Below, piece after piece: positions 1-53,190 of a stretch of DNA of 53,190 nucleotides. The stretch is from Candidatus Saccharimonadales bacterium (GTDB lineage Bacteria; Patescibacteriota; Saccharimonadia; Saccharimonadales; DATKHC01), in contig DATKHC010000014.1 of NCBI GenBank assembly GCA_035510465.1, positions 1 to 53,190 on the forward strand. The letters run 5' to 3'. Positions within the stretch are counted from its first letter, which is position 1; the number at the start of each line of letters is the position of its first letter. The notes beneath the pieces were generated by a model. It saw nothing but the letters and a program-made list of their open reading frames with translations. It was not told where the DNA came from and made no database searches. The position numbers and the translations under genes were made by a program.

Positions 1-1
1 A

Positions 2-187
2 CGGCTTAAGTTAAAGTTAGAGTGGTTTATTTCTCAAGAGAATCCTATTTCATTCGCCGAGCCCTTAACAAAACCTACAGATGCTCAGTATAGATACAGG
101 ATCGGGAATTATAGGATCCTATTTGATGTTGATGGCGATAAAATAATAGTTTTACTGATTAGGCATAGAAAAGAGGCCTATAAATAG
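2..187 (+). CDS. RelE/ParE-family type II toxin, C-terminal part (truncated by window start)
   Basis: Manual translation of frame 2: RLKLKLEWFISQENPISFAEPLTKPTDAQYRYRIGNYRILFDVDGDKIIVLLIRHRKEAYK*; YRxRIGxYRILF...IRHRKEAY is the RelE signature. Confidence 0.85.
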   Translation, partial: RLKLKLEWFISQENPISFAEPLTKPTDAQYRYRIGNYRILFDVDGDKIIVLLIRHRKEAYK

Positions 188-203
188 CAGCCATCAAGTT
201 TCG

Positions 204-220
204 GTACGGAATTCAACCTC
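204..220. repeat. 17-bp direct repeat, copy 1 (GTACGGAATTCAACCTC)
   Basis: 16/17 identical to 480-496; the pair brackets ORF 260-445. Confidence 0.7.
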
Positions 221-259
221 GAGTCCCAGCCTAGCGTAAGCGGTTTGACCGAATGGTGT

Positions 260-445
260 CTACCTAAAAACCTTACGCGCAAGACTCGCAGCCAGAACAC
301 CAAGCAAGAAACCCGAGCAGAAAATAAGTACACCATGGAATCTGCTGCTAGTAATAAAATTCCGCACTATCAACAATACTATTGCCCAGGCTACAAAAAC
401 ACCAACTACATAAATCCAATATGGGTATTTTTTAATCACGAGCAT
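260..445 (-). CDS. Small two-TM membrane protein, hypothetical
   Basis: 61 aa with two hydrophobic stretches (WIYVVGVFVAWAIVLLIV; GVLIFCSGFLLGVLAASLA). Confidence 0.6.
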   Translation of the reverse strand: MLVIKKYPYWIYVVGVFVAWAIVLLIVRNFITSSRFHGVLIFCSGFLLGVLAASLARKVFR

Positions 446-479
446 ATTATATGCTAATAATTGCCGACTAAGCTAAACC

Positions 480-496
480 GTACGGGATTCAACCTC
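480..496. repeat. 17-bp direct repeat, copy 2 (GTACGGGATTCAACCTC)
   Basis: See 204-220; contains the palindrome CCGTACGG at 478-485. Confidence 0.7.
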
Positions 497-581
497 AATA
501 ACCATAAGCATTTTCAAACCTGTTATTCAGCTCTAGGTAGATTGTTGCATTACTATAACGACGCCAGATTACAGTTTAATA

Positions 582-590
582 TGGCATAAT
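582..590 (+). promoter_or_regulatory. Extended -10 element (TGgCATAAT) 6 nt before ATG 597
   Basis: TG-N-CATAAT, then AAGCGA, then ATG; no SD. Confidence 0.45.
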
Positions 591-596
591 AAGCGA

Positions 597-1103
597 ATGG
601 CTTCTCCTGAACAACCAAGGCTTATTGTCCCTATCCAGGGCTTACATGTTAGGCAAGCGCTTGCTTTAGCTCGACCTAATCAAGATGGCTTCCGAAAAGA
701 TGAGATGGAGTGGATGGAAAGACACAGTACCCTAATGTGGGTTCATTTCAAGGAGCTCTTTGAGGCGTCCATTAGAGTAAATGGGCTAGAGGACAGCGAG
801 GCCCGTTTTGCAGGAGACACTCTGGGTCACAGAGCTGTAAGACTCTGTACTGGGGGCGGCCCTGATTATGACTCGGTAAGGGATAACTTTCATCACAATC
901 TTGAACTAGATAAACGACATGTGGATATGACTGATGAGCCGTGGAATAGCGAAGAAATCCTCAAACGAATCTTTCCTGATTCAGATCTAACTGCTGCTTT
1001 GATGGAAATCCGACACGGCACGGCTCGTGATGCGGCCGCAATAACCAGTGGATTTATGTGTTTGGCGGAAGTACCTGCGCCAGTTTCGGCTAACGGGACT
1101 TGA
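597..1103 (+). CDS. Hypothetical protein (ORFan)
   Basis: 168-aa ORF with a promoter-like element directly upstream; no motif recognised. Confidence 0.6.
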   Translation: MASPEQPRLIVPIQGLHVRQALALARPNQDGFRKDEMEWMERHSTLMWVHFKELFEASIRVNGLEDSEARFAGDTLGHRAVRLCTGGGPDYDSVRDNFHHNLELDKRHVDMTDEPWNSEEILKRIFPDSDLTAALMEIRHGTARDAAAITSGFMCLAEVPAPVSANGT

Positions 1104-1115
1104 ATTGTAACTCAG

Positions 1116-1150
1116 AAAGTTCTGAAATCGGTCTGGAGACGATTCCCAGC
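1116..1150. repeat. 35-bp direct repeat with hairpin, copy 1
   Basis: AAAGTTCTGAAATCGGTCTGGAGACGATTCCCAGC; 33/35 identical to 1659-1693; internal AATC-G-GTC...GAC-GATT stem. Confidence 0.85.
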
Positions 1151-1163
1151 AGTTTAATGTAAA

Positions 1164-1547
1164 CTATTTGTCGTGGTGACGAAGCCTTAGAATTGTTCGA
1201 TGCTGTAAAGCAATAGTAACTTGGTCTTGTGTATACCCAGCATTTTCTAGTTCAGCTGTTAGATCCGCTTTAACCTTTTGGTTAAATGACTGCCTAGTAA
1301 GTCCATCATTAGCTATAAGGGTCTTAAGTGTTTTATCCTTATGTGCAGCCTGGATATTAGAAGTTGAAGTATTAAGCACTTGGGCAACGGCATCTAGTCG
1401 ATCTTCTATAAAAACAGACCTAGGGATCCCGCTGGTGCCAACGTCTCCACTATTATTGCTACTAGCAGCATTGGCAACTCCTACTCCTACCGATCCTACT
1501 AGCCCAATGGTTGCTATACTGGCTGTAATGATAGACAGTCTCTTCAT
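1164..1547 (-). CDS. Secreted hypothetical protein with signal peptide (ORF track start 1556; ATG 1547 preferred)
   Basis: MKRLSIITASIATIGLVGSVGVGVANAA is a Sec-type signal peptide ending in ANA-A. Confidence 0.75.
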   Translation of the reverse strand: MKRLSIITASIATIGLVGSVGVGVANAASSNNSGDVGTSGIPRSVFIEDRLDAVAQVLNTSTSNIQAAHKDKTLKTLIANDGLTRQSFNQKVKADLTAELENAGYTQDQVTIALQHRTILRLRHHDK

Positions 1548-1581
1548 AATTTTCAATATCTCTCTTCATAATTTAAATATC
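1539..1581. repeat. Tandem 22/21-bp duplication spanning a start codon
   Basis: TCTCTTCATAATTTTCAATATC followed by TCTCTTCATAATTTAAATATC. Confidence 0.8.
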
Positions 1582-1658
1582 CATTGATACTTAGCTAGGG
1601 TATATAAAATAGCTGCGTTCTAACCTGATTATCTGTAATTATGTAATCTAACTAGTAA

Positions 1659-1693
1659 AAAGTTCTGAAATCGGTCTAGAGACGATTACCAGC
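1659..1693. repeat. 35-bp direct repeat with hairpin, copy 2
   Basis: AAAGTTCTGAAATCGGTCTAGAGACGATTACCAGC. Confidence 0.85.
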
Positions 1694-1866
1694 CAATGCT
1701 ACGTACAGCATGAAAGTCCGTAAAGTCTAGGGTTTCAGGATAATGATGAACAACGTACAGGATAGTACCGCGCTATCATAAGGGTGAAATAAACGTTTTG
1801 GTTTGCGTACTGAGAGTATAATTTAAGAGTGTAAAGACAAGCTCGCAACAATATGAGGAGGCTATA

Positions 1867-2256
1867 ATGGCTGATGACGTACAAAAGGTCAGGGAAACGA
1901 CTACACAGTCAGGTGACACGGTTCAGAAAACTACCGAAACGAAAAGTTCACGAGATAATGCTGAGCATCAAACTAACGTGGTGGTGAGGGTTGTTTGGTT
2001 TGTAGCAGGAATACTATTGATACTCCTAGGATTCAGATTTTTGCTTTCGCTATTGGGTGCTAATACCACTAATGGGTTTGCCAATTTTATTTATAGTACT
2101 TCCCATCCCTTTGTCACTCCATTTTTTAGCTTGTTCAACTACCACAACTACACTTACGGTGCATCCCACTTTGAGGTTTATACCTTAGTAGCTATGCTAG
2201 TCTATGCACTTATTGCATGGGGAATCGCTAAACTGGTTACATTGAACCAAGACTAA
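1867..2256 (+). CDS. YggT-like membrane protein
   Basis: SD GAGGAGG; RFLLSLLGANTTNGFANFIYSTSHPFVTPF resembles the YggT family; 2 TM helices. Confidence 0.7.
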   Translation: MADDVQKVRETTTQSGDTVQKTTETKSSRDNAEHQTNVVVRVVWFVAGILLILLGFRFLLSLLGANTTNGFANFIYSTSHPFVTPFFSLFNYHNYTYGASHFEVYTLVAMLVYALIAWGIAKLVTLNQD

Positions 2257-2840
2257 AAGTCCCACTGTACAATTAAAAAATTTCCTGGCTTCAGTCCAGC
2301 TGCAAGACCGGCTTTAAGCCAATGCATCTGAGTACCCCTTATACTATCTTTTTTGTATCGCTTGGACTCGAGGAACAAGGAATTTGACTTATCCCACGCC
2401 AGAACATCCCAACACCCAGAAAATGACTGATTGTTCTTCTCCCAAACCTTTGACATTAAATCTTGCTGTAGCAAGCCCTCCAGCGGCACAACTACTTGCT
2501 TAGACAACGGCGCATCGAGCCAGTCGGTGAAGTAATAGGGACTACCGCCCCTAGAAGCATACGTTTCTACCCAGCGGGCAGACCATCCACCAGCGACTGC
2601 CATTTTTTGTATCGCTAGTTCAGCGAACATTGGTTCGTCTTCATAATTAACTAGGGGCTTGCCGCCAAATGTATTGGCTATGGATGGACCCTCCCATTTT
2701 TTTAATTTTAGCGCTACACCAGGAACTTTATATTTTATGCCATACATCTCATAGGTTTCTTCATGGTCAGGCTCTAAGTTATCGGCATACTGCATGTCCC
2801 TATTATACGAATAGTTGCAAAAGCGAACATCTTGTCTCAT
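2253..2840 (-). CDS. PD-(D/E)xK nuclease, VRR-NUC-like (true start probably near 2795, MQYAD)
   Basis: GCWDVLAW...FLESKRYKKDSIRGTQMHWL fits the VRR-NUC D...ExK...D.lr..Q..W pattern. Confidence 0.6.
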   Translation of the reverse strand: MRQDVRFCNYSYNRDMQYADNLEPDHEETYEMYGIKYKVPGVALKLKKWEGPSIANTFGGKPLVNYEDEPMFAELAIQKMAVAGGWSARWVETYASRGGSPYYFTDWLDAPLSKQVVVPLEGLLQQDLMSKVWEKNNQSFSGCWDVLAWDKSNSLFLESKRYKKDSIRGTQMHWLKAGLAAGLKPGNFLIVQWDF

Positions 2841-2849
2841 TTGTCTCTG

Positions 2850-3224
2850 TTACGGGTTATTTAGGCCCATACGCTCAGGCTCACCTGTACCGGTATCCGT
2901 ATCTAAATCAGGATCATCCAAGTCGTCATCAGTATCATCACTGTACAACTCTTCGAGTGTACCCATCACTCCAACGGCTCCTATACCTGCAGTAACTCCA
3001 CCAGATATAAAGTAAAATAGGGACGTATTGTGATTATCTTGAATTGTTACTTCCGTAGTCACTAAGTTACGACATAAAACCGTTCCCGCATATTTCGGCA
3101 ATCGGCAGGCAGCTTCTATGTTTACTTGGCTTTGCTCATGAAAACCCTCATGAATCAAAAATGATCCTCCGCCGATTAGTGAAGCGGATATACCAGCACC
3201 TATAAGCGTCTTTGCTACATTCAT
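2850..3224 (-). CDS. Hypothetical membrane protein with acidic tail
   Basis: SD AAGGAAGG; two hydrophobic segments; D-rich C-terminus. Confidence 0.6.
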   Translation of the reverse strand: MNVAKTLIGAGISASLIGGGSFLIHEGFHEQSQVNIEAACRLPKYAGTVLCRNLVTTEVTIQDNHNTSLFYFISGGVTAGIGAVGVMGTLEELYSDDTDDDLDDPDLDTDTGTGEPERMGLNNP

Positions 3225-3339
3225 TTTATCTAGCCTTCCTTTTTAATAGTAAAAGACTATAAGAATATTATTCGTTAAGCAACTATAAGCGTTATATTAT
3301 CGTCGATACGCTTGCCAATTTTAACTATTAAATGGACAA

Positions 3340-4314
3340 TTAAACGTTGGATTTATCAACTTTAACCGAAGGCCCCATTGTGGTGGCCAGGTAGATTGAA
3401 TTTATGTAGTTTGCCTTTATGCTTGAGGGTTTGTTTGATTTAATACTTGATATTACAGCTTGAGCATTCTCCAGAATTTTGGCATTCCCAAAGCTGACTT
3501 TGCCAATTCCTAAATGAATTATGCCTGTGCTATCAATTCTGTATTCGACTTTACCGGTTTTAGCCTCTTTAACTGCTTTTTCTAAGTTATTTGTTACGGT
3601 ACCGTTCTTAGGGTTTGGCATTAGTCCTTTTGGACCAAGAAAGCGCGCAAACTTAGCTAATTTCGGCATCTGTTCTGGTGTGGTTATTAGAATATCGAAA
3701 TTTACTTCACCTTTATCGAGTGTTAGTAACATATCGTCTGACAAATTCACATCCGAACCAGCTGCTTTAGCGGCTTTTAGCTGGTCATCGTTGCCCAGAA
3801 CCGCTACCTTAAGAGTTTTGCCGCTACCAGCTGGTAACAGGATGGTATCTCTAATGTTCTGATCAGCATGTTTTGGATCAACTCCAAGTCTTGCGTGAAG
3901 CTCAATAGTCGCATCAAATTTTGAAGGGTTTGTCTTTATAGCAAGGTCCACCGCCTCTGCGAGTGAATAGTTTTTGGCTTGATCAATCTGTCCAGCTAAC
4001 TTCCTATATGACTTACCTGCTCGCTCTAAACGGTTTCTAGGCGGCTTCTGAGATGGTTTTGGCTTCTCTTTAGCATCTTCTGTCTTAGCAGTTGCTTTAG
4101 CGGCAGTCTTCTTTTCTTTTAGTTCTGCCTCTTCCAGGGCTTTTGTGCTTCGTTTGCCAGCTTTAGCGACCGGAACTTCAACCTTTTCCTTAACTTCAAC
4201 AGCAAGCTCAGGCTTTTCTACCTTAGTAGTTTTGGGTTTAGTAGCTGCTTTTTTTACCGTTTTTTCTGTCTTTACGGTCTCAGGCTTCTCTTCTTTTGCT
4301 TTCTTCTCTACCAT
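3340..4314 (-). CDS. rplA: 50S ribosomal protein L1 with ~95-aa K/E/A-rich N-terminal extension
   Basis: KFDATIELHARLGVDP, LGPKGLMPNPKNGTV, ATTMGPSVKVD. Confidence 0.97.
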   Translation of the reverse strand: MVEKKAKEEKPETVKTEKTVKKAATKPKTTKVEKPELAVEVKEKVEVPVAKAGKRSTKALEEAELKEKKTAAKATAKTEDAKEKPKPSQKPPRNRLERAGKSYRKLAGQIDQAKNYSLAEAVDLAIKTNPSKFDATIELHARLGVDPKHADQNIRDTILLPAGSGKTLKVAVLGNDDQLKAAKAAGSDVNLSDDMLLTLDKGEVNFDILITTPEQMPKLAKFARFLGPKGLMPNPKNGTVTNNLEKAVKEAKTGKVEYRIDSTGIIHLGIGKVSFGNAKILENAQAVISSIKSNKPSSIKANYINSIYLATTMGPSVKVDKSNV

Positions 4315-4316
4315 AA

Positions 4317-4742
4317 TTACTCGATTTCTACACCCATACTTCTGGCTGTACCATCTACCATTTTCATAACTGATTCAAGATTATCTGTATTCATATCAGC
4401 TAGTTTAGCTTCTGCAATCGACTTAACCTGGTCTTTACTAAGTTTAGACGGTACCTTCTCCTGGTTTGGTTTACCTGATCCTTTGTCGATCTTTAGAGCT
4501 TTTCTGATTAAATCATCAGTTGGCGTGCCAACCACTCGCCAGGCCATTGTTCTATCTTCAAAGATCGTAATATGAACTGTTAAATCCTGTCCGGCTTTGT
4601 CCTTAGTTTGTTCGTTAAAAGGATTAATAAAATCCATCATATTAACACCGTATTGGCCAAGAATACTGCCAACAGGAGGTGCTGGATTAGCCTGAGCGCC
4701 CTTTAGACGCATTTTTAGATGTGCTGTAACTTTCTTTGCCAT
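4317..4742 (-). CDS. rplK: 50S ribosomal protein L11
   Basis: ANPAPPVGSILGQYGVN, GTARSMGVEI. Confidence 0.97.
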   Translation of the reverse strand: MAKKVTAHLKMRLKGAQANPAPPVGSILGQYGVNMMDFINPFNEQTKDKAGQDLTVHITIFEDRTMAWRVVGTPTDDLIRKALKIDKGSGKPNQEKVPSKLSKDQVKSIAEAKLADMNTDNLESVMKMVDGTARSMGVEIE

Positions 4743-4746
4743 AATC

Positions 4747-5289
4747 TTATACTCTCTTTACCTGTAAACTGTCGAGCTCAACTGGAGTCTCCCGTCCGAA
4801 CATATTAACAAGGACTTTTAACTTACCTTTTTGAGAATCAATCTCATTGATTGCTCCGTCAAAACCCTTGAATGGTCCGTCTACGATATTAACTACTTCA
4901 CCAACTATGTAGTTGATCTTGTGTTTAGGTTCAGCTCTGCCCATTCGCTTCATAATTTTATCGATCTCGTCAGTACTGATAGACGTAGGCTCAGTTCCAC
5001 TACCGACGAATCCAGTTACACTAGGCGTGTTTCGGACTATATACCAGGCATCTTCACTCATCTTCATTTGAACTAGAACGTAACCTTGAAAAATTCGCTT
5101 CTCGACCACCTTACGCTTACCGTTCTTTACCTCAATCATTTTTTCTTTTGGTACTAATACTTGAAAGATTTTATCCTTCATATCAAGACTATCGGCTCTC
5201 TGTCTAATAGATTCAGCCACTTTCTCTTCGTAGCCACTGTAGGTATGGATAACATACCATTGCCTTGTTGTGTTATATCGATCTGTCAT
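4747..5289 (-). CDS. nusG: Transcription factor NusG
   Basis: WYVIHTYSGYEEKV, VRNTPSVTGFVG, KOW motif GPFKGFDG, MFGRETPVEL. Confidence 0.97.
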   Translation of the reverse strand: MTDRYNTTRQWYVIHTYSGYEEKVAESIRQRADSLDMKDKIFQVLVPKEKMIEVKNGKRKVVEKRIFQGYVLVQMKMSEDAWYIVRNTPSVTGFVGSGTEPTSISTDEIDKIMKRMGRAEPKHKINYIVGEVVNIVDGPFKGFDGAINEIDSQKGKLKVLVNMFGRETPVELDSLQVKRV

Positions 5290-5714
5290 TTCAAAACTAC
5301 CCTCTTAAATACGACTCCTAGTCCCCAATCGACTAATCCGACAGCTGTGCCGAAAACGACTGAGAATAAAATTACTGCAACCGTTAACTTAGATGTTATT
5401 TTACGATCAGGCCAAGTAACGTCCTTAAGTTCTCTCCATGATTCCCCGAAAAATCTAGGGATTATATGAAAACGACGAACCTTCTTAACCTTACCGGGTT
5501 TAACTTTAAAAAAGATTAAACGTCTCTTTTTAGCGGGTTTAGCTGCCTCAATCGGGGCTACTGGGTGAGTTTTTTCATTAGCTAATCGCTCAGCCCTCTC
5601 CCTGATAGTCTCAACCTTTTTAGCAGCCTTAGCTGATTTAGCGTCTTTTATCACTAAAGTAACTCCAGTAATTAAATAAGACCTATCATTTATAGATAGA
5701 TCTGCTGGTGTCAA
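5286..5714 (-). CDS. secE: Preprotein translocase SecE with long basic N-terminal region (start uncertain)
   Basis: SWRELKDVTWPDR motif plus single C-terminal TM; immediately upstream of nusG. Confidence 0.9.
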   Translation of the reverse strand: MTPADLSINDRSYLITGVTLVIKDAKSAKAAKKVETIRERAERLANEKTHPVAPIEAAKPAKKRRLIFFKVKPGKVKKVRRFHIIPRFFGESWRELKDVTWPDRKITSKLTVAVILFSVVFGTAVGLVDWGLGVVFKRVVLK

Positions 5715-5750
5715 TACTACCCCAGTTAGCTTTACTAGTCAACAAGATTG

Positions 5751-6485
5751 TTAAAAGAGCGTACTATTTTCTGGCATCAAAGGGATTAACTTAAGGACTG
5801 GCTGGTGGGCATGTAGTTGTTTTCGGAGTGTTTTGGCGTTCGGTGATACTCTCTCTAGTGCGTTCCAAAACTTAGGGCCGTGACTCAGTACTTTTGTGTG
5901 AGTAAGTTCGTGCAAAATTACGTAATCAATCTGCTCCCAGGGCAATTGAACTAAGAAGTAATTTAGTGTTATGTCGCCAAATCGGTTACAGCTCCCCCAA
6001 CGACTTTTTAGTTGCCTTATCTTTAAGTTTCGATAACTAAAACTGTATTTTATGGCTAGTTCGTCCAAGCGAGGCTTTAGGAGGAGTTTAGATTGCTGCA
6101 GCAGTCCTTTGTAAGCTAGTTTACGGGCCGCGGCTTGGGCTAGCTCACTTTCTGGTAGTTGATCAAGTGGAAGCCTTAGAATCAGCTGATCCGAAGTTAC
6201 CTTTGAATATGGCTTACTGAGTTTGGCTGAGTTACTTATAACCAAAGTGTGGCTTTTTCCTACGGGGCTGCCGTTTAAGATGCGCCCTGGGTCTTTTCGA
6301 TGTTTCATTATCCAGTCCCTATTCTTTTCTACGAATATCGCTGCAGCTTTGTAGGGTGTCCAATAAGGCATACTGACTCTGACTGTATTATCAGAGGTAA
6401 TACTCAATTTAATTGATCGTACACCTTTTCTTTTGTAGAAATTTACATCTCCAACTTCCGAGATATGGAGTTTCTTAACTGGCAT
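5751..6485 (-). CDS. YgjP/DUF45 (M48-like) metalloprotease-domain protein
   Basis: KSRWGSC, DYVILHELTH...HGPKFW. Confidence 0.9.
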   Translation of the reverse strand: MPVKKLHISEVGDVNFYKRKGVRSIKLSITSDNTVRVSMPYWTPYKAAAIFVEKNRDWIMKHRKDPGRILNGSPVGKSHTLVISNSAKLSKPYSKVTSDQLILRLPLDQLPESELAQAAARKLAYKGLLQQSKLLLKPRLDELAIKYSFSYRNLKIRQLKSRWGSCNRFGDITLNYFLVQLPWEQIDYVILHELTHTKVLSHGPKFWNALERVSPNAKTLRKQLHAHQPVLKLIPLMPENSTLF

Positions 6486-7148
6486 TTAGCGAATAATGAT
6501 GTTGCGTCTGGCTTGGAAAACCCGACCACTGTTTAGATTGGGTACTCTGTTAATGAGACCAGGTTTTACCATTCGGTCGGAGGCGTTTTCGATGTTCAGT
6601 AAGCCTCTTTCGAATAATTTCTTAACAACTGCATTTTTTTGAGTGCTGAATGCATGTTTACCGCTGATTACAATATATTCCTCTGTAGGGGTTGGATTCT
6701 GCATTTTTGAAATATAATCCTCGAAACTAGTCCTGTCGAGTTGGACGGCATACTTATCATCAGCGGTTCTTCTGTCACGGTTTACTACTCTGTTAAAAGA
6801 GCTTTCTACGTCCAGTTGAAGCCAAATGAGCTGAACTCCAGCCTTTGAATGAGCTGCAAGTTCGCGGTACTGTCTTCTTTTTGCCTGACTTGAACTGTTG
6901 GCGTCTAGTATTACACTGCTACCTACTTTTAAAAATTGCTCGCTCATGTAATTCAGCAGATGCTCAACCGATTTGTCTTGTTCACTACTGTAGTCTGGTG
7001 ATTCGTAAAACTGGCTTCTTAACTGTTCATCGCTTACCACAGCTGCTTTAATTTCATCAGCGAACTGTCTAGAGAAGAAAGTTTTACCGGATCCAGGAAA
7101 TCCGTAGAGCAAAAATATAACTGGTTTAACTAAGACTTGCTTACTCAT
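6486..7148 (-). CDS. AAA_33-like P-loop kinase
   Basis: Walker A GFPGSGKT, VILDAN. Confidence 0.8.
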   Translation of the reverse strand: MSKQVLVKPVIFLLYGFPGSGKTFFSRQFADEIKAAVVSDEQLRSQFYESPDYSSEQDKSVEHLLNYMSEQFLKVGSSVILDANSSSQAKRRQYRELAAHSKAGVQLIWLQLDVESSFNRVVNRDRRTADDKYAVQLDRTSFEDYISKMQNPTPTEEYIVISGKHAFSTQKNAVVKKLFERGLLNIENASDRMVKPGLINRVPNLNSGRVFQARRNIIIR

Positions 7149-7205
7149 CTACTACTTAAACTTATCTCTTTTGAATAATCTTTGCAAACATGTTCTATCA
7201 GTTAA

Positions 7206-7691
7206 TCAAATTAATTCATGGTTATATTCATCATGGATTGTCCGGTAAAGTCTTCGATATTTGCCACCGAATTGCGTAAAAGTAGATCTCGCTGCAGTAA
7301 AACCAAGCTTTTCAAAAAAACCTATACTGGCTTCTGGTGATTCCACAAGGAGTTCGTCTACGTCAGAGTATACAGGTAGGTCCTCGAGGCCCGCTAGGAC
7401 ATGAAGCATTATTTGTCTACCAAAACTTTGGCCCCGATAAGCTTCCAAAACTCCAACGTTGTCTACTCTAGCATCTCTTCCTAGGCCAACCATTGCGTCC
7501 AAAAGTCTTAGCCTGGCGACGGCAATCGGGGTATGTTCTAAATATCCAATATAGTGGGTAGATACTCCGTCAAAGCCATCTACTCCATCAGTTAAATGTA
7601 GGTTTCGTTCATCGCCAATTAGTTTTCTAACACCTAAAGCATCATCAATCTCGATATCACCGAAGCGTTTATCTACGACTAATTCGCTCAC
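7206..7691 (-). CDS. GNAT-family N-acetyltransferase
   Basis: PIAVARL, VGVLEAYRGQSFG (motif A), IGFFEKLGF; GTG start. Confidence 0.8.
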   Translation of the reverse strand: MSELVVDKRFGDIEIDDALGVRKLIGDERNLHLTDGVDGFDGVSTHYIGYLEHTPIAVARLRLLDAMVGLGRDARVDNVGVLEAYRGQSFGRQIMLHVLAGLEDLPVYSDVDELLVESPEASIGFFEKLGFTAARSTFTQFGGKYRRLYRTIHDEYNHELI

Positions 7692-7700
7692 AATACGATA

Positions 7701-7729
7701 ATTATATAATCTATAACGCTATCTTGCAA
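7701..7729 (-). promoter_or_regulatory. Sigma70-type promoter TTGCAA-N17-TATAAT
   Basis: Near-consensus; 9 nt upstream of GTG 7691. Confidence 0.7.
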
Positions 7730-7754
7730 GTTACAAAGAGGTAGTATTAGTAAG

Positions 7755-8468
7755 TTAATTCGGCAGTATGGATTCGTCCACCTTAGGTATTGTGTAGCCC
7801 TCGTCGTCGACGAAACCGTAGGTATTGTCGGCCTTTAGTTCTGGTAGCCTAAATCCCGCTGATACTAAGTCTTCTCGCATGCGTTGTTCTAAAACGATAC
7901 CCACTTCAGGTAGACCCATCGGTAAACTAACATAGAAATCATCCATACTAGGATAGGATGACTTGATTTTCTCGTAAGAGGGCTTATCGGGATGAACTTC
8001 AACCAATGTATCCACGAATATGTTATATACTCCTTCTAAAGTAACACCGGCGGGTTCGAGAAGTTTCGCTATTGACTCTTCGTCTTCATCGAGAATTTCA
8101 CGTTGGGTAAAATAACAAGCTGCAAATTTAATGGCTGAACGAGGAATTTGTTGTTTTAATTGGTCAGATAGCTTTCCGTAAGCACTCAAAACAGCACGTG
8201 AAGTATCATACGTTCCCCTTTCCCAGAAAATAGCGTCTAACATGCTTGGGACGTCCTGCGCAAAGTTTTGGTGTGCTGCTATCGCGAGCTCAGCAGAATA
8301 AAATTGCGCAGCCATTAGTTCCTGTCCAGCTTTTTTCTCTGCCGCTAACTGCGCTAATTTCGCAAGTACTCCTTCAGATAACTCATCTGGTAAATCACTA
8401 AGAGCTTCTTCAATCAATGAAGCGGGATACTTTGTCTCTGGTGTACTTTGGTCTTGCTGACTATACAT
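7755..8468 (-). CDS. Hypothetical acidic protein (ORFan)
   Basis: 237-aa ORF tightly coupled to the vapC stop; no motif recognised. Confidence 0.6.
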   Translation of the reverse strand: MYSQQDQSTPETKYPASLIEEALSDLPDELSEGVLAKLAQLAAEKKAGQELMAAQFYSAELAIAAHQNFAQDVPSMLDAIFWERGTYDTSRAVLSAYGKLSDQLKQQIPRSAIKFAACYFTQREILDEDEESIAKLLEPAGVTLEGVYNIFVDTLVEVHPDKPSYEKIKSSYPSMDDFYVSLPMGLPEVGIVLEQRMREDLVSAGFRLPELKADNTYGFVDDEGYTIPKVDESILPN

Positions 8469-8471
8469 TAA

Positions 8472-8870
8472 CTAAACCACCCGAAGCCCATGGATCTTAT
8501 AACTAGGCATCTTTGTATCACTTGAAACCAGGGCTAGTCCGCTATTTATAGCATGCCATATGATCATCCTATCAAATGGGTCTTTATGTCCGGCCATTTT
8601 GGGCAATAAGTAAAATGTGGCATATTGGTCGGGTGTAGGTGTTATAACCCTAATCCCTACACCATGTATCCCAGCAATAAATTCTTCAGGAGTACGTCCG
8701 CCTAGCTCTATTCTACCCAAGGAGAATTTTAAACTTATCTCCCATACTGTAATACTGCTTATAAACTTTTCTTCCTGCCCAGATTCAATAATTGCTCTTT
8801 GGGTATTCGTTAATTTATCAGCGCTGAAACGTGCCCATAGCAATGTATGGGTGTCCAGCAGGTAATTCAT
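8472..8870 (-). CDS. vapC: VapC-family PIN-domain toxin
   Basis: YLLDTHTLLW, ISSITVWEI, HKDPFDRMII; 4-nt overlap with antitoxin. Confidence 0.92.
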   Translation of the reverse strand: MNYLLDTHTLLWARFSADKLTNTQRAIIESGQEEKFISSITVWEISLKFSLGRIELGGRTPEEFIAGIHGVGIRVITPTPDQYATFYLLPKMAGHKDPFDRMIIWHAINSGLALVSSDTKMPSYKIHGLRVV

Positions 8871-9109
8871 GATGCGAGCAGCTCTTCGTCGGTCATCTCA
8901 AAGTTATGCAATTTATATGTCCAACCCGCATCTTTGAGGTCATTTAATTTAACAGAGTAATCTGGCTGCTTGAGCTTACTTTGAGGCACAATAGTGCCCA
9001 ACGGCTTTTTATTACGTCCGTATGTTATAACCACCTCGTTGCCCCTTTTCAACTCATCAACTACTGAGGAGAAGTTTGCTTTAAATTTTGCAACCGTCAT
9101 AGTTTTCAT
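8867..9109 (-). CDS. Phd/YefM-family antitoxin
   Basis: MKTMTVAKFKANFSSVVDELKRGNEVVITYGRNKKPLG; upstream of PIN toxin. Confidence 0.88.
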   Translation of the reverse strand: MKTMTVAKFKANFSSVVDELKRGNEVVITYGRNKKPLGTIVPQSKLKQPDYSVKLNDLKDAGWTYKLHNFEMTDEELLAS

Positions 9110-9115
9110 AGCTAT

Positions 9116-9145
9116 ATAATACCAAAATCACGTTTATACTGTCAA
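9116..9145 (-). promoter_or_regulatory. Promoter TTGACA-N18-TATTAT, leaderless antitoxin mRNA
   Basis: -10 ends 6 nt before ATG 9109; no SD. Confidence 0.7.
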
Positions 9146-9157
9146 GTTGTTACTTTC

Positions 9158-9190
9158 GTGGCAAGCCATGATGGACGATGTTAGAACTAG
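9158..9190. repeat. Diverged copy of conserved-loop hairpin motif (core TGATRRACGAKGTTAGA)
   Basis: TGATGGACGATGTTAGAAC at 9169-9187 resembles the 12417 and 12963 copies; flanked by an AGCCAT/ATGGCT stem. Confidence 0.55.
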
Positions 9191-9200
9191 AATGGCTGGC

Positions 9201-9557
9201 TTAAATATTTTGTCGGAGGATTCGTGATGTACTTGCTAGCTCGCCTAAGCTAGGTAAAGTTCTTTGTGTAACAGGAACTTGTCCTGGAGCTAGGTCTATA
9301 TCAAACGCATCCACAGTGGTTCCGTTGTACTCACCGTTAATCCATCTAAGAGTTTCGCCACGTCTTATACGAACCCTCATTTCAGCAGGTACATCATTTA
9401 ATTGAAAAGTGATTATAGCTTCATTACTAATTTCTTGTTTAGTGGAAACCATGCGTGCGTCAAACGTTTCATTGTCCAAAGCGATGACTTCACCTTCCCA
9501 GTCTTCTAAAATGCTAAATTCACTCTTGCTATGCTCATACATAATCAAATTATACAT
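9201..9557 (-). CDS. Hypothetical protein (true start probably ATG 9542)
   Basis: 118-aa ORF; TATAAT lies 6 nt before the second ATG. Confidence 0.55.
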   Translation of the reverse strand: MYNLIMYEHSKSEFSILEDWEGEVIALDNETFDARMVSTKQEISNEAIITFQLNDVPAEMRVRIRRGETLRWINGEYNGTTVDAFDIDLAPGQVPVTQRTLPSLGELASTSRILRQNI

Positions 9558-9585
9558 TCAACGATAACTTTAAACATAAGAATAT

Positions 9586-9660
9586 TGGCAGGGGTGGTCG
9601 GACTCGAACCGACAGCACGACTTTTGGAGAGTCGCCGCTTACCAATTAACGGACACCCCT
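9586..9660 (-). tRNA. trnW: tRNA-Trp(CCA)
   Basis: AGGGGTG acceptor, anticodon arm CGACT-CTCCAAA-AGTCG, GTTCGAGTC T-loop, encoded CCA end. Confidence 0.95.
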
Positions 9661-9741
9661 TTCACGTTAAGCTAGTGATATCATACCCGACTTGGGTTTT
9701 GACTGCCATTTTTGATTTTAAGAGCGTTAAACAGTTCGGAT

Positions 9742-9948
9742 TTAATGTTTTCTAGGTTTAACTTCGTTTCGACCTAAGTTTTTCTTAGTCTCTGTAAATA
9801 GGACATGCTTTCGTAGCACTGGATCATACTTCTTGATACTTAACTTATCAGGAGTATTCATCTGATTCTTAGAGGTATAGTAAACTCGGTGTCCTGTTGC
9901 TTCTGAAACTAGTCCGACTAACTTTCTCTTATCGCCTTTTTTTGTCAT
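9742..9948 (-). CDS. rpmG: 50S ribosomal protein L33, Zn-free (C-minus) form
   Basis: [10 protein letters not shown]...[19 protein letters not shown]; no Cys; adjacent to tRNA-Trp. Confidence 0.93.
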
Positions 9949-9979
9949 AACGCTTTCCTTATTCGATTGTTAAAGCCTA

Positions 9980-9999
9980 ACAGATATGTTCTTATCTGT
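9980..9999. other. Inverted repeat ACAGATA-N6-TATCTGT in the tRNA-Thr/rpmG spacer
   Basis: 7-bp stem conserved in the duplicate at 14350-14369 while the loop differs (TGTTCT vs TGAGCT). Confidence 0.65.
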
Positions 10000-10007
10000 A
10001 AATATAA

Positions 10008-10082
10008 TGGAGCCGAAGACGGGGATTGAACCCGTGACCTCGTCATTACCACTGACGCGCTCTGCCACTGAGCTACTTCGGC
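10008..10082 (-). tRNA. trnT: tRNA-Thr(GGT), fully paired copy
   Basis: Acceptor GCCGAAG/CTTCGGC; anticodon arm CGTCA-GTGGTAA-TGACG; CCA end. Confidence 0.92.
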
Positions 10083-10133
10083 TTAAAAGCCATGATTCCT
10101 GATTATTTTACACTACCACAATACTTCAGGATA

Positions 10134-10793
10134 TTAATCCTCGGACAATGGTGCTTCAGGCGGATCTGGCCAACCCTCCCGCATACGTCTATTAAACTCT
10201 TCCTTCTCAAGCGGGATGTCTTTTTTAAGTAACCAGTGATGAGTTATGTCTATAGAGTAAATGGGGTTAACTTCACCTCGTAAAAGTGCAACCAAAGAAT
10301 GTACGTCTTGGTCTGCTCTCAGTAGTTGTCGTACACCAAATACGGAACCCATGGTTGTGCCGACATCTTCGCCAATCCTGGGTCTCTTTGCAGATAGAGC
10401 TATCTCCGCATCTTCTTCATTTCTAAACTCAAACTTATACTCTGATTTCTTACTTCCTGGGGCCCTTCTGGGATGTATGACAGGTATTTTGAGCTCATAC
10501 CCAAGAATGGTCATAAAATCCCTCCAACCCTCAGGAGGATCCAACAAAAGGTCCGCATCTTTAATACAGGGAAAAGTTGCGAAGTGACCTAACAAAACAT
10601 CAAACTGTCTACGATGTCTGTATAACATCTCGGCATCTACCTTAAGCGTTGATTGAACACCAGAGGCAAACGCGAACTCACCCTCCTTGAAAGCTCCGGC
10701 ACTTAAAAAAGCTTCCCATGTTTCTTCAGTGGTTCGCTGGCTATCAAAGCCCGCTTTTTCAAGATCAGCACATACTGGTATTAGATCACTCAT
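10134..10793 (-). CDS. Type I phosphoribosyltransferase, orotate-PRTase (PyrE)-like
   Basis: FAFASGVQSTLKVD resembles the PyrE F.L.SG..S..Y.D motif; PRPP loop RIGEDVGTTMGS. Confidence 0.7.
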   Translation of the reverse strand: MSDLIPVCADLEKAGFDSQRTTEETWEAFLSAGAFKEGEFAFASGVQSTLKVDAEMLYRHRRQFDVLLGHFATFPCIKDADLLLDPPEGWRDFMTILGYELKIPVIHPRRAPGSKKSEYKFEFRNEEDAEIALSAKRPRIGEDVGTTMGSVFGVRQLLRADQDVHSLVALLRGEVNPIYSIDITHHWLLKKDIPLEKEEFNRRMREGWPDPPEAPLSED

Positions 10794-11221
10794 AGATTCC
10801 TTACAAGGTTACAAAATTCTTGAGAAAACTTAAACTTTAAAAGATCTGCTGCTTTGTTCGGCGAAAACCAACCAAACTTATCCTCTCGAATGTCTTTAGC
10901 TAACTCTATCAGTTTCGTATTGGCCACATTCACAGAGTAAACCATAGACACTAGTGGCAAAAGGACGCCATTCACTGGAATCGTTATATTCGTTAAAACT
11001 CCCATTAGTTGTTTGGGTTTGCCAATATAACTAATGTTCAATTCTTCTTTGAGTTCTCTTTTTGGGGTTTGAGTGAACGTTTCACCCGGGTCCATTCTTC
11101 CACCTGGTAAGTCCCAGTGAGAGGGTATATGCCCCCACTCTGGTATGTGGACCATAAAAATTTCGTCTATACCATTTCGGATAAGCCCTTTGATATTAAT
11201 CTGAAATATTTGTTCTGCCAT
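10790..11221 (-). CDS. NUDIX hydrolase
   Basis: WDLPGGRMDPGETFTQTPKRELKEELNI Nudix box. Confidence 0.88.
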   Translation of the reverse strand: MAEQIFQINIKGLIRNGIDEIFMVHIPEWGHIPSHWDLPGGRMDPGETFTQTPKRELKEELNISYIGKPKQLMGVLTNITIPVNGVLLPLVSMVYSVNVANTKLIELAKDIREDKFGWFSPNKAADLLKFKFSQEFCNLVRNL

Positions 11222-11273
11222 TTACGCTAATCGTTATTTTTTATATAAATCTGTATAAGGGGTTAGGATTTTA

Positions 11274-11701
11274 TTAGTCAATTCCAGCATATACAATGCC
11301 ACCTAAATAGCACTCAATTGCTAATCTGCTTGCGTCGAAGTGCGGCTGAGGAAGATCTCTTGGGTTTGACCATAAGATCTCTTCACACTTATCAGGCTCC
11401 AATATTTTCGGTTCTCCGTCGAACACTTCTGCTAATAAAATAATCGATATAAAATGCACTCCTTCGGTTCTAAACGTTTCCAGATTATTAGTAACAGCGA
11501 TTACTCTTGGTTTAACGATAGTTATACCGTGCTCTTCCTCAACTTCGCGAACAGCGCCATCTTCAAACGTTTCGCCAAATTTTAAACTTCCGCCGGAATT
11601 GAATAGAATGGAGCGTGGCTACTCTTTCTTTTACCAATAAGAACTTCGCCCTGCTCGTTTTTTATAATTACACCTAATCCTACTCCGGGCGTTTTAGCCA
11701 T
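11274..11701 (-). pseudogene. NUDIX hydrolase with a one-base frameshift near 11592-11597
   Basis: ATG 11701 gives MAKTPGVGLGVIIKNEQGEVLIGKRKSSHAPFYSIP; adding one base restores GGSLKFGETFEDGAVREVEEEHG, continuing into ORF 11274-11459. Confidence 0.85.
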
Positions 11702-12029
11702 AATGCAATTTGCTTAGTTAAACAACACTGTCTTGAATATATCATTATATCCCGGCTCCTCACTAATTCAGTGCCTGAAACACTTCAATACCTAATCTAC
11801 CGTTATAAGCAGATGGCCTACGCAACGAGTAATTACTTCAAAACTGTCAGTTTGCTTATTACATGGTTCCAAAGTTTACGGAAATGCTTATCAAGCTGCT
11901 TGCTGCTTCATCGCTGTCTACGAAAGCATCTACCGGGCCTAACACGGCATTACTAACGGTGGCCGATTGTTCTTGAGTCAAAGTTATATTATTGTTACGC
12001 AAGCAGACAATCAAATGTGTCTTCTTGAC

Positions 12030-12320
12030 TTACCGGGAATGATCTTCTTTGTGTTTTTCCTGCCACTCCTTGATTTTAGCCAAATCTTTTCCAAGAGCCT
12101 TTGCTACCAACTTCTCAACGATCTCTTTAGCCTTTGACTCATCAACACCCTTCTCGTCGAGAACTAGACGCAGCTTGCTTAGCTTGAATGAGACTTTTTT
12201 AACTGACCAAATTAATGTCTCGTCAATTTTTTCCTCTGGAATACCAAGCTCAACTAACTTCTTTGTCCACTTTGCTTTTTTCTCTTCATCCATTTCTTTC
12301 ATATTATCTTTGTCCCACAT
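12030..12320 (-). CDS. Small highly charged helical protein, hypothetical
   Basis: 96 aa; SD AGGAG; internal repeat LVELGIPEEKIDE / LDEKGVDESKAKE. Confidence 0.65.
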   Translation of the reverse strand: MWDKDNMKEMDEEKKAKWTKKLVELGIPEEKIDETLIWSVKKVSFKLSKLRLVLDEKGVDESKAKEIVEKLVAKALGKDLAKIKEWQEKHKEDHSR

Positions 12321-12408
12321 AATTTCTCCTGTTCTGGTTTATTACTTAACTCACTTAAGTTAACCACGTCTTTCATGCTATTAGCCTGTATAAAAATCAA
12401 AAGTTCTG

Positions 12409-12441
12409 GTGCAGCGTGATGAACGAGGTTAGAGTGCTACT
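12409..12441. repeat. 33-bp repeat / conserved-loop hairpin, copy A
   Basis: GTGCAGCGTGATGAACGAGGTTAGAGTGCTACT; 30/33 identical to 12955-12987. Confidence 0.85.
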
Positions 12442-12449
12442 ACAAACTA

Positions 12450-12941
12450 CTATAGTGGGAGTTCTCTAACTTCACAAAACCTTGGGGTAAACCTTTCACT
12501 TTCGTCCGTATAAACACCAAGTTCTTGGCAAATGGCGGCTATAAGAAAAGCGTGTGTAATCCAAATTTTTTCAATAGGTGGTTTTTCAATTATTGATTTA
12601 GCTGCATTTATAGTTGCTTCTGGAGGACGCCTTGCAGCCAATGCCTCCCGAACTTGCTCATCACTCAACCCACCCTTTTCCTCGTTAAGCTCTGGATATA
12701 TAGATAGTCTCCGAAACCCTGCAATAATTGCTGTTTCTTGTGTGCGCCGCATCATAGTAACGGCCACTGGCTCTGTAGCTACATCTATACCAAACCGCAC
12801 AGCCAATAATCCTCCTAGTTCTGAGGACTGTTCTCTTCCTTTTGGCATTAAAGGAGCTTCAGTATTGCCAAATGCTGGCGTACCATAGTTTTCGTAATTA
12901 TTGGCCTCTGATAGACCATGTCTTGCAACAAGTTTTGACAT
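12450..12941 (-). CDS. Histidine phosphatase (PGM superfamily)
   Basis: LVARHG catalytic motif, RRTQETA, WITH. Confidence 0.85.
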   Translation of the reverse strand: MSKLVARHGLSEANNYENYGTPAFGNTEAPLMPKGREQSSELGGLLAVRFGIDVATEPVAVTMMRRTQETAIIAGFRRLSIYPELNEEKGGLSDEQVREALAARRPPEATINAAKSIIEKPPIEKIWITHAFLIAAICQELGVYTDESERFTPRFCEVRELPL

Positions 12942-12954
12942 ATTACAAATATCT

Positions 12955-12987
12955 GTGCAGCGTGATAAACGAGGTTAGAACGCTACT
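12955..12987. repeat. 33-bp repeat / conserved-loop hairpin, copy B
   Basis: GTGCAGCGTGATAAACGAGGTTAGAACGCTACT; on the minus strand GTAGCGT pairs with ACGCTGC. Confidence 0.85.
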
Positions 12988-13004
12988 GATTAATGAGCAT
13001 ACAA

Positions 13005-13331
13005 TTATAGCTTCTTAAAAAATAGCTTTTTAGATTTCGGGTTGAGCACGGTTGAATTTGTATTGGTTCCAGAATTGCCCCGCCATTCATCCAGTTGTTC
13101 TGTCTCACTTGGAGCGCCAACTATAGAACGAATACGCTGAGGTGTTGTCTCTTCCATAGGGCTGTAGCTAATCTCATCTGTGACAGTTTCCATAACCGCA
13201 TTGAGTACGCCTATTTTTCCACTAGATAAGGCTGTTACTTCATCTAACAGTTCTGGAAAAATCTGTAGCTGCATAGCAAAAGTTCTTGCTGCTTGTTCAA
13301 ACGATAGAACTCGTTGTCTCGCTTGCTCCAT
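13005..13331 (-). CDS. Hypothetical protein (ORFan)
   Basis: 108-aa ORF with its own promoter. Confidence 0.55.
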   Translation of the reverse strand: MEQARQRVLSFEQAARTFAMQLQIFPELLDEVTALSSGKIGVLNAVMETVTDEISYSPMEETTPQRIRSIVGAPSETEQLDEWRGNSGTNTNSTVLNPKSKKLFFKKL

Positions 13332-13340
13332 ATTATCTAT

Positions 13341-13369
13341 ACTGTAGCATATCCGTAACCGCTAGTCAA
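13341..13369 (-). promoter_or_regulatory. Promoter TTGACT-N17-(TGc)TACAGT
   Basis: 9 nt upstream of ATG 13331. Confidence 0.6.
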
Positions 13370-13471
13370 GTTGGTGCTCCTGAATTCTAGCCCGAAACGC
13401 AATTAAAAGAGGACATCTCACTAAGTTCCGTACACTAGGAGTTACTAAGCAACTAGTAAAGGAGAAGTGAA

Positions 13472-13726
13472 ATGTCCCATAGTCATCTTACTCGTGATCA
13501 ACGTAGTGAGCTAGGTATCCTAAAGAGTGCTGGTTACTCACAACAAGATATTGCTCACCTCATAGGTGTCCATCCTAGTACTGTTAGTAGAGAGATAGCT
13601 CGCTGTAGAACAAATCTACAGCTATGCCGATCTACTTTGCTCACCCCTACCATTCATGGAAGAGAGGTACTAACGAGAACACCAATGGCTTACTTAGACA
13701 GTACTTCCCAAAGAGAACAGCCTTAG
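13472..13726 (+). pseudogene. IS30 transposase N-terminal HTH fragment
   Basis: SHLTRDQRSEL...SQQDIAHLIGVHPSTVSREIAR (HTH_38-like); SD AAGGAG. Confidence 0.85.
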
Positions 13727-13848
13727 CTCATGTTACCCAAGGTCAGCTTGACCAAGCAGTTACACTACTTAATACTAGACCCAGGAAACGACTAGGCTAC
13801 CGAACTCCACGAGAAGTCTTCACTAAGTCTAATTGCAATTCGAACTAG
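13624..13848 (+). pseudogene. IS30 transposase C-terminal fragment (different frame)
   Basis: YFAHPYHSWKRGTNENTNGLLRQYFPK...LNTRPRKRLGYRTP. Confidence 0.9.
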
Positions 13849-13972
13849 AATCTTCCGCGTTGCGTGTCCCGCGTTGTAAATCCAATATTCCCAAGTTTAA
13901 TACATATGGCAAGCAAACTGGAAGCGCTAGAGCAGGCTTCAAGATTTTCTTAGTCTTCTTTCCCGAACCCGT

Positions 13973-14168
13973 AAAGATTTCAGCGTCAAGTCCTGACTGT
14001 CGAATGATAGGTCGAAATGTGCCCAGTGGTATTTCTTTTCTTGGAGTTGGCACTATAACAGTTTTTGAATCCTTACGATATTTAGCATGACTGCCTCGTT
14101 GAGATACGAACATAAAACCTTGATGTTCAAGAAGCTAATAATTTTTTTGATGACAGTAGTTTAGACAC
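13973..14168 (-). pseudogene. HicA-family toxin, frameshifted near its 5' end
   Basis: GTG 14168 gives MSKLLSSKK then leaves frame; the other frame has LEHQGFMFVSQRGSHAKYRK...VIVPTPRKEIPLGTF..IIRQSGL. Confidence 0.8.
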
Positions 14169-14250
14169 GTTGCAGACGGAGAGCGTGGACAGTGGGACGC
14201 TTAACGCTAGTAGATGTAGTAGTATCTTGTGGCATATCTTCTAGGTATAG
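14161..14250 (-). pseudogene. Probable 3' remnant of a HicB-like antitoxin
   Basis: LYLEDMPQDTTTSTSVKRPTVHALRLQRV*; the stop overlaps the hicA GTG; LYLE resembles the HicB EAIELYLE motif (inference). Confidence 0.5.
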
Positions 14251-14318
14251 TAAACTCGATGTCCACTTTCCTTGGACACCAAACCTACTAATTTTCTCTT
14301 ATCACCTTTTTTAGCCAT
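14241..14318 (-). pseudogene. rpmG: Truncated second copy of rpmG (25 codons, then TAG)
   Basis: [25 protein letters not shown] vs intact [28 protein letters not shown]. Confidence 0.92.
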
Positions 14319-14349
14319 AACAACCTACGTCTTTAATTGTTAAAGGTTA

Positions 14350-14369
14350 ACAGATATGAGCTTATCTGT
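14350..14369. other. Inverted repeat ACAGATA-N6-TATCTGT, second copy
   Basis: Same position relative to tRNA-Thr and rpmG as 9980-9999. Confidence 0.65.
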
Positions 14370-14377
14370 AAATAAAA

Positions 14378-14452
14378 TGGAGTCGTTGACGAGGATTGAA
14401 CTCGTGACCCCCTCCTTACCATGGAGGTGCTCTACCACTGAGCTACAACTGC
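14378..14452 (-). tRNA. trnT: tRNA-Thr(GGT), second copy with two acceptor-stem mismatches
   Basis: Anticodon arm CCTCC-ATGGTAA-GGAGG; acceptor 5' GCAGTTG vs 3' CAACGAC leaves C2:A71 and A3:G70 unpaired. Confidence 0.85.
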
Positions 14453-14647
14453 ATACTAAGAAAGACTTATGATCATTCATAATAGTATACTTCTTGAGAA
14501 TTATACTTAAAACTCTCTTGTAAGGAAGAAGTTTGAGGCAAGCAAGGCGAACAATATGATTAACCTTGTAGAATTTCTATTATGTTTAGTATAGAATAGC
14601 CATAAGCACGCTAATACTAAGCAATAGACTAGTATTTAGAGACAATA

Positions 14648-15889
14648 ATGCAAATTAGAGACAAGATAAAAAAGTTTAAACCGAGTAAAAAGCTATCAAG
14701 CCTTCGATTTTCCACTGGAATTGTTGTTTGTCTACTAGCAGCTTTAATAGGAGCCAGATTATTATTTGGTGCTCATGCAGAAGGACCATATGTGTCTTTT
14801 GAGGCAGAGAGTGGCACCGTTGTAAGTCCGGCAGTAATCTACAAGGATCCCACTGCAAGCAATGGTGAAGCTGTACAATTTGGTAGCAATTCTACTACTA
14901 GTGGTCGAGTTCCGTATGACTGGCCGTTCACCTGGGACTCAATTTGGAATATACCCATTAGCTCTGGCGCCCAGTACGTATCAGCCGGCATAATTGCCAA
15001 TGGGATAGATCAAGAATCGACTTCCGGTGCCGATGACTATGACTCTGTTAACCCGACTTTTCCGGTTAAGACTCTAACTAATGCTCAACTGGCTAACGGC
15101 ACTACCGGTCCGGCGCAGGTCTATTCCGATCCTAGTATGACTGCAGGTGGAGTCTGGGACGACTGTGCGGCATTTCTCGGTACAGATAATATGACCGTTT
15201 ATCAGGGTCAAACCTTGCAGCTAACAGCTGGAGGTAATCCAGGTTTTGGCGGCCAAGCCGATTCTACCCAGCCGCCAGTTACTTTGGAAAGCGCCGGAAC
15301 GGCAGGTTGCCACGGTGGTTCTGGCTTATCTGGGCTAGGAGGGACTTTAACAAACGCTGACTTCTCCTCATCGAGCCCAATCCAACATGCACTTAAAATA
15401 GCCATAGATTGTAATGAAAGCTGTTCCGACAAGGGGAGTGGATACACCTGGCCAGCCACCTCCGCTGATTATCAATACAACGTCTCTGGCACCGCTAATT
15501 ACTACGGCGGAACCAATACAAATGTTCATATGGGATCGTTACTGGCCTTGCCGCCAAGCATCAACCCCTCCTCCTTTTCTAATGCCATAGTCCAAAAATT
15601 AGCTACGGCGACACAAGACTACGGTGCTTATATCGTAGATAATACCGCTAACGGTAGTTTGATGCATGAATCATTTATTACAAACTACAATGCCAACTCA
15701 TACCTGTTGAGCCTAGGTACATCAAACTCGCAAATTATCCAACTAATTGAAGATTTGGAAGTGGTTAATAATAACACCTCATCTACGCCTGGAGGCGGGG
15801 CAATTGGCTCCTCTCGTTATGCGCCATATGCCCCGGCTTTCAATGACGGCACGGATGCACCACCCTCAGTAACAGTTATTTCCCCATAA
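14648..15889 (+). CDS. Large secreted/anchored protein: N-terminal TM/signal, short CBM-like FEAE motif, conserved domain of unknown function
   Basis: 413 aa; YVSFEAESGT...TASNGEAVQF; WPFTWDSIWNIPI; GGSGLSGLGG; QDYGAYIVD; Ser/Thr/Gly/Asn-rich; opposite strand to its neighbours. Confidence 0.8.
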   Translation: MQIRDKIKKFKPSKKLSSLRFSTGIVVCLLAALIGARLLFGAHAEGPYVSFEAESGTVVSPAVIYKDPTASNGEAVQFGSNSTTSGRVPYDWPFTWDSIWNIPISSGAQYVSAGIIANGIDQESTSGADDYDSVNPTFPVKTLTNAQLANGTTGPAQVYSDPSMTAGGVWDDCAAFLGTDNMTVYQGQTLQLTAGGNPGFGGQADSTQPPVTLESAGTAGCHGGSGLSGLGGTLTNADFSSSSPIQHALKIAIDCNESCSDKGSGYTWPATSADYQYNVSGTANYYGGTNTNVHMGSLLALPPSINPSSFSNAIVQKLATATQDYGAYIVDNTANGSLMHESFITNYNANSYLLSLGTSNSQIIQLIEDLEVVNNNTSSTPGGGAIGSSRYAPYAPAFNDGTDAPPSVTVISP

Positions 15890-16024
15890 CCCATCTCCTA
15901 CAAATTGGAAATTGTGACAGCCTTAACTCTTTCATAAGTCTATTTAAGATGTGAGACCGAGACGGTGATAACATTCTTTTATTTTAGTCTTTATTCGGAA
16001 TACGGTTCTAGCGTACCTCATGCT

Positions 16025-16378
16025 CTAATCAGGTTGATTTGGGTCATGAAGTGGAGGAGTAAATTTGACTTGCTCTAAATCACTTAGATCCAGAAGTGTT
16101 GCGAGTCTGCCAATTTTAAATAGCGGGCGTCTATATATTGCTCCTTCAAATCCATCTCTAATCAAAGCGAAGTGCCCTAACGTAAAACCTAAAGAAGATG
16201 AGAGAAGAGTCGCTGGGTCTACACCAGACCTTTCAGCTTCCTGGAGAATTGCGTCAGTCAGTTCACCATCGGGAATTGTAAAATGAAGACCAGAGGGTCC
16301 GTCGCTACCATCCTCTGTCACTTGGACTTGTTCCCTGTAGTCTTTCATGTATCGTATGTTGTCAGGTGTTTCGGCCAT
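16025..16378 (-). CDS. Hypothetical protein (ORFan)
   Basis: 117-aa ORF directly downstream of tRNA-Tyr with its own promoter. Confidence 0.55.
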   Translation of the reverse strand: MAETPDNIRYMKDYREQVQVTEDGSDGPSGLHFTIPDGELTDAILQEAERSGVDPATLLSSSLGFTLGHFALIRDGFEGAIYRRPLFKIGRLATLLDLSDLEQVKFTPPLHDPNQPD

Positions 16379-16387
16379 TATAAGAAC

Positions 16388-16417
16388 ATACTACATCATC
16401 ATTCGTCAGTGTGTCAA
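16388..16417 (-). promoter_or_regulatory. Promoter TTGACA-N18-TAGTAT
   Basis: 9 nt upstream of ATG 16378. Confidence 0.6.
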
Positions 16418-16421
16418 ATAT

Positions 16422-16508
16422 TGGTGCAGGGAGAGGGAGTCGAACCCCCGAAGACATAAAGTCGTCTGATTTACAGTCAGATGCGTTTGACCACTTCGCT
16501 ATCCCTGC
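16422..16508 (-). tRNA. trnY: tRNA-Tyr(GTA)
   Basis: Acceptor GCAGGGA/TCCCTGC, arm TCTGA-CTGTAAA-TCAGA, long variable arm, ACCA end. Confidence 0.95.
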
Positions 16509-16517
16509 ATACTTACA

Positions 16518-16593
16518 TGGAGCCACCTGACGGATTCGAACCGACGACATCCACTTTACAAAAGTGGCGCTCTACCAGCTGAGCTAAGGTGGC
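16518..16593 (-). tRNA. trnT: tRNA-Thr(TGT)
   Basis: Acceptor GCCACCT/AGGTGGC, arm CCACT-TTTGTAA-AGTGG, CCA end. Confidence 0.95.
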
Positions 16594-16632
16594 ATTTTAA
16601 TACAATCAGACGAAGTTTAACAGATGAGAGAG

Positions 16633-17292
16633 CTAAATTACAACTCGGCGTGGCCTAAGAATCCGCTTTGGTCTCGAGGATACTGTTATCATCCTCTTGA
16701 GCTTATCTTGGATCTGATCAGCTTCCGCAACCATACCAAGATCTTCGTATGCTTTTCTAAGAAGCGAAAAACTTTCCTTATTCGGCTCTAACTCAACTGA
16801 CTTTTCTAGCTCATCAATCATCAGTTTGTGGTTGCCCAGCTTTTCTTGTACCTTTGCATATGCAATATGTCTAGCCGCTAGATTATCCTCAAGTTTCAAG
16901 GCTTGCTCAAATGCAATAGCAGCTTTTTCATAATTCTCGGTCTCAAAATAAATAAGGCCCAAGTTATGTAAACTAGAGGCCGTTGGTTCGATAGAAGAAG
17001 CTATCTCAAAGCAGTCGATGGCGTCCTTATACTCTTTCTGCTTAGCGTATAGGATACCTAGACGGTTATAAGCAGGTGCATTCTTAGCATCTATCTTGAG
17101 TATAGTAAGTAGCGCTTTCTCGGCCCTTAACAATCTATTCTCACGCATTCCCTCATGCGCGATGTCCCACAACTGACCCAACCTGTCGCTTATGCGACGT
17201 GGTAAAACCTTTATATCTCTATTCTTTAAGTTAGCTAACAAACTCCAGACAACAAGTACCGCAAAGACAAGGATCAATATCAATTCCAACAT
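16633..17292 (-). CDS. Membrane-anchored TPR protein
   Basis: N-terminal TM; AYNRLGILYAK, SLHNLGLIYFETENYEKAAIAFEQALKL TPR consensus. Confidence 0.85.
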   Translation of the reverse strand: MLELILILVFAVLVVWSLLANLKNRDIKVLPRRISDRLGQLWDIAHEGMRENRLLRAEKALLTILKIDAKNAPAYNRLGILYAKQKEYKDAIDCFEIASSIEPTASSLHNLGLIYFETENYEKAAIAFEQALKLEDNLAARHIAYAKVQEKLGNHKLMIDELEKSVELEPNKESFSLLRKAYEDLGMVAEADQIQDKLKRMITVSSRPKRILRPRRVVI

Positions 17293-17310
17293 ATACTGCC
17301 GATTAGTATA

Positions 17311-18189
17311 CTACAAATTTAAGAATAAATTAGTAAGCGTTAGTTTGATGTTAACGTTAGTATTTAACATTATTTCAGCGTCATTTAAGGCATTTAAACG
17401 GTGATACCAGGCTTTAGCAGACTTACTCGAAGATCCTTGTATAGATTGCTTCATGGCGGCATGAGTTACACGTTTCAGAGCGTAGAGTCGATCACTCAAA
17501 TGTTCTTTATCTTTTACCATCTCATCTATCATCGCGAGTTTACTCAGTCGTGTGCTTTTTAGGATTTTCTTAGCATCTTCAACGTAACCTACTAGCTCTG
17601 ATTCGCTATCACTAGAGAGAATGCTAGACATTAAACCCATATTCCCATTACTGAGAAGGTACGTCTTTACTATGTCGTCTTTTGATTTACCAAGTTTAGA
17701 GAAATGCTCTACTGCTAACTCCTGGCTAGGTCTGGAGATAAATAGTTTTTGGGACCTAGATAGGATGGTTGGTCTAAGCGAATTCTCTGAGCTGGCAGTT
17801 AGTATTATCAGACTGTTTAGTGGTGGTTCTTCTAGAAGTTTAAGTAGTGAGTTTTGAGCCTCGTCTGAGATATTATCAGCATGAATGGTGGCAACTCTAT
17901 TAATTTTAGCTGCACCTGTACTTTTGAGTCTAAAAAACGTCTTGAGTTCTCTGATCTCATCAATTCCAACTGAATTTTTGCTATCACCTATGGACTTGAT
18001 GTTGCCAATCTGTTCTGAGGGATTCTGGTTGGCTCCAATGAGCTCCTTGGCTATTAGTTTTGCTACAGAGGTTCTCCCGCTACCAACCGGACCAAGTATT
18101 ATTAGGGCGTGTGACGGAGATTTAATGAACAGATTCACCGATTTCCGGGTTGAACTAGATATTAGGATGTCATTATTTGTCATCGGCAA
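17311..18189 (-). CDS. holB: DNA polymerase III delta' subunit lacking the Zn module
   Basis: GPVGSGRT, VGIDEIRE, AQNSLLKLLEEPP, LRPTILSRSQ. Confidence 0.9.
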   Translation of the reverse strand: MPMTNNDILISSSTRKSVNLFIKSPSHALIILGPVGSGRTSVAKLIAKELIGANQNPSEQIGNIKSIGDSKNSVGIDEIRELKTFFRLKSTGAAKINRVATIHADNISDEAQNSLLKLLEEPPLNSLIILTASSENSLRPTILSRSQKLFISRPSQELAVEHFSKLGKSKDDIVKTYLLSNGNMGLMSSILSSDSESELVGYVEDAKKILKSTRLSKLAMIDEMVKDKEHLSDRLYALKRVTHAAMKQSIQGSSSKSAKAWYHRLNALNDAEIMLNTNVNIKLTLTNLFLNL

Positions 18190-19039
18190 TTAAATTATAG
18201 AATGAATCGGGTGTCTTAGCCTCGAATTGTTTCTGATCTTTGGGAGGTAACTTTATTTCTAGGCTGTTCGCGTGTAGGTAAAGCCGATCGGCTGGTTTAC
18301 CACCATAAATATCGTCTCCGACAATTGGGTGACCCAGTTTAGCTAGGTGGACTCTAATTTGATGAGTCCTACCTGTTTTAGGCTCAACTCTTAGCATTGA
18401 GTAATTGGGCGACTGCTTAATCACTTTATAGTAAGTTACTGCGTCCTTGCCTACGTTTGACGTCTCAAACAACCGAGCCTTTTTTAGACTTCTAGCTATT
18501 GGCATTTCAATAATAGCTTCAGGCTTCTCGGGATGTCCCGAGACAACTGCTAGGTAGGTTTTAGCGACAATGCGACTAGAGAACTGTTTTTGTAACCATT
18601 TGAGTGATTCTGTATTTTTCGCGGTTATCATCACGCCGGAAGTAGGTCTATCAAGTCTATGTACTATGCCTGCTCGATCTCCATCTAATTTAAGATCACG
18701 CTGCTTAATAAACGAAGCTACACTTGGTTCTGAATTTGAGCTACTGACTGGGTGACTAAGAATACCAGCTGGCTTATCAATTACGATAGTGTCATCGTCC
18801 TCATAGATTATTGGGATATCTATCTCTGGGATCGGCGGCATATCGGAAATATCGTAATCAAGACTTACCTTGTCTGACTTTTTTAGCCTATAACCAGGTC
18901 GAGAGGTCTTTCCATTAACTAAAACCGTGCCATCTTCACAAAGTTTTTGAATAAAAGAACGACTTAGCTGTGGTAGCTTTGAGCCAATAAATAAATCTAA
19001 CCGACTTTTTACATCTTCAGCTATCTCATAAACAGGCAT
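18173..19039 (-). CDS. RluA/RluD-family pseudouridine synthase with S4 domain
   Basis: RLDLF...SRSFIQK; IDKPAG; GIVHRLDRPTSG; TGRTHQIRVHLA. Confidence 0.93.
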   Translation of the reverse strand: MPVYEIAEDVKSRLDLFIGSKLPQLSRSFIQKLCEDGTVLVNGKTSRPGYRLKKSDKVSLDYDISDMPPIPEIDIPIIYEDDDTIVIDKPAGILSHPVSSSNSEPSVASFIKQRDLKLDGDRAGIVHRLDRPTSGVMITAKNTESLKWLQKQFSSRIVAKTYLAVVSGHPEKPEAIIEMPIARSLKKARLFETSNVGKDAVTYYKVIKQSPNYSMLRVEPKTGRTHQIRVHLAKLGHPIVGDDIYGGKPADRLYLHANSLEIKLPPKDQKQFEAKTPDSFYNLIADDK

Positions 19040-19060
19040 TGCAGTAGCCTCCTAAAACCG

Positions 19061-20080
19061 TTAAGGCCTTAGTCCAACAGCCTGTTGAATCTTGAGTAGT
19101 TTTTTATTAGCTATTTTCGAAATTTCTATCTCGTCAGTTTCTAACTTCTTGATTAGATCAGTTTCGTTTACACGGTCAAATTTAGATTGGATATCTGATA
19201 GGGTTTGTTTGACTGCCTCAGCTACGGCGCCTTTTAGCTCCACATAGGAGCTCTTGTTTGCCCAGTCAGCTGTAAGTTTATCGATCGACTGATTAGTAAG
19301 AAGAGCCAGAATTTGAAGCAAATTCGATACACCAGGTTGTTTTTTCCAGTCATAGTTAATCTTGTTAAAAGAATCGGTTGTCGCTGATAATACTTTTTTC
19401 GCAGCCTCAAATGGGTCATCGCCTAATTTAATAGTGCCAGATGGGTCGCTAACACTTTTACTCATTTTCTTATCTGGATTCTTTAGGCTTCGTATTCTGA
19501 CACTGTCGCTTCGACCACTAAACTTGACTTGTTCATCCCACTTAGCAGGTACAACGAATATCTCGCCGAATTTCTTGTTAAGACGCTGAGCTATCTCTCT
19601 CGTGTATTCAATATGTTGCTTTTGATCATCCCCAAGAGGGATATATTTTGCATCGTAAAGCAAAATATCAGCCGCCATAAGGACAGGATAATTAAAAAGC
19701 CCTACATTCGGGCTGGTCTCAGCCTTATCTTTATACTGCGTCATTCTACTCAGCTCGCCCATGCTAGTGAAACAGCTAAGTATCCAAGCTAGTTCAGAGT
19801 GAGCTGGAATGTAGCTTTGTCTATAAAAGTATGTGTTTTCTCCGTTAATATCTAGACCACCGGCTACGAAATATTTAAGATTTGTTATGGTCTGTTTATA
19901 AAGAGCGTCATGATTTATAGGAGTAGTAAAACTGTGTAGGTCGGGCACAAACATGTTAATTTGGGCCTTACCTGCATACTTTTTCTGCAGATTAACCATA
20001 GGTAGGATCCCACCTAGGTAATTACCCAGCTGGAACTCATCATTTGAACGAAGTCCGGTTAAAATAACGTCTTTAGCCAT
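19061..20080 (-). CDS. trpS: Tryptophan-tRNA ligase
   Basis: QLGN (HIGH-like), YPVLMAADIL, GDDQKQH, KMSKS. Confidence 0.95.
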   Translation of the reverse strand: MAKDVILTGLRSNDEFQLGNYLGGILPMVNLQKKYAGKAQINMFVPDLHSFTTPINHDALYKQTITNLKYFVAGGLDINGENTYFYRQSYIPAHSELAWILSCFTSMGELSRMTQYKDKAETSPNVGLFNYPVLMAADILLYDAKYIPLGDDQKQHIEYTREIAQRLNKKFGEIFVVPAKWDEQVKFSGRSDSVRIRSLKNPDKKMSKSVSDPSGTIKLGDDPFEAAKKVLSATTDSFNKINYDWKKQPGVSNLLQILALLTNQSIDKLTADWANKSSYVELKGAVAEAVKQTLSDIQSKFDRVNETDLIKKLETDEIEISKIANKKLLKIQQAVGLRP

Positions 20081-20126
20081 ATATATTAATGATTATATTG
20101 CATTTTTAGACGTTAGTAAGCTATAT

Positions 20127-20525
20127 CTAACGTTTAGCGAATTGTCGTTTCTTACGAGCACCTTTGAGACCAAACTTTTTACGTTCTTTTTCCCTAGGGT
20201 CTCGTCCTAACAGTTCAGCTCGTCTTAGAGTTGCTTTGTAGTCTTCGTTTAACTCAGCTAGGGCCTTGGAAATACCAAGTCCGATTGCTTCGGTTTGACT
20301 ACTTACTCCACCACCTGAGACTTTAGCGCTAACATCCATCTTATTCTCTATTTCAAGTACTGAGAATGGACGAGTTAATTTGCTCATAAGGTACTTAGAA
20401 CTACCTAAATAATCTTCGGCAGCTTTAGAATTTATAGTAATTTGCCCTTTACCAGACTTAAGCCTGACCCTCGCTGTAGAGTTTTTTCGTCTTCCTAGTG
20501 CATAGTGATAATCTGTTGCAGTCAT
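20127..20525 (-). CDS. rpsI: 30S ribosomal protein S9
   Basis: GRRKNSTARV, RDPREKERKKFG...QFAKR. Confidence 0.97.
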   Translation of the reverse strand: MTATDYHYALGRRKNSTARVRLKSGKGQITINSKAAEDYLGSSKYLMSKLTRPFSVLEIENKMDVSAKVSGGGVSSQTEAIGLGISKALAELNEDYKATLRRAELLGRDPREKERKKFGLKGARKKRQFAKR

Positions 20526-20531
20526 AGTAAT

Positions 20532-20969
20532 CTAACCTTTTCCTACACTTATTTTCTCAGGGGACTGGGCAGAGTGTTGATGTTCTGCTCCGGGATATAC
20601 TTTAAGCCGTTTTAACCTCAGTGGTTTTAGCTTATTAACAGGTAGCATACCAGATATTGCTCGAATTATTATTTGAGTAGAGTCTATTTCCATTTGTTCT
20701 GCCAGACTTTTACTGTGAAGCCCGCCCGGATAAGAACTATGTCTGTAATATATTTTATCCGTCATTTTATTGCCTGTAGTAATCAACTTGTCGCTGTTAA
20801 TCACAATAACGAAGTCTCCGCAGTCAATATGAGAGGTAAACATTGGTTTTTCTTTACCGGTGAGCAGTTTGGCTGCTTTTGAAGCGAGTCTACCTAGACT
20901 GACCTCGGAAGCATCAAGTACATACCATTTACGCTCTACTTCAGTTGGTTTGGCTTGATAGGTCTTCAT
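20532..20969 (-). CDS. rplM: 50S ribosomal protein L13
   Basis: WYVLDA, LGRLAS, KIYYRHSSYPGG. Confidence 0.97.
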   Translation of the reverse strand: MKTYQAKPTEVERKWYVLDASEVSLGRLASKAAKLLTGKEKPMFTSHIDCGDFVIVINSDKLITTGNKMTDKIYYRHSSYPGGLHSKSLAEQMEIDSTQIIIRAISGMLPVNKLKPLRLKRLKVYPGAEHQHSAQSPEKISVGKG

Positions 20970-21421
20970 TTGCTTGCTTTCTTTGTCGTCGGCTTAGCTT
21001 CCTTAGCCAGAGTTTCCTTATCAGTGGTTTTTGTTTCCACCGATTTCACTGGAGCTTCACTCAAATTATCGACGAACATAATTTTTGCCATCTGGGCATT
21101 GTCGCCACGACGAAGTGATGTCCGCTCTATTCTAAAGTGGCCACTTGTGCGACCAGTAAGTTTGGGGGCTATCTCATCAACTAGTTTATTAGCTGAGCCC
21201 TTAGTCTGTAATCTGGCCATTATTAAACGTCGATCTTCAAGTTTGCCTGATTTTGCACGGGTAACCAATTTCTCGGTATAGGGAACTACCGCTTTGGCCT
21301 TTGTAAACGTAGTCTCGATTGATTCATTAACAATCAAGGCTTCGGCTAAGCCCTTTATCAGAGCTCCCCTTTGATCAGTTTTACGGTTAAACTTACTGCC
21401 TTGATACCCGTGACGATGCAT
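20966..21421 (-). CDS. rplQ: 50S ribosomal protein L17 with C-terminal tail
   Basis: IETTFTKAKAV, RRGDNAQMA. Confidence 0.96.
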   Translation of the reverse strand: MHRHGYQGSKFNRKTDQRGALIKGLAEALIVNESIETTFTKAKAVVPYTEKLVTRAKSGKLEDRRLIMARLQTKGSANKLVDEIAPKLTGRTSGHFRIERTSLRRGDNAQMAKIMFVDNLSEAPVKSVETKTTDKETLAKEAKPTTKKASK

Positions 21422-21422
21422 T

Positions 21423-22367
21423 TTATAGTTCCAGTTCTGCTAATTTCTCTTTAACTTCGTCCAAAGCCTTGTTGCCAAAACCTTTTAGTTCTCTCAGTTC
21501 TGAATCACTTAGGCTAAATAGGTCACGTAGGGTATGAATGTCATTATTGACAAGGGCGTTAGTCGTTCTAGCTGAAAGATTAAGATCCTCAATTGGTGTC
21601 ATAAGAGTAGATGACTCATCGGTCTCAGCTGAGCTCTCAGCATCACCATCACCTTGGGTTAGAGGAGTTTGCTCAACTCTTGTTTGTCCAGCTAGAGCAC
21701 TGTATTGGTTGATAAGGATAGCTGAAGCTTCTTCAAATGCATCGCGAGGAGTTAGGGATCCATCGGTTTCGATTGTAATGATTAGTCTGTCTAAATCAGT
21801 AATTTGGCCGACACGAGTGTTCTCTACTTTATATCTAACCCTCTTAACGGGGGTAAAGATGGCATCTATTGCAATCATATCAGTGCTTGGCTTATATAAT
21901 GAACCTTCTTCAATGGCTTGGTAACCACGACCAACTTCTACGATTAGGTCCATGACAAAACTAGCCTTCTCGTCATCGATAGTCGCGATGACATGTGAAG
22001 GATTTACAACCTCTACTTCTGAGCTGGCTTTAATATCTTTACCAGTAACCTTACCTTTGCCTTTTTTGCTGATTTGAACGGTTTGTGGGCCTTCTCCGAA
22101 GACTTTAAAGCGTAGATCCTTCAAGTTAAGCATGATATCGACGATATCTTCTTTAACGCCAGGTACGGTAGTAAATTCATGGCTAGCACCATCAATTCTA
22201 AACGAGGTTACGGCTGCTCCTGCGATACTTGACAATAGTACCCTCCGAATTGAATTACCTAGAGTCATTCCATAGCCTGTGTGCAATGGCTCAACGGTAA
22301 ACGATGCACTAAAGTCGCTGTGGTCATCGACTTTGACAATGCTTGGTGTGTGAATCATGTTTGACAT
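21423..22367 (-). CDS. rpoA: RNA polymerase alpha subunit
   Basis: EPLHTGYGMTLGNSIRRVLLSSI, IEDLNLSARTTNAL. Confidence 0.97.
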   Translation of the reverse strand: MSNMIHTPSIVKVDDHSDFSASFTVEPLHTGYGMTLGNSIRRVLLSSIAGAAVTSFRIDGASHEFTTVPGVKEDIVDIMLNLKDLRFKVFGEGPQTVQISKKGKGKVTGKDIKASSEVEVVNPSHVIATIDDEKASFVMDLIVEVGRGYQAIEEGSLYKPSTDMIAIDAIFTPVKRVRYKVENTRVGQITDLDRLIITIETDGSLTPRDAFEEASAILINQYSALAGQTRVEQTPLTQGDGDAESSAETDESSTLMTPIEDLNLSARTTNALVNNDIHTLRDLFSLSDSELRELKGFGNKALDEVKEKLAELEL

Positions 22368-22385
22368 AGTTTCTCCTTAACTTTC

Positions 22386-22997
22386 TTAACGTGAGTAATA
22401 CTCAACTATTAGTTGCTCATTGATATCGGGCTCCGCATCCTCTCTTTTGGGTAATCCGCTAACGCTTACCTTAAACTTTTTACGATCTACTGATATCCAT
22501 TTGGGGATTTCACTTGGAGCTGGGCTTAGTTCATCTATCTCTTTGAAGTAGCTGTTTGCCTTACTAGTTGGCTTAAGTTCAACTACATCGCCTGGTTTCA
22601 AACGAATTGAAGGTACATTAACTCTTACGTCGTTAACCTTAAAGTGTCCATGACTAGATAGCTGACGGGATGCTCGGCGGCTTTTAGCGAAACCTGCCCT
22701 ATAAATAACGCTATCTAAACGTCTTTCTAGGTATTCAAGTAACAGTTCACCAGTTGGACCCGGTTTACTTAGTGCTTCACTCATTAAATTAGCGAATTGT
22801 TTCTCAAGTAGTCCATACAAGCGTTTAACCTTCTGTTTTTCTCTCAGTTGCTGAGCATATTGGCTAGGCGTACTTGGACGTGATTTTGGACCGCCTGGAG
22901 GTGAGGATCGCTTAATCAGAACTTTATGGGCTCTTGGGTGAAGAGCATAGCCTTCACGTCGACTCATTTTTACAATTGAACTTGTATCTCGTGCCAT
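22386..22997 (-). CDS. rpsD: 30S ribosomal protein S4 (no Zn cysteines)
   Basis: QLREKQK, LERRLD, INEQLIVEYYSR. Confidence 0.97.
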   Translation of the reverse strand: MARDTSSIVKMSRREGYALHPRAHKVLIKRSSPPGGPKSRPSTPSQYAQQLREKQKVKRLYGLLEKQFANLMSEALSKPGPTGELLLEYLERRLDSVIYRAGFAKSRRASRQLSSHGHFKVNDVRVNVPSIRLKPGDVVELKPTSKANSYFKEIDELSPAPSEIPKWISVDRKKFKVSVSGLPKREDAEPDINEQLIVEYYSR

Positions 22998-23008
22998 AGT
23001 ATTAGTCC

Positions 23009-23473
23009 TTAAACCCTTCTTGCTTTCCTGGGCCTAGCGCCACCATGTGCTATGGCTGTAATATCGTTTAAGCTATCTACCTGTAAATCTAAGTTTGACA
23101 GAGTTCGAATGGCTGATTCTCGGCCCAATCCAAGCCCTTTAACGTAAATCTCGACTTTAGATAAACCGTGTTGGGATTTAGCCTGAGAAGCTGCTTTTTC
23201 CATGGCTACTTGGGCTGCATAAGCAGTACCCTTCTTTGAACCTCGGAATCCTGAAGCACCGGCACTAGCTGAGGTCAGTGTGCCGCCATTTGGATCTGTG
23301 ATAGTCACGATGGTGTTATTGAAAGTTGCTTTGATATGAACTTGACCAGTACTGACTGTTCGCTTGCTTTTTTTCTTCTTAGGCTTAGGCGTTGGCTTCC
23401 CGTCATCAACTGGGGTAGCTTGATCTACCTCTTCGGCTGTTTCTAATACTTTATCTAGTTCTTCTTTTGCCAT
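23009..23473 (-). CDS. rpsK: 30S ribosomal protein S11 with N-terminal extension
   Basis: ATFNNTIVTITD, GFRGSKKGTAYAA. Confidence 0.97.
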   Translation of the reverse strand: MAKEELDKVLETAEEVDQATPVDDGKPTPKPKKKKSKRTVSTGQVHIKATFNNTIVTITDPNGGTLTSASAGASGFRGSKKGTAYAAQVAMEKAASQAKSQHGLSKVEIYVKGLGLGRESAIRTLSNLDLQVDSLNDITAIAHGGARPRKARRV

Positions 23474-23503
23474 ATCTTTAAAATTCCGTTAGGTCTTACT
23501 TGA

Positions 23504-23890
23504 CTAAGTCTTAGTTGCAGGCTTTCTGTTAGTACCACCAACTGTTACACGCTTACCACGACGAGTCCTGGCATTAGTTCTGGTTCTCTGACCTCGGCTA
23601 GGTAAATTTAGCTTATGGCGTAGTCCTCGGTAGCTTGAGATATCTTTTAGTCGCTTAATATTGCCTGTGACTACTCTTTGTAGCTCACCTTCGACAATAA
23701 AGTTGTCATTTATGGCGTCCTGGATCTTTGACAGCTCAGGATCGCTCAGGTCTTTTACTCGTACGGTTGGATCAACCTTAACCGAACTTAAGATATCGCT
23801 ACTTATTTTTGGACCAATTCCGTAGATATATGTTAGTGCCACACCCACTTGTTTCTTATCTGGAATTACTACACCGGAAATTCTAGCCAA
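23504..23890 (-). CDS. rpsM: 30S ribosomal protein S13 (TTG start)
   Basis: ALTYIYGIG, RGQRTRTNARTRRG. Confidence 0.97.
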   Translation of the reverse strand: MARISGVVIPDKKQVGVALTYIYGIGPKISSDILSSVKVDPTVRVKDLSDPELSKIQDAINDNFIVEGELQRVVTGNIKRLKDISSYRGLRHKLNLPSRGQRTRTNARTRRGKRVTVGGTNRKPATKT

Positions 23891-23894
23891 TTTT

Positions 23895-24011
23895 CTACCC
23901 CTGTCTCTGCTTATGGCGAGGTTTAAGTTTATTGATTATATAAACCCGTCCTTTACGACGGACGATCTTATCATCTGGACTTATTTTCTTGACGCTAGCA
24001 CGAACTTTCAT
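23895..24011 (-). CDS. rpmJ: 50S ribosomal protein L36, Zn-free form (below the ORF-track length cutoff)
   Basis: Manual translation: [38 protein letters not shown]. Confidence 0.96.
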
Positions 24012-24061
24012 AGAAGCCACTCTTCCTCGCTTAATGGTTTATTTTGGTGGATAATGTTTGT

Positions 24062-24280
24062 TTATTTGCGATAGGTTATGCGACCCTTAGTCAGATCGTA
24101 AGGTGTCAATTCAACCGTCACGCTGTCGCCGGGAACTAATTTAATATAATGCTTGCGCATTTTACCCGCGACGTGAGCTATAATCCGATGTCCGTTTTCG
24201 AGCTCAACTCTGAACTGTGTTCCAGGCAACGCCTCGACAATAGTTCCATTAAGTTCGATTACTTCCTTGTTTACGGCCAT
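24062..24280 (-). CDS. infA: Translation initiation factor IF-1
   Basis: [28 protein letters not shown]. Confidence 0.97.
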
Positions 24281-24286
24281 ACAGAT

Positions 24287-24339
24287 ATAACAGAGCCCAA
24301 TTATAGCAAAACCACCTCAATCTGTCAAAGCTCTGTTAT
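24287..24339 (-). promoter_or_regulatory. Consensus promoter TTGACA-N17-TATAAT (24328-24300) enclosed in a perfect 10-bp inverted repeat
   Basis: ATAACAGAGC at 24287-24296 and GCTCTGTTAT at 24330-24339. Confidence 0.8.
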
Positions 24340-24350
24340 TTTTTTTGGTT

Positions 24351-25847
24351 TTACTGCTTTATTTTACGTCGTCTGGGTATAAATCGCAACCGACTTGCGC
24401 CCGTCGAAGCCAGTAGCGCATTGTCGGCATCATAGAAGAAATCTGGTTGTTCGTACTGATCGTAAGTGACCATCAGAGCCCTAGATTCAATTGCCCGAAG
24501 CGTCTCAAGTGAAACAGTTACGAGAATTAATAAACTAGTACCACCAATAGTAATATTGGCATTTATAAATATCTGCCCAATGATCGGTAACAGCGCCAAC
24601 ATACCCAGACATAGCGCCCCAAACAGAGTTAATCGATTAACGATCTTGCTGAGGAATTTCTCGGTTTGAGCACCTGCTCTAACTCCTTCTAGGAATCCAC
24701 CTTGTTTTTGTAGGTTTTCTGCTATTTCTTTAGCGTTAAAGGTTATACCTGTGTAGAAGAATGTAAATACAAAAACTAACGAGAAGTAGGTTACGGGATA
24801 GATATATGGGACCCAACCACCCTTGGCAAAAGTCGCACCGCTTGGGCTTTGGAACCAAGTAACCAGTTTAGATCCTATGTCTGCCAAATGAGCACTATGT
24901 GATCCGGACAGTATTTGACCCACAAAACTGGGCACACTTAAGAAAGCTACTGCGAAAATAATCGGTATGACCCCAGCTGCGATCAATTTTATCGGTAGAG
25001 TCGTCGTAACCCCACCATAAGTCCGGTTTCCTTGCACACGTTTGGCGTAGTTGATCGTGAGGTTCTTTTTCGCTTCGTTCAGTTTCACAATGAAAACCGT
25101 GATAATTAAGATGACGAGTACCACCAGAACGTAAAAGAGAATCGCCTGTTTTACTATGGGTGTCTTATGCCCAAGAATGATCAATTTGCCAGTGTTTTTA
25201 ACAAGAGCATTGGCAATCGTAGAAATTGCCTGAGGTAGACGGCTAACGATACCCACGGTAATTAAGAGCGAAATACCATTACCGATACTCCTCTCCGTTA
25301 TAAGCTCACCAAGCCACATCAGAAGCATAGAGCCGCCAGTTAGAGCTGCTACCATAACTATCCACTGTATGATTGAAGTGTTAGCGGTAATATTGCCGAC
25401 ATTCCCAAGCTGGGCAGCCGTCTGTTTAACAAGATAAATAGCGCCGATTGACTGAATAATAGCTAGTGGGAAAGTTAGAATTCTAGTGTATTGATTAATC
25501 TTCTTTCGGCCAAATTCACCTTCTTTATTCAATGCTTCGAGTTTAGGAATGGCCCTTGTTAGAAGCTGCATAATAATCGAGGCATTAATATAAGGCCCCA
25601 ATCCAACAAGCATGATTGAGAAGTTCGCTAGCGCCCCTCCGGACAAAACATTTAAGAAACTGACAAGTTGGGGCGTATTTTCAGAGGTTAGTAAAGCGTT
25701 GATTAAAGCTTTTAGGGTGTGGGCGTTAGCAAGTGGTATTGGGACGTAAGTTAGTACCCGGAAAACAAGTAGCATACCCAACACCGCTAAGATGCGCTTA
25801 CGCATCTCCTTGGTCTTAAGTGATTGCCAAATTACTTTCCAGTTCAT
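24351..25847 (-). CDS. secY: Preprotein translocase SecY
   Basis: LGPYINASIIMQLL, IGNGISLLI, GGTSLLILV. Confidence 0.97.
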   Translation of the reverse strand: MNWKVIWQSLKTKEMRKRILAVLGMLLVFRVLTYVPIPLANAHTLKALINALLTSENTPQLVSFLNVLSGGALANFSIMLVGLGPYINASIIMQLLTRAIPKLEALNKEGEFGRKKINQYTRILTFPLAIIQSIGAIYLVKQTAAQLGNVGNITANTSIIQWIVMVAALTGGSMLLMWLGELITERSIGNGISLLITVGIVSRLPQAISTIANALVKNTGKLIILGHKTPIVKQAILFYVLVVLVILIITVFIVKLNEAKKNLTINYAKRVQGNRTYGGVTTTLPIKLIAAGVIPIIFAVAFLSVPSFVGQILSGSHSAHLADIGSKLVTWFQSPSGATFAKGGWVPYIYPVTYFSLVFVFTFFYTGITFNAKEIAENLQKQGGFLEGVRAGAQTEKFLSKIVNRLTLFGALCLGMLALLPIIGQIFINANITIGGTSLLILVTVSLETLRAIESRALMVTYDQYEQPDFFYDADNALLASTGASRLRFIPRRRKIKQ

Positions 25848-25887
25848 TTCTAACCTAAATTTACCCTCTTTGAATGGACTATTCTAG

Positions 25888-26358
25888 TTACTTTGCGCTA
25901 ACAGAATTCTTTGGTCTTGGGATTTGTTCCACTGACCTAAACTCTCCTCCTGCTTTTACGACCATTGCGCTAGCTGATTTTGAAGCACCTTGTAATTCTA
26001 CCTTTACGGCTCTTGTTAGCTCGCCGTTTAGAATTAGTTTGGCTTTAACATACGGACTAGAAACGAGTCCTGCATCATGTAGTGACTGATTATTAACTGA
26101 TTTGTCCTTCAAATCATTAATTTGACCGGTATAAACGACTTCTACTATGGGTTTTTTGGAACTAAAGCCCCTTAGTTTAGGTAAGCGCTGAAGCAGGGGA
26201 TTTTGTCCACCTTCAAATCCAGGTTTCTTACTGCTACCGGTTCTTGATTTCTGTCCTTTAGTACCTCGACCTGCGGTCTTGCCTTGGTTAGCAGAAATAC
26301 CCCTACCTACACGGTTTGGTTTGCGGTGTTTGGTCAGAGTTAGTTCGTTGTATTTCAT
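25888..26358 (-). CDS. rplO: 50S ribosomal protein L15
   Basis: GRGTKGQKSR, GFEGGQNPL. Confidence 0.96.
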   Translation of the reverse strand: MKYNELTLTKHRKPNRVGRGISANQGKTAGRGTKGQKSRTGSSKKPGFEGGQNPLLQRLPKLRGFSSKKPIVEVVYTGQINDLKDKSVNNQSLHDAGLVSSPYVKAKLILNGELTRAVKVELQGASKSASAMVVKAGGEFRSVEQIPRPKNSVSAK

Positions 26359-26996
26359 TTTTTGGCTCCGGTTTTGGTAACTTCGGCTTTTGTTGGTTTT
26401 GCGGTCTTTGCAGCAGCTTTGGACTTCTTAACTTCTTTAACTTCCACAACTTCTTCAACTACTGGCTTATCAGCTTTCGGCGTAACCGTTATGGTCTTGT
26501 CTCTTCTGGTATTCCAGTTTTTGGATGCCTCAATAGATGAAAGCGCTGCGATTGTAGCGTATGCCCCGTTAATTTTATTTGAAGATCCAAGTGACTTAGA
26601 AAGAGCGTTTCTAACACCAGCAACTTCCAAGATTACCCGTACTACGCCTCCTGCTATTAGACCAGTTCCCGAACCAGCAGGTTTAATAAGTATGTTCGAG
26701 CCGCCTACTTTAGCGTGGCTATCATGAGGCAGCGTATCGTTATATAGGTTAACTGTGATCATATTCTTCTTGGCTACTTCAACGGCTTTTTGAACAGCTG
26801 CGCTAACGTCAGAACCTTTGGATACACCTATACCAACTTTGCCTTTGTGGTCGCCAATTGCCACTAAAGCTTGAAAATGGAATCTACGGCCGCCTTTAAC
26901 AACACGAGCAACACGGTTAACATGCACCACCCTCTCGTCAAACTGCTTTTCTTCCATATCTGCTGGATTTCTTGATCTTCGTCTGTTGTCTACCAT
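26355..26996 (-). CDS. rpsE: 30S ribosomal protein S5 with C-terminal K/A/E tail
   Basis: RVARVVKGGRRF, PAGSGTGLIAGG. Confidence 0.97.
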   Translation of the reverse strand: MVDNRRRSRNPADMEEKQFDERVVHVNRVARVVKGGRRFHFQALVAIGDHKGKVGIGVSKGSDVSAAVQKAVEVAKKNMITVNLYNDTLPHDSHAKVGGSNILIKPAGSGTGLIAGGVVRVILEVAGVRNALSKSLGSSNKINGAYATIAALSSIEASKNWNTRRDKTITVTPKADKPVVEEVVEVKEVKKSKAAAKTAKPTKAEVTKTGAKK

Positions 26997-26997
26997 C

Positions 26998-27354
26998 TTA
27001 GAATTCTAAACCTCCTGCTCTCGCAGCTTCAGCTAAAGCCTTAACTCTACCATGATAGAGACGTCCTGATCTATCGAAAACTATTCTTTTAATTTTAGCT
27101 GCCTTTGCTTTTTCTGCTATTTCAGTTCCAATCTTTGTAGCTATTTGGGTCATATTATCAGTACCTGGCTTGGTCTTGAGACTACTTGCTGATAGCAAAG
27201 TCTTTTTCCCTACATCATCAATAATTTGGACAGAAACATTCTTGTTACTTATGTAAATTGTCATTCTGGGTCTCTCGGAAGTTCCGGTAACCCTGCTTCT
27301 GATTCGAGCCTTTCTCAGAGTCTTGTGCTTATAAACTTGGTCTAATCTATTCAT
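26998..27354 (-). CDS. rplR: 50S ribosomal protein L18
   Basis: FDRSGRLYHGRVKALAEAARAGGLEF. Confidence 0.97.
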   Translation of the reverse strand: MNRLDQVYKHKTLRKARIRSRVTGTSERPRMTIYISNKNVSVQIIDDVGKKTLLSASSLKTKPGTDNMTQIATKIGTEIAEKAKAAKIKRIVFDRSGRLYHGRVKALAEAARAGGLEF

Positions 27355-27355
27355 T

Positions 27356-27901
27356 TTAGGCTGCCTTATCCTTACCAGATTTACCGCTCTTACGGATTAT
27401 ATGTTCTCCGACATATTTAATGCCTTTGCCTTTATAAGGCTCTGGTTTCTTTAAAGATCTGATCTCAGCCGCAATTTGGCCAACCTGTTGCTTGCTAATA
27501 CCCTTAATAGTGACGGTATTTTGCTCAATATTAGCTGTAATGCCCTCAGGTACGGAAAAATTGACGTCGTGCGAGAAGCCCAGTGAGAACCTCAAGTTAG
27601 CCCCGTCCATGGCAACTCTGTACCCAACTCCGTTGATTTCAAGTTTTTTTGAAAAACCCCTACTAACACCCTCAACCATGTTATTGACTAGACTTCTCAT
27701 CAGCCCATGATTTGACCTGTAGACTGCTTCGTCAGAGTCCCTTGATATAGTGATAATATTATCTGCTTGAGTAAGCTTGATGCCTGGGAGAAGCGCTTGA
27801 GATAGACTACCCATACTACCCGTAACATTAACAGTTGACCCATCAACTACTACACTCACGCCTGCGGGTACTTCAATTGGTTCTTTGCCTACTCTGCTCA
27901 T
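27356..27901 (-). CDS. rplF: 50S ribosomal protein L6
   Basis: MSRVGK, KPEPYKGKGIKY. Confidence 0.97.
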   Translation of the reverse strand: MSRVGKEPIEVPAGVSVVVDGSTVNVTGSMGSLSQALLPGIKLTQADNIITISRDSDEAVYRSNHGLMRSLVNNMVEGVSRGFSKKLEINGVGYRVAMDGANLRFSLGFSHDVNFSVPEGITANIEQNTVTIKGISKQQVGQIAAEIRSLKKPEPYKGKGIKYVGEHIIRKSGKSGKDKAA

Positions 27902-27912
27902 CTTATTAAATC

Positions 27913-28314
27913 CTAGTAAACCTTACAGATTAACTCTCCGCCAATGCCTTTTTTCTGAGCCTTATCACCGGTCATAAGTCCACTACTTGTCGAGATGATG
28001 ACTAGGCCTCTACCGTTCTTGACCTTAGGAATTTGGTCGGATCGGCTGTACTGTCTGCGTCCAGGTTTAGACATTCGAACGATTTCGGTTATTCTGGGGT
28101 TGGCACTAGCTTCGTTTATCTGAACTTTAAGTAGTTTGTCTATGCCGCTACCGCTGACACTAAAGTTTTCAATTAATCTCTCGTCTTTCAAAACTCTAGC
28201 AATCTGCTCTTTAATTTTAGAGTGGGGCATGACTATATCCGATTTTCTAAGTGCTACGGCGTTTCTTATCCGTGTTAGCATGTCGGCGATGGGGTCTGAT
28301 GTGATTGTGCTCAT
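27913..28314 (-). CDS. rpsH: 30S ribosomal protein S8
   Basis: DPIADMLTRIRNA, GGELICKVY. Confidence 0.97.
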   Translation of the reverse strand: MSTITSDPIADMLTRIRNAVALRKSDIVMPHSKIKEQIARVLKDERLIENFSVSGSGIDKLLKVQINEASANPRITEIVRMSKPGRRQYSRSDQIPKVKNGRGLVIISTSSGLMTGDKAQKKGIGGELICKVY

Positions 28315-28337
28315 ATACTTTTTTCCTTAAGTCTTAG

Positions 28338-28607
28338 CTACCAGCTAGACTTAGTAACTCCCGGTATCTCACCTTTACTAGCATGTTCTCTGAAAGATAT
28401 TCTGGATAGGCCGAATTGACGCATATACGCCCTTGGACGACCCGTCTCACTGCATCTGTTTTTCCAACGGGTTGGACTGGAGTTTCTAGGAAGCAAATGT
28501 AACGCTTCGTGATCACCTTCAGTTTTTAATTGCTCACGCTTAGCGGCATACTTCGTAATCATTTTCTGACGCTTTAAGTCTCTTGCAACTGCTGATTTCT
28601 TAGCCAT
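28338..28607 (-). CDS. rpsN: 30S ribosomal protein S14, 89-aa Zn-free type
   Basis: [21 protein letters not shown]...GLSRISFRE...KSSW; only one Cys. Confidence 0.96.
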
Positions 28608-29200
28608 TATTTATTCTCCTTAACTTTTTCAAAAGGCATTCCAAGCTTCTCAAGTAGAACCTTACTATGCTCAGGTTTTACACTGTCAATAACAAACACT
28701 GCCTGCAACCCATGCGAGGTGGTTGTTTCCTCGAAACTTAACTCCGGGAAAACCGATTGATCAGATAAGCCTATACTGAAATTACCGCTTTTGTCAAAGG
28801 CCTGATTACTGACGCCATGAAAGTCTCTAAGCCTTGGTAGCACAAGACTAATTAGGCGGTCTGTGAATTCATACATTCGATCACCCCTGAGCGTTGCTTT
28901 TAGTCCAATCACATTACCTTCACGTAGCTTAAATGTAGCGATCGATTTCTTGGCTTTGGTTTGAATCGGTTGCTGCCCAGTAACTTTTCTAAGCGTGTTT
29001 GTAGCAGTATCAATAAACCTCTTATCGTCTTTGGCTCTACCAACTCCAATATTTACGATAACTTTTTGCAACTTTGGAACTTCATTGATATTAGATAGAC
29101 CTAGCTCAGACTTAATCTCAGCTCGCAGTTTTTCCTGGTAAAGCTGCTTCAGTCTTGGAAAATCTGAGATTTGCGCAGATGTTTTAGATTTAGTAGCCAT
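28607..29200 (-). CDS. rplE: 50S ribosomal protein L5
   Basis: [20 protein letters not shown]. Confidence 0.97.
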
Positions 29201-29526
29201 TATTTTATTTCCTTACCCGAGGCTTGATAGTAGCGCTTCTTCTCGCCACCAGTTACGCTACGGTAGCTAATTCGACTAGCTTTCTTAAGTTCTTTGTCAT
29301 ATATCCCAACTTTAGACACCAAAATAGGTCTAGTCAGCTCAACAATTCCACCCTGGGGATGTTCACGGTTGGGTTTGGTATGTCTTTTGGCCAGATTAAT
29401 GCCCTCGACGGTAACTTTATTAGTTTTAGGGTATGTATTTAAGACTTTGCCAGTTTTACCCTTGTCTTTACCGGCCCTAACTATCACTAGGTCACCTTTC
29501 TTTAATCTGATTTTATATATATCCAT
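29200..29526 (-). CDS. rplX: 50S ribosomal protein L24
   Basis: GDLVIVRAGKDKGKTG. Confidence 0.96.
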   Translation of the reverse strand: MDIYKIRLKKGDLVIVRAGKDKGKTGKVLNTYPKTNKVTVEGINLAKRHTKPNREHPQGGIVELTRPILVSKVGIYDKELKKASRISYRSVTGGEKKRYYQASGKEIK

Positions 29527-29528
29527 CT

Positions 29529-29897
29529 CTATAACACCTCTGGGGCTAAGCTAATTATCTTTGAATACCCAAGTTCACGAAGTTCTCTTGGTACTGGGCC
29601 GAAAATTCTGGTTGCACGAGGTAGTTTGTCATCACCAATTATTACTGCTGCATTATCATCAAACCGGATCGTTGAGCCATCTTTTCGGTTAATAGTTTGT
29701 TTGGTCCGAACTACTACGGCTTTAACAACTGATTTCTTCTTAACGTTACCAGTTGGGCTTGCCTGTTTAACCGAGGCTACGATTATGTCACCTACTCGGG
29801 CATAGCGACGCCTACTTCCACCAAGTACTCGAATGCACAAAATTTGTTTGGCACCTGAGTTGTCTGCTACTGTTAATCGGCTTTCTTGCTGAATCAT
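29529..29897 (-). CDS. rplN: 50S ribosomal protein L14
   Basis: [15 protein letters not shown]. Confidence 0.98.
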
Positions 29898-30181
29898 TCT
29901 TTCGCCTTCTCCAAAACTTGTTCTTCCTCGACATGCTCAACTGGAGCTACTTCTAGGATTTTATCCAACCTAAAACGCTTCTTAGCAGATAGTGGTCTGG
30001 TCTCACTGAATTGAACTCGGTCACCACGGGCAGCTTCATTTTTCTCGTCATGAACTAGATACTTTTTAGAAGAAATGTATTTCTTCTTATAAATAGGGTG
30101 AACTTTATGTGAGTCAACTCTAACAGAGATGGTCTTATGGTTCTTATCCGAGGCTACAAAGCCGACTAGTGTTCTAGCCAT
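29894..30181 (-). CDS. rpsQ: 30S ribosomal protein S17
   Basis: [17 protein letters not shown]. Confidence 0.96.
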
Positions 30182-30381
30182 TACATCTTCTCCTTAGAGA
30201 TTTTCTCTTCAAGTACGGTCAACATACGGGCTAAATCTTTTCGCTTGTTGCGGAGGATACGGACATTGGTTTGTTCGCCAATTTGAACACGACGCTTAAT
30301 CTCCACGATTTCTTCTCGGAGTTTCGTAGATTCAAGGGTTAGTTCTTGAGTTGTGTATTTTCGAATGTCTGCAATTTTCAT
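30181..30381 (-). CDS. rpmC: 50S ribosomal protein L29
   Basis: RKDLARMLTVL; position between L16 and S17. Confidence 0.92.
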   Translation of the reverse strand: MKIADIRKYTTQELTLESTKLREEIVEIKRRVQIGEQTNVRILRNKRKDLARMLTVLEEKISKEKM

Positions 30382-30382
30382 G

Positions 30383-30796
30383 TTATACCTCCTCCTTTAT
30401 TAAAAATCGTGTCTTAACTGGCAACTTATGTGATGCCAATCGCATTGCTTCGCGAGCTACTTCTTGTGAAACGCCCTGCATTTCAAACATAACGGTACCG
30501 GGTCTGACTTTGGCAGCAAAATACTCAGGATTACCCTTACCGCCGCCCATTTTGACGTCTTGGGGTTTCTTAGTAATTGGAGTGTGAGGAAATACTCTGA
30601 TCCAGACCTTACCACCTCTTTTGATGTACCTAGTCATTGCTTGACGAGCTGCTTCAATCTGACGGGAACTTAACCTTACGCCCTCCAAAGATTGCAATGC
30701 ATATTGACCAAACTCAATAGTGTTTCCAGAGGTTGCTGGGCCGGTTATTCGGCCTTTTCTGACTTTTCTGTATTTGGTTCGGTTAGGTACTAACAT
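30383..30796 (-). CDS. rplP: 50S ribosomal protein L16
   Basis: [16 protein letters not shown]. Confidence 0.97.
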
Positions 30797-30801
30797 GATC
30801 T

Positions 30802-31434
30802 TTAGGCTCCCTCTCCCTTATAAATCCAGACCTTAACACCAATTAAACCTGCTCCTGGGTATAGGGCAGTCGTAAAATGATAATCAATATCAGCTCGAAT
30901 AGTATGAAGAGGAACGCTACCTTGAACTTCTTTTTCACGGCGGCTCATTTCAGTACCACCAAGTCTCCCGGCTATTTCGATTCGAACACCCTTTGCTCCG
31001 GCACGCATGGTTGCGGCTGAAGATGATTTAATAGCTCGTCTCCACGAAATTCTACGTTCTAACTGATGAGCAATATTCTCTGCTACTAATTTGGCGTACA
31101 GTTCAGGTTTCTTAACTTCTTCGATATTTAATCTAATCGGAGTTGCATAAATCTTCTCAATCTCTTTTTTAAGCTCAGTTGCTCCAGCACCACCTCGACC
31201 AATTACAACTCCCGCTTTAGCAGTAGCAATAGTTATAGCAACCATGTTAGGAGAACGCTCAATATCTACTTTATTAATGGAGGCACGTGAGCCCAGTTTT
31301 TTCTGGATGAGTCTTCTAACAGACAAGTCTTGTGTAAGTTGGGCAGCATAGTCCTTTTTGGGAGAAAACCATCGGCTACGCCAGTCTTTATTGACCTGTA
31401 GTCTCATACTAATTGGATTTACTTTTTGGCCCAT
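30802..31434 (-). CDS. rpsC: 30S ribosomal protein S3
   Basis: [18 protein letters not shown]. Confidence 0.97.
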
Positions 31435-31436
31435 GA

Positions 31437-31829
31437 TTACTCCTTCTTATCTTCCTTGGCCTCTGCCACTTGCTTAACTTTTGACTTAATCTCTCGCTTT
31501 TCGCCGTCAACTACTACTCTTATGTGCGAACTTCGCTTTAAATACGGAAGCGCTCGCCCACGGGCAGCTGGTTTAAAGCGCTTTAAGCTAGGTCCTGGTG
31601 TAACACTTATTTCTGAAATCGTAAGAGTTTGAGGCTTGTAGTTATGATTAAAATCAGCATTAGCTTTTGCACTATTAATGACTTTAATCAGAACTTTAGC
31701 TGCACGCTTTGGAGTATGTTCAAGTATTACGATAGCGTCTTGAACGGTTCTGCCTCTAACCAGGGCAGCCACAACCCCAACCTTACGGTCAGGCATTCGG
31801 ACACCTTTAGCTGTAGCTATAGCTGGCAT
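31437..31829 (-). CDS. rplV: 50S ribosomal protein L22
   Basis: PAARGRA, RSSHIRV. Confidence 0.96.
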   Translation of the reverse strand: MPAIATAKGVRMPDRKVGVVAALVRGRTVQDAIVILEHTPKRAAKVLIKVINSAKANADFNHNYKPQTLTISEISVTPGPSLKRFKPAARGRALPYLKRSSHIRVVVDGEKREIKSKVKQVAEAKEDKKE

Positions 31830-32104
31830 TAGTTCTTCTCCTTAACGGTTTTGCCACCATGACGTTTAAACTTACGAGTTGGCGAAAATTCACCTAGTTT
31901 ATGGCCAACCATATTTTCCGTTATAAACACTGGTACATGAACCTTGCCATTGTGCACAGCGATGGTTTTTCCAACAAATTCAGGTGGAATAGACGAAGCT
32001 CTGGCCCACGTTTTAACTATCGTTCGATCGTCATTACTCATAGCACCAATCTTCTTGGCTAACTTCGGATCTATGAATGGACCTTTTTTTAGTGAACGAC
32101 TCAT
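31829..32104 (-). CDS. rpsS: 30S ribosomal protein S19
   Basis: [22 protein letters not shown]. Confidence 0.98.
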
Positions 32105-32114
32105 ATTCTATCTC

Positions 32115-32969
32115 CTACCTTCTCTTTGAATCACTACGTTTACGCATAATCAGACGGTTATTCTTCTTTCGGCTCCTGGTCTTGTAGCCAAGTGTCTTCT
32201 GACCCCACGGAGTTCTAGGCGCAGAACCGTGGCTTTTACCACCGCCGATACCATGCTTACCACCGTCTCCACCACCATGCGGGTGATCATAAGCGCCCAT
32301 AACAACACCTCTGACTGAGGGTCTAATACCTTTATTACGGTTTCGGCCAGCTTTACCGATTTTGACATTTTGGTGCTGATTATTCCCAACCGTGCCAACA
32401 GAGGCGAAACACTCTAATAAGAACAATCTAACCTCACCGCTCGGAAGTTTAACCTGACCGTAGCCGTTTTCTTTGGCTACTAGCTGTGCGCTTGTTCCAG
32501 CTGAGCGAACCATTTGAGCACCTTTGCCTGGTTGAATCTCAATAGCGTGTATTTGGCTACCCAGAGGAATACCTTTAAGAGGCAATCTATTACTGTTTGA
32601 AATAGCTACTTCAGCACCTACTAGAATGGTTTTACCAACTCGAGCTCCGTTAGCAGCAAGGATGTAGTGGTACTTACCATCTTGATCTTTAATTCGGGCA
32701 ATTCTGGCACTACGATTTGGGTCATATTCAATGGCCTCTATGGTGGCTTTGGTATCTGGTGCTAGTTTAAAATCTACTAAACGATAAAACTGCTTTTTAC
32801 CACCACCTTTGTGTCTGGTAGTAATCCGACCTTGGTTATTTCGGCCACTCTTCCGGGTTTTAACTACCAAAAGAGACTTAAGCGGCTTTCTGACCGTTAT
32901 CTGGTCAAAGTCTTGGGTTGTCATACCTCTCTGTGCTGGAGTCGTTGGTTTAAGGGCGCGGATAGCCAT
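32115..32969 (-). CDS. rplB: 50S ribosomal protein L2
   Basis: IEYDPNRSA, DHPHGGG. Confidence 0.98.
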   Translation of the reverse strand: MAIRALKPTTPAQRGMTTQDFDQITVRKPLKSLLVVKTRKSGRNNQGRITTRHKGGGKKQFYRLVDFKLAPDTKATIEAIEYDPNRSARIARIKDQDGKYHYILAANGARVGKTILVGAEVAISNSNRLPLKGIPLGSQIHAIEIQPGKGAQMVRSAGTSAQLVAKENGYGQVKLPSGEVRLFLLECFASVGTVGNNQHQNVKIGKAGRNRNKGIRPSVRGVVMGAYDHPHGGGDGGKHGIGGGKSHGSAPRTPWGQKTLGYKTRSRKKNNRLIMRKRSDSKRR

Positions 32970-33322
32970 TACTTAGCCTCCCTTTTAGCCTTAGCTGTCT
33001 TGCCCTTGGCTTTTTCGTCCTCTTCACTGGCAAATATCGGGATAATATCACCTTGTTTGACGCCAACGTAGGCTTTTTTATAGCCTTTCTGGAAGCCTTT
33101 TACGACCCTCCTACCGCCTTTCCTGACTGTTCGCTTAGGTTTACCGGGACTGTGGCTGATGTTAACCTTATTTACAGATACGCTAAATTGGTCCTCAACT
33201 GCTTTTTTAACAGTCAACTTATTAGAACCTGCAGGCACTTTAAATACATAGACGTTGCCGCTTTTACTTAACCCGTAGGCTTTTTCGGAAATTGCTGGTT
33301 GAAGAGTCATAGTTTTACTCAT
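32969..33322 (-). CDS. rplW: 50S ribosomal protein L23 (ATG 33322 overlaps the rplD stop; ORF track start 33340)
   Basis: ISEKAY, YKKAYV. Confidence 0.95.
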   Translation of the reverse strand: MSKTMTLQPAISEKAYGLSKSGNVYVFKVPAGSNKLTVKKAVEDQFSVSVNKVNISHSPGKPKRTVRKGGRRVVKGFQKGYKKAYVGVKQGDIIPIFASEEDEKAKGKTAKAKREAK

Positions 33323-33957
33323 TACTTGTCTCCCAACCAATCTGAGGTTACTTTTAGTGCCTCACGGCTCAGTACAATATGGTCAGCGTTCATAACATCA
33401 AAAACATTCAAGTAATTTGCCTGGATAAGTTTAGAGTTTTGCAAATTAGCGGAGGTTGAAGCCAGTTCAGCCTTAACATCGTCTAGTACCACTAGGGACC
33501 GCTTAGTTGCTCCGATTTTCTGCAGAAACTTGGCCATCTCTTTGGTTTTGTAAGCCTTCAAACTTAGCTCTTCAATTACGATAACCTGATTATCTTTTGC
33601 AGCAGCGGAAAGTGCTTGTCTTAGAGCTTGGCGCTTAGCTTTAACTGGTAATTTGTGTTTGTAGTTTTCTTCGCCTGATGGTCCGAAAGTTATACCGCCA
33701 CCTCTCCAGATTGGACTACGAGTTGATCCGACTCTAGCTCGTCCAGTACCCTTCTGACGCCATGGTTTGCGACCACCTCCACGTACTTCGCCTCTTTTTT
33801 TGGTCTTAGCTATATTGTCTCTACCATTGGCTAGATATGCCTCGTAAGCAGATTTAATAAGCATTGGGGAGATTTCTTCAACTCCAAATACCGCTTTATC
33901 TAGTTTTGCGGGAGTTTGAGCTTTAACACCGGCTTTGGTGAAGGTAGGAACGGCCAT
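33322..33957 (-). CDS. rplD: 50S ribosomal protein L4
   Basis: KPWRQKGTGRAR. Confidence 0.98.
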   Translation of the reverse strand: MAVPTFTKAGVKAQTPAKLDKAVFGVEEISPMLIKSAYEAYLANGRDNIAKTKKRGEVRGGGRKPWRQKGTGRARVGSTRSPIWRGGGITFGPSGEENYKHKLPVKAKRQALRQALSAAAKDNQVIVIEELSLKAYKTKEMAKFLQKIGATKRSLVVLDDVKAELASTSANLQNSKLIQANYLNVFDVMNADHIVLSREALKVTSDWLGDK

Positions 33958-33958
33958 C

Positions 33959-34573
33959 TTATTTAACCCCCTTTATTAGTACAATTGAGCGTTTAGGACC
34001 GGGGATTGCGCCAGCTACGCCAATTAGGCCTTTTTCGTCGTCAACTACCGATATTTTGAGGTTTTTTACCGTAACACGCTCAGCACCCATCTGACCTGAC
34101 ATTTTCTTACCTTTGAATACCTTTTGTGGATACATAGAACCGATAGAACCAGGTCGGCGATAACTTCGGCCACCGTGAGTCTTTCGACCTCTGTGAAAAT
34201 TGTGCCGCTTGATTGTTCCGGCGAAACCCTTTCCTTTTGATGTACCGACAGCGTCAATCAGATCACCAACAGCAAAACTACCGGCGCTTACTTGCTGACC
34301 GGTAGTTTCAATATTGTCTTCACCTTCTGGAATCTTAAACTCTCGCAAGACGCTAACTAGTTTTTCAGCGTTTTTAAGATGTCCAGTTTCGGGTTTTGAT
34401 AACTTCTTCTTTTCAAATGCACCAAGTTGGACTGACAAATAACCATCTTTTTCGATAGTTTTTACTTGGGTTACGGTATTCGGGGCAGCAACAAGATAGG
34501 TAACAGCCTCAACAGCTCCGTTGTCGGAGATGATACTGCTCATGCCAAGTTTTCTTGTAACTAAAGCTTTCAA
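33959..34573 (-). CDS. rplC: 50S ribosomal protein L3 (TTG start)
   Basis: SKGKGFAGTIKR, RRPGSIG. Confidence 0.97.
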   Translation of the reverse strand: MKALVTRKLGMSSIISDNGAVEAVTYLVAAPNTVTQVKTIEKDGYLSVQLGAFEKKKLSKPETGHLKNAEKLVSVLREFKIPEGEDNIETTGQQVSAGSFAVGDLIDAVGTSKGKGFAGTIKRHNFHRGRKTHGGRSYRRPGSIGSMYPQKVFKGKKMSGQMGAERVTVKNLKISVVDDEKGLIGVAGAIPGPKRSIVLIKGVK

Positions 34574-34692
34574 CTTAGTTTTATGCCTTCCTACTTTACG
34601 ACGTACATTAAATAAACCGGCGAGTGGTGGTATCTGTTATTTGGCCAGACCTGCTCAACTACACCAGGTATTTTTTAAGCAAATACTATAAA

Positions 34693-34722
34693 AGATTAGC
34701 ACATTGCTATTCCCCTAGTCAA
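34693..34722 (-). promoter_or_regulatory. Putative internal promoter between rpsJ and rplC (TTGACT-N18-TAATCT, extended TG)
   Basis: 170-bp intergenic gap; the following leader carries an ACCTG/CAGGT hairpin at 34649-34669. Confidence 0.5.
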
Positions 34723-34743
34723 TTGTTGTTTTTATTACTTAGG

Positions 34744-35085
34744 CTACATTTTTATCTCTGCGTCGCAGCCAGCAGGCAGAGATAGGTTCATAAGAGAGTC
34801 TATAGTCTTTGGAGTAGGTTCAAATACATCAATTAGTCTCTTATGAACACGCATTTCGAATTGTTCCCGCCCTTTTTTGTAAACATGAGGACTTTTAACA
34901 ACTGTGTAGACCGTTCTATTGGTTGGAAGTGGTATAGGACCAGCTATTTGCGCCCCTGTTCTAAGCGCTGTATCTACGATCTGTTTAGCAGACTGATCAA
35001 TAACCCGGTGGTCATAAGCTTTTAGTCTAATTCTAATACGCTGTCTTGCGGCTTCAGGTTTTTTTGACTCAGTTGTGGTTGCCAT
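34744..35085 (-). CDS. rpsJ: 30S ribosomal protein S10
   Basis: [17 protein letters not shown]. Confidence 0.98.
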
Positions 35086-35099
35086 TGACTGTTTCGATC

Positions 35100-36281
35100 T
35101 TACTTGACGATTTTGGTTACAACACCGGCACCAACAGTTCTACCACCTTCTCGGATAGCGAACCTAAGTCCTTGTTCCATGGCAATTGGTGCGAGTAGTT
35201 TAACTTTGAAAGTGGTTGTATCACCAGGCATGATCATTTCTTTGTCAGCTGGTAACTCTACTTCACCTGTAACGTCAGTGGTTCGGAAGTAAAACTGAGG
35301 TTTGTAGCCTTTGAAAAATGGTGTGTGACGACCGCCTTCCTCTTTAGTAAGGATATAGACTTCGCTATCAAATTCAGTATGTGGAGTAACTGTACGTGGC
35401 TTGGCAAGAACTTGCCCGCGCTCGATGTCAGTTCGCTCGACTCCTCGCAGCAATATTCCAACGTTATCACCAGCTTGACCTTGGTCAAGGTTCTTTTTAA
35501 ACATCTCGACACCCGTAACAACACTCTTTTTAGTAGGACGAATTCCTACAATCTCTATTTCCTCGTTAACTTTGACGACACCCTGTTCGATACGACCTGT
35601 CGCAACTGTTCCTCGTCCTTTGATTGAAAAGATGTCTTCAATTGGCATTAAGAAAGGCTTATCAAGTTCTCGCTTTGGCTCTGGAATATACTCGTCCATT
35701 TTGTCGAGCAGTTCCATAATAGAGTCTTCATTCTCTTTATCACCAGCCAAAGCTTTAGTAGCTGAGCCTTTGATGATAGGAGCATTCTCGTCGAAGTCGT
35801 TCTTTTTAAGCAGTTCTCGGATATCCATTTCAACCAGTTCAACTAGCTCTGGATCAGCAATGTCCATTTTATTCATATAAACAAGGATTGAAGGTACGCC
35901 AACCTGACGAGCAAGTAGAACGTGCTCTCTAGTCTGAGGCATTGGTCCATCAGCCGCGGATACGACCAATATGGCGCCATCAACCTGGGCAGCGCCTGTA
36001 ATCATGTTCTTAATGTAATCAGCGTGTCCTGGCATGTCTACGTGAGCGTAGTGACGCTTTGCAGTCTCATATTCTGAGTGGTCAGTCGCAATAGTAATAC
36101 CACGCTGCTTTTCCTCTGGAGCGTTATCTATTTCTTCGTATGATCTAGCTTTATTTATATCTGATGGCTGTCGCTTTGATAAAACAGTATTTATCGCTGC
36201 GGTTAGTGATGTTTTACCGTGGTCAACGTGTCCCAAGGTGCCAACATTTACATGCGGTTTGTCTCTTTTAAAATCTGCCAT
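35100..36281 (-). CDS. tuf: Elongation factor Tu
   Basis: [25 protein letters not shown]. Confidence 0.99.
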
Positions 36282-36348
36282 TTGGGTCTGACTCCTTTTA
36301 TAAATTAATTAACATGAGCAACAATAGCTCAAAAGAGTTATAACCAAT

Positions 36349-36377
36349 ATTCTATCTGATAAATAGCGTTTTGTAAA
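36349..36377 (-). promoter_or_regulatory. tuf promoter TTTACA-N17-TAGAAT
   Basis: Followed by a leader with SD AAGGAG. Confidence 0.65.
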
Positions 36378-36448
36378 CAGTTGTTTCAGAGTAAAATTCA
36401 GATTTCTTTTTATCTATATTTTAGGATTCTCATAACTCATCGTGAACA

Positions 36449-36805
36449 CTATGTGACACTTTCGGGGTTTTGATCCTCGTCAAAGTAAGCATCTACAGGT
36501 AATTGGTTTCTGTCCCTAAGTGACGTTTCTCCCAGTACTCCGCCAGCACCAACAAGCGAGAGAATTCCGCCAAGACTTTCAAGCACCAACTCGGTTATAT
36601 CCTCAGTCGTATTAGGTTTTGGAGCCTCGACTTTCAGAAGTACTGACGCACCTAACATTAATAACCCTGCTGATAAAATAGTCCCCCACTTATTTAAGCG
36701 ACGACTATGTCTCCTTGAGTTATGAGTACTCTCCATACCATCACGAACCACCTCCAATTTAAAAGGAGTAGGTACTTTATCAATAGACCGCTCATAAAAA
36801 CTCAT
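36449..36805 (-). CDS. Two-TM hypothetical protein inserted between fusA and tuf
   Basis: 118 aa; own promoter TTGCAG-N17-TAAAAT (36842-36814) 8 nt before ATG. Confidence 0.6.
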   Translation of the reverse strand: MSFYERSIDKVPTPFKLEVVRDGMESTHNSRRHSRRLNKWGTILSAGLLMLGASVLLKVEAPKPNTTEDITELVLESLGGILSLVGAGGVLGETSLRDRNQLPVDAYFDEDQNPESVT

Positions 36806-36864
36806 ATCGGGGTATTTTAACCCTGATAGATATAACCTGCAAGCATGTGCGGGATCTAAACTGC

Positions 36865-38952
36865 CTATTTTGCATTTTTTGAGATAATAGACTCAGCCAC
36901 GTTCGTAGGCACGTCGGAGTATCGATCTAGCTCCATAGAAGAGCTGGCTCTACCTTGAGTCATACTTCTAAGATTAGTTGTATAACCAAACATTTCTCCG
37001 AGTGGTACAAGGGCTGTTATCTCTTTTATTCCCGGAGATAAATCAACCATAGTTTCTATTCGACCACGCTTACTGTTTAAATCACCGATTACGTCACCCA
37101 TGAATGATTCTGGAGTAACAACAACTACTTTCATTATTGGTTCGAGTAGAACTGGACTAGCTTTTTTAACAGCTGCTTGAATAGCCATAGATCCAGCAAT
37201 TGAAAATGCTAACTCAGATGAGTCTACGTCGTGGTAACTTCCGTCGTATAGCTCGGCTTTAACATCAACAACTGGATAACCAGCGATCACTCCGTTAGCA
37301 AGCGCTTCTTCAATACCCTTTCTGACGGGAGTTATATATTCATGGGGGACTACACCACCTTTTATGCTATTAACGAATTCAAATCCCTTACCTTGCTCAT
37401 TTTGAAAGACCCTAAGCCAAACATGACCATATTGTCCCCTTCCACCTGTTTGACGGATAAACTTGCCTTCCGCCTCAACCCCGTCTTTTCGAATTGTTTC
37501 ACGGTAAGCAACTTGAGGCTCTCCGACATTTGCCTCAACGCTAAACTCACGTTTCATTCGATCAACGATAATTTCTAGGTGCAATTCACCCATCCCGCTA
37601 ATAATCGTTTGACCAGTTTCGTGATCTACTCGAATTCTGAAAGTAGGGTCCTCTTCACCTAAGCGCTGAAGTGCAAGACCCAGTTTTTCCTGGTCTGATT
37701 TAGTCTTGGGCTCAATAGCAATTGAAACTGGCGGTTCTGGGAACGTTATGCTCTCTAAAATAATAGGGTTTGATTGGTCGCAAAGAGTATTCCCTGTAGT
37801 AGTACCTTTTAAGCCAACAATGGCTGCTATGTCACCTGTACCAACCTCCGACACATCGGTTCGGTCATTAGCCTGCATCCTAACTATTCGACCAATGCGT
37901 TCTTTTTCACCAGTGGAACTGTTTAAGATATAGCTACCTGATTTAACCTTTCCAGAATATACTCTGAAAAAGGCTAGCTTACCGACAAAGGGGTCGGTGG
38001 CAATCTTAAAGGCTAACGCCGAGAAAGCCTGCGTCTCTTCGGGTTTTCGCTCTATTTCATCACCGGTTTTAGGTTGCGTACCCCAAGTTGACCCACGATC
38101 AATCGGACTTGGTAGAAAATCTACTACTGCATCGAGTAGTTTTTCGACTATTACGCCTCTGCCATCCCCGCCACTTACAGCAAAGAATTTACCACTCAGG
38201 ACCGATGCCCGGACAGCAGAACGAACCTCATCTTCTGAAAGTCCTTCTTCCCCAACTTCGAAATACTTCTCCAGTAGTTTCTCGTCTTCAGTTATTGCAT
38301 TTTCAATTAGAAGTGATCGATACTTCTTAACCTGGTCAGCCATATCAGCTGGGATTTCACCTTCACTTACCTCATGATCTGAAAAATCCTTATAGGTGTA
38401 TGACTTTAGGCTAATCAGATCGACCACACCGGATACTGACTGCTCAAAACCGATCGGCAAATGAATGGGGAACGCCTGTTTTGACAAACGCTGATGGATA
38501 GATTCAAGTGATTTGTAGAAATCACCGCCAGTTTGATTTATCTTGTTAATGAAACAGATTCTAGGAACACGGTATTTATCTGCTTGTCGCCAAACAGTCT
38601 CGGATTGGCTCTCAACGCCCATTTTGCCATCAAAAACAACTACAGCACCGTCAAGTACTCGAAGTGAGCGTTCAACCTCTACCGTAAAGTCAATGTGTCC
38701 AGGGGTATCGATTATGTTGACTTTGTGATTTTTCCAATAACAAGTAACAGCCGCACTGGTAATCGTAATTCCACGTTCACGTTCCTGTTCCATCCAGTCG
38801 GTAGTAGTTTCACCCTCATGAACCGCGCCGATCTTATGTTTTAAGCCAGTACGATACAGGATGCCTTCGGTAGTAGTAGTTTTACCGGCATCAATGTGCG
38901 CAATAATTCCAATATTCCGCAACTTATCTAATTGATATCTAGTTTCCGCCAC
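36865..38952 (-). CDS. fusA: Elongation factor G (GTG 38952 preferred; ORF track start 38967)
   Basis: [28 protein letters not shown]; AAGGA upstream of the GTG. Confidence 0.98.
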
Positions 38953-39223
38953 CTGCAATTCCTTCAACTATCATTTTTTGAATAGATAATCCATCATGAC
39001 CACAACCTGACCTCCTGAGCAATGCTTCAGCTTCTTGTGCTGATTGTGTGACAAGTGTTCCTGCTTGTCTCAAAGACTCTTCTTGAGGTCGACCGTCGAA
39101 AGAATCTCCTTCTGCGCCTACCAAAACTCTCATACCGCGTTCCTCGCCTATAACTGTATTTAGAACAGCAAAACACATATCTGGCTGCTCACATGAATCG
39201 CAAGCTTCAAACCATGCACTCAT
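38939..39223 (-). CDS. Putative Cys-containing hypothetical protein filling the rpsG-fusA gap
   Basis: ATG 4 nt after the rpsG stop; 94 aa [18 protein letters not shown]...RSGCGHDG; 3' end overlaps the fusA start. Confidence 0.45.
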
Positions 39224-39227
39224 ACAA

Positions 39228-39707
39228 TTAATACCTAGCAAAGTGAGCAAATGCCCTGTTAGCATCTGCCATTCTATGCGTATCTTCTTTTTTCTTAACT
39301 GCACTGCCGGCGCCACCATAAGCATCGACTAACTCTGCGGCAATTCTTTTATCCGTGCTAATTCCGCCACGAGAACGTACTGCAGCCACAAACCACATAG
39401 TAGTGAGGTGAACTTGTCTTTGACCTTTTACTTCAAAAGGTATCTGATAATTAGCTCCCCCGACACGTCTTGAACGGGTTTCGGTGTGTGGTCGAATATT
39501 ATTCATGGCTCTATCGAAAACTTCGATTGGGTTTTGAACTTTTAGTTTGTCGGCAGCTTGTTGCATACCAGCATACATTAACTTCTCTGCCATCTGTTTT
39601 TTGCCACCTAGCATAACACGGTTAATGACTCTTTGGACTGCGACTGAATTATAGAGTCTATCAGCTGGGATTGGTCGAGTTAGTGATTTTGTCTTCTTCC
39701 TCGGCAT
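39228..39707 (-). CDS. rpsG: 30S ribosomal protein S7
   Basis: RRVGGANYQIP, HRMADANRAFAH. Confidence 0.98.
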   Translation of the reverse strand: MPRKKTKSLTRPIPADRLYNSVAVQRVINRVMLGGKKQMAEKLMYAGMQQAADKLKVQNPIEVFDRAMNNIRPHTETRSRRVGGANYQIPFEVKGQRQVHLTTMWFVAAVRSRGGISTDKRIAAELVDAYGGAGSAVKKKEDTHRMADANRAFAHFARY

Positions 39708-39709
39708 TA

Positions 39710-40120
39710 CTATGACCCTTTCTTGGTCCCATATTTACTACGTCCATGAGTTCGTTTGCTTACGCCAAGCAGATCAAGATGACCCCGGACGATATGGTAA
39801 CGGACACCTGGTAAGTCTTTAACTCGGCCGCCTCTTACTAAAACAACTGCGTGTTCTTGAAGATTGTGACCTTCACCACCGATGTAAGCCCATACTTCTT
39901 GACCATTAGTTAGGCGAACACGGGCTACTTTTCGAAGAGCTGAGTTAGGTTTCTTTGGAGTCTTTGTGGTTACTTTTATACATACTCCTCTTTTAAATGG
40001 AGCTGGCCGCTCATAGGATTGGTTTTTTATATTGTTAACAACTTTAAGCATAGCCGGTGACTTAGACTTTGTGGTCACCTGGTGCCTCGGCTTGCGTACT
40101 AGTTGATTAATTGTTGGCAT
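39710..40120 (-). CDS. rpsL: 30S ribosomal protein S12
   Basis: [21 protein letters not shown]. Confidence 0.98.
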
Positions 40121-40140
40121 AGTAGATTAGTTAACCAGAT

Positions 40141-43100
40141 TTACTCCTCAGCGTCAACGCTGTCGGACTCCTTAGAATAGGGCGAATGGCCATAACCAGT
40201 TCCAACTGGTATAAGCCGACCCAAAATAACGTTCTCTTTTAAGCCAAACAAATGGTCAACTTTACCGCTTGTTGCAGCAGCAATTAGAACCCTTGTTGTG
40301 TCCTGGAAACTAGCTGAGCTTAAGAATGAGTCGGTTGTTAGGCTTGCTTTGGTAATACCAAGTAGTAATTGGCTATACTTGATCGGTTTCTTATTCCCGC
40401 GAACCAGTTGATCATTAACCTCGACTACCGACAATTTACTGGCAATATCTCCTGTAACGAACTCACTATCTCCAGCTTCCTCAATTTGAACTCGACTAAA
40501 CATCTGTCTAATTATGATTTCCAAATGTTTATCGGCGATGCTCTGACCTTGTGAGGCAAAGATACGCAAGATTTCATTCATTATGTAGCGCTGAGTTGCT
40601 TCAATGCCCTTTAATGCCATCAAATCATGAAGGTTAATAGAACCATTGGTAAGCATCTGTCCTTTTTCGACCTGCCCACCGTCTTTAACCAATATCTGAC
40701 GATAGCCAGGGATATCATGTCTAACTACACTCTGTTCTGAGCGTACAATGACTGCCTCTTTATCAGTGAACTCAACTATTCCAGAAACAGGAGCGAGTAG
40801 CGGCTCTATTGTGCCTTTAGCTTTGGCAGAAGCTAGGATGTCGCCAACTGCCACTAAACTCCCGCCATCTAGTTGTGGTTTACGGTTTTTAAGAGGAAGT
40901 TTGGTTGATTTGCCTTTATCGTCGAGGGCTGTAATCTGAACGACATAGTGATCAGCTTCCTCCCATACATTGACGGTTCCGCTGATATCGGCAAGCACTG
41001 CTTGTCCTTTTGGTGCTCTAACTTCAAACAACTCTTCAACTCGAGGTAGACCAGTCGTAATATCCTCGCCAGCTACACCACCCGCATGGAAGGTCTTTAG
41101 GGTAAGCTGCGTACCTGGTTCACCGATACTTTGAGCAGCAATTACGCCAACAGGGTGATGTGACGCAACTAGCTCGCCGGTTGCTGGGTCAATCCCGTAG
41201 GACTTCCTGGAAACTCCACGGACACTAGTAGCTGATAGTGCACTTAAGATACGTACTCCATCAATTGATTTATCGGCATCAATTTTCTCAGCAACTTCTT
41301 TTGTTATTAGCTCGCCTGACTTTATTAGTTTATTAACTGGTCCGGCTGTGAAACGTCCTTCGAGTCGAGACGCGTAGCTAACACCGACTTCTTTGGCATC
41401 GCCACGGTAGACCGGGAAACCTGGATCATCATCTTGATCGTCAATCGTGAACACATCTTGAGACACGTCAACCAGTCGTCTGGTCAAATAACCTGAGTCG
41501 GCAGTCTTTAGAGCTGTGTCAATTAATCCTTTTCGAGCTCCACGGGCAGCTGTGAAGTATTCCAGTGGAGTTAAACCTTGCTTATAGTTACTCCTAATTG
41601 GCAGCTCAATGGCTCGACCAGTTGTGTCGGCCTGAATTCCAACTGTACCGACGGTCATTTTTACCTGTCCAATACTGCCTCTAGCACCTGACAACACTGC
41701 TATCGACATCGATGAATCCTGCTTAGTAAATTGGTTGACTAGTAACTCTTGAATTTTGTTATCAGCTTCCATCCAGATCTCAACGGTTAGTCGATATCGT
41801 TCGGAATTATTGATAAGCCCTTCGTTATACTGATCAGCAACAACTTTAGCCTTTTCTTCAGCAGCGGTAATTTCTTCATCCATACCGTCGATATCGTTGA
41901 AGTCACCCATACCCATAGATAGTCCTGATACGGTTGCGTAATTAAAGCCGAGTTGCATTAGTTTGTCAGCGATTTCAGCAGCTTGGGCTTGGCCATACAT
42001 AGCGTAAGCAGTTGCCATAGCGCTTTGGAGTTTCTTCTTAGACATGGATTCATCTAAGAATGGGAAATCATCTGGGAAGATCTCATTGAACAAGAATCGT
42101 CCAAGTGTGCTCTCGTGCTTTGAACCCCGGAAATTTATTCTTATCCTGCTATGCAGAGTAATAATTCCGGCGTCGTAAGCCATTAAGGCTTCATGAAGAG
42201 ACGAGTAAGGACGGATTTTATTCATTTCTTCAGTCGATCGGTCATATGTTAAGTAATAACAACCGAGCACGATATCTTGTTCGATGTGTAGTATTGGCGA
42301 ACCGTCAGCTGGTTTCAGCAAGTTCTTGTTACTAGCCATGATTTCTCTGGCTTCTTTTTGTGCATCATCAGAAAGAGGTAAATGAACTGCCATTTGGTCA
42401 CCATCGAAATCTGCGTTAAAGCCTTTACATACCAATGGATGTAGTTGAATAGCTTTCCCCTCGATCAGAACCGGCTGGAAGGCTTGGATACTTAGTCTGT
42501 GAAGACTTGGAGCTCGGTTAAGAAGGACATACTTACCTTTAATTACTTCATCAAGTGCGTCCCAAACCGCTGTTTCACCCAGTTCGATCATTCGAGTGGC
42601 TGAGCGTATATTGTGAGCCTGGTCATTATGGATCAAGTGTCCAATTACAAATGGTTTGAACAGTTCAAGCGCCATCATCTTCGGGAGACCACATTGGTAA
42701 ATTCGAAGCTCAGGTCCTGAAACAATAACTGATCGGCCCGAGTAATCTACTCTTTTTCCTAACAAGTTCTGCCTGAATCGACCCTGTTTACCCTTTAGCA
42801 TGTCGGATAGTGACTTAAGTCTGCGGTGTTGGCCAGTTGCGGCAACGGCTCGACCTGAACGAGTACTATTGTTATCAATCAAAGCATCGACTGCTTCTTG
42901 AAGCATTCGCTGTTCGTTTCGTCTAATAACCTCAGGAGCTTTCAACTCAATTAACTTCTTTAGTCGGTTGTTTCGGTTGATTACGCGGCGATATAGATCA
43001 TTTAGGTCGGAGGTAGCAAATCGGCCACCAGTTAACTGAACCATTGGACGCAGATCTGGGGGAATCACTGGAAGTACTGTAAAGCACATACTACCTGGCT

Positions 43101-43965
43101 TAATGCCAGCTCGCTGCATTGATTCAAGAAGTCGCAGTCGCTTCATTAGTTTCTTTTTACGCTGACCTTTTGCCTCTTCAGATTCTTTGGATAGTTGTTC
43201 GATTAAAGTGCTTAGATTAATTTCATCAAGAAGTTCCTTGATTGCGACTCCACCCATACCAACTTTTATAAGCGAGGATACTTCCTCAGGAAGGAACCGG
43301 TAATCGTTTTCAGAAATCAGATTTAGTTTTTCGAGCGCACTTAGCTGATCTTTGACAGCTGCGTAGTTAGTAGTCAGCTCTTCAATTTCTTTAGTTTGCA
43401 TCTCTGCTAGAGCTTTAATGTTAGCGTTTTCAGCTTTTGCTTCAGATTCAAAACGCAGTTTGATAGCTTCTTTAGCAGCATTAAACTCAGCTTCTTTCTC
43501 AGCAATCATTTGGTCACGCTTTTCACGATCAACCTTGGTGATTATGTAAGCTGCGAAATAAACTACTCGCTCTAAATTCTTAACTGTCATTCCAAGAAGC
43601 AGTCCAATTGCGGAAGGAGTTCCACGCAGGAACCAAATGTGCGCAACTGGAGTAGCTAGATTAATGTGGCCCATTCGCTCACGTCTAACGATAGACTTGG
43701 TAACCACTTCACCGTTCTTATCGACAGCCGCTTCACGGCTTCTAATACCTTTATATTTGGCATCGTGAGGATTGATGTCTTTAACGGGACCGAAAATTCG
43801 CTCACAGAAAAGACCATCTCGCTCAGGTTTTTGAGTTCTATAGTTAATAGTCTCGGGTTTAGTTACCTCACCATAACTCCACTCCAAAATATCCTCAGGG
43901 CCTGCTACCGCTAATCGAACAGCGTCGAATTCGGCAATATTTGTTCCGGTATTGTAATTTCTCAC
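40141..43965 (-). CDS. rpoC: RNA polymerase beta' subunit lacking all Zn-ligand cysteines (GTG start overlapping the rpoB TGA)
   Basis: [39 protein letters not shown]. Confidence 0.99.
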
Positions 43966-46900
43966 GCCTGTTCCTCCTTTAAATCTTCATCAATATTCGA
44001 TATCACTGCAGCATCGTCGAGTGGGATGTTGTCGTCACTAACCTGAGCAGCATCACCACCCGTGCCATCATCCGGCAGCGGTTCATCCAGTCCCACAACA
44101 GAAAATTCATTCACACTAACGTCTTCAGTAACGTCAATGCCAGAAATTTCGCTGTCAGGTACATCTACTTTAGATGCATGCTTTGCTTCGTCTTCTATGC
44201 TGCTAGCTAGTACTTCTTCGGCATCAACTATCTTGTTGGATGTAATTAGATCCACCTTCAAACTCAGTCCTTGAAGTTCCTTAACTAAGACATTGAAACT
44301 CTCTGGAACTTTTGGACCAACGATCTCAGTGCCCTTAATAATAGACTCGTAAGCCTTGGACCTTCCATAAACATCGTCTGACTTGATAGTTAGCATTTCT
44401 TGGAGTGAATAGGCTGCTCCATAAGCTTCTAGGGCCCAGACTTCCATCTCGCCAAATCTCTGACCACCATTTTGAGCTTTTCCACCAAGTGGTTGTTGGG
44501 TAACCATTGTGTATGGACCAGTTGAACGAGCGTGGATTTTATCAGTTACCATGTGCTCTAACTTGAGTACATGCATAACGCCAACAACTGTTCGTTCTTT
44601 AAACTTCTCACCTGAACGTCCATCATACAATTCTTGCTTACCGTCTTCTGGAAGACCTGCCTTACCAAGAAGTTCACGGATCTTTTCAATGGAGACTCCG
44701 TTAAATGGTGGTGTGGCTATTTTAAGCCCGAGAGCCGTAGCAGCCATACCAAGGTGAGTCTCAAACAACTGACCAATGTTCATTCTAGAGGGGACACCCA
44801 TAGGGTTAAATACGATATCAACAGGTGTGCCGTCTGCCAAAAATGGCATGTCAGCAATTGGCAGTACTCTTGCGATAACACCCTTGTTACCGTGTCGGCC
44901 AGCTAACTTATCACCAACTTGAATCTTTCGCATCTGGGCAACAAAAACTTGGATCTGCATAATCACACCGGATTTAAGTTCATGACCTCTTTCTCTTGAG
45001 AATATTTTGACGCCAACAACTTTTCCGTGTTTACCATTGCTCATGCGTTCTGAAGTATCACGTACTTCCTTGGCTTTTTCACCAAAGATAGCTCGAAGTA
45101 ATCTCTCTTCGCTGCTTAGTTCCTGTTCGCCTTTTGGCGTAATCTTTCCAACTAGTATATCTCCAGGGTGAACCTCAGCACCAATTCTAACGATACCGTC
45201 CTCATCTAGATGTCTTAATACCTCATCCGAGACATTAGGGATGTCGCTAGTAACAATTTCAGGTCCAAGCTTTGTTTCACGAACCTCAACCATGAAGTCC
45301 ATAATATTAATAGAGGTGAATACATCTTCCTGGACTAAACGCTGTGAAATAATTATGGCGTCTTCGAAGTTATAGCCATTCCAAGGCATAAATGCGACCA
45401 TTACGTCACGACCTAGGGACAATTCTCCGCCACTAATACTCATTCCTTCGATTAACGGTTGCCCCTCAACTACTTTGTCGCCGGAGCTGACTACAACCTT
45501 CTGGTTCATTGAAGTGCCTTCGTTACTTCTTTGGAAGTGCAGCGGGTAGTATGTTTGGCTGTGATTTTTGTATTTAACTATGACTTCGTCGGCCACAGCT
45601 TTAGTTACAACTCCGTTTTCTTCAGCAACAATAAGTTGTGAAGTGTTTAGGGCTAGGGTTCTTTCAAAGCCAGTCCCAATTGTAGGAGACACAGGATTAA
45701 CAAGTGGTACGGCTTGCTTTTGTTGGTTAGCACCTACTAGTGCGCGGTCTACTCGGTCCTTTTCGATAAATGGAATAAGCGTCGCGTTAGCACCAATAGT
45801 CTGGTTAGGAGTGGCGTCAAGGTGAGTAACCTGATTAGAGTCAACCTCACCAGTCACCAAACGATTCCTAGCACTTACTCGCTCATCAACAAAATAACCT
45901 TCCTCGTCAAGCGCACTGTCAGCACTGGCGATTACAGCGTTTTCCTCTTCAGCAGCATCCAAAAACAAGATTTCATCAGTCACTCTAGCCTTAACGGGCC
46001 AGGTTACTTGATTCTTAACACTAGCTAGCTGTTTCGCAGCAGCTGCAGTAATTTTCTTGCCGGCAGCGACAATCAGCTTACCTTTTTCAGTTTCTAAATT
46101 AACAGCAGCAACATATCCAACTGCATCTTTGGCGGTAACTGCGTTAACTACTTTTCTATATGGTGTCTCAATAAAACCAAAGTCATTAATTCTGGCATAG
46201 CCAGCAAGATTTAATACTAGTCCAATATTTGAACCCTCAGGGGTTTCTACAGTACAAATACGGCCATAGTGAGTGGCGTGAGCATCACGAACTTCAAATC
46301 CGGCTCTCTCCCTACTCAAGCCTCCTGGGCCCATTGAACTTAGACGTCGTTTGTGAGCAAGTTCAGAAAGCGGGTTAATTTGCTCCATGAACTGAGAAAG
46401 CTGAGATATTGCGAAAAATTCACGAACAGCTGCAACTACAGGTCGAGCATTAATTAATTGAGCAGCCGTAACGGTCTCGATCTCGTTCATGCTCATGCGG
46501 TCTTTGGTATTCCTTTGCATTCGAAGTAGACCGATTCTAAACTGCCTCTGGACAAGCTCGCCTACTAATTTAACTCGGCGGTTAGCCAAAGAGTCAATGT
46601 CGTCAGCAGGATCTTGGGTATTATTAAGTCGAATGATCTCAGCAACGATAGCGATTAGGTCCTCAAGTCGCATGACTCGGTTCTCGATAGTATTTGGAAC
46701 CTTAAGATCAAGTCGTTTGTTTATCTTATAGCGACCTACTCTTGAAAAATCAAAGCGCTGGAAGTTATAAAGCATGTTCTCGATAAGAGATCGAGCGTTT
46801 TCGACTGTTGCGAGATCACCTGGTCGCAAACGACGATAGATTTCAATTAGGGCGTCATTAGTTCCTCTAGCTGGGTCTTTTTTAAGAGTAGTGTCAACGT

Positions 46901-47555
46901 AGCTCAATTTTCCCTGATCTACGTGCGCAAAAGCCTCGTGAATCTGTTTTTCGTTCATTCCAAGTGCTTTTAGTAGAGTCGTGACAGGAATTTTACGTTT
47001 ACGGTCGATTTTGACATACAATACACCAGCTGTGGTGGTTTCAAATTCAAGCCAAGCTCCACGGTTTGGAATAACTTTGGCTCCGTATAGGTTAGTTGTG
47101 CCCTGGTTGTCGGCAGTGAAGAATACTCCGGATGAACGAATTAACTGACTTACAACAACTCGCTCAGCTCCATTGATAACGAAAGTACCCCGACTAGTCA
47201 TCCATGGGTAATCACCAAGGTATATCTCTTGCTCTTTAATTTCACCAGTAACTTTATTAGTAAGCTCGACTTTAGCTTTTAAGGGTGCCTCGAATGAGAC
47301 ATTATTTATCCGTGCTTCACCTTCTGTCATTTTCGGATCTTCGAAATGATAATCTTTGAATCTTAGTGACAACTTAGTGCCGGTATAGTCGTCGATTGGA
47401 CTAATTTCGGCAAATAAATCACTGAGTCCCTCTTCTACTAGCCATTTAAAGGACTTGCTCTGATGATCCACTAGGTTTGGTAAATCTAGTAGTTTATCAG
47501 TCTTACTAAAATATGTTCTGTTTGAAATGTCGCGCGTGGAGGTGACGCCTGCCAT
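43962..47555 (-). CDS. rpoB: RNA polymerase beta subunit with acidic C-terminal tail (ATG 47555; ORF track start 47561)
   Basis: SQLSQFM, GDKLAGRHGNKG, GQRFGEME. Confidence 0.99.
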   Translation of the reverse strand: MAGVTSTRDISNRTYFSKTDKLLDLPNLVDHQSKSFKWLVEEGLSDLFAEISPIDDYTGTKLSLRFKDYHFEDPKMTEGEARINNVSFEAPLKAKVELTNKVTGEIKEQEIYLGDYPWMTSRGTFVINGAERVVVSQLIRSSGVFFTADNQGTTNLYGAKVIPNRGAWLEFETTTAGVLYVKIDRKRKIPVTTLLKALGMNEKQIHEAFAHVDQGKLSYVDTTLKKDPARGTNDALIEIYRRLRPGDLATVENARSLIENMLYNFQRFDFSRVGRYKINKRLDLKVPNTIENRVMRLEDLIAIVAEIIRLNNTQDPADDIDSLANRRVKLVGELVQRQFRIGLLRMQRNTKDRMSMNEIETVTAAQLINARPVVAAVREFFAISQLSQFMEQINPLSELAHKRRLSSMGPGGLSRERAGFEVRDAHATHYGRICTVETPEGSNIGLVLNLAGYARINDFGFIETPYRKVVNAVTAKDAVGYVAAVNLETEKGKLIVAAGKKITAAAAKQLASVKNQVTWPVKARVTDEILFLDAAEEENAVIASADSALDEEGYFVDERVSARNRLVTGEVDSNQVTHLDATPNQTIGANATLIPFIEKDRVDRALVGANQQKQAVPLVNPVSPTIGTGFERTLALNTSQLIVAEENGVVTKAVADEVIVKYKNHSQTYYPLHFQRSNEGTSMNQKVVVSSGDKVVEGQPLIEGMSISGGELSLGRDVMVAFMPWNGYNFEDAIIISQRLVQEDVFTSINIMDFMVEVRETKLGPEIVTSDIPNVSDEVLRHLDEDGIVRIGAEVHPGDILVGKITPKGEQELSSEERLLRAIFGEKAKEVRDTSERMSNGKHGKVVGVKIFSRERGHELKSGVIMQIQVFVAQMRKIQVGDKLAGRHGNKGVIARVLPIADMPFLADGTPVDIVFNPMGVPSRMNIGQLFETHLGMAATALGLKIATPPFNGVSIEKIRELLGKAGLPEDGKQELYDGRSGEKFKERTVVGVMHVLKLEHMVTDKIHARSTGPYTMVTQQPLGGKAQNGGQRFGEMEVWALEAYGAAYSLQEMLTIKSDDVYGRSKAYESIIKGTEIVGPKVPESFNVLVKELQGLSLKVDLITSNKIVDAEEVLASSIEDEAKHASKVDVPDSEISGIDVTEDVSVNEFSVVGLDEPLPDDGTGGDAAQVSDDNIPLDDAAVISNIDEDLKEEQA

Positions 47556-47738
47556 AAGCAAATTACTCCCTATTAAACTTATTCACATTTTCTGTTGTTT
47601 TTTTAGTGCGCGAAGCTCACTACTAAGGGATTTTTGGTGTAACTTTTAGCAAAAACTAGCACTGCCCGACGTATTCTACTTCTTACATACTAGTTTGAGT
47701 AACTTGGCCTTAATTGTCAAGCTTTTTAGCAAAAAATC

Positions 47739-48455
47739 TCAATCTTTTCTGGGCGATGCTAAGGGCTTCTTTTTATTACTTTTCCAGTCATATGGATCAG
47801 CATTTCCGTTTACCCCATTAGAGGTACGCCTGGGCCTATCTGCCAAACCAACCACACGGCGACCACTTCCAGTCTTTACTGCGTGTTGTGGGCGTCTTAA
47901 TTCCCTTTCCGTGGCAGCATCGTCTCTCCTGTTCTGTCTTTCATCTAATATCTTTTTTCTTAGTAGAGCTGTGCTTTGTGCGGCAGGAGACCAGGGATCC
48001 ATACCTTGGTGATATGAGTGCCTAGCTCCTATGAAAGGACGCCTTCCAACCTCTTGTAGGGCAGCGCTCCCTATAGCCGCGGCTGCAGTCAGAGCAAGCC
48101 CAAGGCCATTCTCGTATGTTGCAGACGCTCCGACTACTGACAATGCAAGTGCGCCGGGCCAGTCAAGTAGTCCATCCACTAATCTTCTAATACGCCTGCT
48201 CCTGGTACCCTCATCGGCTTCTGCTTCCCTGATAATTTCCAGATCACCGTCTATAATATCGGCTTCAGTTACGACGTGGGGAGCTTCTGGCTCCTCGGTA
48301 ATGCCAGAGATCAGGCGTAAATGCCCAATCTTTATCTCGGGTTTAGGTATCGGGGCAGGAGGCGTTGGTACGTCTTGTTCCTCAATAGGACCTATTAAAT
48401 AATCTCGTTGTCTGCCGTTAGTACCTACTGACGAGACCCAATTTCCAAATTCCAT
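47739..48455 (-). CDS. Hypothetical membrane protein (ORFan)
   Basis: 238 aa; two hydrophobic Ala-rich helices; promoter TTGCAA-N16-TATGTT (48489-48462) 6 nt before ATG. Confidence 0.6.
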   Translation of the reverse strand: MEFGNWVSSVGTNGRQRDYLIGPIEEQDVPTPPAPIPKPEIKIGHLRLISGITEEPEAPHVVTEADIIDGDLEIIREAEADEGTRSRRIRRLVDGLLDWPGALALSVVGASATYENGLGLALTAAAAIGSAALQEVGRRPFIGARHSYHQGMDPWSPAAQSTALLRKKILDERQNRRDDAATERELRRPQHAVKTGSGRRVVGLADRPRRTSNGVNGNADPYDWKSNKKKPLASPRKD

Positions 48456-48511
48456 AACAATAACATACCATATAACTCTGATATTGCAAACTTAAGCGCT
48501 TTTTTTCTTAT

Positions 48512-49141
48512 CTATGGGGTTTTTAGATTCTTTATAACGCCGTCAACCAAACCGTATTCCTTAGCCTCACTGGCGCTCATGTAATAATCTCTTTCCATAT
48601 CGGCGTGCAACTTAGCTGGTTTCTGTCCGGTGTTTTTAGCCATTATCTCTTCGAGTTGTTTCTTAATCTTTAAGGATTCTTCTAGGTCAATTTCCATATC
48701 GGTAACCCGACCCCTTGCAGCAGAGGAAGGTTGGTGGATCATTACCTTACCATGCGGCAAGATAAAACGCTTGCCCTTTGCGCCACTACTAAGTAGAACT
48801 GCAGCAGCTGAAGCGGCAATACCAACGGATATGGTTTGTACATCCGATTTTACATAATTCATAGTGTCATAGATCGCTAGGGCACTATAAACACTTCCGC
48901 CTGGACTATTGATGTATATGGAGATATCCTTTTTCGAGTTTTCACTATCAAGGAATAACAGTTGGGCTACAACCAGGTTAGCGACGTGATCGTCAATGGG
49001 GGAACCTAAGAAGATAATTCTATCCTTTAGTAGCCTAGAGTAAATATCATAAGCTCGTTCAATTCGACCATCACTTTCAATAACTGTAGGGATTAAAATT
49101 TGGCTTGTTGGGTTTAGCATATTAGCTGGTTCTCCATTCAT
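48512..49141 (-). CDS. clpP: ATP-dependent Clp protease proteolytic subunit (ATG 49141 preferred; ORF track start 49171)
   Basis: [27 protein letters not shown] (Ser), MIHQP (His), ERD (Asp). Confidence 0.97.
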
Positions 49142-49160
49142 AATATATATGATAACTTTA

Positions 49161-49187
49161 TTAGCACTCACTAGTCAAGAGTGCTAA
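49161..49187. promoter_or_regulatory. Perfect CIRCE element (HrcA operator) overlapping the clpP -35 box
   Basis: TTAGCACTC-ACTAGTCAA-GAGTGCTAA; on the minus strand TTGACT lies in the spacer and TATCAT at 49154-49149. Confidence 0.93.
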
Positions 49188-49206
49188 TTTACAGATACAT
49201 CTAGTG

Positions 49207-50157
49207 TTATTCTGACCCTTCAGGCCTATCGCCATCGTCTTTATCAAGCGTATTCGATGCGACCCTTTTTAACAGCTTCTCCACGTTAGCGCGTATAACT
49301 TCCTCAAGTCCTAGCCCAAGCGACCTATTGGCGATAAACGCTATCTCTAAATAAATCTGTCCAATTAGTTCTCCGGCTTGTCGGCTCTGCTCGTCGAAAC
49401 TAGATCCTGTCATATTCTCGGTATAACCGTCTTCTAGCCGCCCAAATTGTGCTCTAGACCCGTTAATCAGTTGGAGACACCAACCCGCCAGGTTTCCAAA
49501 GTGGCCAATTTCATCATCCTCTTCCTCGTCAGCATCGTAGACATTCATTACGGGTGACCTTAAAGGTTCAAAGCCTTCTTCAATCACTTCATCTACGTCT
49601 CTTATGTATGCTTGTTCAAACTTAACGGCCAGATCTGCTACTGGTTGTCTCCACCTAGGTTTAATGACCTGGGATGACTTAAAGTACTGTGCGCCCATTA
49701 GGTACCTAAATAACCTGACTTTTAGGCCTGAATCAATATCCGCGTTGACGCAGCACGCCAGAGTTGTAACACACCAGAGTACATCGCCACATTCAAGCAA
49801 CACTTCGTTTCTTGATTCCGGAGTATCTACGCCTTCGCGTTCAAGCGTAAACATTGCTGTAGCTAACTCACCAACTTCTTCTCTTAACTTTTCTCCAAAA
49901 CGTTCGACTGCAGCAAAAGTGCCTTGTTCTTCCTTCCAGGCCGTTTCAGCCCAACGTTGATAATCTAGGATACTTGCGAAAGGATTCTCGAGTAATACTG
50001 TTTTCAACTCATCAGGATCCACATCTACGTCACCGCGGTAGTACAAACCATCGTTAAATACGGGGGGAGATAGTTCTCGAGCATGTGTGCTTGTGTATAC
50101 ATGCTCATCCAGTGGTTCAATTCCACTATATCCACCTGGTCTATTATGAAATACCAT
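49207..50157 (-). CDS. MazG-like all-alpha NTP pyrophosphohydrolase with internal expansion
   Basis: YQRWA..TA, LREEVGEL, LLECGDVLW, and C-terminal LEEVIRANVEKL..R. Confidence 0.7.
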   Translation of the reverse strand: MVFHNRPGGYSGIEPLDEHVYTSTHARELSPPVFNDGLYYRGDVDVDPDELKTVLLENPFASILDYQRWAETAWKEEQGTFAAVERFGEKLREEVGELATAMFTLEREGVDTPESRNEVLLECGDVLWCVTTLACCVNADIDSGLKVRLFRYLMGAQYFKSSQVIKPRWRQPVADLAVKFEQAYIRDVDEVIEEGFEPLRSPVMNVYDADEEEDDEIGHFGNLAGWCLQLINGSRAQFGRLEDGYTENMTGSSFDEQSRQAGELIGQIYLEIAFIANRSLGLGLEEVIRANVEKLLKRVASNTLDKDDGDRPEGSE

Positions 50158-50269
50158 TTTCTTATATATATCATATTTCTGTAATTATTCAACTGTCATG
50201 GGATAGTCACCATACGCTAGCCAGACACATTGACAGTATCTAGCAGAGACATCCAGTACTTAAAAGAAC

Positions 50270-51556
50270 CTAGGATGACATTAGAGATATGATATGTCGG
50301 ATGGTTTTTTCAGCCATTATTCTACTTGCAACGCCCCTTTTGGTTTCGTCTTTAGATAGTTCGTCTTGTGATTTCTCGTCAGTATACTGTTTCCTCATAA
50401 GATCAATACGACCATCAATTTCTTGATTTAAAACCGTGATTCCTTCTCGCTGGCTAATCTCGGATAAAACAATGCTTGCTTTTACTTGTCCTTCAGCTTG
50501 AGGTTTTAATTCAGACTTTCTAAATTCTTCTTCTGTTTTACCTTCGGTTTCAAGAAATTCAGCTATAGTTTGCCCTCTGTAGAGAAGATTTTGTTTGAGA
50601 TCGCTAAACTTGCGCTCTATCTCTTCATCAACCAGTATGTCAGGAATGGAAAGCTTTGACTTGTCTGTAATCTGCTTTAATATTTCCGACTCGTAAGCCA
50701 TCTCAGATTGGTCACGATTTTCTTGGGTCAACCGAGCCTTAATATCTGCTTCAAGCTCATCAACTGTCTTAAAAGGACTAACTTTTGCAACAAAATCTGG
50801 GTCAAGTTTAACTTTCGCAATCTCCTCAACCTTAATAATATGGACAGAGAAAGTTACTTGTTTGCTGGCAAGAGCAGCTATTCGGTAATCTTTAGGAAAT
50901 TTGAGCTCGAATTTCTTATCCTCATCGGCCTTTAAGCCTATCAAATTAGTTTCAAATCCTGGGATGAAATTGTCACTACCGAGCACTAGAGGATAGTTCT
51001 TGCCTGATCCTCCATTTATCGGTTTACCGGATTTATCTGTACCATAAAAATCAAACCAGACCTGATCACCTACCTTAGCAGCTCTTTTTACTTCAGATCT
51101 ATCGGCTACCGACGTTTGCAGTTGGGATATAACCTTCGTGATGTCGTCAGCAGTTACAGGTTTAACCGTCGGCTTAGAGATTTTCATATTCCTATAGTCT
51201 GGAATAGTAACATCGCTTATAACCATCTGATTAACCTTAAACTCCAAAACATCAAACGGCACTACCTTCATAACTTCTATCTTCGGTTGCCCAACGGGTC
51301 GGATGTTCTCCTCTTGAGTGGCGTTGTAATAGAGTTGATTTATAGAGTGTTCTAAAAACTCTCTGTTTAGTTGATCACGATCAACGTTTTTCTCGACTAT
51401 ATTTAGCGGGACCTTACCCTGTCTAAATCCAGACACTTTAACTGAGCCCACAAAATCTTTCAGAACATGCTCCTTAACCTTGGCTAGCTCCTCAGGTTCT
51501 GCGGTTATATAAAGTTCAACTTCAGTTTCTGATTTTTGGGTACGTTTAATCTTCAT
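50270..51556 (-). CDS. tig: Trigger factor
   Basis: GFRQGKVP, LGSDNFIPGFE..L.G. Confidence 0.96.
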   Translation of the reverse strand: MKIKRTQKSETEVELYITAEPEELAKVKEHVLKDFVGSVKVSGFRQGKVPLNIVEKNVDRDQLNREFLEHSINQLYYNATQEENIRPVGQPKIEVMKVVPFDVLEFKVNQMVISDVTIPDYRNMKISKPTVKPVTADDITKVISQLQTSVADRSEVKRAAKVGDQVWFDFYGTDKSGKPINGGSGKNYPLVLGSDNFIPGFETNLIGLKADEDKKFELKFPKDYRIAALASKQVTFSVHIIKVEEIAKVKLDPDFVAKVSPFKTVDELEADIKARLTQENRDQSEMAYESEILKQITDKSKLSIPDILVDEEIERKFSDLKQNLLYRGQTIAEFLETEGKTEEEFRKSELKPQAEGQVKASIVLSEISQREGITVLNQEIDGRIDLMRKQYTDEKSQDELSKDETKRGVASRIMAEKTIRHIISLMSS

Positions 51557-51578
51557 AGATTTTAAACTTTAACAGATA

Positions 51579-52907
51579 TCAACTGAGCAGGCCATCTTTT
51601 CGAGAAGTCCTATTGTCTTTAACGATGGATACAATCCTCTCAATCGAGTGCTTCTCCTCTTCGCCGGTTTGTAGGTTTTTGAGTGTATATTGCTCCGAGT
51701 CCAACTCTTTCTCGCCAATGATAAGGACGAATTTATAGCTCTGCTTACTAGCTGATTTCAGTTGTTTATCTAGTTTGGAACCAGAACTGTCAACGGCAAT
51801 ATTTATACCCATACCCCTAATGTCTTTTAAGAGTGGCTGGGCTTTTAAGTAAACATCACCTGCAAGGGCCACAAAAAGATCAACCCCGAGGGTTAATTTT
51901 GGCGTAAGCCCGTGTGCTTCAATAAAGTTCGCTAACGACACATCACCCATTCCAAATCCGACTGAATCTACTGGTCTCGCCCCAAATAGTTCAACCAATC
52001 CTTGGTAACGTCCTCCACCAAACATTGAACGGTTATTCGAAGGATCCGTATCATAAACCTCAAATACAATGTCACTGTAGTAGTCAAAGCCTCTCATAAG
52101 AGTGATATCAAAATCGAAGTTCTTTATTTTTGACTTTTCAAGCATCGTGAATAATCTTTGTAAGTTGGCGACTGATTCATAGCTCTTAAGATCTGCTGGT
52201 AGGTCGTAGATGGAGTTAACTTTGAGCAAATTTAGTAACTTCTTGCCGGTTCCGGCCTCTCGCTGCGATGGATTTATTAGCATGTCCACTTCGGTAGCAA
52301 ACTCTGCATACTCTATTTTGTGCATATGATCGATAAGTTTCATTAGACCGCTAACTTGGGTTGCTTCAAGCTCCAAGTAATCGATTAGTATGTGATTGAT
52401 TAATTTGCGGCTGTTTACCTTAATACTGTAGTTAGATGATTTGGCTCCATATGCCTTCAAAATCGAATCAGCAATCGCAATAATCTCATGGTCGCCCTCT
52501 ATGCCTGCTACCCCGAACAGATCAACATTTAGTTGCCAGTGCTCTCTTAATCTGCCTTTTTGAGGCCTTTCATAACGCCAGACATTAGCTATACAGTACC
52601 AACGCAGTGGGTACGCCAAATCTTGTCTTTTCGCAGCTAGGATCCTGCTTACACTCGGTGTCATCTCAGGCCTAATGACGACTTTTCGTCCACCTCTGTC
52701 ATCAAATACATAAGTTTGATCATTGACTATCTCACTACTGGTTTTTGCGAGATACATCTCAAGCGGTTCAATTAAAGGAGTCTCGTATTCTTGGTAGCCA
52801 TAGCGTTCAACTACCTTTCTCATGACGGAGAAAAGGTAGTTCTGGAACCGCTTATCTTCAGGGTAGAAGTCTCGTGTGCCTTTGTATGGGTTAGTCGATA
52901 ATGCCAT
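51579..52907 (-). CDS. hisS: Histidine-tRNA ligase
   Basis: KGTRDF, RPEMTP, WRYERPQKGRLRE, RGFDYY, GGGRY. Confidence 0.98.
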   Translation of the reverse strand: MALSTNPYKGTRDFYPEDKRFQNYLFSVMRKVVERYGYQEYETPLIEPLEMYLAKTSSEIVNDQTYVFDDRGGRKVVIRPEMTPSVSRILAAKRQDLAYPLRWYCIANVWRYERPQKGRLREHWQLNVDLFGVAGIEGDHEIIAIADSILKAYGAKSSNYSIKVNSRKLINHILIDYLELEATQVSGLMKLIDHMHKIEYAEFATEVDMLINPSQREAGTGKKLLNLLKVNSIYDLPADLKSYESVANLQRLFTMLEKSKIKNFDFDITLMRGFDYYSDIVFEVYDTDPSNNRSMFGGGRYQGLVELFGARPVDSVGFGMGDVSLANFIEAHGLTPKLTLGVDLFVALAGDVYLKAQPLLKDIRGMGINIAVDSSGSKLDKQLKSASKQSYKFVLIIGEKELDSEQYTLKNLQTGEEEKHSIERIVSIVKDNRTSRKDGLLS

Positions 52908-53060
52908 GGATCTTTAGAATAGCTTAACTTGATCTGTTTTACAGCTTATTAATATCAGGTTTAATGATAACTCGAAACGATAGAGTTTAGCTATATATAG
53001 ATCATATGTATTTTTGAATTCATCAACGATGTGGTTATGAAGTACTGGTGCGTAATTAGC

Positions 53061-53189
53061 TCAGGACCTTTGCAACATTTCAGCGGGTGTTCGGTACTGT
53101 AAGCTAGAGTGTAATCTTTCATGGTTGTAGTAAGCAAGATAGTCTTCTAACTGGTTATGTATTGTCTCTGGTTTAGGGAATGATCTATG
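53061..53189 (-). mobile_element. 3' end of an IS3/IS481-type integrase-core transposase (truncated by window end)
   Basis: Manual translation: HRSFPKPETIHNQLEDYLAYYNHERLHSSLQYRTPAEMLQRS*; YN..R.HSSL.Y.TP is the rve C-terminal motif. Confidence 0.8.
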
Positions 53190-53190
53190 T

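Follow-up and report, generated by a model that had tools for sequence, protein, structure and literature searches.

What does a short sequence do that stands three times behind small genes in a Saccharibacteria genome? Three such copies lie on the minus strand of the 53,190-nt stretch analysed here (the window), and a sequence-only reading had taken them for hairpins with a conserved loop and exchanged stems, that is, for a structured RNA, a folded single-stranded DNA element or a recombination site. Judged from sequence, the three supposed hairpins all belong to one conserved insertion site, which is built like the 3′ end of a tRNA gene. In Saccharibacteria, sites of this family close small cassettes of accessory genes that stand in series behind tRNA genes. 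Each copy probably marks where a small inserted cassette ends distally, and is probably of the attP-arm type, with a large serine recombinase (LSR) as the most likely enzyme.

The site family and its copies in the window

The core TCTAACMTCGTYYATCA has three minus-strand matches (9169-9185, 12417-12433 and 12963-12979), and because none of 100 dinucleotide shuffles contained three or more core matches, the three copies are non-random. All three lie a few nucleotides past the stop codon of an ORF on the same strand, as had been noticed, and other sites of the family likewise lie at the stop codons of same-strand ORFs. Three copies are, however, an undercount. An HMM built from 63 homologous copies, aligned without gaps over columns 1-42, detects further sites in the source genome (an eight-site array on contig C22 and others on C9, C23 and C21), and with a model of sequence only the family is found in 95 of the 401 genomes of the order. 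The sites often form arrays on one strand, in which ORFs and sites alternate at one-gene spacing, starting behind tRNA genes.

The site has a fixed length of about 40 bases (AGTA[AG]nGGTTCTAACyTCGTnnATnAyGCTGyACCA) and is composed of a T-loop-like box (GGTTCTAAC in the site, GGTTCGAAT in the tRNA), a spacer, an acceptor-strand-like AyGCTG, a dinucleotide matching the target tRNA, and CCA. Its right-hand flanks vary, being AGCATAAGCA, N5-CTTATGyTT or promoters. The parts of a tRNA that are imitated are the T-loop box, the 3′ strand of the acceptor and CCA only, and do not make up a cloverleaf; ARAGORN found no tRNA at the sites, no Rfam family matched them in gathering or E-value mode, and no published description of the cassette-end site was found in the literature. 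The features of the window are collected in Table 1.

Table 1. Sites, cassettes and neighbouring features in the window
Feature	Position	Strand	Description
Site A	12953..12994	-	Columns 1-42; 37.1 bits; ends cassette of ORF 13331-13005; tail degenerate, ..CGCTGCACAG in place of ..CACCA
Site B	12407..12448	-	35.4 bits; T-loop-like box 12427-12435, 15-nt spacer, dinucleotide CA 12410-12411, CCA 12407-12409
Site C	9159..9200	-	27.3 bits; common core, tail ..GGCTTGCCA
Cassette A	12953..13372	-	Promoter-like TTGACT..TATAGATAAT, ORF 13331-13005, site A
Cassette B	12407..12952	-	Complete unit: 11-nt leader, histidine-phosphatase ORF 12941-12450 (His_Phos_1), site B
Cassette C	9159..9585	-	Own extended -10 promoter, ORF 9557-9201, site C
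tRNA-Trp(CCA)	9586..9660	-	Head of cassette C
tRNA-Tyr(GTA)	16422..16508	-	Tail ..CCCTGCACCA
IS30-family transposase remnant (presumed)	13472..13848	+	Two broken frames; adjoins left junction of cassette A

Cassette C, whose ORF probably starts at the second ATG, is placed directly past the CCA of tRNA-Trp, and the tail of site C copies the TGCCA tail of this tRNA, which would be the attB-type partner of the cassette. Cassette B begins immediately past site A. At its left junction, cassette A adjoins a lone ..GGAGCACCA tail (~13373-13381). The preceding site seems to have lost its body beside the neighbouring transposase remnant, which we take to be of the IS30 family from its translations and IS30 motifs. 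A broken NUDIX gene lies in the same island as this remnant. Sites A and B are of the Tyr type, and the tRNA that first headed them is likely to be tRNA-Tyr(GTA), which now stands 3.4 kb upstream of them with rearranged DNA between; in other genomes, eight arrays have tRNA-Tyr as their head. There is no LSR gene within the window.

Folding of the site and its opposite strand

The stems on which the hairpin reading was based do exist (GTAGCGT/ACGCTGC in A, GTAGC/GCTGC in B and AGCCAT/ATGGCT in C), but a conserved loop with an exchanged stem is not what the 63 copies display, because the supposed 3′ arm AyGCTGy is itself conserved and the conservation continues through it into ..GCTG[C/T]ACCA. 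The stem of C is in a different register (columns 4-9, not 9-15); the altered sequence of its 3′ arm corresponds to the tail of the adjoining tRNA-Trp. Over the 63 copies 65.8% of the cells of the A/B stem are paired (shuffles, 64.3%), and at two of the seven pairs of this stem about 70% of copies are unpaired. Complementarity between core and upstream sequence is not higher within a copy than between copies (p=0.26, p=0.20), and the minimum-free-energy hairpin is missing in several homologues. Since two tests on the 63 copies found no covariation, and no hairpin is conserved, nothing indicates a structured RNA or a folded single-stranded DNA element. The "loop" and the "3′ arm" together probably form a half-site of the double-strand type, in which the T-loop box and acceptor tail of a tRNA gene are imitated but stand further apart through a 5-nt spacer insertion.

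It is accordingly of very low probability, although close to the idea from which the analysis began, that the site acts in RNA, either as a punctuation mark or stabiliser of cassette mRNAs (a tRNA-like 3′ hairpin with ACCA, perhaps processed by the tRNA-maturation machinery) or as an unusual terminator. The position on the coding strand directly past stop codons would suit such an element, as would the interrupted acceptor-like stem ([G/A]UA..GU / Ay..UG[C/U]) that is followed by ACCA, and the motif (CA)TAAGC, which also occurs 3′ of several genuine tRNA genes. The folding results above and the lack of an Rfam match speak against it, and it leaves the tail matching, the cassette boundaries and the antisense codon-phase conservation, described below, unexplained. 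A Rho-independent terminator had rightly been dismissed, because the weak, interrupted stem is followed by ACCA and then by a promoter or leader, with no U-tract.

Read on the opposite strand, the site gives the peptide W[CY]S[VI][IM]xEVRTLL*, of which AGCATAAGCA, when present, is the in-frame continuation (..AYA|W..). This frame contains 6 stops, as against 13-117 in the other five frames, and has a mean BLOSUM score of 2.52, as against 0.83-1.58, with a 3-nt periodicity (p=0.03). Despite this conservation of codon phase, a protein-coding gene on the opposite strand was rejected, because in about 170 copies the frame is open for just 12-115 codons and often has no start codon. LSR genes that end antisense in tRNA 3′ ends would account for the codon-like conservation, and short frames would be expected because integration would separate the body of the LSR gene from the site.

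Cassette arrays behind tRNA genes

In 20 site-bearing loci, the first site in view lies 255-1862 nt downstream of a tRNA gene on the same strand. The head tRNAs are those for Tyr (eight loci), Arg (nine), Gly and Trp, and the A/B pair of the window stands behind tRNA-Thr. Among the 18 loci that have a Tyr, Arg or Trp tRNA at the head, the site dinucleotide (columns 38-39) agrees with this tRNA in 17, with CA behind tRNA-Tyr (8/8), TA behind tRNA-Arg (8/9) and TG behind tRNA-Trp; the exception is locus L049, in which a CA-type site follows a TA-type tRNA. The boundary of a unit can be seen where a 686-nt cassette (76% identity) follows a site in genome G017 and a tRNA-Arg(GCG) gene in G056, with homology starting at a common TGTACCA. 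Within one genus, four cassettes stand behind tRNA-Tyr in one genome, whereas in another the tRNA is directly followed by a terminator hairpin.

The units are 0.25-2 kb long and most are without a recombinase; on C22, eight one-gene units stand in a row. Their cargo, among which no recombinase was found, includes GNAT acetyltransferases, methyltransferases, a glyoxalase, NUDIX, a histidine phosphatase and MazF, and resembles that of known cassette systems. The integron-like layout of gene and site that had been remarked on is a genuine cassette architecture, recurring with the family in other genomes of the order. The cassette boundaries and tRNA anchoring suggest that insertion or recombination takes place at the site, which had been one of the options proposed. 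A unit consists of a short leader or promoter, an ORF, and a site with the stop codon inside it, and units are stacked behind a tRNA gene; the 3′ end of this tRNA would be the primary insertion point, and each site would be able to replace it.

Alternatively, the sites could be inert scars, left where large islands at tRNA genes decayed to one gene and a displaced att copy, with no cassette mobility or function now. The degenerate tail of site A (CACAG), the occurrence of the IS30 remnant and the broken NUDIX gene in one island, and LSR elements of 6-9 kb proximal to two arrays are in keeping with decay. This account is nevertheless rather improbable, given a fixed-length site that is conserved over dozens of families with stop codons packed inside, the row of eight units on C22, and one cassette seen behind two different left partners. 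Moreover, the histidine-phosphatase cassette B keeps its tight architecture in another family: the array behind tRNA-Tyr in G072 contains a homologue with 39% amino acid identity, which a site likewise terminates.

The candidate recombinase and related systems

The distance from the box to the dinucleotide is 15 nt in 63 of 63 sites (ungapped alignment) and 10 nt in tRNAs, and the Gly-type site on C21 has the same +5 relation to tRNA-Gly(GCC). In LSR sites, attB has the motif of the zinc-ribbon domain 5 bp nearer the centre than attP does (PMC3783163), and the shift of +5 between site and tRNA corresponds to this half-site rule; the bases compared would be those contacted by the protein. The dinucleotide common to the site and its tRNA partner fits the central dinucleotide of LSRs, with a putative crossover position, around which the dyad is weak (a short TGC..GCA only) and the right-hand flanks are heterogeneous. 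LSR genes also adjoin the proposed targets: in other genomes, 14 complete LSR frames were examined, and the stops of 12 fall, in antisense, within the 3′ end of a tRNA or a tRNA-like sequence; of nine LSRs in the source genome, two overlap real tRNAs and at least three overlap pseudo-tRNA ends or site-like tails. On G161:C1 and G024:C12, an LSR abuts tRNA-Arg(GCG), and TA-type sites with the same W-Y frame lie 9.1 kb and 6.6 kb downstream, respectively, on the strand of the tRNA.

The most likely enzyme is an LSR specific for tRNA 3′ ends. The site would be the attP-type P arm kept in attR, the tRNA would be attB, and the crossover would fall on tRNA positions 72-73 or close to them. In this lineage, the LSR gene would have its final 10-22 codons read antisense through its own attachment site, which would also encode, or once have encoded, the C-terminal tail of the recombinase with the peptide given above. 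The cassettes of the window would be LSR-less remnants, or units moved by an LSR in trans. Canonical LSRs recombine attP with attB only, and serial stacking would therefore need regeneration of attB or relaxed rules, as in SCC.

Most arrays have no LSR adjoining, a PF00239 match is absent from the site-rich genomes G277 and G056, whose assemblies are both incomplete, and the presence of LSRs does not correlate with that of the site family, LSRs occurring in 16 of 20 genomes without it; no LSR open frame still carrying the site-family peptide was found. The remoteness of recombinases from arrays and the two genomes without an LSR match would also agree with a different enzyme acting on the same cassettes and insertion sites, either a Xer-type tyrosine recombinase, for which IMEX elements and the pdif modules of Acinetobacter are models, or an unrecognised recombinase in an integron-like manner; this is possible but unlikely. 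The Xer-type gene is the sole tyrosine recombinase, present as a single gene in every genome checked, and many junctions have GCATAA or TTATGyTTwAA right past CCA, resembling Xer-binding arms. However, this gene is never near an array, a dif-like dyad is absent from the site, a search for a single-copy dif of that form yielded none, AAGCATAA/TTATGCTT occurs 85 times in the genome, and the flank AGCATAAGCA extends the antisense peptide in frame. The +5 spacing and the codon-like conservation would also be left unexplained.

An LSR system would share with the attP/attB sites of LI/A118, Bxb1 and phiC31 (PMC3783163) the use of short sites defined by sequence, the placing of the distal motif 5 bp further out on the arm of the element than on that of the host, a central dinucleotide common to both partners, and LSR genes that are abundant and adjoin the target. 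It would differ in having the 3′ ends of many different tRNA genes as targets, in a recombinase gene whose last codons overlap the site, and in units that are mostly recombinase-less, 0.25-2 kb and in arrays. Tandem insertion by serine recombinases at the 3′ end of a conserved gene, with direct repeats copying the gene end and recombinase-less members in composite arrays, is also a feature of SCC elements, which use CcrAB at the rlmH/orfX 3′ end and include ccr-less pseudo-SCC elements, and of the serine-recombinase-driven ssrA-specific genomic islands of Dehalococcoides. Those elements measure several kb to tens of kb, whereas the units here are single genes with tRNA genes as targets, and their repeat mimics a tRNA but has its spacer lengthened by an insertion.

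Integrons (IntI, attI, attC; CALINs) have in common with the arrays the same-orientation, mostly one-gene units, a site overlapping the stop codon, similar cargo (GNAT, glyoxalase, methyltransferase, toxin-antitoxin, ORFans) and a fixed primary insertion point at the array head. Here, by contrast, a tRNA 3′ end serves as the primary site, cassettes frequently bring a promoter of their own, and sequence rather than folded-strand structure is conserved. As had been stated, the site is not a canonical attC: of the two end boxes, R′′ (RYYYAAC) and R′ (GTTRRRY), which in attC pair within a folded strand that has extrahelical bases, only TTCTAAC is R′′-like, and a few flanks contain a GTTAGAAC partner, at distances that vary. 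No IntI stands at an array head, and the Xer-type gene, located elsewhere, scores 137 bits with the integron-integrase model, below the cut-off of 265. Islander-type islands likewise insert at tRNA 3′ ends, carry a displaced or duplicated fragment of the tRNA end at the far border and accrete in tandem; however, they are large, usually use tyrosine integrases and have an exact tRNA-end repeat. The units here are minute and without a tyrosine integrase, and in their repeat a pseudo-end is conserved, set off by the +5 spacing from a true tRNA end. SSV-type archaeal integrases are tyrosine recombinases with attP inside the int gene, which is split near the N-terminus. In both cases the recombinase frame crosses a tRNA-derived attachment site, so that integration alters the gene, but in the proposed system the enzyme would be a serine recombinase and only its last 10-22 codons would be exchanged.

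Saccharibacteria have genomes of about 1 Mb with few recognised mobile elements, and their accessory genes are here found grouped behind tRNA genes in ordered cassette arrays. With a defined site anatomy (box, 15-nt spacer, tRNA-matched dinucleotide, CCA) and a candidate class of enzyme, a vague "hypervariable region" becomes a testable mechanism of gene capture. For annotation, the sites mark cassette borders and account for short spurious antisense ORFs. If LSRs are responsible, they would be natural serine integrases that target many tRNA genes via a common T-loop box, with the attachment site embedded in the coding end of the recombinase itself, and would provide compact, sequence-defined att pairs from uncultivated bacteria. 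More speculatively, Saccharibacteria might carry out integron-like gene capture by LSRs in place of IntI, in which tRNA 3′ ends serve as attB, one-gene cassettes with no more than a pseudo-tRNA P arm are moved in trans, and the recombinase tail is swapped (for instance tRNA-antisense WYTRQDSNL* when integrated and site-encoded WYSIINEVRTLL..* when excised). If this tentative scheme is true, the tail swap would be a built-in sensor of the integration state of the enzyme, possibly controlling directionality without a separate directionality factor.

Conservation of the site and the fate of the hairpin

The core TCTAACMTCGTYYATCA, which the sequence-only reading had reported in three minus-strand copies, was recovered at those positions by pattern search, and none of 100 shuffles contained at least three matches. 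Each copy begins a few nucleotides past the stop of a same-strand ORF, as had been described, and the quoted stem sequences are present in the copies. A known RNA family or tRNA was ruled out as the identity of the site because no Rfam or tRNA match was detected at the three copies. A loose pattern search in relatives led to true homologues whose similarity reaches well past the supposed loop. The proposed scan for further copies returned many: a sequence-only covariance model made from ten copies and run on 401 genomes of the same order matched sites in 95 of them, with one to five per genome. The 63 distinct copies form an ungapped alignment of 43 columns with the consensus AGTA[AG]nGGTTCTAACyTCGTnnATnAyGCTGyACCA.

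In these 63 copies, the supposed 3' arm of the stem is itself conserved sequence and continues into ACCA. Pairing cells of the A/B stem amount to 65.8%, against 64.3% in shuffles, and about 70% of copies fail to pair at two of the seven positions, so that the suggested check for covariation on the stems found none. The upstream flank of a copy folds with the core no better than a foreign flank does (p=0.26 and 0.20), the minimum-free-energy hairpin is missing in several homologues, and the different stem of copy C lies in another register. A structured RNA or ssDNA hairpin, formerly argued from a conserved loop with an exchanged stem, is therefore ruled out by inconsistent folds, the lack of covariation and the flank test; the 3' arm of copy C is changed because its tail copies that of tRNA-Trp. 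The feature is thus real and the intuition of a cassette or recombination site was right, but the hairpin argument was wrong. A promoter or sigma-factor motif, REP/RAYT elements, IS200/IS605 ends and a DnaA box, weighed from the sequence, were also rejected, being unfit in spacing, copy number or orientation.

Positions of sites, cassettes and neighbouring features (window unless a contig or genome is named)
Feature	Position	Strand	Remark
Core TCTAACMTCGTYYATCA, copy C	9169-9185	-	pattern search
Core TCTAACMTCGTYYATCA, copy B	12417-12433	-	pattern search
Core TCTAACMTCGTYYATCA, copy A	12963-12979	-	pattern search
Cassette C	9159-9585		directly 3' of tRNA-Trp; own promoter
Cassette B	12407-12952		complete histidine-phosphatase unit, flanked by sites A and B
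Cassette A	12953-13372		left start after lone ..GCACCA tail; adjoins IS30 remnant
Weak site-like match GCGTTCTAACCTGATTATCTG	1608-1627	+	E=4; could be a degenerate site or chance
Phd/YefM antitoxin and PIN (VapC) toxin pair	8472-9109		immediately downstream of cassette C
Promoters of cassette and neighbour genes	9100-9160, 9540-9585		TTGACA-N18-TATTAT and TGTATAAT
tRNA-Thr(GGT) pair	10008-10082; 14378-14452 (with 14243-14330)		diverged
tRNA-Tyr	16422-16508		probable former position of sites A/B is behind it
Eight-site array, own contig C22	11171-16095	-	
Repeats of CATAACCATCATTATG, another genome	G053:C1:605403-606810		three copies, ~700 nt spacing
LSR and Replic_Relax genes side by side	own contig C12:2226-4087; G168:C9:42555-43827		
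CCA-N5-CTTATGTTTA[AT]A	many tRNA 3' flanks, e.g. 9570-9585; own contigs C21:44708, C23:32738		

Cassette arrays behind tRNA genes

Other genomes of the order carry same-strand arrays of sites at one-gene spacing (e.g. G161:C3, G277:C12, G072:C25 and G024:C12/C13, given as genome and contig), in which each site ends a same-strand ORF, the stop codon usually lying within site columns 7-20 or just upstream. At 20 loci a same-strand tRNA lies 255-1862 nt upstream of the first visible site, the head tRNAs being Tyr (eight), Arg (nine), Gly(CCC) and Trp, together with the A/B pair of the window behind tRNA-Thr. The final bases of the site reproduce the tail of the head tRNA: GCACCA behind tRNA-Tyr ending in ..CTGCACCA (8/8), GTACCA behind tRNA-Arg ending in ..GTACCA (8/9), and ..GGCTTGCCA in window copy C behind tRNA-Trp ending in ..TGCCA (1/1). 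Sites are rare in sampled genomes of other orders of the phylum, where the core GGTTCTAACnTCGTCnATCACG is retained and the tail is altered to GGAGCCA or GAGAGCCA; a copy with the latter tail lies about 1 kb behind tRNA-Gln.

A search of the own genome with an HMM from the 63 copies found eight sites on contig C22, as eight successive ORF-site units, two sites behind tRNA-Arg(GCG) on C9, and a single site behind tRNA-Gly(CCC) on C23. The C22 array may sit on a mobile element, because a divergent Replic_Relax (PF13814) gene adjoins it upstream, the contig end is the tail of an IS3/IS30-type transposase, and an excisionase-like HTH protein is the product of its first cassette. The spaced repeats in G053 could represent a further cassette-type array whose junction differs.

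Cassette boundaries are defined by comparison of genomes. One 686-nt cassette common to G017 and G056 (76% identity) stands directly 3' of a site in the former (..GCTGTACCA followed by ATTCGTTTATGC..) and directly 3' of the tRNA-Arg(GCG) gene in the latter (..GGGTGTACCA followed by TTTCGCTTATGC..), where it closes with its own site; homology begins at the common TGTACCA. At paralogous cassette ends in G024, homology stops exactly past ..GTACCA. Within a single genus, tRNA-Tyr is followed by four cassettes in G161, at once by a terminator hairpin in G036, and by the next tRNA in G133. In G072, the tRNA-Tyr array includes a homologue (39% amino acid identity) of the histidine-phosphatase cassette of the window; this copy starts 11-13 nt past one site and closes with the following one. 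The cassettes carry varied accessory genes, among them GNAT proteins, methyltransferases, glyoxalase, YecM, NUDIX, histidine phosphatase, MazF and many ORFans; of about 90 array ORFs scanned, none was a recombinase.

The tails of sites A and B are of the Tyr type, yet the closest tRNA upstream of these sites is tRNA-Thr(GGT), and the sites lie within an island of about 4.3 kb bordered by a diverged tRNA-Thr(GGT)-rpmG' duplication; for these reasons they have probably moved from a position behind tRNA-Tyr. The 50-nt 3' flanks of the two tRNA-Thr copies are nearly identical, and a truncated rpmG (25 protein letters) comes after the 14-kb copy. The intervening stretch resembles an island whose insertion brought a duplicate tRNA-Thr-rpmG' unit; it contains a HicA-like gene, the IS30 remnant, both cassettes (A and B) and NUDIX genes. 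Near cassette C, the consensus promoters of cassette and neighbour genes are placed such that the predicted transcripts are leaderless or nearly so, and several cassette ORFs lack a visible Shine-Dalgarno sequence.

A codon-like signal and large serine recombinases

Conservation of the site has a 3-nt period (p=0.03): the conserved columns are 5, 8, 11 and so on to 41, the free ones 4, 7, 13, 22, 28 and 31. On the strand opposite the cargo, the site translates as W[CY]S[VI][IM]xEVRT[LI]L and then a stop; this frame holds 6 stop codons and has a mean BLOSUM score of 2.52, compared with 13-117 and 0.83-1.58 in the other five frames. The common flank, ACCA followed by AGCATAAGCA, reads antisense as ..AYA followed by W.., in frame with the site peptide. 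An intact antisense gene ending in this peptide is ruled out, because the open frame around it spans only 12-115 codons in about 170 copies from genomes and metagenomes, often with no start codon; a lone 781-codon frame is that of a neighbouring gene running on. The peptide had no matches in viral contigs.

This signal would be explained by large serine recombinases (LSRs), whose genes run antisense into tRNA 3' ends and there terminate; the own genome has nine LSRs, and 26 of 31 other genomes checked have 1-6 each. Twelve of 14 complete LSR frames from other genomes terminate, antisense, inside a tRNA or tRNA-like 3' end, for example with ..LEWYTRRDSNARPP.. over tRNA-Arg(GCG) and ..SWLRGLDSNQRPSG before the stop over tRNA-Asn. 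Two LSRs of the own genome overlap real tRNAs (Gly-GCC and Leu-TAA), and further ones end over pseudo-tRNA ends, e.g. ..AWLGLLDSNQT and a stop over GGTCTGGTTCGAATCCAGTAATCCCAGCCA; in these tails, CCA read antisense gives the W. An LSR adjoins tRNA-Arg(GCG) in G161:C1 and in G024:C12, where TA-type sites with the matching W-Y frame follow on the same strand after 9.1 kb and 6.6 kb, respectively. No LSR was found in the window, beside most arrays, or in two site-rich assemblies; because LSRs are nearly ubiquitous, their presence is uninformative and does not set site-bearing genomes apart from site-free ones. The juxtaposed LSR and Replic_Relax genes suggest a recurrent integrative-element backbone in Saccharibacteria. 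The Replic_Relax protein beside the C22 array was rejected as the enzyme, being unlinked to arrays elsewhere and also present in site-free genomes.

Geometry of the putative attachment site and the candidate enzyme

The T-loop-like box and the tail dinucleotide are separated by 15 nt in every site (GTTCTAACy, 15 nt, yA, CCA) and by 10 nt in tRNA (G53-C61, 10 nt, N72N73, CCA), as in the tRNA-Tyr of the window (GTTCGACTC, CCTCTCCCTG, CA, CCA). In serine integrases, the motif for the zinc-ribbon domain is 5 bp nearer the center in attB than in attP (PMC3783163). The same +5 separates a Gly-type site on own contig C21 (GTTTGAAAT, 15 nt, CA, CCA) from tRNA-Gly(GCC) (GTTTGAATC, 10 nt, CA, CCA), which is the tRNA abutted by an LSR. 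The site geometry fits LSR attachment sites, and the need of both LSR partners for a common central dinucleotide would explain why column 38 tracks tRNA identity.

In the proposed mechanism, the LSR attachment site would lie within the last codons of the recombinase gene itself, and integration would part the gene from the element-borne arm, leaving the LSR body beside the tRNA and the arm at the far border. Such a separation may be why sites are coding-like yet never attached to a gene. The observed sites stand where a far-border arm would be expected, and their right-hand flanks are heterogeneous. Since attL and attR are not used again by canonical LSRs, serial stacking would require either regeneration of attB or a relaxation of the site rules like that of SCC elements.

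It is also possible that the cassette enzyme is the single Xer-type tyrosine recombinase, since a tRNA-flank motif resembles an Xer-binding arm (TTATGTTAAAT). However, the same motif is also ..AYA followed by W.. in the antisense LSR frame, and no consistent dif-like site or architecture was found. In the own genome, CCA-N5-CTTATGTTTA[AT]A occurs behind tRNA-Trp, tRNA-Val(TAC) and tRNA-Pro(GGG), and its reverse, AGCATAAGCA, behind many sites and tRNAs elsewhere. A dedicated tyrosine integrase is ruled out: each genome has a single Xer-type gene, which lies apart from the arrays, and the additional integrases of G017 and G029 have C-termini without the site peptide. At eight site-bearing loci (L025, L027, L043, L056; L031, L035, L042, L065), the box recurs in inverted form (GTTAGAAC or GTCAGAAC) 3-30 nt past CCA, at variable spacing and in some cases within a terminator-like hairpin.

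No description of this cassette system was found in the literature. The system is best filed as serine-recombinase tandem insertion yielding integron-like arrays.

What the first reader, a model, noticed from the sequence alone, without database searches (positions are those of the whole stretch)
9742..43965. Candidate system: zinc-independent transcription, translation and replication machinery
In one window, RNA polymerase beta' (8/8 Zn ligands lost), clamp-loader delta' (module deleted) and L33/L36/S4/S14 all lack structural zinc, while a catalytic HExxH site (YgjP-like) is kept. Independent losses in three machines imply selection to drop structural Zn-thiolate sites. Possible causes are zinc scarcity on a host surface, oxidative stress, or cysteine auxotrophy. 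It may be a Saccharimonadia-wide trait. I cannot verify from here whether the Zn-free beta' has already been reported.
Basis: partly seen in the sequence, partly recalled or inferred. Interest (0 to 1): 0.85.

Follow-up and report, generated by a model that had tools for sequence, protein, structure and literature searches.

The report
Zinc-site purge in Saccharimonadales core machinery
This Saccharibacteria (TM7) genome, like its whole order, has replaced the cysteine zinc sites of RNA polymerase, primase, clamp loader, RecR, DNA ligase and the ribosomal proteins. It keeps zinc sites in many other proteins, so this is a real, stepwise lineage trend and not a discrete gene system.

Summary
Observation confirmed and extended. 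The RNA polymerase beta' subunit (window 40141-43965, minus strand) lacks all eight Zn ligands with no indel. L33, L36, S4 and HolB have no Cys, and S14 keeps one of four.

Elsewhere in the same 1.07 Mb genome, DnaG, DnaX, RecR, LigA, TopA, SecA, L31, L28 and S18 are also Cys-site-free. No C+ paralogue exists for the six families searched (L36, L33, S14, L31, L28, S18).

DnaJ, UvrA, PriA, RadA, IleRS, NrdR (two copies), Fur (two copies), MsrB, Fpg, PilD and others keep CxxC pairs. A Fur-family gene sits next to znuABC-like genes.

Comparison across the class:
- Beta' (both sites) and RecR are Zn-less in every genome of the window's own order that was read (59 and 15), with 120 of 120 closest protein clusters agreeing for beta'. 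They are intact in all sampled sister orders (26 and 14 genomes).
- DnaX and HolB were lost earlier.
- DnaG and S14 were lost at least twice, and LigA at least three times or by transfer.
- S4 is C- class-wide.

Non-ligand cysteines of beta' are retained. The remodelled Zn-less ZBD is as conserved as the Zn form (0.89 against 0.67 for the whole protein).

The trait belongs to the order (named Saccharimonadales in record titles), not to all Saccharimonadia. The driver, whether zinc economy, thiolate oxidation or drift, is unresolved. Six literature searches found no prior report.

The parts
40141..43965 (-). rpoC, RNA polymerase beta' (1274 aa). Both Zn sites lack all ligands and the catalytic NADFDGDQM motif is intact.
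   Evidence: Pfam Rpb1 domains 1-5. Alignment to PDB beta' chains. Sequence. Single copy in the genome.
43696..43782 (-). Zn-less ZBD core (residues 62-90), [29 protein letters not shown]. The former ligands are now P66, D68, V81 and N84.
   Evidence: Within the order, mean pairwise identity of the ZBD (residues 55-100) is 0.89 and of this core 0.865, against 0.67 for the whole protein. 120 of 120 closest 90%-identity clusters have no Cys here.
41191..41454 (-). Former second Zn site of beta' (residues 838-925). The ligand positions are now Q844, A912, S919 and S922.
   Evidence: Some relatives in the order keep single relic Cys at the C814, C888 or C898 positions.
9742..9948 (-). rpmG, ribosomal protein L33, C- form (68 aa, no Cys).
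   Evidence: Pfam PF00471, sequence. tblastn finds no C+ paralogue in the genome.
23895..24011 (-). rpmJ, ribosomal protein L36, C- form (38 aa, no Cys).
   Evidence: Pfam PF00444. C- in 14 of 15 genomes of the order, C+ in all 9 sister-order genomes where it was found. No C+ copy in the genome.
22386..22997 (-). rpsD, ribosomal protein S4, non-zinc form (203 aa, no Cys).
   Evidence: Pfam PF00163 and PF01479. The sister orders are also C-, so this is not specific to the lineage.
28338..28607 (-). rpsN, ribosomal protein S14, long C- form (89 aa, one of four Cys left).
   Evidence: Pfam PF00253. All 15 genomes of the order and 5 genomes of one sister clade have the 89-aa C- form. 9 other sister-order genomes have the 61-aa CxxC...CxxC form.
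17311..18189 (-). holB, clamp-loader delta' (292 aa, no Cys). The Zn module is absent.
   Evidence: Pfam PF13177. The module C...CxxC is present in sister-order genomes G005, G025 and G058, partly present in G061, and absent in the order and in G001, G002, G007 and G052.
5751..6485 (-). YgjP-like metallopeptidase with an intact HExxH motif (catalytic Zn kept). It lies outside the stated range.
   Evidence: Pfam PF01863, E 1.8e-39. HELTH motif.

Best explanation
The window shows one local view of a proteome-level evolutionary trend in Saccharibacteria. Structural Zn(Cys)4 or CHC2 sites of core information-processing proteins were replaced, step by step, by metal-free versions of the same domains.

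Order of events:
- In the class, DnaX and HolB lost their Zn modules first.
- DnaG, S14 and LigA lost theirs repeatedly.
- On the stem of the window's order (Saccharimonadales by record titles), RNA polymerase beta' lost both sites together with RecR.
- L36 is C- in 14 of 15 genomes of the order.

The domains were remodelled and then fixed, not deleted. This is shown by the roughly 15 coordinated substitutions in the beta' ZBD, its high conservation afterwards, and the DnaG domain that still matches the CHC2 family. It is inferred that these proteins fold and work without zinc.

The most likely reading, also inferred, is directional selection. It made the essential, constitutively needed machines independent of zinc supply, of oxidation-prone Zn-thiolates, or of both. 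That would be a constitutive, lineage-wide analogue of the Zur-controlled C- paralogue response. Zinc sites remain where the metal site is itself functional or the protein is conditionally used (DnaJ, UvrA, PriA, RadA, NrdR, Fur, Fpg, MsrB, IleRS).
For: Losses in this genome.

Order-specific and complete for beta':
- 59 genomes of the order from 27 families are Zn-less, against 26 RpoC sequences from the other orders with eight of eight Cys.
- 16 named Saccharibacteria, Saccharimonas or Saccharimonadales MAGs have no Cys, and the 63 other loci whose ZBD could be read have four.
- Of the 150 best 50%-identity representatives, only P0001-P0004 lack Zn1 among the sequences that cover the site.
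- 120 of 120 closest clusters are Zn-less.

Distribution of the other losses:
- RecR is co-distributed with beta': 15 of 15 against 0 of 14.
- Losses are nested or parallel for DnaX, HolB, DnaG, LigA, L36 and S14.
- They were mapped on an RpoC tree and a seven-protein tree. The order is sister to G001, G002 and G007 with 100% UFBoot.

Other support:
- Ligand-specific: four non-ligand Cys columns of beta' are kept (0.97, 0.97, 0.77, 0.80), and total Cys is about 5 against 12-13.
- Purifying selection on the remodelled ZBD: 0.89 against 0.67 for the whole protein.
- DnaG still matches PF01807 at 95.5 bits without any ligand.
- No C+ paralogues in the genome for the six families searched.
- A Fur-family gene lies divergent to ZnuA, an ATPase and an ABC-3 permease.
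Against: - No metal measurement or structure exists. Two AlphaFold runs gave low confidence in the ZBD (pLDDT about 50-64).
- Many Zn sites are kept, including the two of moderately abundant DnaJ. Several of the proteins that lost sites are low-copy (DnaG, DnaX, RecR, LigA), which a pure zinc-quota argument does not predict.
- A heme-copper oxidase, used as a proxy for oxygen exposure, occurs in Zn-keeping sister families as well as in the order and is absent from many members of the order.
- Relic Cys at Zn2 and the mosaic of LigA and L36 states look like decay or gene exchange rather than a clean sweep.
- The seven-protein tree includes the proteins whose characters are mapped on it.
Confidence: 0.6

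Rival explanations
1. Neutral decay. In small-population, reduced-genome epibionts the Zn sites were lost by drift and patched by compensatory substitutions, with no adaptive value attached to zinc or thiols.
For: - Relic single Cys at Zn2 in many members of the order.
- Patchy LigA and L36 states.
- No correlation with the terminal oxidase.
- Many Zn sites persist.
- Zn2 alone is also missing in four unrelated representative clusters.
Against: - The other Patescibacteria loci read and the sister orders keep all ZBD Cys. So do all other representatives that cover the site, apart from one single-residue exception (P0146, CCCT).
- Losses recur in the same class in several proteins.
- The remodelled ZBD is among the most conserved segments.
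Confidence: 0.25
2. Ligand swap rather than metal loss. The remodelled domains still bind a metal through oxygen or nitrogen ligands. In the beta' ZBD these would be D68, H67, E78, D82 and E86, several of which are new and nearly invariant.
For: D68, E78 and D82 are invariant in the order. H67 (24 of 29) and E86 (25 of 29) are new acidic or His residues that replace C, Y and V.
Against: - Two of the four former ligand positions are now Pro and Val, which cannot coordinate a metal.
- H67 is N or Y in 5 of 29 genomes.
- RecR and DnaX show deletion or replacement of the whole module.
Confidence: 0.08
3. General cysteine avoidance (cysteine auxotrophy or cost) removes Cys everywhere, and the Zn sites are collateral damage.
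For: The proteome has 0.70% Cys. RpoB has one Cys and SecA and DnaX have none.
Against: - Non-ligand Cys of beta' are retained and one new Cys was gained.
- 35 ORFs keep paired CxxC motifs.
- From general knowledge, lack of amino-acid synthesis is shared by the CPR groups that keep the sites.
Confidence: 0.04
4. Artefact: a pseudogene, a mis-assembled or contaminated MAG, or a second Zn-bearing rpoC elsewhere in the genome.
For: None found.
Against: - The 1274-codon frame is open and has all Rpb1 domains and the catalytic motif.
- One rpoC per genome.
- The same state occurs in 59 independent genomes and 120 protein clusters.
- The search tool lists the genome at 96.65% completeness and 0.05% contamination.
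Confidence: 0.01

Closest known systems
C- (zinc-independent) forms of ribosomal proteins L31, L33, L36, S14, S4, L28, L32 and S18, and the Zur-regulated zinc-sparing response. Sources: Makarova et al. 2001 (own knowledge); S4 Zn and non-Zn forms, PMC3087516; mycobacterial AltRPs, PMC5912738; Zur regulon review, PMC6103462.
   Same: The same r-protein families, with the CxxC pairs replaced. A Fur-family regulator sits next to znuABC-like genes.
   Different: Here the C- forms are the only copies. They are therefore constitutive, not a paralogue switched on under zinc starvation. The same replacement also extends to non-ribosomal core enzymes.
Canonical bacterial RNA polymerase beta' with two Cys4 zinc sites (E. 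coli C70/C72/C85/C88 and C814/C888/C895/C898; own knowledge, solved structures such as 8i23 and 7l7b).
   Same: Full domain architecture, the catalytic NADFDGDQM motif and a ZBD of the same length.
   Different: All eight ligands are replaced and about 15 coordinated substitutions have accumulated in the ZBD. The state is fixed in a whole order.
Zinc-independent paralogues of non-ribosomal Zn proteins in Zur regulons, for example DksA2 and FolE2 (own knowledge).
   Same: A Cys4 structural site is replaced by a metal-free fold that keeps function.
   Different: Those are duplicated, regulated back-ups in single species. Here the sole orthologue itself has changed, in DnaG, DnaX, HolB, RecR, LigA and RpoC.

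Membership tests
Bacterial RNA polymerase beta' (RpoC) | Rpb1 domains 1-5 and the catalytic NADFDGD motif | tested here: met
   Pfam PF04997, PF00623, PF04983, PF05000 and PF04998. '[14 protein letters not shown]' is in the sequence.
Bacterial RNA polymerase beta' (RpoC) | N-terminal Cys4 zinc-binding domain (Zn1) | tested here: not met
   The ligand positions are P, D, V and N. The domain length is kept.
Bacterial RNA polymerase beta' (RpoC) | Second Cys4 site (Zn2) | tested here: not met
   The ligand positions are Q, A, S and S.
C- ribosomal protein forms (L33, L36, S14, S4, L31, L28, S18) | Member of the r-protein family but without the CxxC pairs | tested here: met
   Pfam hits. Cys counts are 0-1.
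Zur-regulated zinc-sparing paralogue system | C- copy coexists with a C+ copy | tested here: not met
   tblastn of the whole genome finds single copies only, plus one truncated rpmG 5' fragment.
Zur-regulated zinc-sparing paralogue system | Zur regulator and a high-affinity Zn uptake system present | tested here: inconclusive
   A FUR-family gene lies divergent to ZnuA (PF01297), an ATPase and ABC-3 (PF00950) at C10:10627-13693. Metal specificity (Zn or Mn) and Zur boxes were not tested.
DnaG primase CHC2 zinc finger (PF01807) | Domain homology | tested here: met
   PF01807 at 95.5 bits over residues 3-93.
DnaG primase CHC2 zinc finger (PF01807) | C-H-C-C ligands | tested here: not met
   'GLSPFNSEKTPSF...WHDFSSGKGG' gives S, N, D and S.
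NAD-dependent DNA ligase LigA | Cys4 zinc finger between the OB and HhH domains (PF03119) | tested here: not met
   No PF03119 hit and one Cys in 678 aa. The aligned segment lacks CxxC...C.....C.
RecR | Cys4 zinc finger (CxxC...CxxC) between HhH and Toprim | tested here: not met
   Only the first Cys is left and there is no zinc-finger Pfam hit.

The most novel reading that the evidence does not exclude
Saccharimonadales, the order that includes the cultivable host-associated TM7 epibionts, transcribe, prime, load clamps, seal nicks and translate with machines that contain no structural zinc. This was reached by repeated directional replacement of Zn-thiolate sites under selection imposed by their epibiotic niche, such as zinc withholding or oxidant and electrophile stress at the host surface. 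Their RNA polymerase would be a natural zinc-free bacterial RNA polymerase; no report of one was found in six literature searches.
Probability: 0.5. Interest if true: 0.85.

Novelty: new variant of a known kind. Interest (0 to 1): 0.72.

Why it matters
The two zinc sites of beta' are treated as near-universal and important for folding, assembly, termination and antitermination (own knowledge). A whole order that has dispensed with both, and with the zinc sites of primase, clamp loader, RecR and often ligase, is a natural experiment. It shows what these sites are really for and how a Zn ribbon can be converted to a metal-free fold.

The result gives testable predictions for metal content and structure of RNAP from cultivable TM7 co-cultures. 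It supplies a clean molecular synapomorphy for the order. It also offers a model for how metal economy or redox robustness shapes minimal proteomes.

Tried and rejected
- AlphaFold2 of beta' residues 1-200 (17-sequence alignment) and 1-420 (43-sequence alignment). ZBD pLDDT was about 50-64 and the overall means were 52.7 and 57.7. This is too poor to say whether the ribbon fold persists, so no fold search was run.
- Six full-text literature searches for a Zn-less beta' or a zinc-site loss in Saccharibacteria or CPR. No report was found. One search returned only background on C- r-proteins and Zur. One further search was rejected for syntax.
- Oxygen-exposure proxy. Heme-copper oxidase subunit I occurs in 111 genomes of the order and 29 of other orders, mainly the Zn-keeping families f33, f38 and f46. 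There is no simple correlation.
- General Cys depletion was rejected.
- A second rpoC, or C+ r-protein paralogues in the genome: none found.
- Names for the Zn2-less or divergent representative clusters: the look-up returned no taxon names.
- L32 was not located by pattern search, so its state is unknown.
- L33 in sister orders, and retention of DnaJ, UvrA and PriA sites across the order, were not surveyed.


Full report
**1. What the window is**

The window is contig C14 of a 1.07 Mb, 24-contig genome with about 42% GC. The search tool lists it at 96.65% completeness and 0.05% contamination.

The stated range carries the rpoB-rpoC genes, the large ribosomal-protein cluster with secY, infA and rpoA, plus holB and tRNA genes, nearly all on the minus strand.

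Close relatives are deposited as Candidatus Saccharibacteria, Saccharimonas or Saccharimonadales MAGs.

**2.

Alignment of RpoC (40141-43965, minus strand) to solved beta' chains shows every Zn1 ligand replaced: P66, D68, V81 and N84, with no indel. Every Zn2 ligand is replaced too: Q844, A912, S919 and S922. The catalytic NADFDGDQM motif and all Rpb1 domains are intact.

- L33, L36, S4 and HolB have no Cys.
- S14 is the 89-aa long form with one of four Cys left.
- The HExxH protein is a YgjP-like peptidase at 5751-6485, outside the given range.

**3. The whole genome gives a mixed picture**

A census of 1271 long ORFs gives 0.70% Cys and 35 ORFs with two or more CxxC motifs.

Sites that are kept:
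- DnaJ (PF00684), PriA (PF18319), RadA (PF18073), NrdR in two copies (PF22811), Fpg (PF06827), MsrB, PilD, UvrA, IleRS, two Fur-family proteins, the NrdJ C-terminus and a GspE-type ATPase.
- By inspection only, the catalytic Zn residues of CysRS, ThrRS and AlaRS.

Sites that are lost:
- DnaG still matches the CHC2 domain at 95.5 bits, but its ligands are now S, N, D and S.
- DnaX has no Cys.
- RecR has one Cys and no zinc-finger hit.
- LigA has one Cys and no PF03119 hit.
- TopA has Toprim_C repeats instead of zinc ribbons.
- SecA has no Cys.
- L31, L28 and S18 are C- forms.

tblastn with L36, L33, S14, L31, L28 and S18 finds no C+ paralogue anywhere in the genome.

A Fur-family gene lies divergent to ZnuA, an ATPase and an ABC-3 permease at C10:10627-13693.

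DnaG is lost. PriA, DnaJ, UvrA and IleRS are kept.

**4. How far the beta' state reaches**

- Among the 150 best 50%-identity representatives out of 1.84 billion proteins, Zn1 is CCCC in every sequence that covers the site, apart from one CCCT. The only Zn-less exceptions are the four nearest (P0001-P0004). P0118, which starts after Zn1, also lacks the last three Zn2 ligands.
- The last three Zn2 ligands are also missing in four other representative clusters that keep Zn1.
- In a 401-genome sample of the class, the window's order comprises families f1-f28.
- All 59 RpoC sequences read from that order, covering 27 families, are Zn-less. Their consensus is [25 protein letters not shown].
- All 26 RpoC sequences read from the other orders of the class keep eight of eight Cys.
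- Named loci agree. 16 Saccharibacteria or Saccharimonadales MAGs have no Cys. The 63 other loci whose ZBD could be read, which include other 'Saccharibacteria', other Patescibacteria and Chloroflexota, have four.
- 120 of 120 closest 90%-identity clusters have no Cys.

The trait is thus a synapomorphy of the order, not of the class.

**5. Selection and specificity**

- Four non-ligand Cys columns of beta' are retained in the order (0.97, 0.97, 0.77, 0.80) and one new Cys was gained. The total drops from about 12-13 to about 5, which is essentially the eight ligands. The loss therefore targets the metal sites and not cysteine as such.
- The remodelled ZBD differs from the sister-order ZBD at about 15 positions. 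Mean pairwise identity within the order is 0.89, against 0.67 for the whole protein. The Zn-bearing ZBD of the sister orders gives 0.86 against 0.64.
- The Zn2 segments are no less conserved than in the sister orders. Several lineages keep single relic Cys there.

**6. Are the losses correlated?**

The same 15 genomes of the order and 15 genomes of other orders were read for six more proteins.

| Protein | Own order | Other orders |
|---|---|---|
| RecR C4 | lost in 15 of 15 | kept in 14 of 14 |
| DnaX Zn module | absent in all | absent in G001, G002, G007 and in G003, G010, G011, G028, G032; kept in 7 genomes of families f33-f46 |
| HolB Zn module | absent in all read | similar to DnaX |
| DnaG ligands | lost in all read | lost in G003, G010, G011, G028, G032; kept elsewhere |
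| S14 | 89-aa C- form in all | the same split as DnaG |
| L36 | C- in 14 of 15 (G341 keeps C+) | C+ in all 9 found |
| LigA | mosaic, four genomes keep C4 | some kept; G005 and G001 carry the same Zn-less type as the order at 58-59% identity; a different deletion type in six others |
| S4 | C- | C- |

An RpoC tree and a seven-protein IQ-TREE (3469 columns) both place G001, G002 and G007 as sister to the order, with support 1.0 and 100% UFBoot. The G003, G010, G011, G028, G032 clade lies outside.

It follows that:
- RpoC (both sites) and RecR were lost once, on the order stem.
- DnaX and HolB were lost earlier.
- DnaG and S14 were lost at least twice, or exchanged.
- LigA was lost at least three times, or exchanged.

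Caveat: the concatenated tree uses the very proteins whose characters are mapped on it.

**7. Causes**

- Cysteine economy is disfavoured.
- Oxygen exposure was tested with a proxy. A heme-copper oxidase subunit I occurs in 111 genomes of the order and 29 of other orders. Most of the latter belong to the Zn-keeping families, and many members of the order lack it. The proxy does not track the losses.
- Zinc economy fits three facts: the znuABC-like locus, the ribosome and RNAP being the largest structural zinc pools (own knowledge), and the constitutive C- r-proteins. It does not explain loss in low-copy DnaG, DnaX, RecR and LigA, nor retention in DnaJ.
- Drift alone does not explain why the other Patescibacteria read and all other representatives keep the beta' sites, nor the recurrence within one class.

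I rate directional selection for metal-free or thiolate-free essential machinery at 0.6, drift at 0.25, ligand swap at 0.08, and the remainder lower.

**8. Structure**

Two AlphaFold2 runs on N-terminal fragments gave low confidence for the ZBD. That the Zn-less ZBD keeps its fold is therefore inferred from conservation and unchanged length only.

**9. Novelty**

C- r-proteins and Zur-controlled zinc-independent paralogues are long known (PMC3087516, PMC5912738, PMC6103462; Makarova 2001 from own knowledge). Six full-text searches found no report of a Zn-less beta', DnaG, RecR or LigA in Saccharibacteria.

Earlier notes of this scan on other Saccharibacteria genomes describe the same state. 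They are not independent evidence. My data agree with those that place the origin at the order and that describe stepwise loss. My data contradict the suggestion that the whole class might be affected.

**10. Verdict**

This is a new variant of a known kind: zinc-independent versions of zinc proteins, here extended to RNA polymerase and replisome parts and fixed in a whole order. Interest is 0.72.

Noticed in passing
window 9867-10107 and 14237-14477, enclosing 10108-14236: A 241-nt direct repeat at 76% identity. It duplicates tRNA-Thr(GGT) and the 5' end of rpmG; the truncated copy reads '[25 protein letters not shown]'. The repeat brackets a segment of about 4.1 kb that holds small ORFs and a short ORF resembling a transposase helix-turn-helix fragment. 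It looks like an old integration at the tRNA-Thr/rpmG site.
   Followed up: partly
window 43339-43536 (beta' residues about 144-209): A lineage-specific insertion of about 65 aa in beta', just after the ZBD/zipper region. It is absent from the clostridial beta' structures it was aligned to and is predicted as a long helical hairpin with pLDDT 80-90.
   Followed up: no
P0041, P0047, P0051, P0086: Four other 50%-identity representative beta' clusters keep the Zn1 Cys4 but lack the last three Zn2 ligands. Loss of Zn2 alone therefore has precedents outside this lineage. The look-up gave no taxon names.
   Followed up: partly
L205 (G005), L206 (G001) against genome contig C21:50337-52373: The Zn-less LigA type 'EL.RQYPELEF.RP.GE.VYR' is shared between the order and two genomes of other orders at 58-59% identity. 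That is higher than for Zn-bearing LigA of closer relatives, which suggests lateral transfer of a Zn-less allele.
   Followed up: partly
G341 (family f26): L296, L207: One nested member of the order keeps a C+ L36 (CTKC...C...H) and a Cys4 LigA while lacking the RpoC, RecR, DnaG, DnaX and S14 sites. This is either retention of ancestral alleles or re-acquisition.
   Followed up: no
genome contig C21:16734-18731 (outside the window): A heme-copper oxidase subunit I gene. It is patchily distributed in the class, in 140 of 401 genomes.
   Followed up: partly
genome contigs C7:2267-3166, C8:21465-22328, C15:10089-10979, C18:4919-5806 (outside the window): Four paralogous proteins of about 290 aa. 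Each has an N-terminal CxxC...CxxC ribbon, and by eye a transposase-like remainder. Mobile-element proteins in this genome keep their zinc ribbons. Not checked against Pfam.
   Followed up: no

What the first reader, a model, noticed from the sequence alone, without database searches (positions are those of the whole stretch)
41190..41460. Second beta' zinc site (E. coli C814/C888/C895/C898) abolished
[16 protein letters not shown] replaces VAQDLVVTEDDCGT, and [19 protein letters not shown] aligns without gaps to VRSVVSCDTDFGVCAHCYG (C to A, S, S). This site is regarded as structural for beta' folding and assembly in model bacteria, so its loss with an intact NADFDGD active site is striking.
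Basis: partly seen in the sequence, partly recalled or inferred. Interest (0 to 1): 0.75.

Follow-up and report, generated by a model that had tools for sequence, protein, structure and literature searches.

The report
RNA polymerase without its zinc sites
The largest RNA polymerase subunit of this Saccharibacteria (TM7) bacterium has lost the cysteines of its second zinc site, and of its first as well; the change is fixed in its whole order, which includes cultivated human oral strains, so these bacteria probably transcribe with a zinc-free core enzyme.

Summary
Observation confirmed. Window 40141-43965 (-) is the genome's only rpoC (1274 aa, NADFDGD intact). The four ligands of the second beta' zinc site (E. 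coli C814/C888/C895/C898) are Q/D, A, S and S, with no indel. The first site (C70/C72/C85/C88) is also gone (P, D, V, N). The protein keeps 5 scattered Cys, RpoB has 1 and RpoA has 0.

All 57 same-order genomes examined (34 families) lack both sites. All 33 sister-order genomes of the class (20 families) and every other outgroup keep 8/8 Cys. On an RpoC tree the zinc-less proteins form one clade (SH-aLRT 100, one change).

The recast segments are strongly conserved, and AlphaFold2 predicts the Zn2 region as confidently as in a zinc-bearing control. RecR, GatB and DnaG lost their Cys-zinc sites on the same branch. Overall cysteine content is not lower, and DnaJ, UvrA, PriA, RadA and NrdR keep their sites.

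Zn2 loss alone is not unique. Verrucomicrobial Opitutae, including cultured Cerasicoccus arenae, also lack Zn2, with a convergent replacement motif. I saw the double loss only in this order.

No paper describing this was found. The cause is unresolved: zinc sparing, oxidant avoidance or drift.

The parts
40141..43965 (-). rpoC (RNA polymerase beta', 1274 aa, GTG start overlapping the rpoB stop by 4 nt); the only copy in the genome
   Evidence: E = 0 to solved beta' chains; Pfam Rpb1 domains 1-5; one match in G000
41416..41448 (-). aa 840-850 [11 protein letters not shown]: place of the first Zn2 ligand (E. coli C814). No Cys here; a new 'DPGF' motif is invariant in the clade (D847 112/112, G849 112/112, P848 107/112, F850 107/112)
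41194..41250 (-). aa 906-924 [19 protein letters not shown]: place of Zn2 ligands C888/C895/C898, now A912, S919 and S922. The Arg conserved in zinc-bearing beta' (30/31) is Met or Leu at position 907 in the clade
43702..43782 (-). aa 62-88 [27 protein letters not shown]: former N-terminal zinc-binding domain (E. coli C70/C72/C85/C88 now P66, D68, V81, N84). Same length, almost invariant across the order
   Evidence: (90% mean column identity in 30 genomes)
42397..42417 (-). NADFDGD catalytic Mg-binding motif, intact
43962..47561 (-). rpoB (beta, 1199 aa, one Cys), directly upstream in the same operon
23895..24020 (-). rpmJ (L36), Cys-free form (KKISPDDK...IINKLKPRH instead of C..C...C....H). 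Context: other zinc-ribbon proteins here are also Cys-free
28338..28607 (-). rpsN (S14), long 89-aa form without the CxxC...CxxC zinc site
9742..9948 (-). rpmG (L33), Cys-free form

Best explanation
This is the working, only beta' subunit of a Saccharimonadales-type (TM7) bacterium. Both structural Zn(Cys)4 sites have been replaced by protein-only packing, so the core enzyme most likely contains no structural zinc.

Shown:
- All eight ligand cysteines are absent.
- The loss arose once, on the stem of the order, and has been kept by purifying selection ever since.
- The segments that carried the ligands are retained at full length and recast into new, conserved motifs.

Inferred:
- At Zn2, which ties the segment after the bridge helix to the segment before the trigger-loop helix, the metal centre is replaced by a small hydrophobic and turn-based core: F839, D847-P-G-F850, M907, S922-Y-G-x-D-P. 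A near-identical solution (R to M; CYGRxLA to [SA]YGIDP[AS]T) evolved independently in Opitutae.
- At Zn1 the ribbon is held by P66/V81 packing plus a charged network (D68, E78, D82, K70, K83, R77), while the basic residues that face nucleic acid are kept.

The change is one of at least five Cys-zinc site losses fixed on the same branch (RpoC x2, RecR, GatB, DnaG). Why that branch shed them is not resolved. My odds: selection against zinc dependence about 0.35, compensated drift about 0.35, thiol-oxidation avoidance about 0.15.
For: Ligands absent and alignment unambiguous. Only one rpoC in the genome. RpoB has 1 Cys and RpoA has 0, so no Cys4 site can form in the core.

57 same-order genomes in 34 families lack all eight Cys. 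33 sister-order genomes in 20 families, other Patescibacteria, Bacillota, Actinomycetota and Chloroflexota keep them.

IQ-TREE of 88 RpoC puts the zinc-less proteins in one clade, SH-aLRT 100, with one change; the stem is 0.18 substitutions per site, not unusually long.

In 112 zinc-less homologues P66, H67, D68, K70, K72, R75, R77, E78, D82, K83, F839, D847 and G849 are 112/112. The former ligand columns 845, 912 and 919 vary freely: A/C/S/D/V/T, C/S/A/T and S/P/G/T.

AlphaFold2 of aa 1-1200 gives pLDDT 78-91 over aa 831-930 and the same order of secondary-structure elements as a zinc-bearing control run on the same alignment (80-95). The N-terminal domain is low in both (52-62 against 55-65), so its low score is not due to the missing Cys.

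Convergent Zn2-less solution in Opitutae. RecR C4 is lost in 15/15 order genomes and kept in 14/14 sister genomes. The GatB CxC...CxxC is lost in 15/15 and kept in 15/15. The DnaG CHC2 is lost in 15/15.
Against: There is no metal measurement or experimental structure.

At Zn1 the residues H67, D68, E78 and D82 are invariant among the close relatives and could in principle hold a metal. However, H67 is N, Y or F in several families of the order.

About half of the order keeps one Cys at the C888 position, and some members have a Cys next to the C814 position. This is a remnant that shows erosion rather than design.

Against an adaptive zinc-sparing reading:
- ZIP importers are present in 29/46 order genomes against 38/105 sister genomes, and G000 has a ZnuA-like gene.
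- DnaJ, UvrA, PriA, RadA, NrdR, Fpg and MsrB keep their CxxC pairs.
- Low-copy proteins (RecR, DnaG) lost sites, where the zinc saved would be negligible.

Against the oxidant reading:
- Total Cys is not lower than in the sister genome (0.68% against 0.58%).
- Fe/Mn SOD is rarer in the order (16/46) than in the sisters (60/105).
Confidence: 0.75

Rival explanations
1. The sites still bind zinc or another metal through substitute His/Asp/Glu ligands, so the enzyme is not metal-free.
For: Zn1 segment: H67, D68, E78 and D82 are 112/112 in close relatives. Zn2 segment: acidic residues flank the old C814 position (D842-D847), and D847 is invariant.
Against: At Zn2 the three C-terminal ligand columns are A/S/C/T, S/P/G/T and S, including Pro, Gly and Ala, so no ligand set exists there. 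At Zn1 two ligand positions are Pro and Val/Ile, and H67 becomes N, Y or F in several families and in P0004. At most two carboxylates are conserved order-wide.
Confidence: 0.08
2. The loss is an adaptation to zinc scarcity: a constitutive, genome-encoded version of the Zur zinc-sparing response, removing zinc dependence from essential machinery.
For: Five Cys-zinc sites in four core proteins were lost on the same stem branch. L36, L33 and S14 in the window are Cys-free main copies. Against one sister genome, 19 C-x(1-4)-C knuckles were lost and 6 gained, and six proteins lost two or more knuckles while none gained that many, although total Cys is unchanged.
Against: Zinc importers are not lost and ZIP is in fact more frequent in the order. 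Abundant DnaJ keeps 4 CxxC, while low-copy RecR and DnaG lost theirs. Losses in L36, S14, LeuRS and GlyRS are patchy and do not coincide with the stem.
Confidence: 0.3
3. The loss is compensated drift in small, bottlenecked epibiont populations. A zinc site was first made redundant by stabilising substitutions and then decayed, with no benefit.
For: Relict single Cys at the C888 position in about half of the order, and variable residues at the old ligand columns. Zinc-site turnover is frequent and patchy across the whole class: DnaG was lost in a second clade, and GlyRS, LeuRS, S14 and L36 are mixed. Zn2 was lost independently in Opitutae and three other lineages.
Against: Four proteins lost sites on one branch, and none regained them in 57 genomes. 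The new motifs are under very strong constraint. The same motif arose convergently in Opitutae, which suggests a defined alternative fold rather than decay.
Confidence: 0.3
4. Cys-zinc sites were removed because they are vulnerable to oxidants (oxygen, H2O2, hypochlorite from hosts or the environment).
For: Zn-ribbon ribosomal proteins (RpmG, RpmJ, others) and an RpoC Cys showed increased thiol oxidation under NaOCl in M. smegmatis (PMC5430705). The order includes human oral strains.
Against: Total cysteine is not reduced. Fe/Mn SOD is rarer in the order than in sister orders, and G000 has none. Redox-sensitive DnaJ zinc sites are kept.
Confidence: 0.12
5. Artefact: misalignment, pseudogene, contaminating contig or sequencing error.
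For: None found.
Against: Gap-free alignment with E = 0. Open 1274-aa frame in the canonical rpoB-rpoC-rpsL-rpsG-fusA-tuf context. The same state is found in 57 genomes and in more than 200 database proteins.
Confidence: 0.01

Closest known systems
Canonical bacterial RNA polymerase beta' (E. coli, Thermus, Bacillus, Mycobacterium, Clostridioides structures) with two Cys4 zinc sites
   Same: Same protein family, domain order, catalytic NADFDGD, bridge helix and trigger-loop motifs, and rpoBC operon. 45-55% identity, E = 0.
   Different: All eight zinc-ligand cysteines are replaced without indels. The segments are recast into clade-specific motifs: [30 protein letters not shown]...SYGxDPATG.
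Beta' of Verrucomicrobiota class Opitutae (Opitutales/Puniceicoccales, e.g. Cerasicoccus arenae), found here
   Same: Zn2 is absent in 120/120 database hits. The replacement is convergent: Arg to Met before the old C888, and CYGRxLA to AYGIDPST.
   Different: Opitutae keep the N-terminal Cys4 zinc ribbon (112/112 full-length hits), so their enzyme still has one zinc. They are unrelated to Patescibacteria. I know of no paper describing this either.
Cys-minus (zinc-independent) forms of zinc-ribbon proteins used for zinc sparing: ribosomal L31, L33, L36 and S14 paralogues under Zur, and the Cys-free DksA2 (from my knowledge of Makarova 2001, Panina 2003, Blaby-Haas 2011; not checked here)
   Same: A Cys4 zinc ribbon is replaced by a metal-free version of the same fold that still works. 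The window's L36, L33 and S14 are of this kind.
   Different: Those are regulated spare paralogues kept beside a zinc-bearing copy. Here the only copy of an essential 1274-aa enzyme subunit is permanently zinc-less, and no alternative beta' is known in any bacterium.
Archaeal and eukaryotic largest subunits (Rpo1/Rpb1)
   Same: Homologous double-psi beta-barrel polymerases which, as I recall from the Pol II structures, have no zinc at the position equivalent to bacterial Zn2. This shows the fold can do without it.
   Different: They carry other zinc sites (clamp core and several small subunits). I recall no cellular multisubunit polymerase reported to lack structural zinc altogether. This comparison rests on memory and was not tested here.

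Membership tests
Bacterial DNA-directed RNA polymerase beta' (RpoC) | Rpb1 domains 1-5 in order, full-length similarity to solved beta' chains | tested here: met
   Pfam PF04997, PF00623, PF04983, PF05000 and PF04998, E 1.9e-71 to 1.8e-05; phmmer E = 0 to 110 PDB beta' sequences
Bacterial DNA-directed RNA polymerase beta' (RpoC) | Catalytic NADFDGD and the bridge-helix and trigger-loop motifs | tested here: met
   NADFDGD at aa 517-523; [13 protein letters not shown] and the bridge-helix segment are invariant in alignment A3
Bacterial DNA-directed RNA polymerase beta' (RpoC) | N-terminal Cys4 zinc-binding domain (E. coli C70/C72/C85/C88) | tested here: not met
   P66, D68, V81 and N84; the domain length is kept. 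A usual but evidently not obligatory feature
Bacterial DNA-directed RNA polymerase beta' (RpoC) | Second Cys4 zinc site (E. coli C814/C888/C895/C898) | tested here: not met
   Q844/D845, A912, S919 and S922; also not met in Opitutae
Bacterial DNA-directed RNA polymerase beta' (RpoC) | Single essential copy in an rpoB-rpoC operon | tested here: met
   One match in G000; rpoB ends 4 nt inside rpoC, with rpsL-rpsG-fusA-tuf downstream
Zur-type zinc-sparing Cys-minus paralogues | A Cys-plus copy of the same protein coexists in the genome | tested here: not met
   Only one rpoC in G000 and in 36 of 36 high-quality relatives
Zur-type zinc-sparing Cys-minus paralogues | Zinc ligands replaced while the fold is retained | tested here: inconclusive
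   Ligands replaced. The fold is predicted with pLDDT 78-91 at Zn2 but only 52-62 at Zn1, the same as in the zinc-bearing control. No experimental structure
Zur-type zinc-sparing Cys-minus paralogues | Expression controlled by Zur or zinc status | not tested
   G000 has a Fur-family gene (C1:4569-5000; Pfam FUR), but no operator search was done; rpoC sits in the constitutive rpoBC operon

The most novel reading that the evidence does not exclude
Saccharimonadales carry the first known cellular multisubunit RNA polymerase with no structural zinc at all. This arose as part of a single evolutionary episode at the base of the order, which stripped Zn(Cys)4 sites from essential information-processing proteins (RNA polymerase twice, primase, RecR, GatB) to free the core machinery from zinc. 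That would be a permanent, genome-wide counterpart of the regulated zinc-sparing response.
Probability: 0.3. Interest if true: 0.8.

Novelty: new variant of a known kind. Interest (0 to 1): 0.65.

Why it matters
The two beta' zinc sites are usually treated as fixed features of bacterial RNA polymerase. As I recall the literature, the N-terminal zinc domain is a docking point for sigma/promoter spacer DNA, nascent RNA, antiterminators, Rho and the coupled ribosome, and Zn2 is held to be needed for beta' folding and assembly in E. coli.

A whole order that does without both gives a natural experiment on what the zinc is for. That order includes human oral strains related to those that, as I recall, have been co-cultured. 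Opitutae offer a second case, with a cultured member, that does without Zn2 alone.

It also shows a ready-made, convergently evolved metal-free replacement for Zn2 that could be tested by segment swaps. The same branch also lost the RecR, GatB and DnaG zinc sites. That turns an oddity of one protein into a question about metal economy in ultra-small epibiotic bacteria. The question can be tested directly by metal analysis and zinc-limitation experiments on existing co-cultures.

Tried and rejected
1. Proteome-wide cysteine avoidance: rejected. Cys is 0.68% in G000 and 0.58% in the zinc-bearing sister G041. In 383 reciprocal-best orthologues, 294 Cys are G000-only, 279 sister-only and 250 shared.

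2. Complete abandonment of zinc ribbons: rejected. DnaJ, RadA, NrdR, PriA, UvrA, Fpg, MsrB, IleRS and a Fur-family protein keep CxxC pairs.

3. Link between loss of the zinc-binding domain and loss of Rho: rejected. Rho_RNA_bind was found in 0 of 151 genomes of the class, zinc-bearing orders included.

4. Loss of zinc uptake: rejected (ZIP and ZnuA).

5. Link with an oxic lifestyle, using Fe/Mn SOD as marker: not supported.

6. All ribosomal and aaRS zinc-site losses coinciding with the stem: rejected. L36 is Cys-plus in same-order G037. S14, LeuRS and GlyRS forms are patchy in both the order and the sisters.

7. Literature: five full-text searches and a look into PMC8321222 found no description of zinc-less beta'.

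9. The first attempt at the 1.84-billion-protein search failed on length and was rerun on aa 20-1010.

10. Loci from the genome search are not re-oriented, so two alignment calls failed.
Full report
**What is there.** The finding lies in the ORF 40141-43965 on the minus strand. This ORF follows rpoB (43962-47561) with a 4-nt overlap and precedes rpsL, rpsG, fusA and tuf. The 1274-aa product carries Pfam Rpb1 domains 1-5 and matches 110 solved beta' sequences at E = 0. It is the only rpoC match in the 1.07-Mb, 24-contig genome. NADFDGD is intact at aa 517-523.

**The observation.** Window 41191-41460 encodes aa 836-925. In the HMMER alignments to solved beta' chains, 'dvftid.dqdddpg' lies over 'dvivretdcgtrkg', and '[19 protein letters not shown]' lies over 'irsvltchseygvcakcyg', without gaps in the second block. 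The protein has only five cysteines (54, 294, 425, 513, 569), none of them in this half.

The same alignment shows that the N-terminal zinc-binding domain is also without ligands. [27 protein letters not shown] lies against [27 protein letters not shown], so the four Cys become P66, D68, V81 and N84. RpoB has one Cys and RpoA none. No Cys4 site can therefore be built anywhere in the core enzyme.

**Whose gene it is.** Record titles of related contigs and database names place the genome in Patescibacteria. The names are Candidatus Saccharibacteria, Saccharimonadales and 'Patescibacteria group'. A large family of the same order (f38) holds 'Candidatus Saccharibacteria bacterium oral taxon 488' and 'Candidatus Nanosynbacter sp.'. 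Their beta' is 94-100% identical over the zinc-less N-terminal segment of my f38 query. The trait is therefore present in human oral TM7, a group with laboratory co-cultures.

**How far the trait reaches.**
- I read the two regions in 57 genomes of the same GTDB order, from 34 families. All lack both sites.
- I read them in 33 genomes from the other orders of the same class, from 20 families. All have every Cys; one sequence is cut before Zn1.
- Other Patescibacteria (Paceibacteria, Parcubacteria, Gracilibacteria read in code 25, Minisyncoccia, Nomurabacteria), Bacillota, Actinomycetota, Chloroflexota and a Mycoplasma also keep them. One Paceibacterota sequence has Ser at one Zn1 position.
- A maximum-likelihood tree of 88 RpoC sequences puts all 39 zinc-less rows in one clade, with SH-aLRT 100 and one change of state. 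Their sister is a zinc-bearing clade (f45, f46, f50). The stem is 0.18 substitutions per site, no longer than neighbouring branches.
- Both sites were therefore lost once, on the stem of the order.

**Constraint after the loss.** In 112 zinc-less homologues the recast Zn1 segment is almost frozen. I64, P66, H67, D68, K70, K72, G73, R75, R77, E78, A80, D82, K83 and G85 are each 112/112. Mean column identity is 90% across 30 families.

At Zn2 the old ligand columns drift:
- column 845: A25, C23, S18, D12, V9, T8
- column 912: C57, S36, A10, T8
- column 919: S53, P29, G18, T9
- column 922: S109

Around them new residues are fixed. These are F839 (Ile/Val in zinc-bearing proteins), D847-P-G-F850, M/L907 (Arg in 30/31 zinc-bearing proteins) and SYGxDPATG (CYGRxLAxG in zinc-bearing proteins). 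Pro, Gly and Ala at ligand columns exclude a substitute ligand set at Zn2.

At Zn1 a His/Asp/Glu/Asp set (67, 68, 78, 82) cannot be excluded by sequence among the close relatives. But H67 is N, Y or F in other families of the order.

**Structure prediction.** AlphaFold2 on aa 1-1200 used 143 aligned sequences and gave mean pLDDT 79.5. Over aa 831-930 the pLDDT is 78-91. As a control I ran a zinc-bearing sister-order beta' (L032) on the same alignment. It gave mean pLDDT 80.3 and 80-95 over the equivalent stretch, with the same sequence of strands and helices. The N-terminal domain scores low in both (52-62 and 55-65), so its low score says nothing about the lost cysteines. The prediction supports retention of the fold. 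It cannot address metals, and I had no coordinates.

**Is Zn2 loss unique? No.** Among the best 150 of 29,130 representative hits in a 1.84-billion-protein library, five are of the Saccharimonadales double-loss type. Four others (P0042, P0049, P0053, P0082) keep Zn1 but lack Zn2.

P0042 belongs to Verrucomicrobiota Opitutae. All 120 best hits to its Zn2 region lack Zn2, and the 112 full-length ones keep Zn1. These hits are named Opitutales, Puniceicoccales, Opitutae and the cultured Cerasicoccus arenae.

Their consensus is VKVMSPLTH...AKAYGIDPST. It shares the Arg-to-Met change and the YGIDP[AS]T motif with Saccharimonadales (IMSxLS...[10 protein letters not shown]), against iRSvltC...GvCxkCYGrnLAtg in zinc-bearing proteins. 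This convergence argues for a defined metal-free way of closing this part of the fold. I saw the double loss only in Saccharimonadales.

**Context in the genome.** To see whether RpoC is a special case, I fetched a complete genome of the nearest zinc-bearing order (G041) and compared 383 reciprocal-best orthologues.
- Total cysteine is not lower in G000: 0.68% against 0.58%, with 294 Cys G000-only, 279 sister-only and 250 shared.
- C-x(1-4)-C knuckles are lost directionally: 19 are present in the sister and wholly absent in G000, against 6 the other way.
- Six proteins lost two or more knuckles and none gained that many. They are RpoC, LeuRS, GlyRS, GatB and two T2SSE ATPases.
- The DnaG CHC2 ribbon, the RecR C4 finger and S14 also lost their ligands.

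I then tested five of these proteins in 15 order and 15 sister genomes.
- RecR is zinc-less in 15/15 order genomes and zinc-bearing in 14/14 sister genomes.
- GatB is zinc-less in 15/15 and zinc-bearing in 15/15.
- DnaG is zinc-less in 15/15 order genomes. It is also zinc-less in five sister families of a different subclade, with the same HDFSSG replacement.
- LeuRS, GlyRS, S14 and L36 are patchy in both groups.

So at least five Cys-zinc sites in four proteins fell on the stem of the order, against a background of frequent turnover in the class. Other zinc sites are kept: DnaJ, UvrA, PriA, RadA, NrdR, Fpg and MsrB.

**Why it happened.** I could not settle this.
- Zinc importers are not lost. 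ZIP is in 29/46 order genomes against 38/105 sister genomes, and G000 has a ZnuA-like gene.
- Rho is absent from the whole class, so it does not explain the change in the N-terminal domain.
- Fe/Mn SOD is rarer in the order, which gives no support to an oxidant-driven purge. Zinc-ribbon proteins are known oxidant targets (PMC5430705).
- My odds are zinc independence 0.3-0.35, compensated drift 0.3-0.35, oxidant avoidance 0.12-0.15.

**Novelty.** Five full-text searches found no paper on zinc-less beta' in Saccharibacteria or elsewhere. A paper on RNA polymerase erosion in endosymbionts does not report it. Earlier agents of this scan reached the same RpoC conclusion in other TM7 genomes. That is agreement, not independent evidence.

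- the exact boundary (order against sister orders)
- the tree
- the zinc-bearing AlphaFold control
- the Opitutae case with its convergent motif
- the orthologue-wide knuckle count showing no net loss of cysteine
- the 30-genome tests for RecR, GatB, DnaG, LeuRS and GlyRS
- the negative tests for Rho, SOD and zinc importers

**Verdict.** The feature is a new variant of a known enzyme: beta' without either structural zinc site, fixed in a whole order. Zn2 loss on its own is recurrent in bacteria, which lowers the surprise for this one site. The double loss, and its coincidence with other zinc-site losses, keeps the interest fairly high.

Noticed in passing
G000 contig C2:4661-6403 (outside the window); loci L238-L267: The DnaG primase keeps its Zn_ribbon_DnaG domain (Pfam 1.7e-27) but has lost all CHC2 ligands (CPFH...HCFGC becomes SPFN...HDFSSG). 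The same HDFSSG replacement occurs in all 15 order genomes and in five families of a different, zinc-RpoC-bearing subclade of the class (f47, f51, f52, f55, f57). This means either convergence or gene transfer.
   Followed up: partly
Proteins P0411-P0529 (Verrucomicrobiota Opitutae): A whole verrucomicrobial class, including cultured Cerasicoccus arenae, lacks the second beta' zinc site but keeps the first. Its replacement motif (VMSPLTH...AYGIDPST) is convergent with that of Saccharimonadales.
   Followed up: partly
Whole class, 151 genomes: No Rho_RNA_bind (PF07497) match in any of 151 Saccharimonadia genomes, while 9 of 14 control genomes match. The class appears to lack Rho altogether.
   Followed up: no
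window 23895-24020 against L198 (G037) and L187 (G041): L36 is the Cys-free form here and in G007. Same-order G037 and sister-order G041 have the CxxC...C....H form, so the L36 switch is later than the RpoC loss.
   Followed up: partly
loci L357-L385 (GlyRS): GlyRS occurs in two alternative forms across the class. One has a CxxC...CPxCG insertion; the other has a Cys-free insertion (EDVKTKKRYRxDHLL...KSPDGNEL). The two are mixed in both the order and its sisters.
   Followed up: no
G004:C1:633813-637614: In one same-family genome (G004, 50% complete, one contig) the rpoC region matches only in pieces, with dozens of in-frame TGA/TAG/TAA stops. It is either a very poor assembly or a decayed gene.
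   Followed up: no
window 47739-48455 (-): A 238-aa Cys-free ORF of unknown function sits between clpP (48512-49171) and rpoB, where rplL/rplJ would usually lie. It was not examined.
   Followed up: no
G000 C8:41721-43322 and C20:6721-8523: Both T2SSE (PilB/GspE-type) ATPases have lost the tetracysteine motif (CxxC...CxxC) that their G041 orthologues keep.
   Followed up: no

What the first reader, a model, noticed from the sequence alone, without database searches (positions are those of the whole stretch)
43699..43785. N-terminal beta' zinc-binding domain has all four Cys replaced
[31 protein letters not shown] aligns without gaps to E. coli [31 protein letters not shown] (C70P, C72D, C85V, C88N). 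This domain contacts promoter spacer DNA and sigma and takes part in termination and antitermination (established), so promoter rules may differ in this lineage.
Basis: partly seen in the sequence, partly recalled or inferred. Interest (0 to 1): 0.75.

Follow-up and report, generated by a model that had tools for sequence, protein, structure and literature searches.

The report
Zinc-free RNA polymerase beta-prime in Saccharimonadales
The largest RNA polymerase subunit of this Saccharibacteria (TM7) bacterium, and of its whole order, has replaced all cysteines of its N-terminal zinc-binding domain (and of its second zinc site) while keeping the domain full-length and strongly conserved, so these bacteria probably transcribe with a polymerase that holds no structural zinc.

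Summary
rpoC lies on the minus strand at 40141-43965 and encodes 1274 aa. Residues 59-89 (window 43699-43791) align without gaps to zinc-bearing beta' proteins. The four zinc ligands (E. coli C70, C72, C85, C88) are P66, D68, V81 and N84.

It is not an error or a pseudogene. All relatives sampled in the same order carry the same Cys-less segment, and synonymous codon change there is saturated. All members sampled from 13 other families of the class and from other Patescibacteria keep CxC...CxxC.

The second zinc site is also Cys-less (Q844, A912, S919, S922). On a beta' tree both sites were lost on one stem branch. Ribosomal proteins L36 and L31 became Cys-less at the same split. DnaJ, PriA and RadA keep their Cys-rich zinc modules.

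The two lysines that contact promoter DNA in E. coli (K74, K87) are K70 and K83 here and are near-invariant. The domain therefore probably does its usual job, folded without metal.

The idea of a substitute His/Asp metal site is weak, because H67 and D68 vary in relatives. "Different promoter rules" is unsupported. AlphaFold left the domain's fold unresolved. I found no paper describing this.

The parts
40141..43965 (-). rpoC, RNA polymerase beta' subunit, 1274 aa, GTG start overlapping the end of rpoB; single copy in the genome
   Evidence: ORF. TIGR02386 scores 1398.8 bits against a cut-off of 963.5. Pfam Rpb1 domains 1-5. One match in G000. The catalytic motif NADFDGDQM is present.
43699..43791 (-). 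Cys-less counterpart of the N-terminal zinc-binding domain (ZBD / zinc ribbon), residues G59-T89
   Evidence: Gapless alignment to solved beta' chains. The same segment is present in 120 of 120 closest homologues, in 22 of 22 same-order loci and in 6 named Saccharibacteria MAGs.
43768..43770 (-). P66 (CCT), position of E. coli C70
43762..43764 (-). D68 (GAT), position of E. coli C72
43723..43725 (-). V81 (GTC), position of E. coli C85
43714..43716 (-). N84 (AAC), position of E. coli C88
43756..43758 (-). K70, equivalent of E. coli K74 (contacts promoter spacer non-template strand); invariant in the order
43717..43719 (-). K83, equivalent of E. coli K87 (second DNA-contact lysine); 27 of 28 order genomes
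41200..41436 (-). Region of the second beta' zinc site (E. coli C814/C888/C895/C898), here Q844, A912, S919, S922: also Cys-less
   Evidence: All four columns are Cys in 16 of 16 outgroup and 0 of 5 ingroup sequences.
43962..47561 (-). rpoB, beta subunit, immediately upstream in the same operon
   Evidence: TIGR02013 scores 1454 bits and NF001616 scores 1476 bits.
23895..24020 (-). rpmJ, ribosomal protein L36, Cys-less form (KKISPDDK...INKLKP). It lost its zinc site at the same order-versus-outside split as beta'.
   Evidence: 10 of 10 order genomes have 0 Cys; 16 of 16 outside have CxxC...C.

Best explanation
This is the normal, only rpoC of a Saccharimonadales (Saccharibacteria/TM7, Patescibacteria) genome.

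Shown:
- On the stem branch of this order, beta' lost all eight cysteines of its two structural Zn(Cys)4 sites.
- The N-terminal zinc-binding domain was not deleted and has not decayed. It kept its exact length.
- About half of its residues were rewritten into a new sequence, DINPHDAK[YLF]KG[VIM][12 protein letters not shown].
- That sequence has been held almost unchanged by purifying selection.
- It keeps the basic residues that contact promoter-spacer DNA and nascent RNA in E. coli.

Inferred:
- The domain still forms a small positively charged module at the RNA-exit and upstream-DNA side of the clamp and does the same work.
- Its fold is held by ordinary protein interactions instead of zinc. 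The two zinc knuckles (CxC and CxxCG) are replaced by turn-forming motifs (N-P-x-D and D-K-N-G), by small hydrophobic residues (P66, A79, A80, V81) and by acidic residues that stand in for the negative Zn(Cys)4 centre.
- The core enzyme therefore probably contains no structural zinc.

L36 and L31 became Cys-less at the same order-versus-outside split, as sole copies, while low-copy DnaJ, PriA and RadA keep their zinc fingers. The most likely reason (inference) is therefore a constitutive cut in the cell's zinc, or oxidation-sensitive Zn-thiolate, demand in its most abundant machines. It is probably not a change in how promoters are read.
For: - Identity and alignment.
- Close relatives: 120 of 120 nearest homologues (81-89% identical, named Saccharimonadales, Saccharibacteria or Patescibacteria) have 0 Cys in the segment.
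- Order level: 22 of 22 same-order loci from 8 families are Cys-less. Two other-order class members and 5 other phylum members read in that call have CxC...CxxC.
- Class-wide scan with a Cys-bearing 45-aa probe: about 276 same-order genomes match at no more than 64% identity (E 1e-8 to 5e-13), and about 107 genomes of other orders match at 73-100% (E 1e-21 to 1e-29). The apparent exceptions are contig-end truncations; G472 still shows WQCYCGKYKG.
- Full-length alignment: all 8 zinc-ligand columns are Cys in 16 of 16 outside and 0 of 5 inside, while the non-ligand C54 and C425 are kept in 5 of 5.
- Tree: the order is a 100/100-supported clade on a 0.31 stem, with a Cys-bearing sister clade.
- Clustering: 17 of 34 lineage-defining substitutions fall in the two zinc regions.
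- Selection: among 28 order genomes the ZBD codon pairs show 5995 synonymous against 1597 non-synonymous differences, and most positions use all synonymous codons.
- DNA-contact lysines are retained.
- All 26 Cys-less hits among 1.84 billion representatives share DINP...AVD[KR]xG, which indicates one origin.
- Same-split loss in L36 (10/10 against 16/16) and L31.
- Zinc fingers retained in DnaJ, RadA and PriA. Proteome Cys is 0.67%, and 23 proteins have at least two CxxC motifs.
Against: - No metal content or structure is known.
- AlphaFold gave only pLDDT 57-61 for residues 61-90 with a diverse alignment, and about 30 with a shallow one. Retention of the ribbon fold is therefore not shown, and the segment S76-G85 ([10 protein letters not shown]) could instead form a short helix.
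- A non-thiolate metal site cannot be excluded from sequence alone.
- The zinc-economy motive is an inference from a pattern. L33 and S14 were already Cys-less in some sister lineages, so the process was stepwise.
- Neutral fixation in small symbiont populations would give a similar pattern.
Confidence: 0.7

Rival explanations
1. A substitute metal site: zinc or another metal is still bound in the domain through His and Asp side chains (H67, D68, D82, perhaps N84 or E86). On this reading the enzyme is not metal-free but has only changed its ligands.
For: H67, D68 and D82 are invariant in 117 close relatives. D68 and D82 are each present in 28 of 28 order genomes. His and Asp are legitimate zinc ligands (general knowledge).
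Against: - H67 is N in 2 of 28 order genomes (G218, G151).
- The divergent Cys-less protein P0141 has F and S at positions 67 and 68.
- Position 67 (H or Y) and position 82 (D or E) carry the same residues in zinc-bearing homologues, where they are not ligands.
- Positions 66 and 81 are P and V, which cannot bind metal.
Confidence: 0.07
2. The domain was re-folded and re-purposed. After losing zinc, the segment adopted a different small fold (for example a hairpin plus a short helix, SREAAVDK) and now serves a lineage-specific partner or altered nucleic-acid contacts. Initiation or termination behaviour would then really differ.
For: - 16 of about 30 positions changed, including the aromatic W and Y around the zinc site.
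- S-x-x-E followed by N-G reads like a helix capping box plus C-cap (inference).
- AlphaFold is unsure precisely here.
- Extra lineage-specific changes occur at F233I, A235V, I237M and W292S.
- Rho is absent from the whole class, so termination rests on intrinsic signals.
Against: - The segment length is identical.
- The basic DNA/RNA-contact residues are conserved.
- Canonical -35/-10 promoters are enriched upstream of genes.
- Rho is also absent in the Cys-bearing sister orders, so its absence does not track the change.
Confidence: 0.15
3. Neutral decay. The zinc sites became dispensable and were lost by drift in a small-population symbiont. On this reading the segment is merely a tolerated linker, with no selective reason for the loss.
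For: - The replaced positions in the Zn2 site vary (V/A/T/Q, D/T/A, S/P, S/A).
- Many relatives keep a lone relic Cys there (consensus ALSCTS).
- The genomes are reduced, at 0.6-1.1 Mb.
Against: - The ZBD segment is among the most conserved parts of the protein, with saturated synonymous change.
- Four separate zinc sites in three abundant proteins changed on the same branch, while zinc fingers of low-copy proteins persist.
Confidence: 0.06
4. Artefact: a sequencing or assembly error, a pseudogene or an alternative genetic code makes the cysteines only appear to be missing.
For: None found.
Against: - The 1274-aa frame is intact, with all catalytic motifs.
- The same residues occur in hundreds of independent assemblies.
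- The codons CCT, GAT, GTC and AAC are ordinary sense codons, each two or three base changes away from TGY.
- Other Cys codons in the same gene are read normally (C54, C425).
Confidence: 0.01

Closest known systems
Canonical bacterial RNA polymerase beta' zinc-binding domain (Zn1; E. coli C70/C72/C85/C88) and second zinc site (Zn2; C814/C888/C895/C898)
   Same: Same protein, same position and same length. The flanks are the same (ERIFGP...[10 protein letters not shown]), and so are the basic residues K74, K76, K79, R81 and K87 (here K70, K72, R75, R77, K83).
   Different: None of the eight Cys ligands is present. About half of the ZBD residues are rewritten, and the aromatic residues next to the zinc site (W, Y) are gone.
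C+ / C- forms of zinc-ribbon ribosomal proteins (Makarova, Ponomarev and Koonin 2001, 'Two C or not two C'; recalled from memory)
   Same: A Cys4 zinc ribbon is replaced by a Cys-less version of the same protein. L36, L31, L33 and S14 of this genome are C- forms.
   Different: In most bacteria the C- forms are extra, Zur-regulated paralogues beside a C+ copy. Here they are the only copies (one match per genome), and the same change extends to RNA polymerase, for which no C- form is described in the papers I could search.
E. coli beta' ZBD '4CS' (four Cys to Ser) and K74A/K87A mutants (bioRxiv 10.1101/2020.01.02.893370)
   Same: This is a beta' without the four ZBD cysteines.
   Different: The laboratory mutant is defective at promoters with weak -35 elements, and the authors could not obtain a ZBD deletion in vivo. 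The natural variant carries about 12 further substitutions and is the sole, conserved enzyme of a whole order.
Candidatus Actinomarina beta' lacking one of the two zinc sites
   Same: An independent free-living lineage is reported to have lost a beta' zinc site together with C+ ribosomal proteins.
   Different: Only one site is said to be lost there. I did not verify this note.

Membership tests
Bacterial RNA polymerase beta' (RpoC, TIGR02386) | Full-length match to the equivalog model above its curated cut-off | tested here: met
   1398.8 bits against a cut-off of 963.5. Pfam Rpb1 domains 1-5.
Bacterial RNA polymerase beta' (RpoC, TIGR02386) | Catalytic Mg-binding motif NADFDGDQM | tested here: met
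   [16 protein letters not shown] is present in the translation.
Bacterial RNA polymerase beta' (RpoC, TIGR02386) | rpoB-rpoC operon context, single copy | tested here: met
   rpoB lies at 43962-47561, directly upstream on the same strand. There is one match in the genome.
Bacterial RNA polymerase beta' (RpoC, TIGR02386) | N-terminal Cys4 zinc-binding domain (CxC...CxxC) | tested here: not met
   P66, D68, V81 and N84. This feature is near-universal rather than formally defining, so membership of the family stands.
Bacterial RNA polymerase beta' (RpoC, TIGR02386) | Second Cys4 zinc site (E. coli C814/C888/C895/C898) | tested here: not met
   Q844, A912, S919 and S922.
Zinc ribbon fold (metal-bound) | Two knuckles supplying four metal ligands; bound Zn | tested here: not met
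   No Cys is present, and the His and Asp candidates are not conserved across the clade. Actual metal content is not testable with these tools.
Zinc ribbon fold (metal-bound) | Two-hairpin ribbon topology retained without metal | tested here: inconclusive
   AlphaFold pLDDT is 57-61 for residues 61-90, with short strands at 71-72 and 80-81. With the shallow alignment pLDDT is about 30.
C- (zinc-independent) forms of normally zinc-binding housekeeping proteins | Orthologue of a Cys4 protein with all ligands replaced, conserved under selection, as a working copy | tested here: met
   It is the sole copy.

The most novel reading that the evidence does not exclude
An entire bacterial order, including the cultivable human-associated TM7 group, runs a cellular multisubunit RNA polymerase with no structural zinc at all. 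The change arose in one evolutionary step together with the zinc-free forms of ribosomal proteins L36 and L31. That would make it a constitutive programme that strips Zn(Cys)4 from the cell's most abundant machines while sparing low-copy repair and chaperone proteins. The former zinc ribbon would survive as a metal-free mini-domain built on N-P-x-D and D-K-N-G turns; L36 uses the matching solution S-P-D-D.
Probability: 0.55. Interest if true: 0.75.

Novelty: new variant of a known kind. Interest (0 to 1): 0.62.

Why it matters
The two zinc sites of beta' are treated as near-universal features of bacterial RNA polymerase. Published work implicates the first in promoter binding, termination and antitermination, and the second in assembly (for the second site: Markov et al. 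1999, recalled from memory).

A large natural clade that does without both is a ready-made experiment. It shows which residues can replace a Zn(Cys)4 centre, and it allows a direct test of whether zinc is needed for folding and function. It also offers a template for making zinc- and oxidant-insensitive polymerases or ribbon domains.

The loss coincides with L36 and L31 and spares low-copy zinc proteins. This gives a concrete, testable case for constitutive zinc economy, or for avoidance of thiol oxidation, in ultra-small epibiotic bacteria.

It also gives a simple sequence marker for the order (DINPHD...AVDKNG).

Tried and rejected
- AlphaFold on residues 1-400 with 117 close relatives gave pLDDT of about 30 over residues 26-103, which is uninformative.
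- A second run with 80 diverse sequences gave a good overall model (pLDDT 82.9, pTM 0.78) but only 57-61 over the ZBD. No model coordinates are available, so side-chain geometry could not be measured.
- Foldseek only confirmed the beta' N-terminal fold.
- I tested Rho loss as a possible cause. Rho (TIGR00767) is absent from 121 of 121 genomes of the class, Cys-bearing orders included, so it does not track the change.
- I tested whether the proteome is globally free of Cys or zinc. It is not: Cys is 0.67% and 23 proteins have at least two CxxC motifs, among them DnaJ, RadA and PriA.
- The consensus promoter and terminator scan of 33200-53190 showed no enrichment over shuffles and is uninformative. 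A genome-wide upstream-region test gave a modest enrichment.
- L32 (TIGR01031) matches are too weak across the class to score.
- Five literature searches found no description of a Cys-less beta' (one search failed on syntax).
- The apparent exceptions in the class scan (G472, G461, G038) turned out to be contig-end truncations.

Full report
**1. What is at the coordinates**

The finding lies on the minus strand. Translating 43693-43791 (-) gives [33 protein letters not shown]. This is residues 59-91 of a 1274-aa ORF at 40141-43965 (-).

The ORF is rpoC. It scores 1398.8 bits against NCBIfam TIGR02386 (cut-off 963.5). It has Pfam Rpb1 domains 1-5 and the catalytic motif NADFDGDQM. rpoB sits directly upstream at 43962-47561 and rpsL directly downstream. 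The genome holds only one copy.

**2. The observation**

phmmer aligns residues 6-143 without gaps to the solved beta' chains 8i23_D and 7l7b_D. The four zinc ligands fall on P66, D68, V81 and N84, encoded by CCT, GAT, GTC and AAC.

The same phmmer alignment and a 21-sequence alignment show that the second zinc site is also Cys-less. The positions of E. coli C814, C888, C895 and C898 are Q844, A912, S919 and S922. The non-ligand cysteines C54 and C425 are kept in all five ingroup sequences, so this is not a general removal of cysteine from the protein.

**3. How widespread it is, and where it arose**

- The 120 closest homologues in a 5.8-billion-protein collection are 81-89% identical over residues 1-200. 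Where they carry a name, it is Candidatus Saccharimonadales, Saccharibacteria or Patescibacteria. All have 0 Cys in the segment.
- In a sample of 400 genomes of the phylum, all 22 retrieved loci of the window's own order (8 families) are Cys-less. The two retrieved members of other orders of the class, and the other phylum members read, have CxC...CxxC.
- A class-wide scan with a Cys-bearing 45-aa probe splits cleanly. About 276 same-order genomes match at no more than 64% identity. About 107 genomes of other orders match at 73-100%.
- The three apparent exceptions are contig-end truncations. G472 still shows WQCYCGKYKG.
- In full-length alignments, all eight ligand columns are Cys in 16 of 16 outgroup sequences (13 other families of the class and 3 other classes) and in 0 of 5 ingroup sequences.
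- A maximum-likelihood beta' tree puts the order in a 100/100-supported clade on a 0.31 stem. Its sister clade (families f10, f166, f169) is Cys-bearing. Both sites were therefore lost once, on that stem.
- Of 34 positions where the outgroup is nearly uniform and no ingroup member shares its residue, 10 lie in residues 66-90 and 7 lie in the second zinc region.
- Among 1.84 billion cluster representatives, the 26 Cys-less hits all share DINP...AVD[KR]xG, including divergent ones (P0137, P0140, P0141). This fits a single origin.
- Of the 79 named genome loci whose segment could be read, six Saccharibacteria MAGs are Cys-less. The other 73 are Cys-bearing, though one Paceibacterota genome has Ser at the second position.

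**4. Is the segment still doing something?**

Across 28 species-level genomes of the order, most codon positions of the segment use all their synonymous codons while the amino acid stays fixed. Codon pairs differ synonymously 5995 times and non-synonymously 1597 times. In 117 close relatives, P66, H67, D68, A69, K70, K72, G73, R75-A80, D82, K83 and G85 are invariant. This is strong purifying selection on a same-length domain, not a decaying linker.

In E. coli, ZBD residues K74 and K87 contact the non-template strand of the promoter spacer. K74A/K87A and the four-Cys-to-Ser mutant lower transcription from promoters with weak -35 elements, and a ZBD deletion could not be obtained in vivo (bioRxiv 10.1101/2020.01.02.893370). 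Their equivalents here, K70 and K83, are conserved, as are K72, R75 and R77. I infer that the domain keeps its nucleic-acid-contact role.

How it folds without zinc is not shown. The two knuckles have become N-P-H-D and D-K-N-G, both typical turn formers, with small hydrophobic residues at 66 and 79-81. L36 of the same genomes replaced its CxxC with S-P-D-D, which is a parallel solution.

AlphaFold was not decisive. pLDDT was about 30 with a shallow alignment. With a diverse alignment it was 57-61 over residues 61-90, although the rest of the 400-residue model is good (mean 82.9) and matches solved beta' chains.

**5.

*Substitute His/Asp metal site.* H67 is N in two order families and F in P0141, where D68 is S. 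H or Y at position 67 and D or E at position 82 are ancestral residues that also occur in zinc-bearing proteins. P66 and V81 cannot bind metal. I rate this reading at about 7%.

*Different promoter rules.* The DNA-contact residues are retained. Near-consensus -35/-10 pairs with 16-18 bp spacers are 2.4-fold enriched upstream of genes (44, against 20 and 18). This is a weak test, but it gives no support to altered rules.

*Rho.* Rho, which is reported to contact the ZBD (recalled from memory), is absent from all 121 sampled genomes of the class, Cys-bearing orders included. It therefore does not explain the change.

**6. Context: why it may have happened**

The change is not isolated.

- L36 is Cys-less in 10 of 10 order genomes and has CxxC...C in 16 of 16 genomes outside the order, including the sister clade.
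- L31 is the long Cys-less type in the order. It is the 4-Cys type in the 14 outside loci that my pattern read, three sister-clade genomes among them; 5 of 10 order loci were read directly, and the rest were judged from match length and score.
- Both are single copies.
- L33 and S14 are Cys-less in the order, but also in some other families of the class. The process was therefore stepwise.
- The genome still encodes Cys-rich zinc modules in DnaJ, RadA and PriA and, by inspection, in UvrA and a class II ribonucleotide reductase.
- Proteome Cys is 0.67%.

The pattern is that zinc was removed from ribosome and polymerase, the most abundant machines, and kept in low-copy proteins. This fits a constitutive reduction of zinc demand, or avoidance of oxidation-prone zinc thiolates. 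That motive is inference. Drift in small populations is the main alternative for the loss itself, though not for the conservation that followed.

**7. Novelty**

Five full-text searches found no paper describing a Cys-less beta' or a zinc-free bacterial RNAP. No Saccharibacteria RNAP is among the solved structures; the best PDB matches are Clostridia-type chains.

Earlier AI notes of this scan on other Saccharibacteria genomes reached the same reading. They are not independent evidence, but my results agree with them.

- the exact branch and its sister clade;
- the co-occurrence with L36 and L31;
- the Rho result;
- the argument from the retained lysines;
- the variation that argues against a His/Asp site.

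I class the finding as a new variant of a known kind: RNAP beta', analogous to the C- ribosomal proteins.

**8. Verdict**

The most likely reading is a working, metal-free remodelled ZBD in a polymerase that lacks both structural zinc sites (confidence about 0.7). The proposed change in promoter rules is unsupported. Metal analysis and a structure would settle the question.

Noticed in passing
window 43330-43540 (-), beta' residues about 143-210: beta' carries a coiled-coil insertion of about 65 aa (AlphaFold helices 147-176 and 183-209, pLDDT above 90). It aligns contiguously with actinobacterial beta' (Mtb 6-637) but is a gap against Clostridia and E. coli chains. All top Foldseek hits are Mycobacterium or Streptomyces beta'.
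   Followed up: partly
L121:1501-2607 (Candidatus Paceibacterota MAG DATJQA010000074.1): An unrelated Patescibacteria beta' has KDYECDSAKYRR, with Ser at the second zinc-ligand position (3 of 4 Cys). It may be an independent partial change of the same site.
   Followed up: no
class-wide (121 genomes), own genome included: No Rho factor: 0 of 121 genomes reach the TIGR00767 cut-off. The weak hits look like other RecA-fold ATPases.
   Followed up: yes
window 23895-24020 (-) and C16:32830-33063 of the genome: L36 (best match 'type B L36') and L31 (long type) are Cys-less sole copies throughout the order but Cys-bearing in the sister clade and beyond. This is the same order-versus-outside split as the beta' loss. 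L36 replaced CxxC with S-P-D-D, echoing N-P-H-D in beta'.
   Followed up: yes
L225 (G151, same order, family f5): One order member has an L33 with three Cys (VCENCG...KYCP), while all other order members have 0-1. It is either a relic or a re-acquired partial site.
   Followed up: no
window 41230-41232 (-), beta' residue 912, and alignment A1: Many close relatives keep a lone Cys at the C888-equivalent position of the dead second zinc site (consensus ALSCTS); this genome has Ala. The replaced residues of Zn2 vary between families, unlike those of Zn1.
   Followed up: partly
window beta' residues 233-237 and 292 (43255-43269 and 43090-43092, -): There are lineage-defining substitutions outside the zinc sites: F233I, A235V, I237M and W292S (in the conserved PEWM motif). 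They may compensate for the remodelled ZBD.
   Followed up: no
P0140 (1387 aa), P0141 (1369 aa), P0136 (1326 aa): These are longer, more divergent Cys-less beta' proteins with variant ZBDs (INPHDSRFKRTRGRHIAVDKKG; INPFSHRYRGIRTREAAVDRSG). They could mark deep branches of the Cys-less clade.
   Followed up: no
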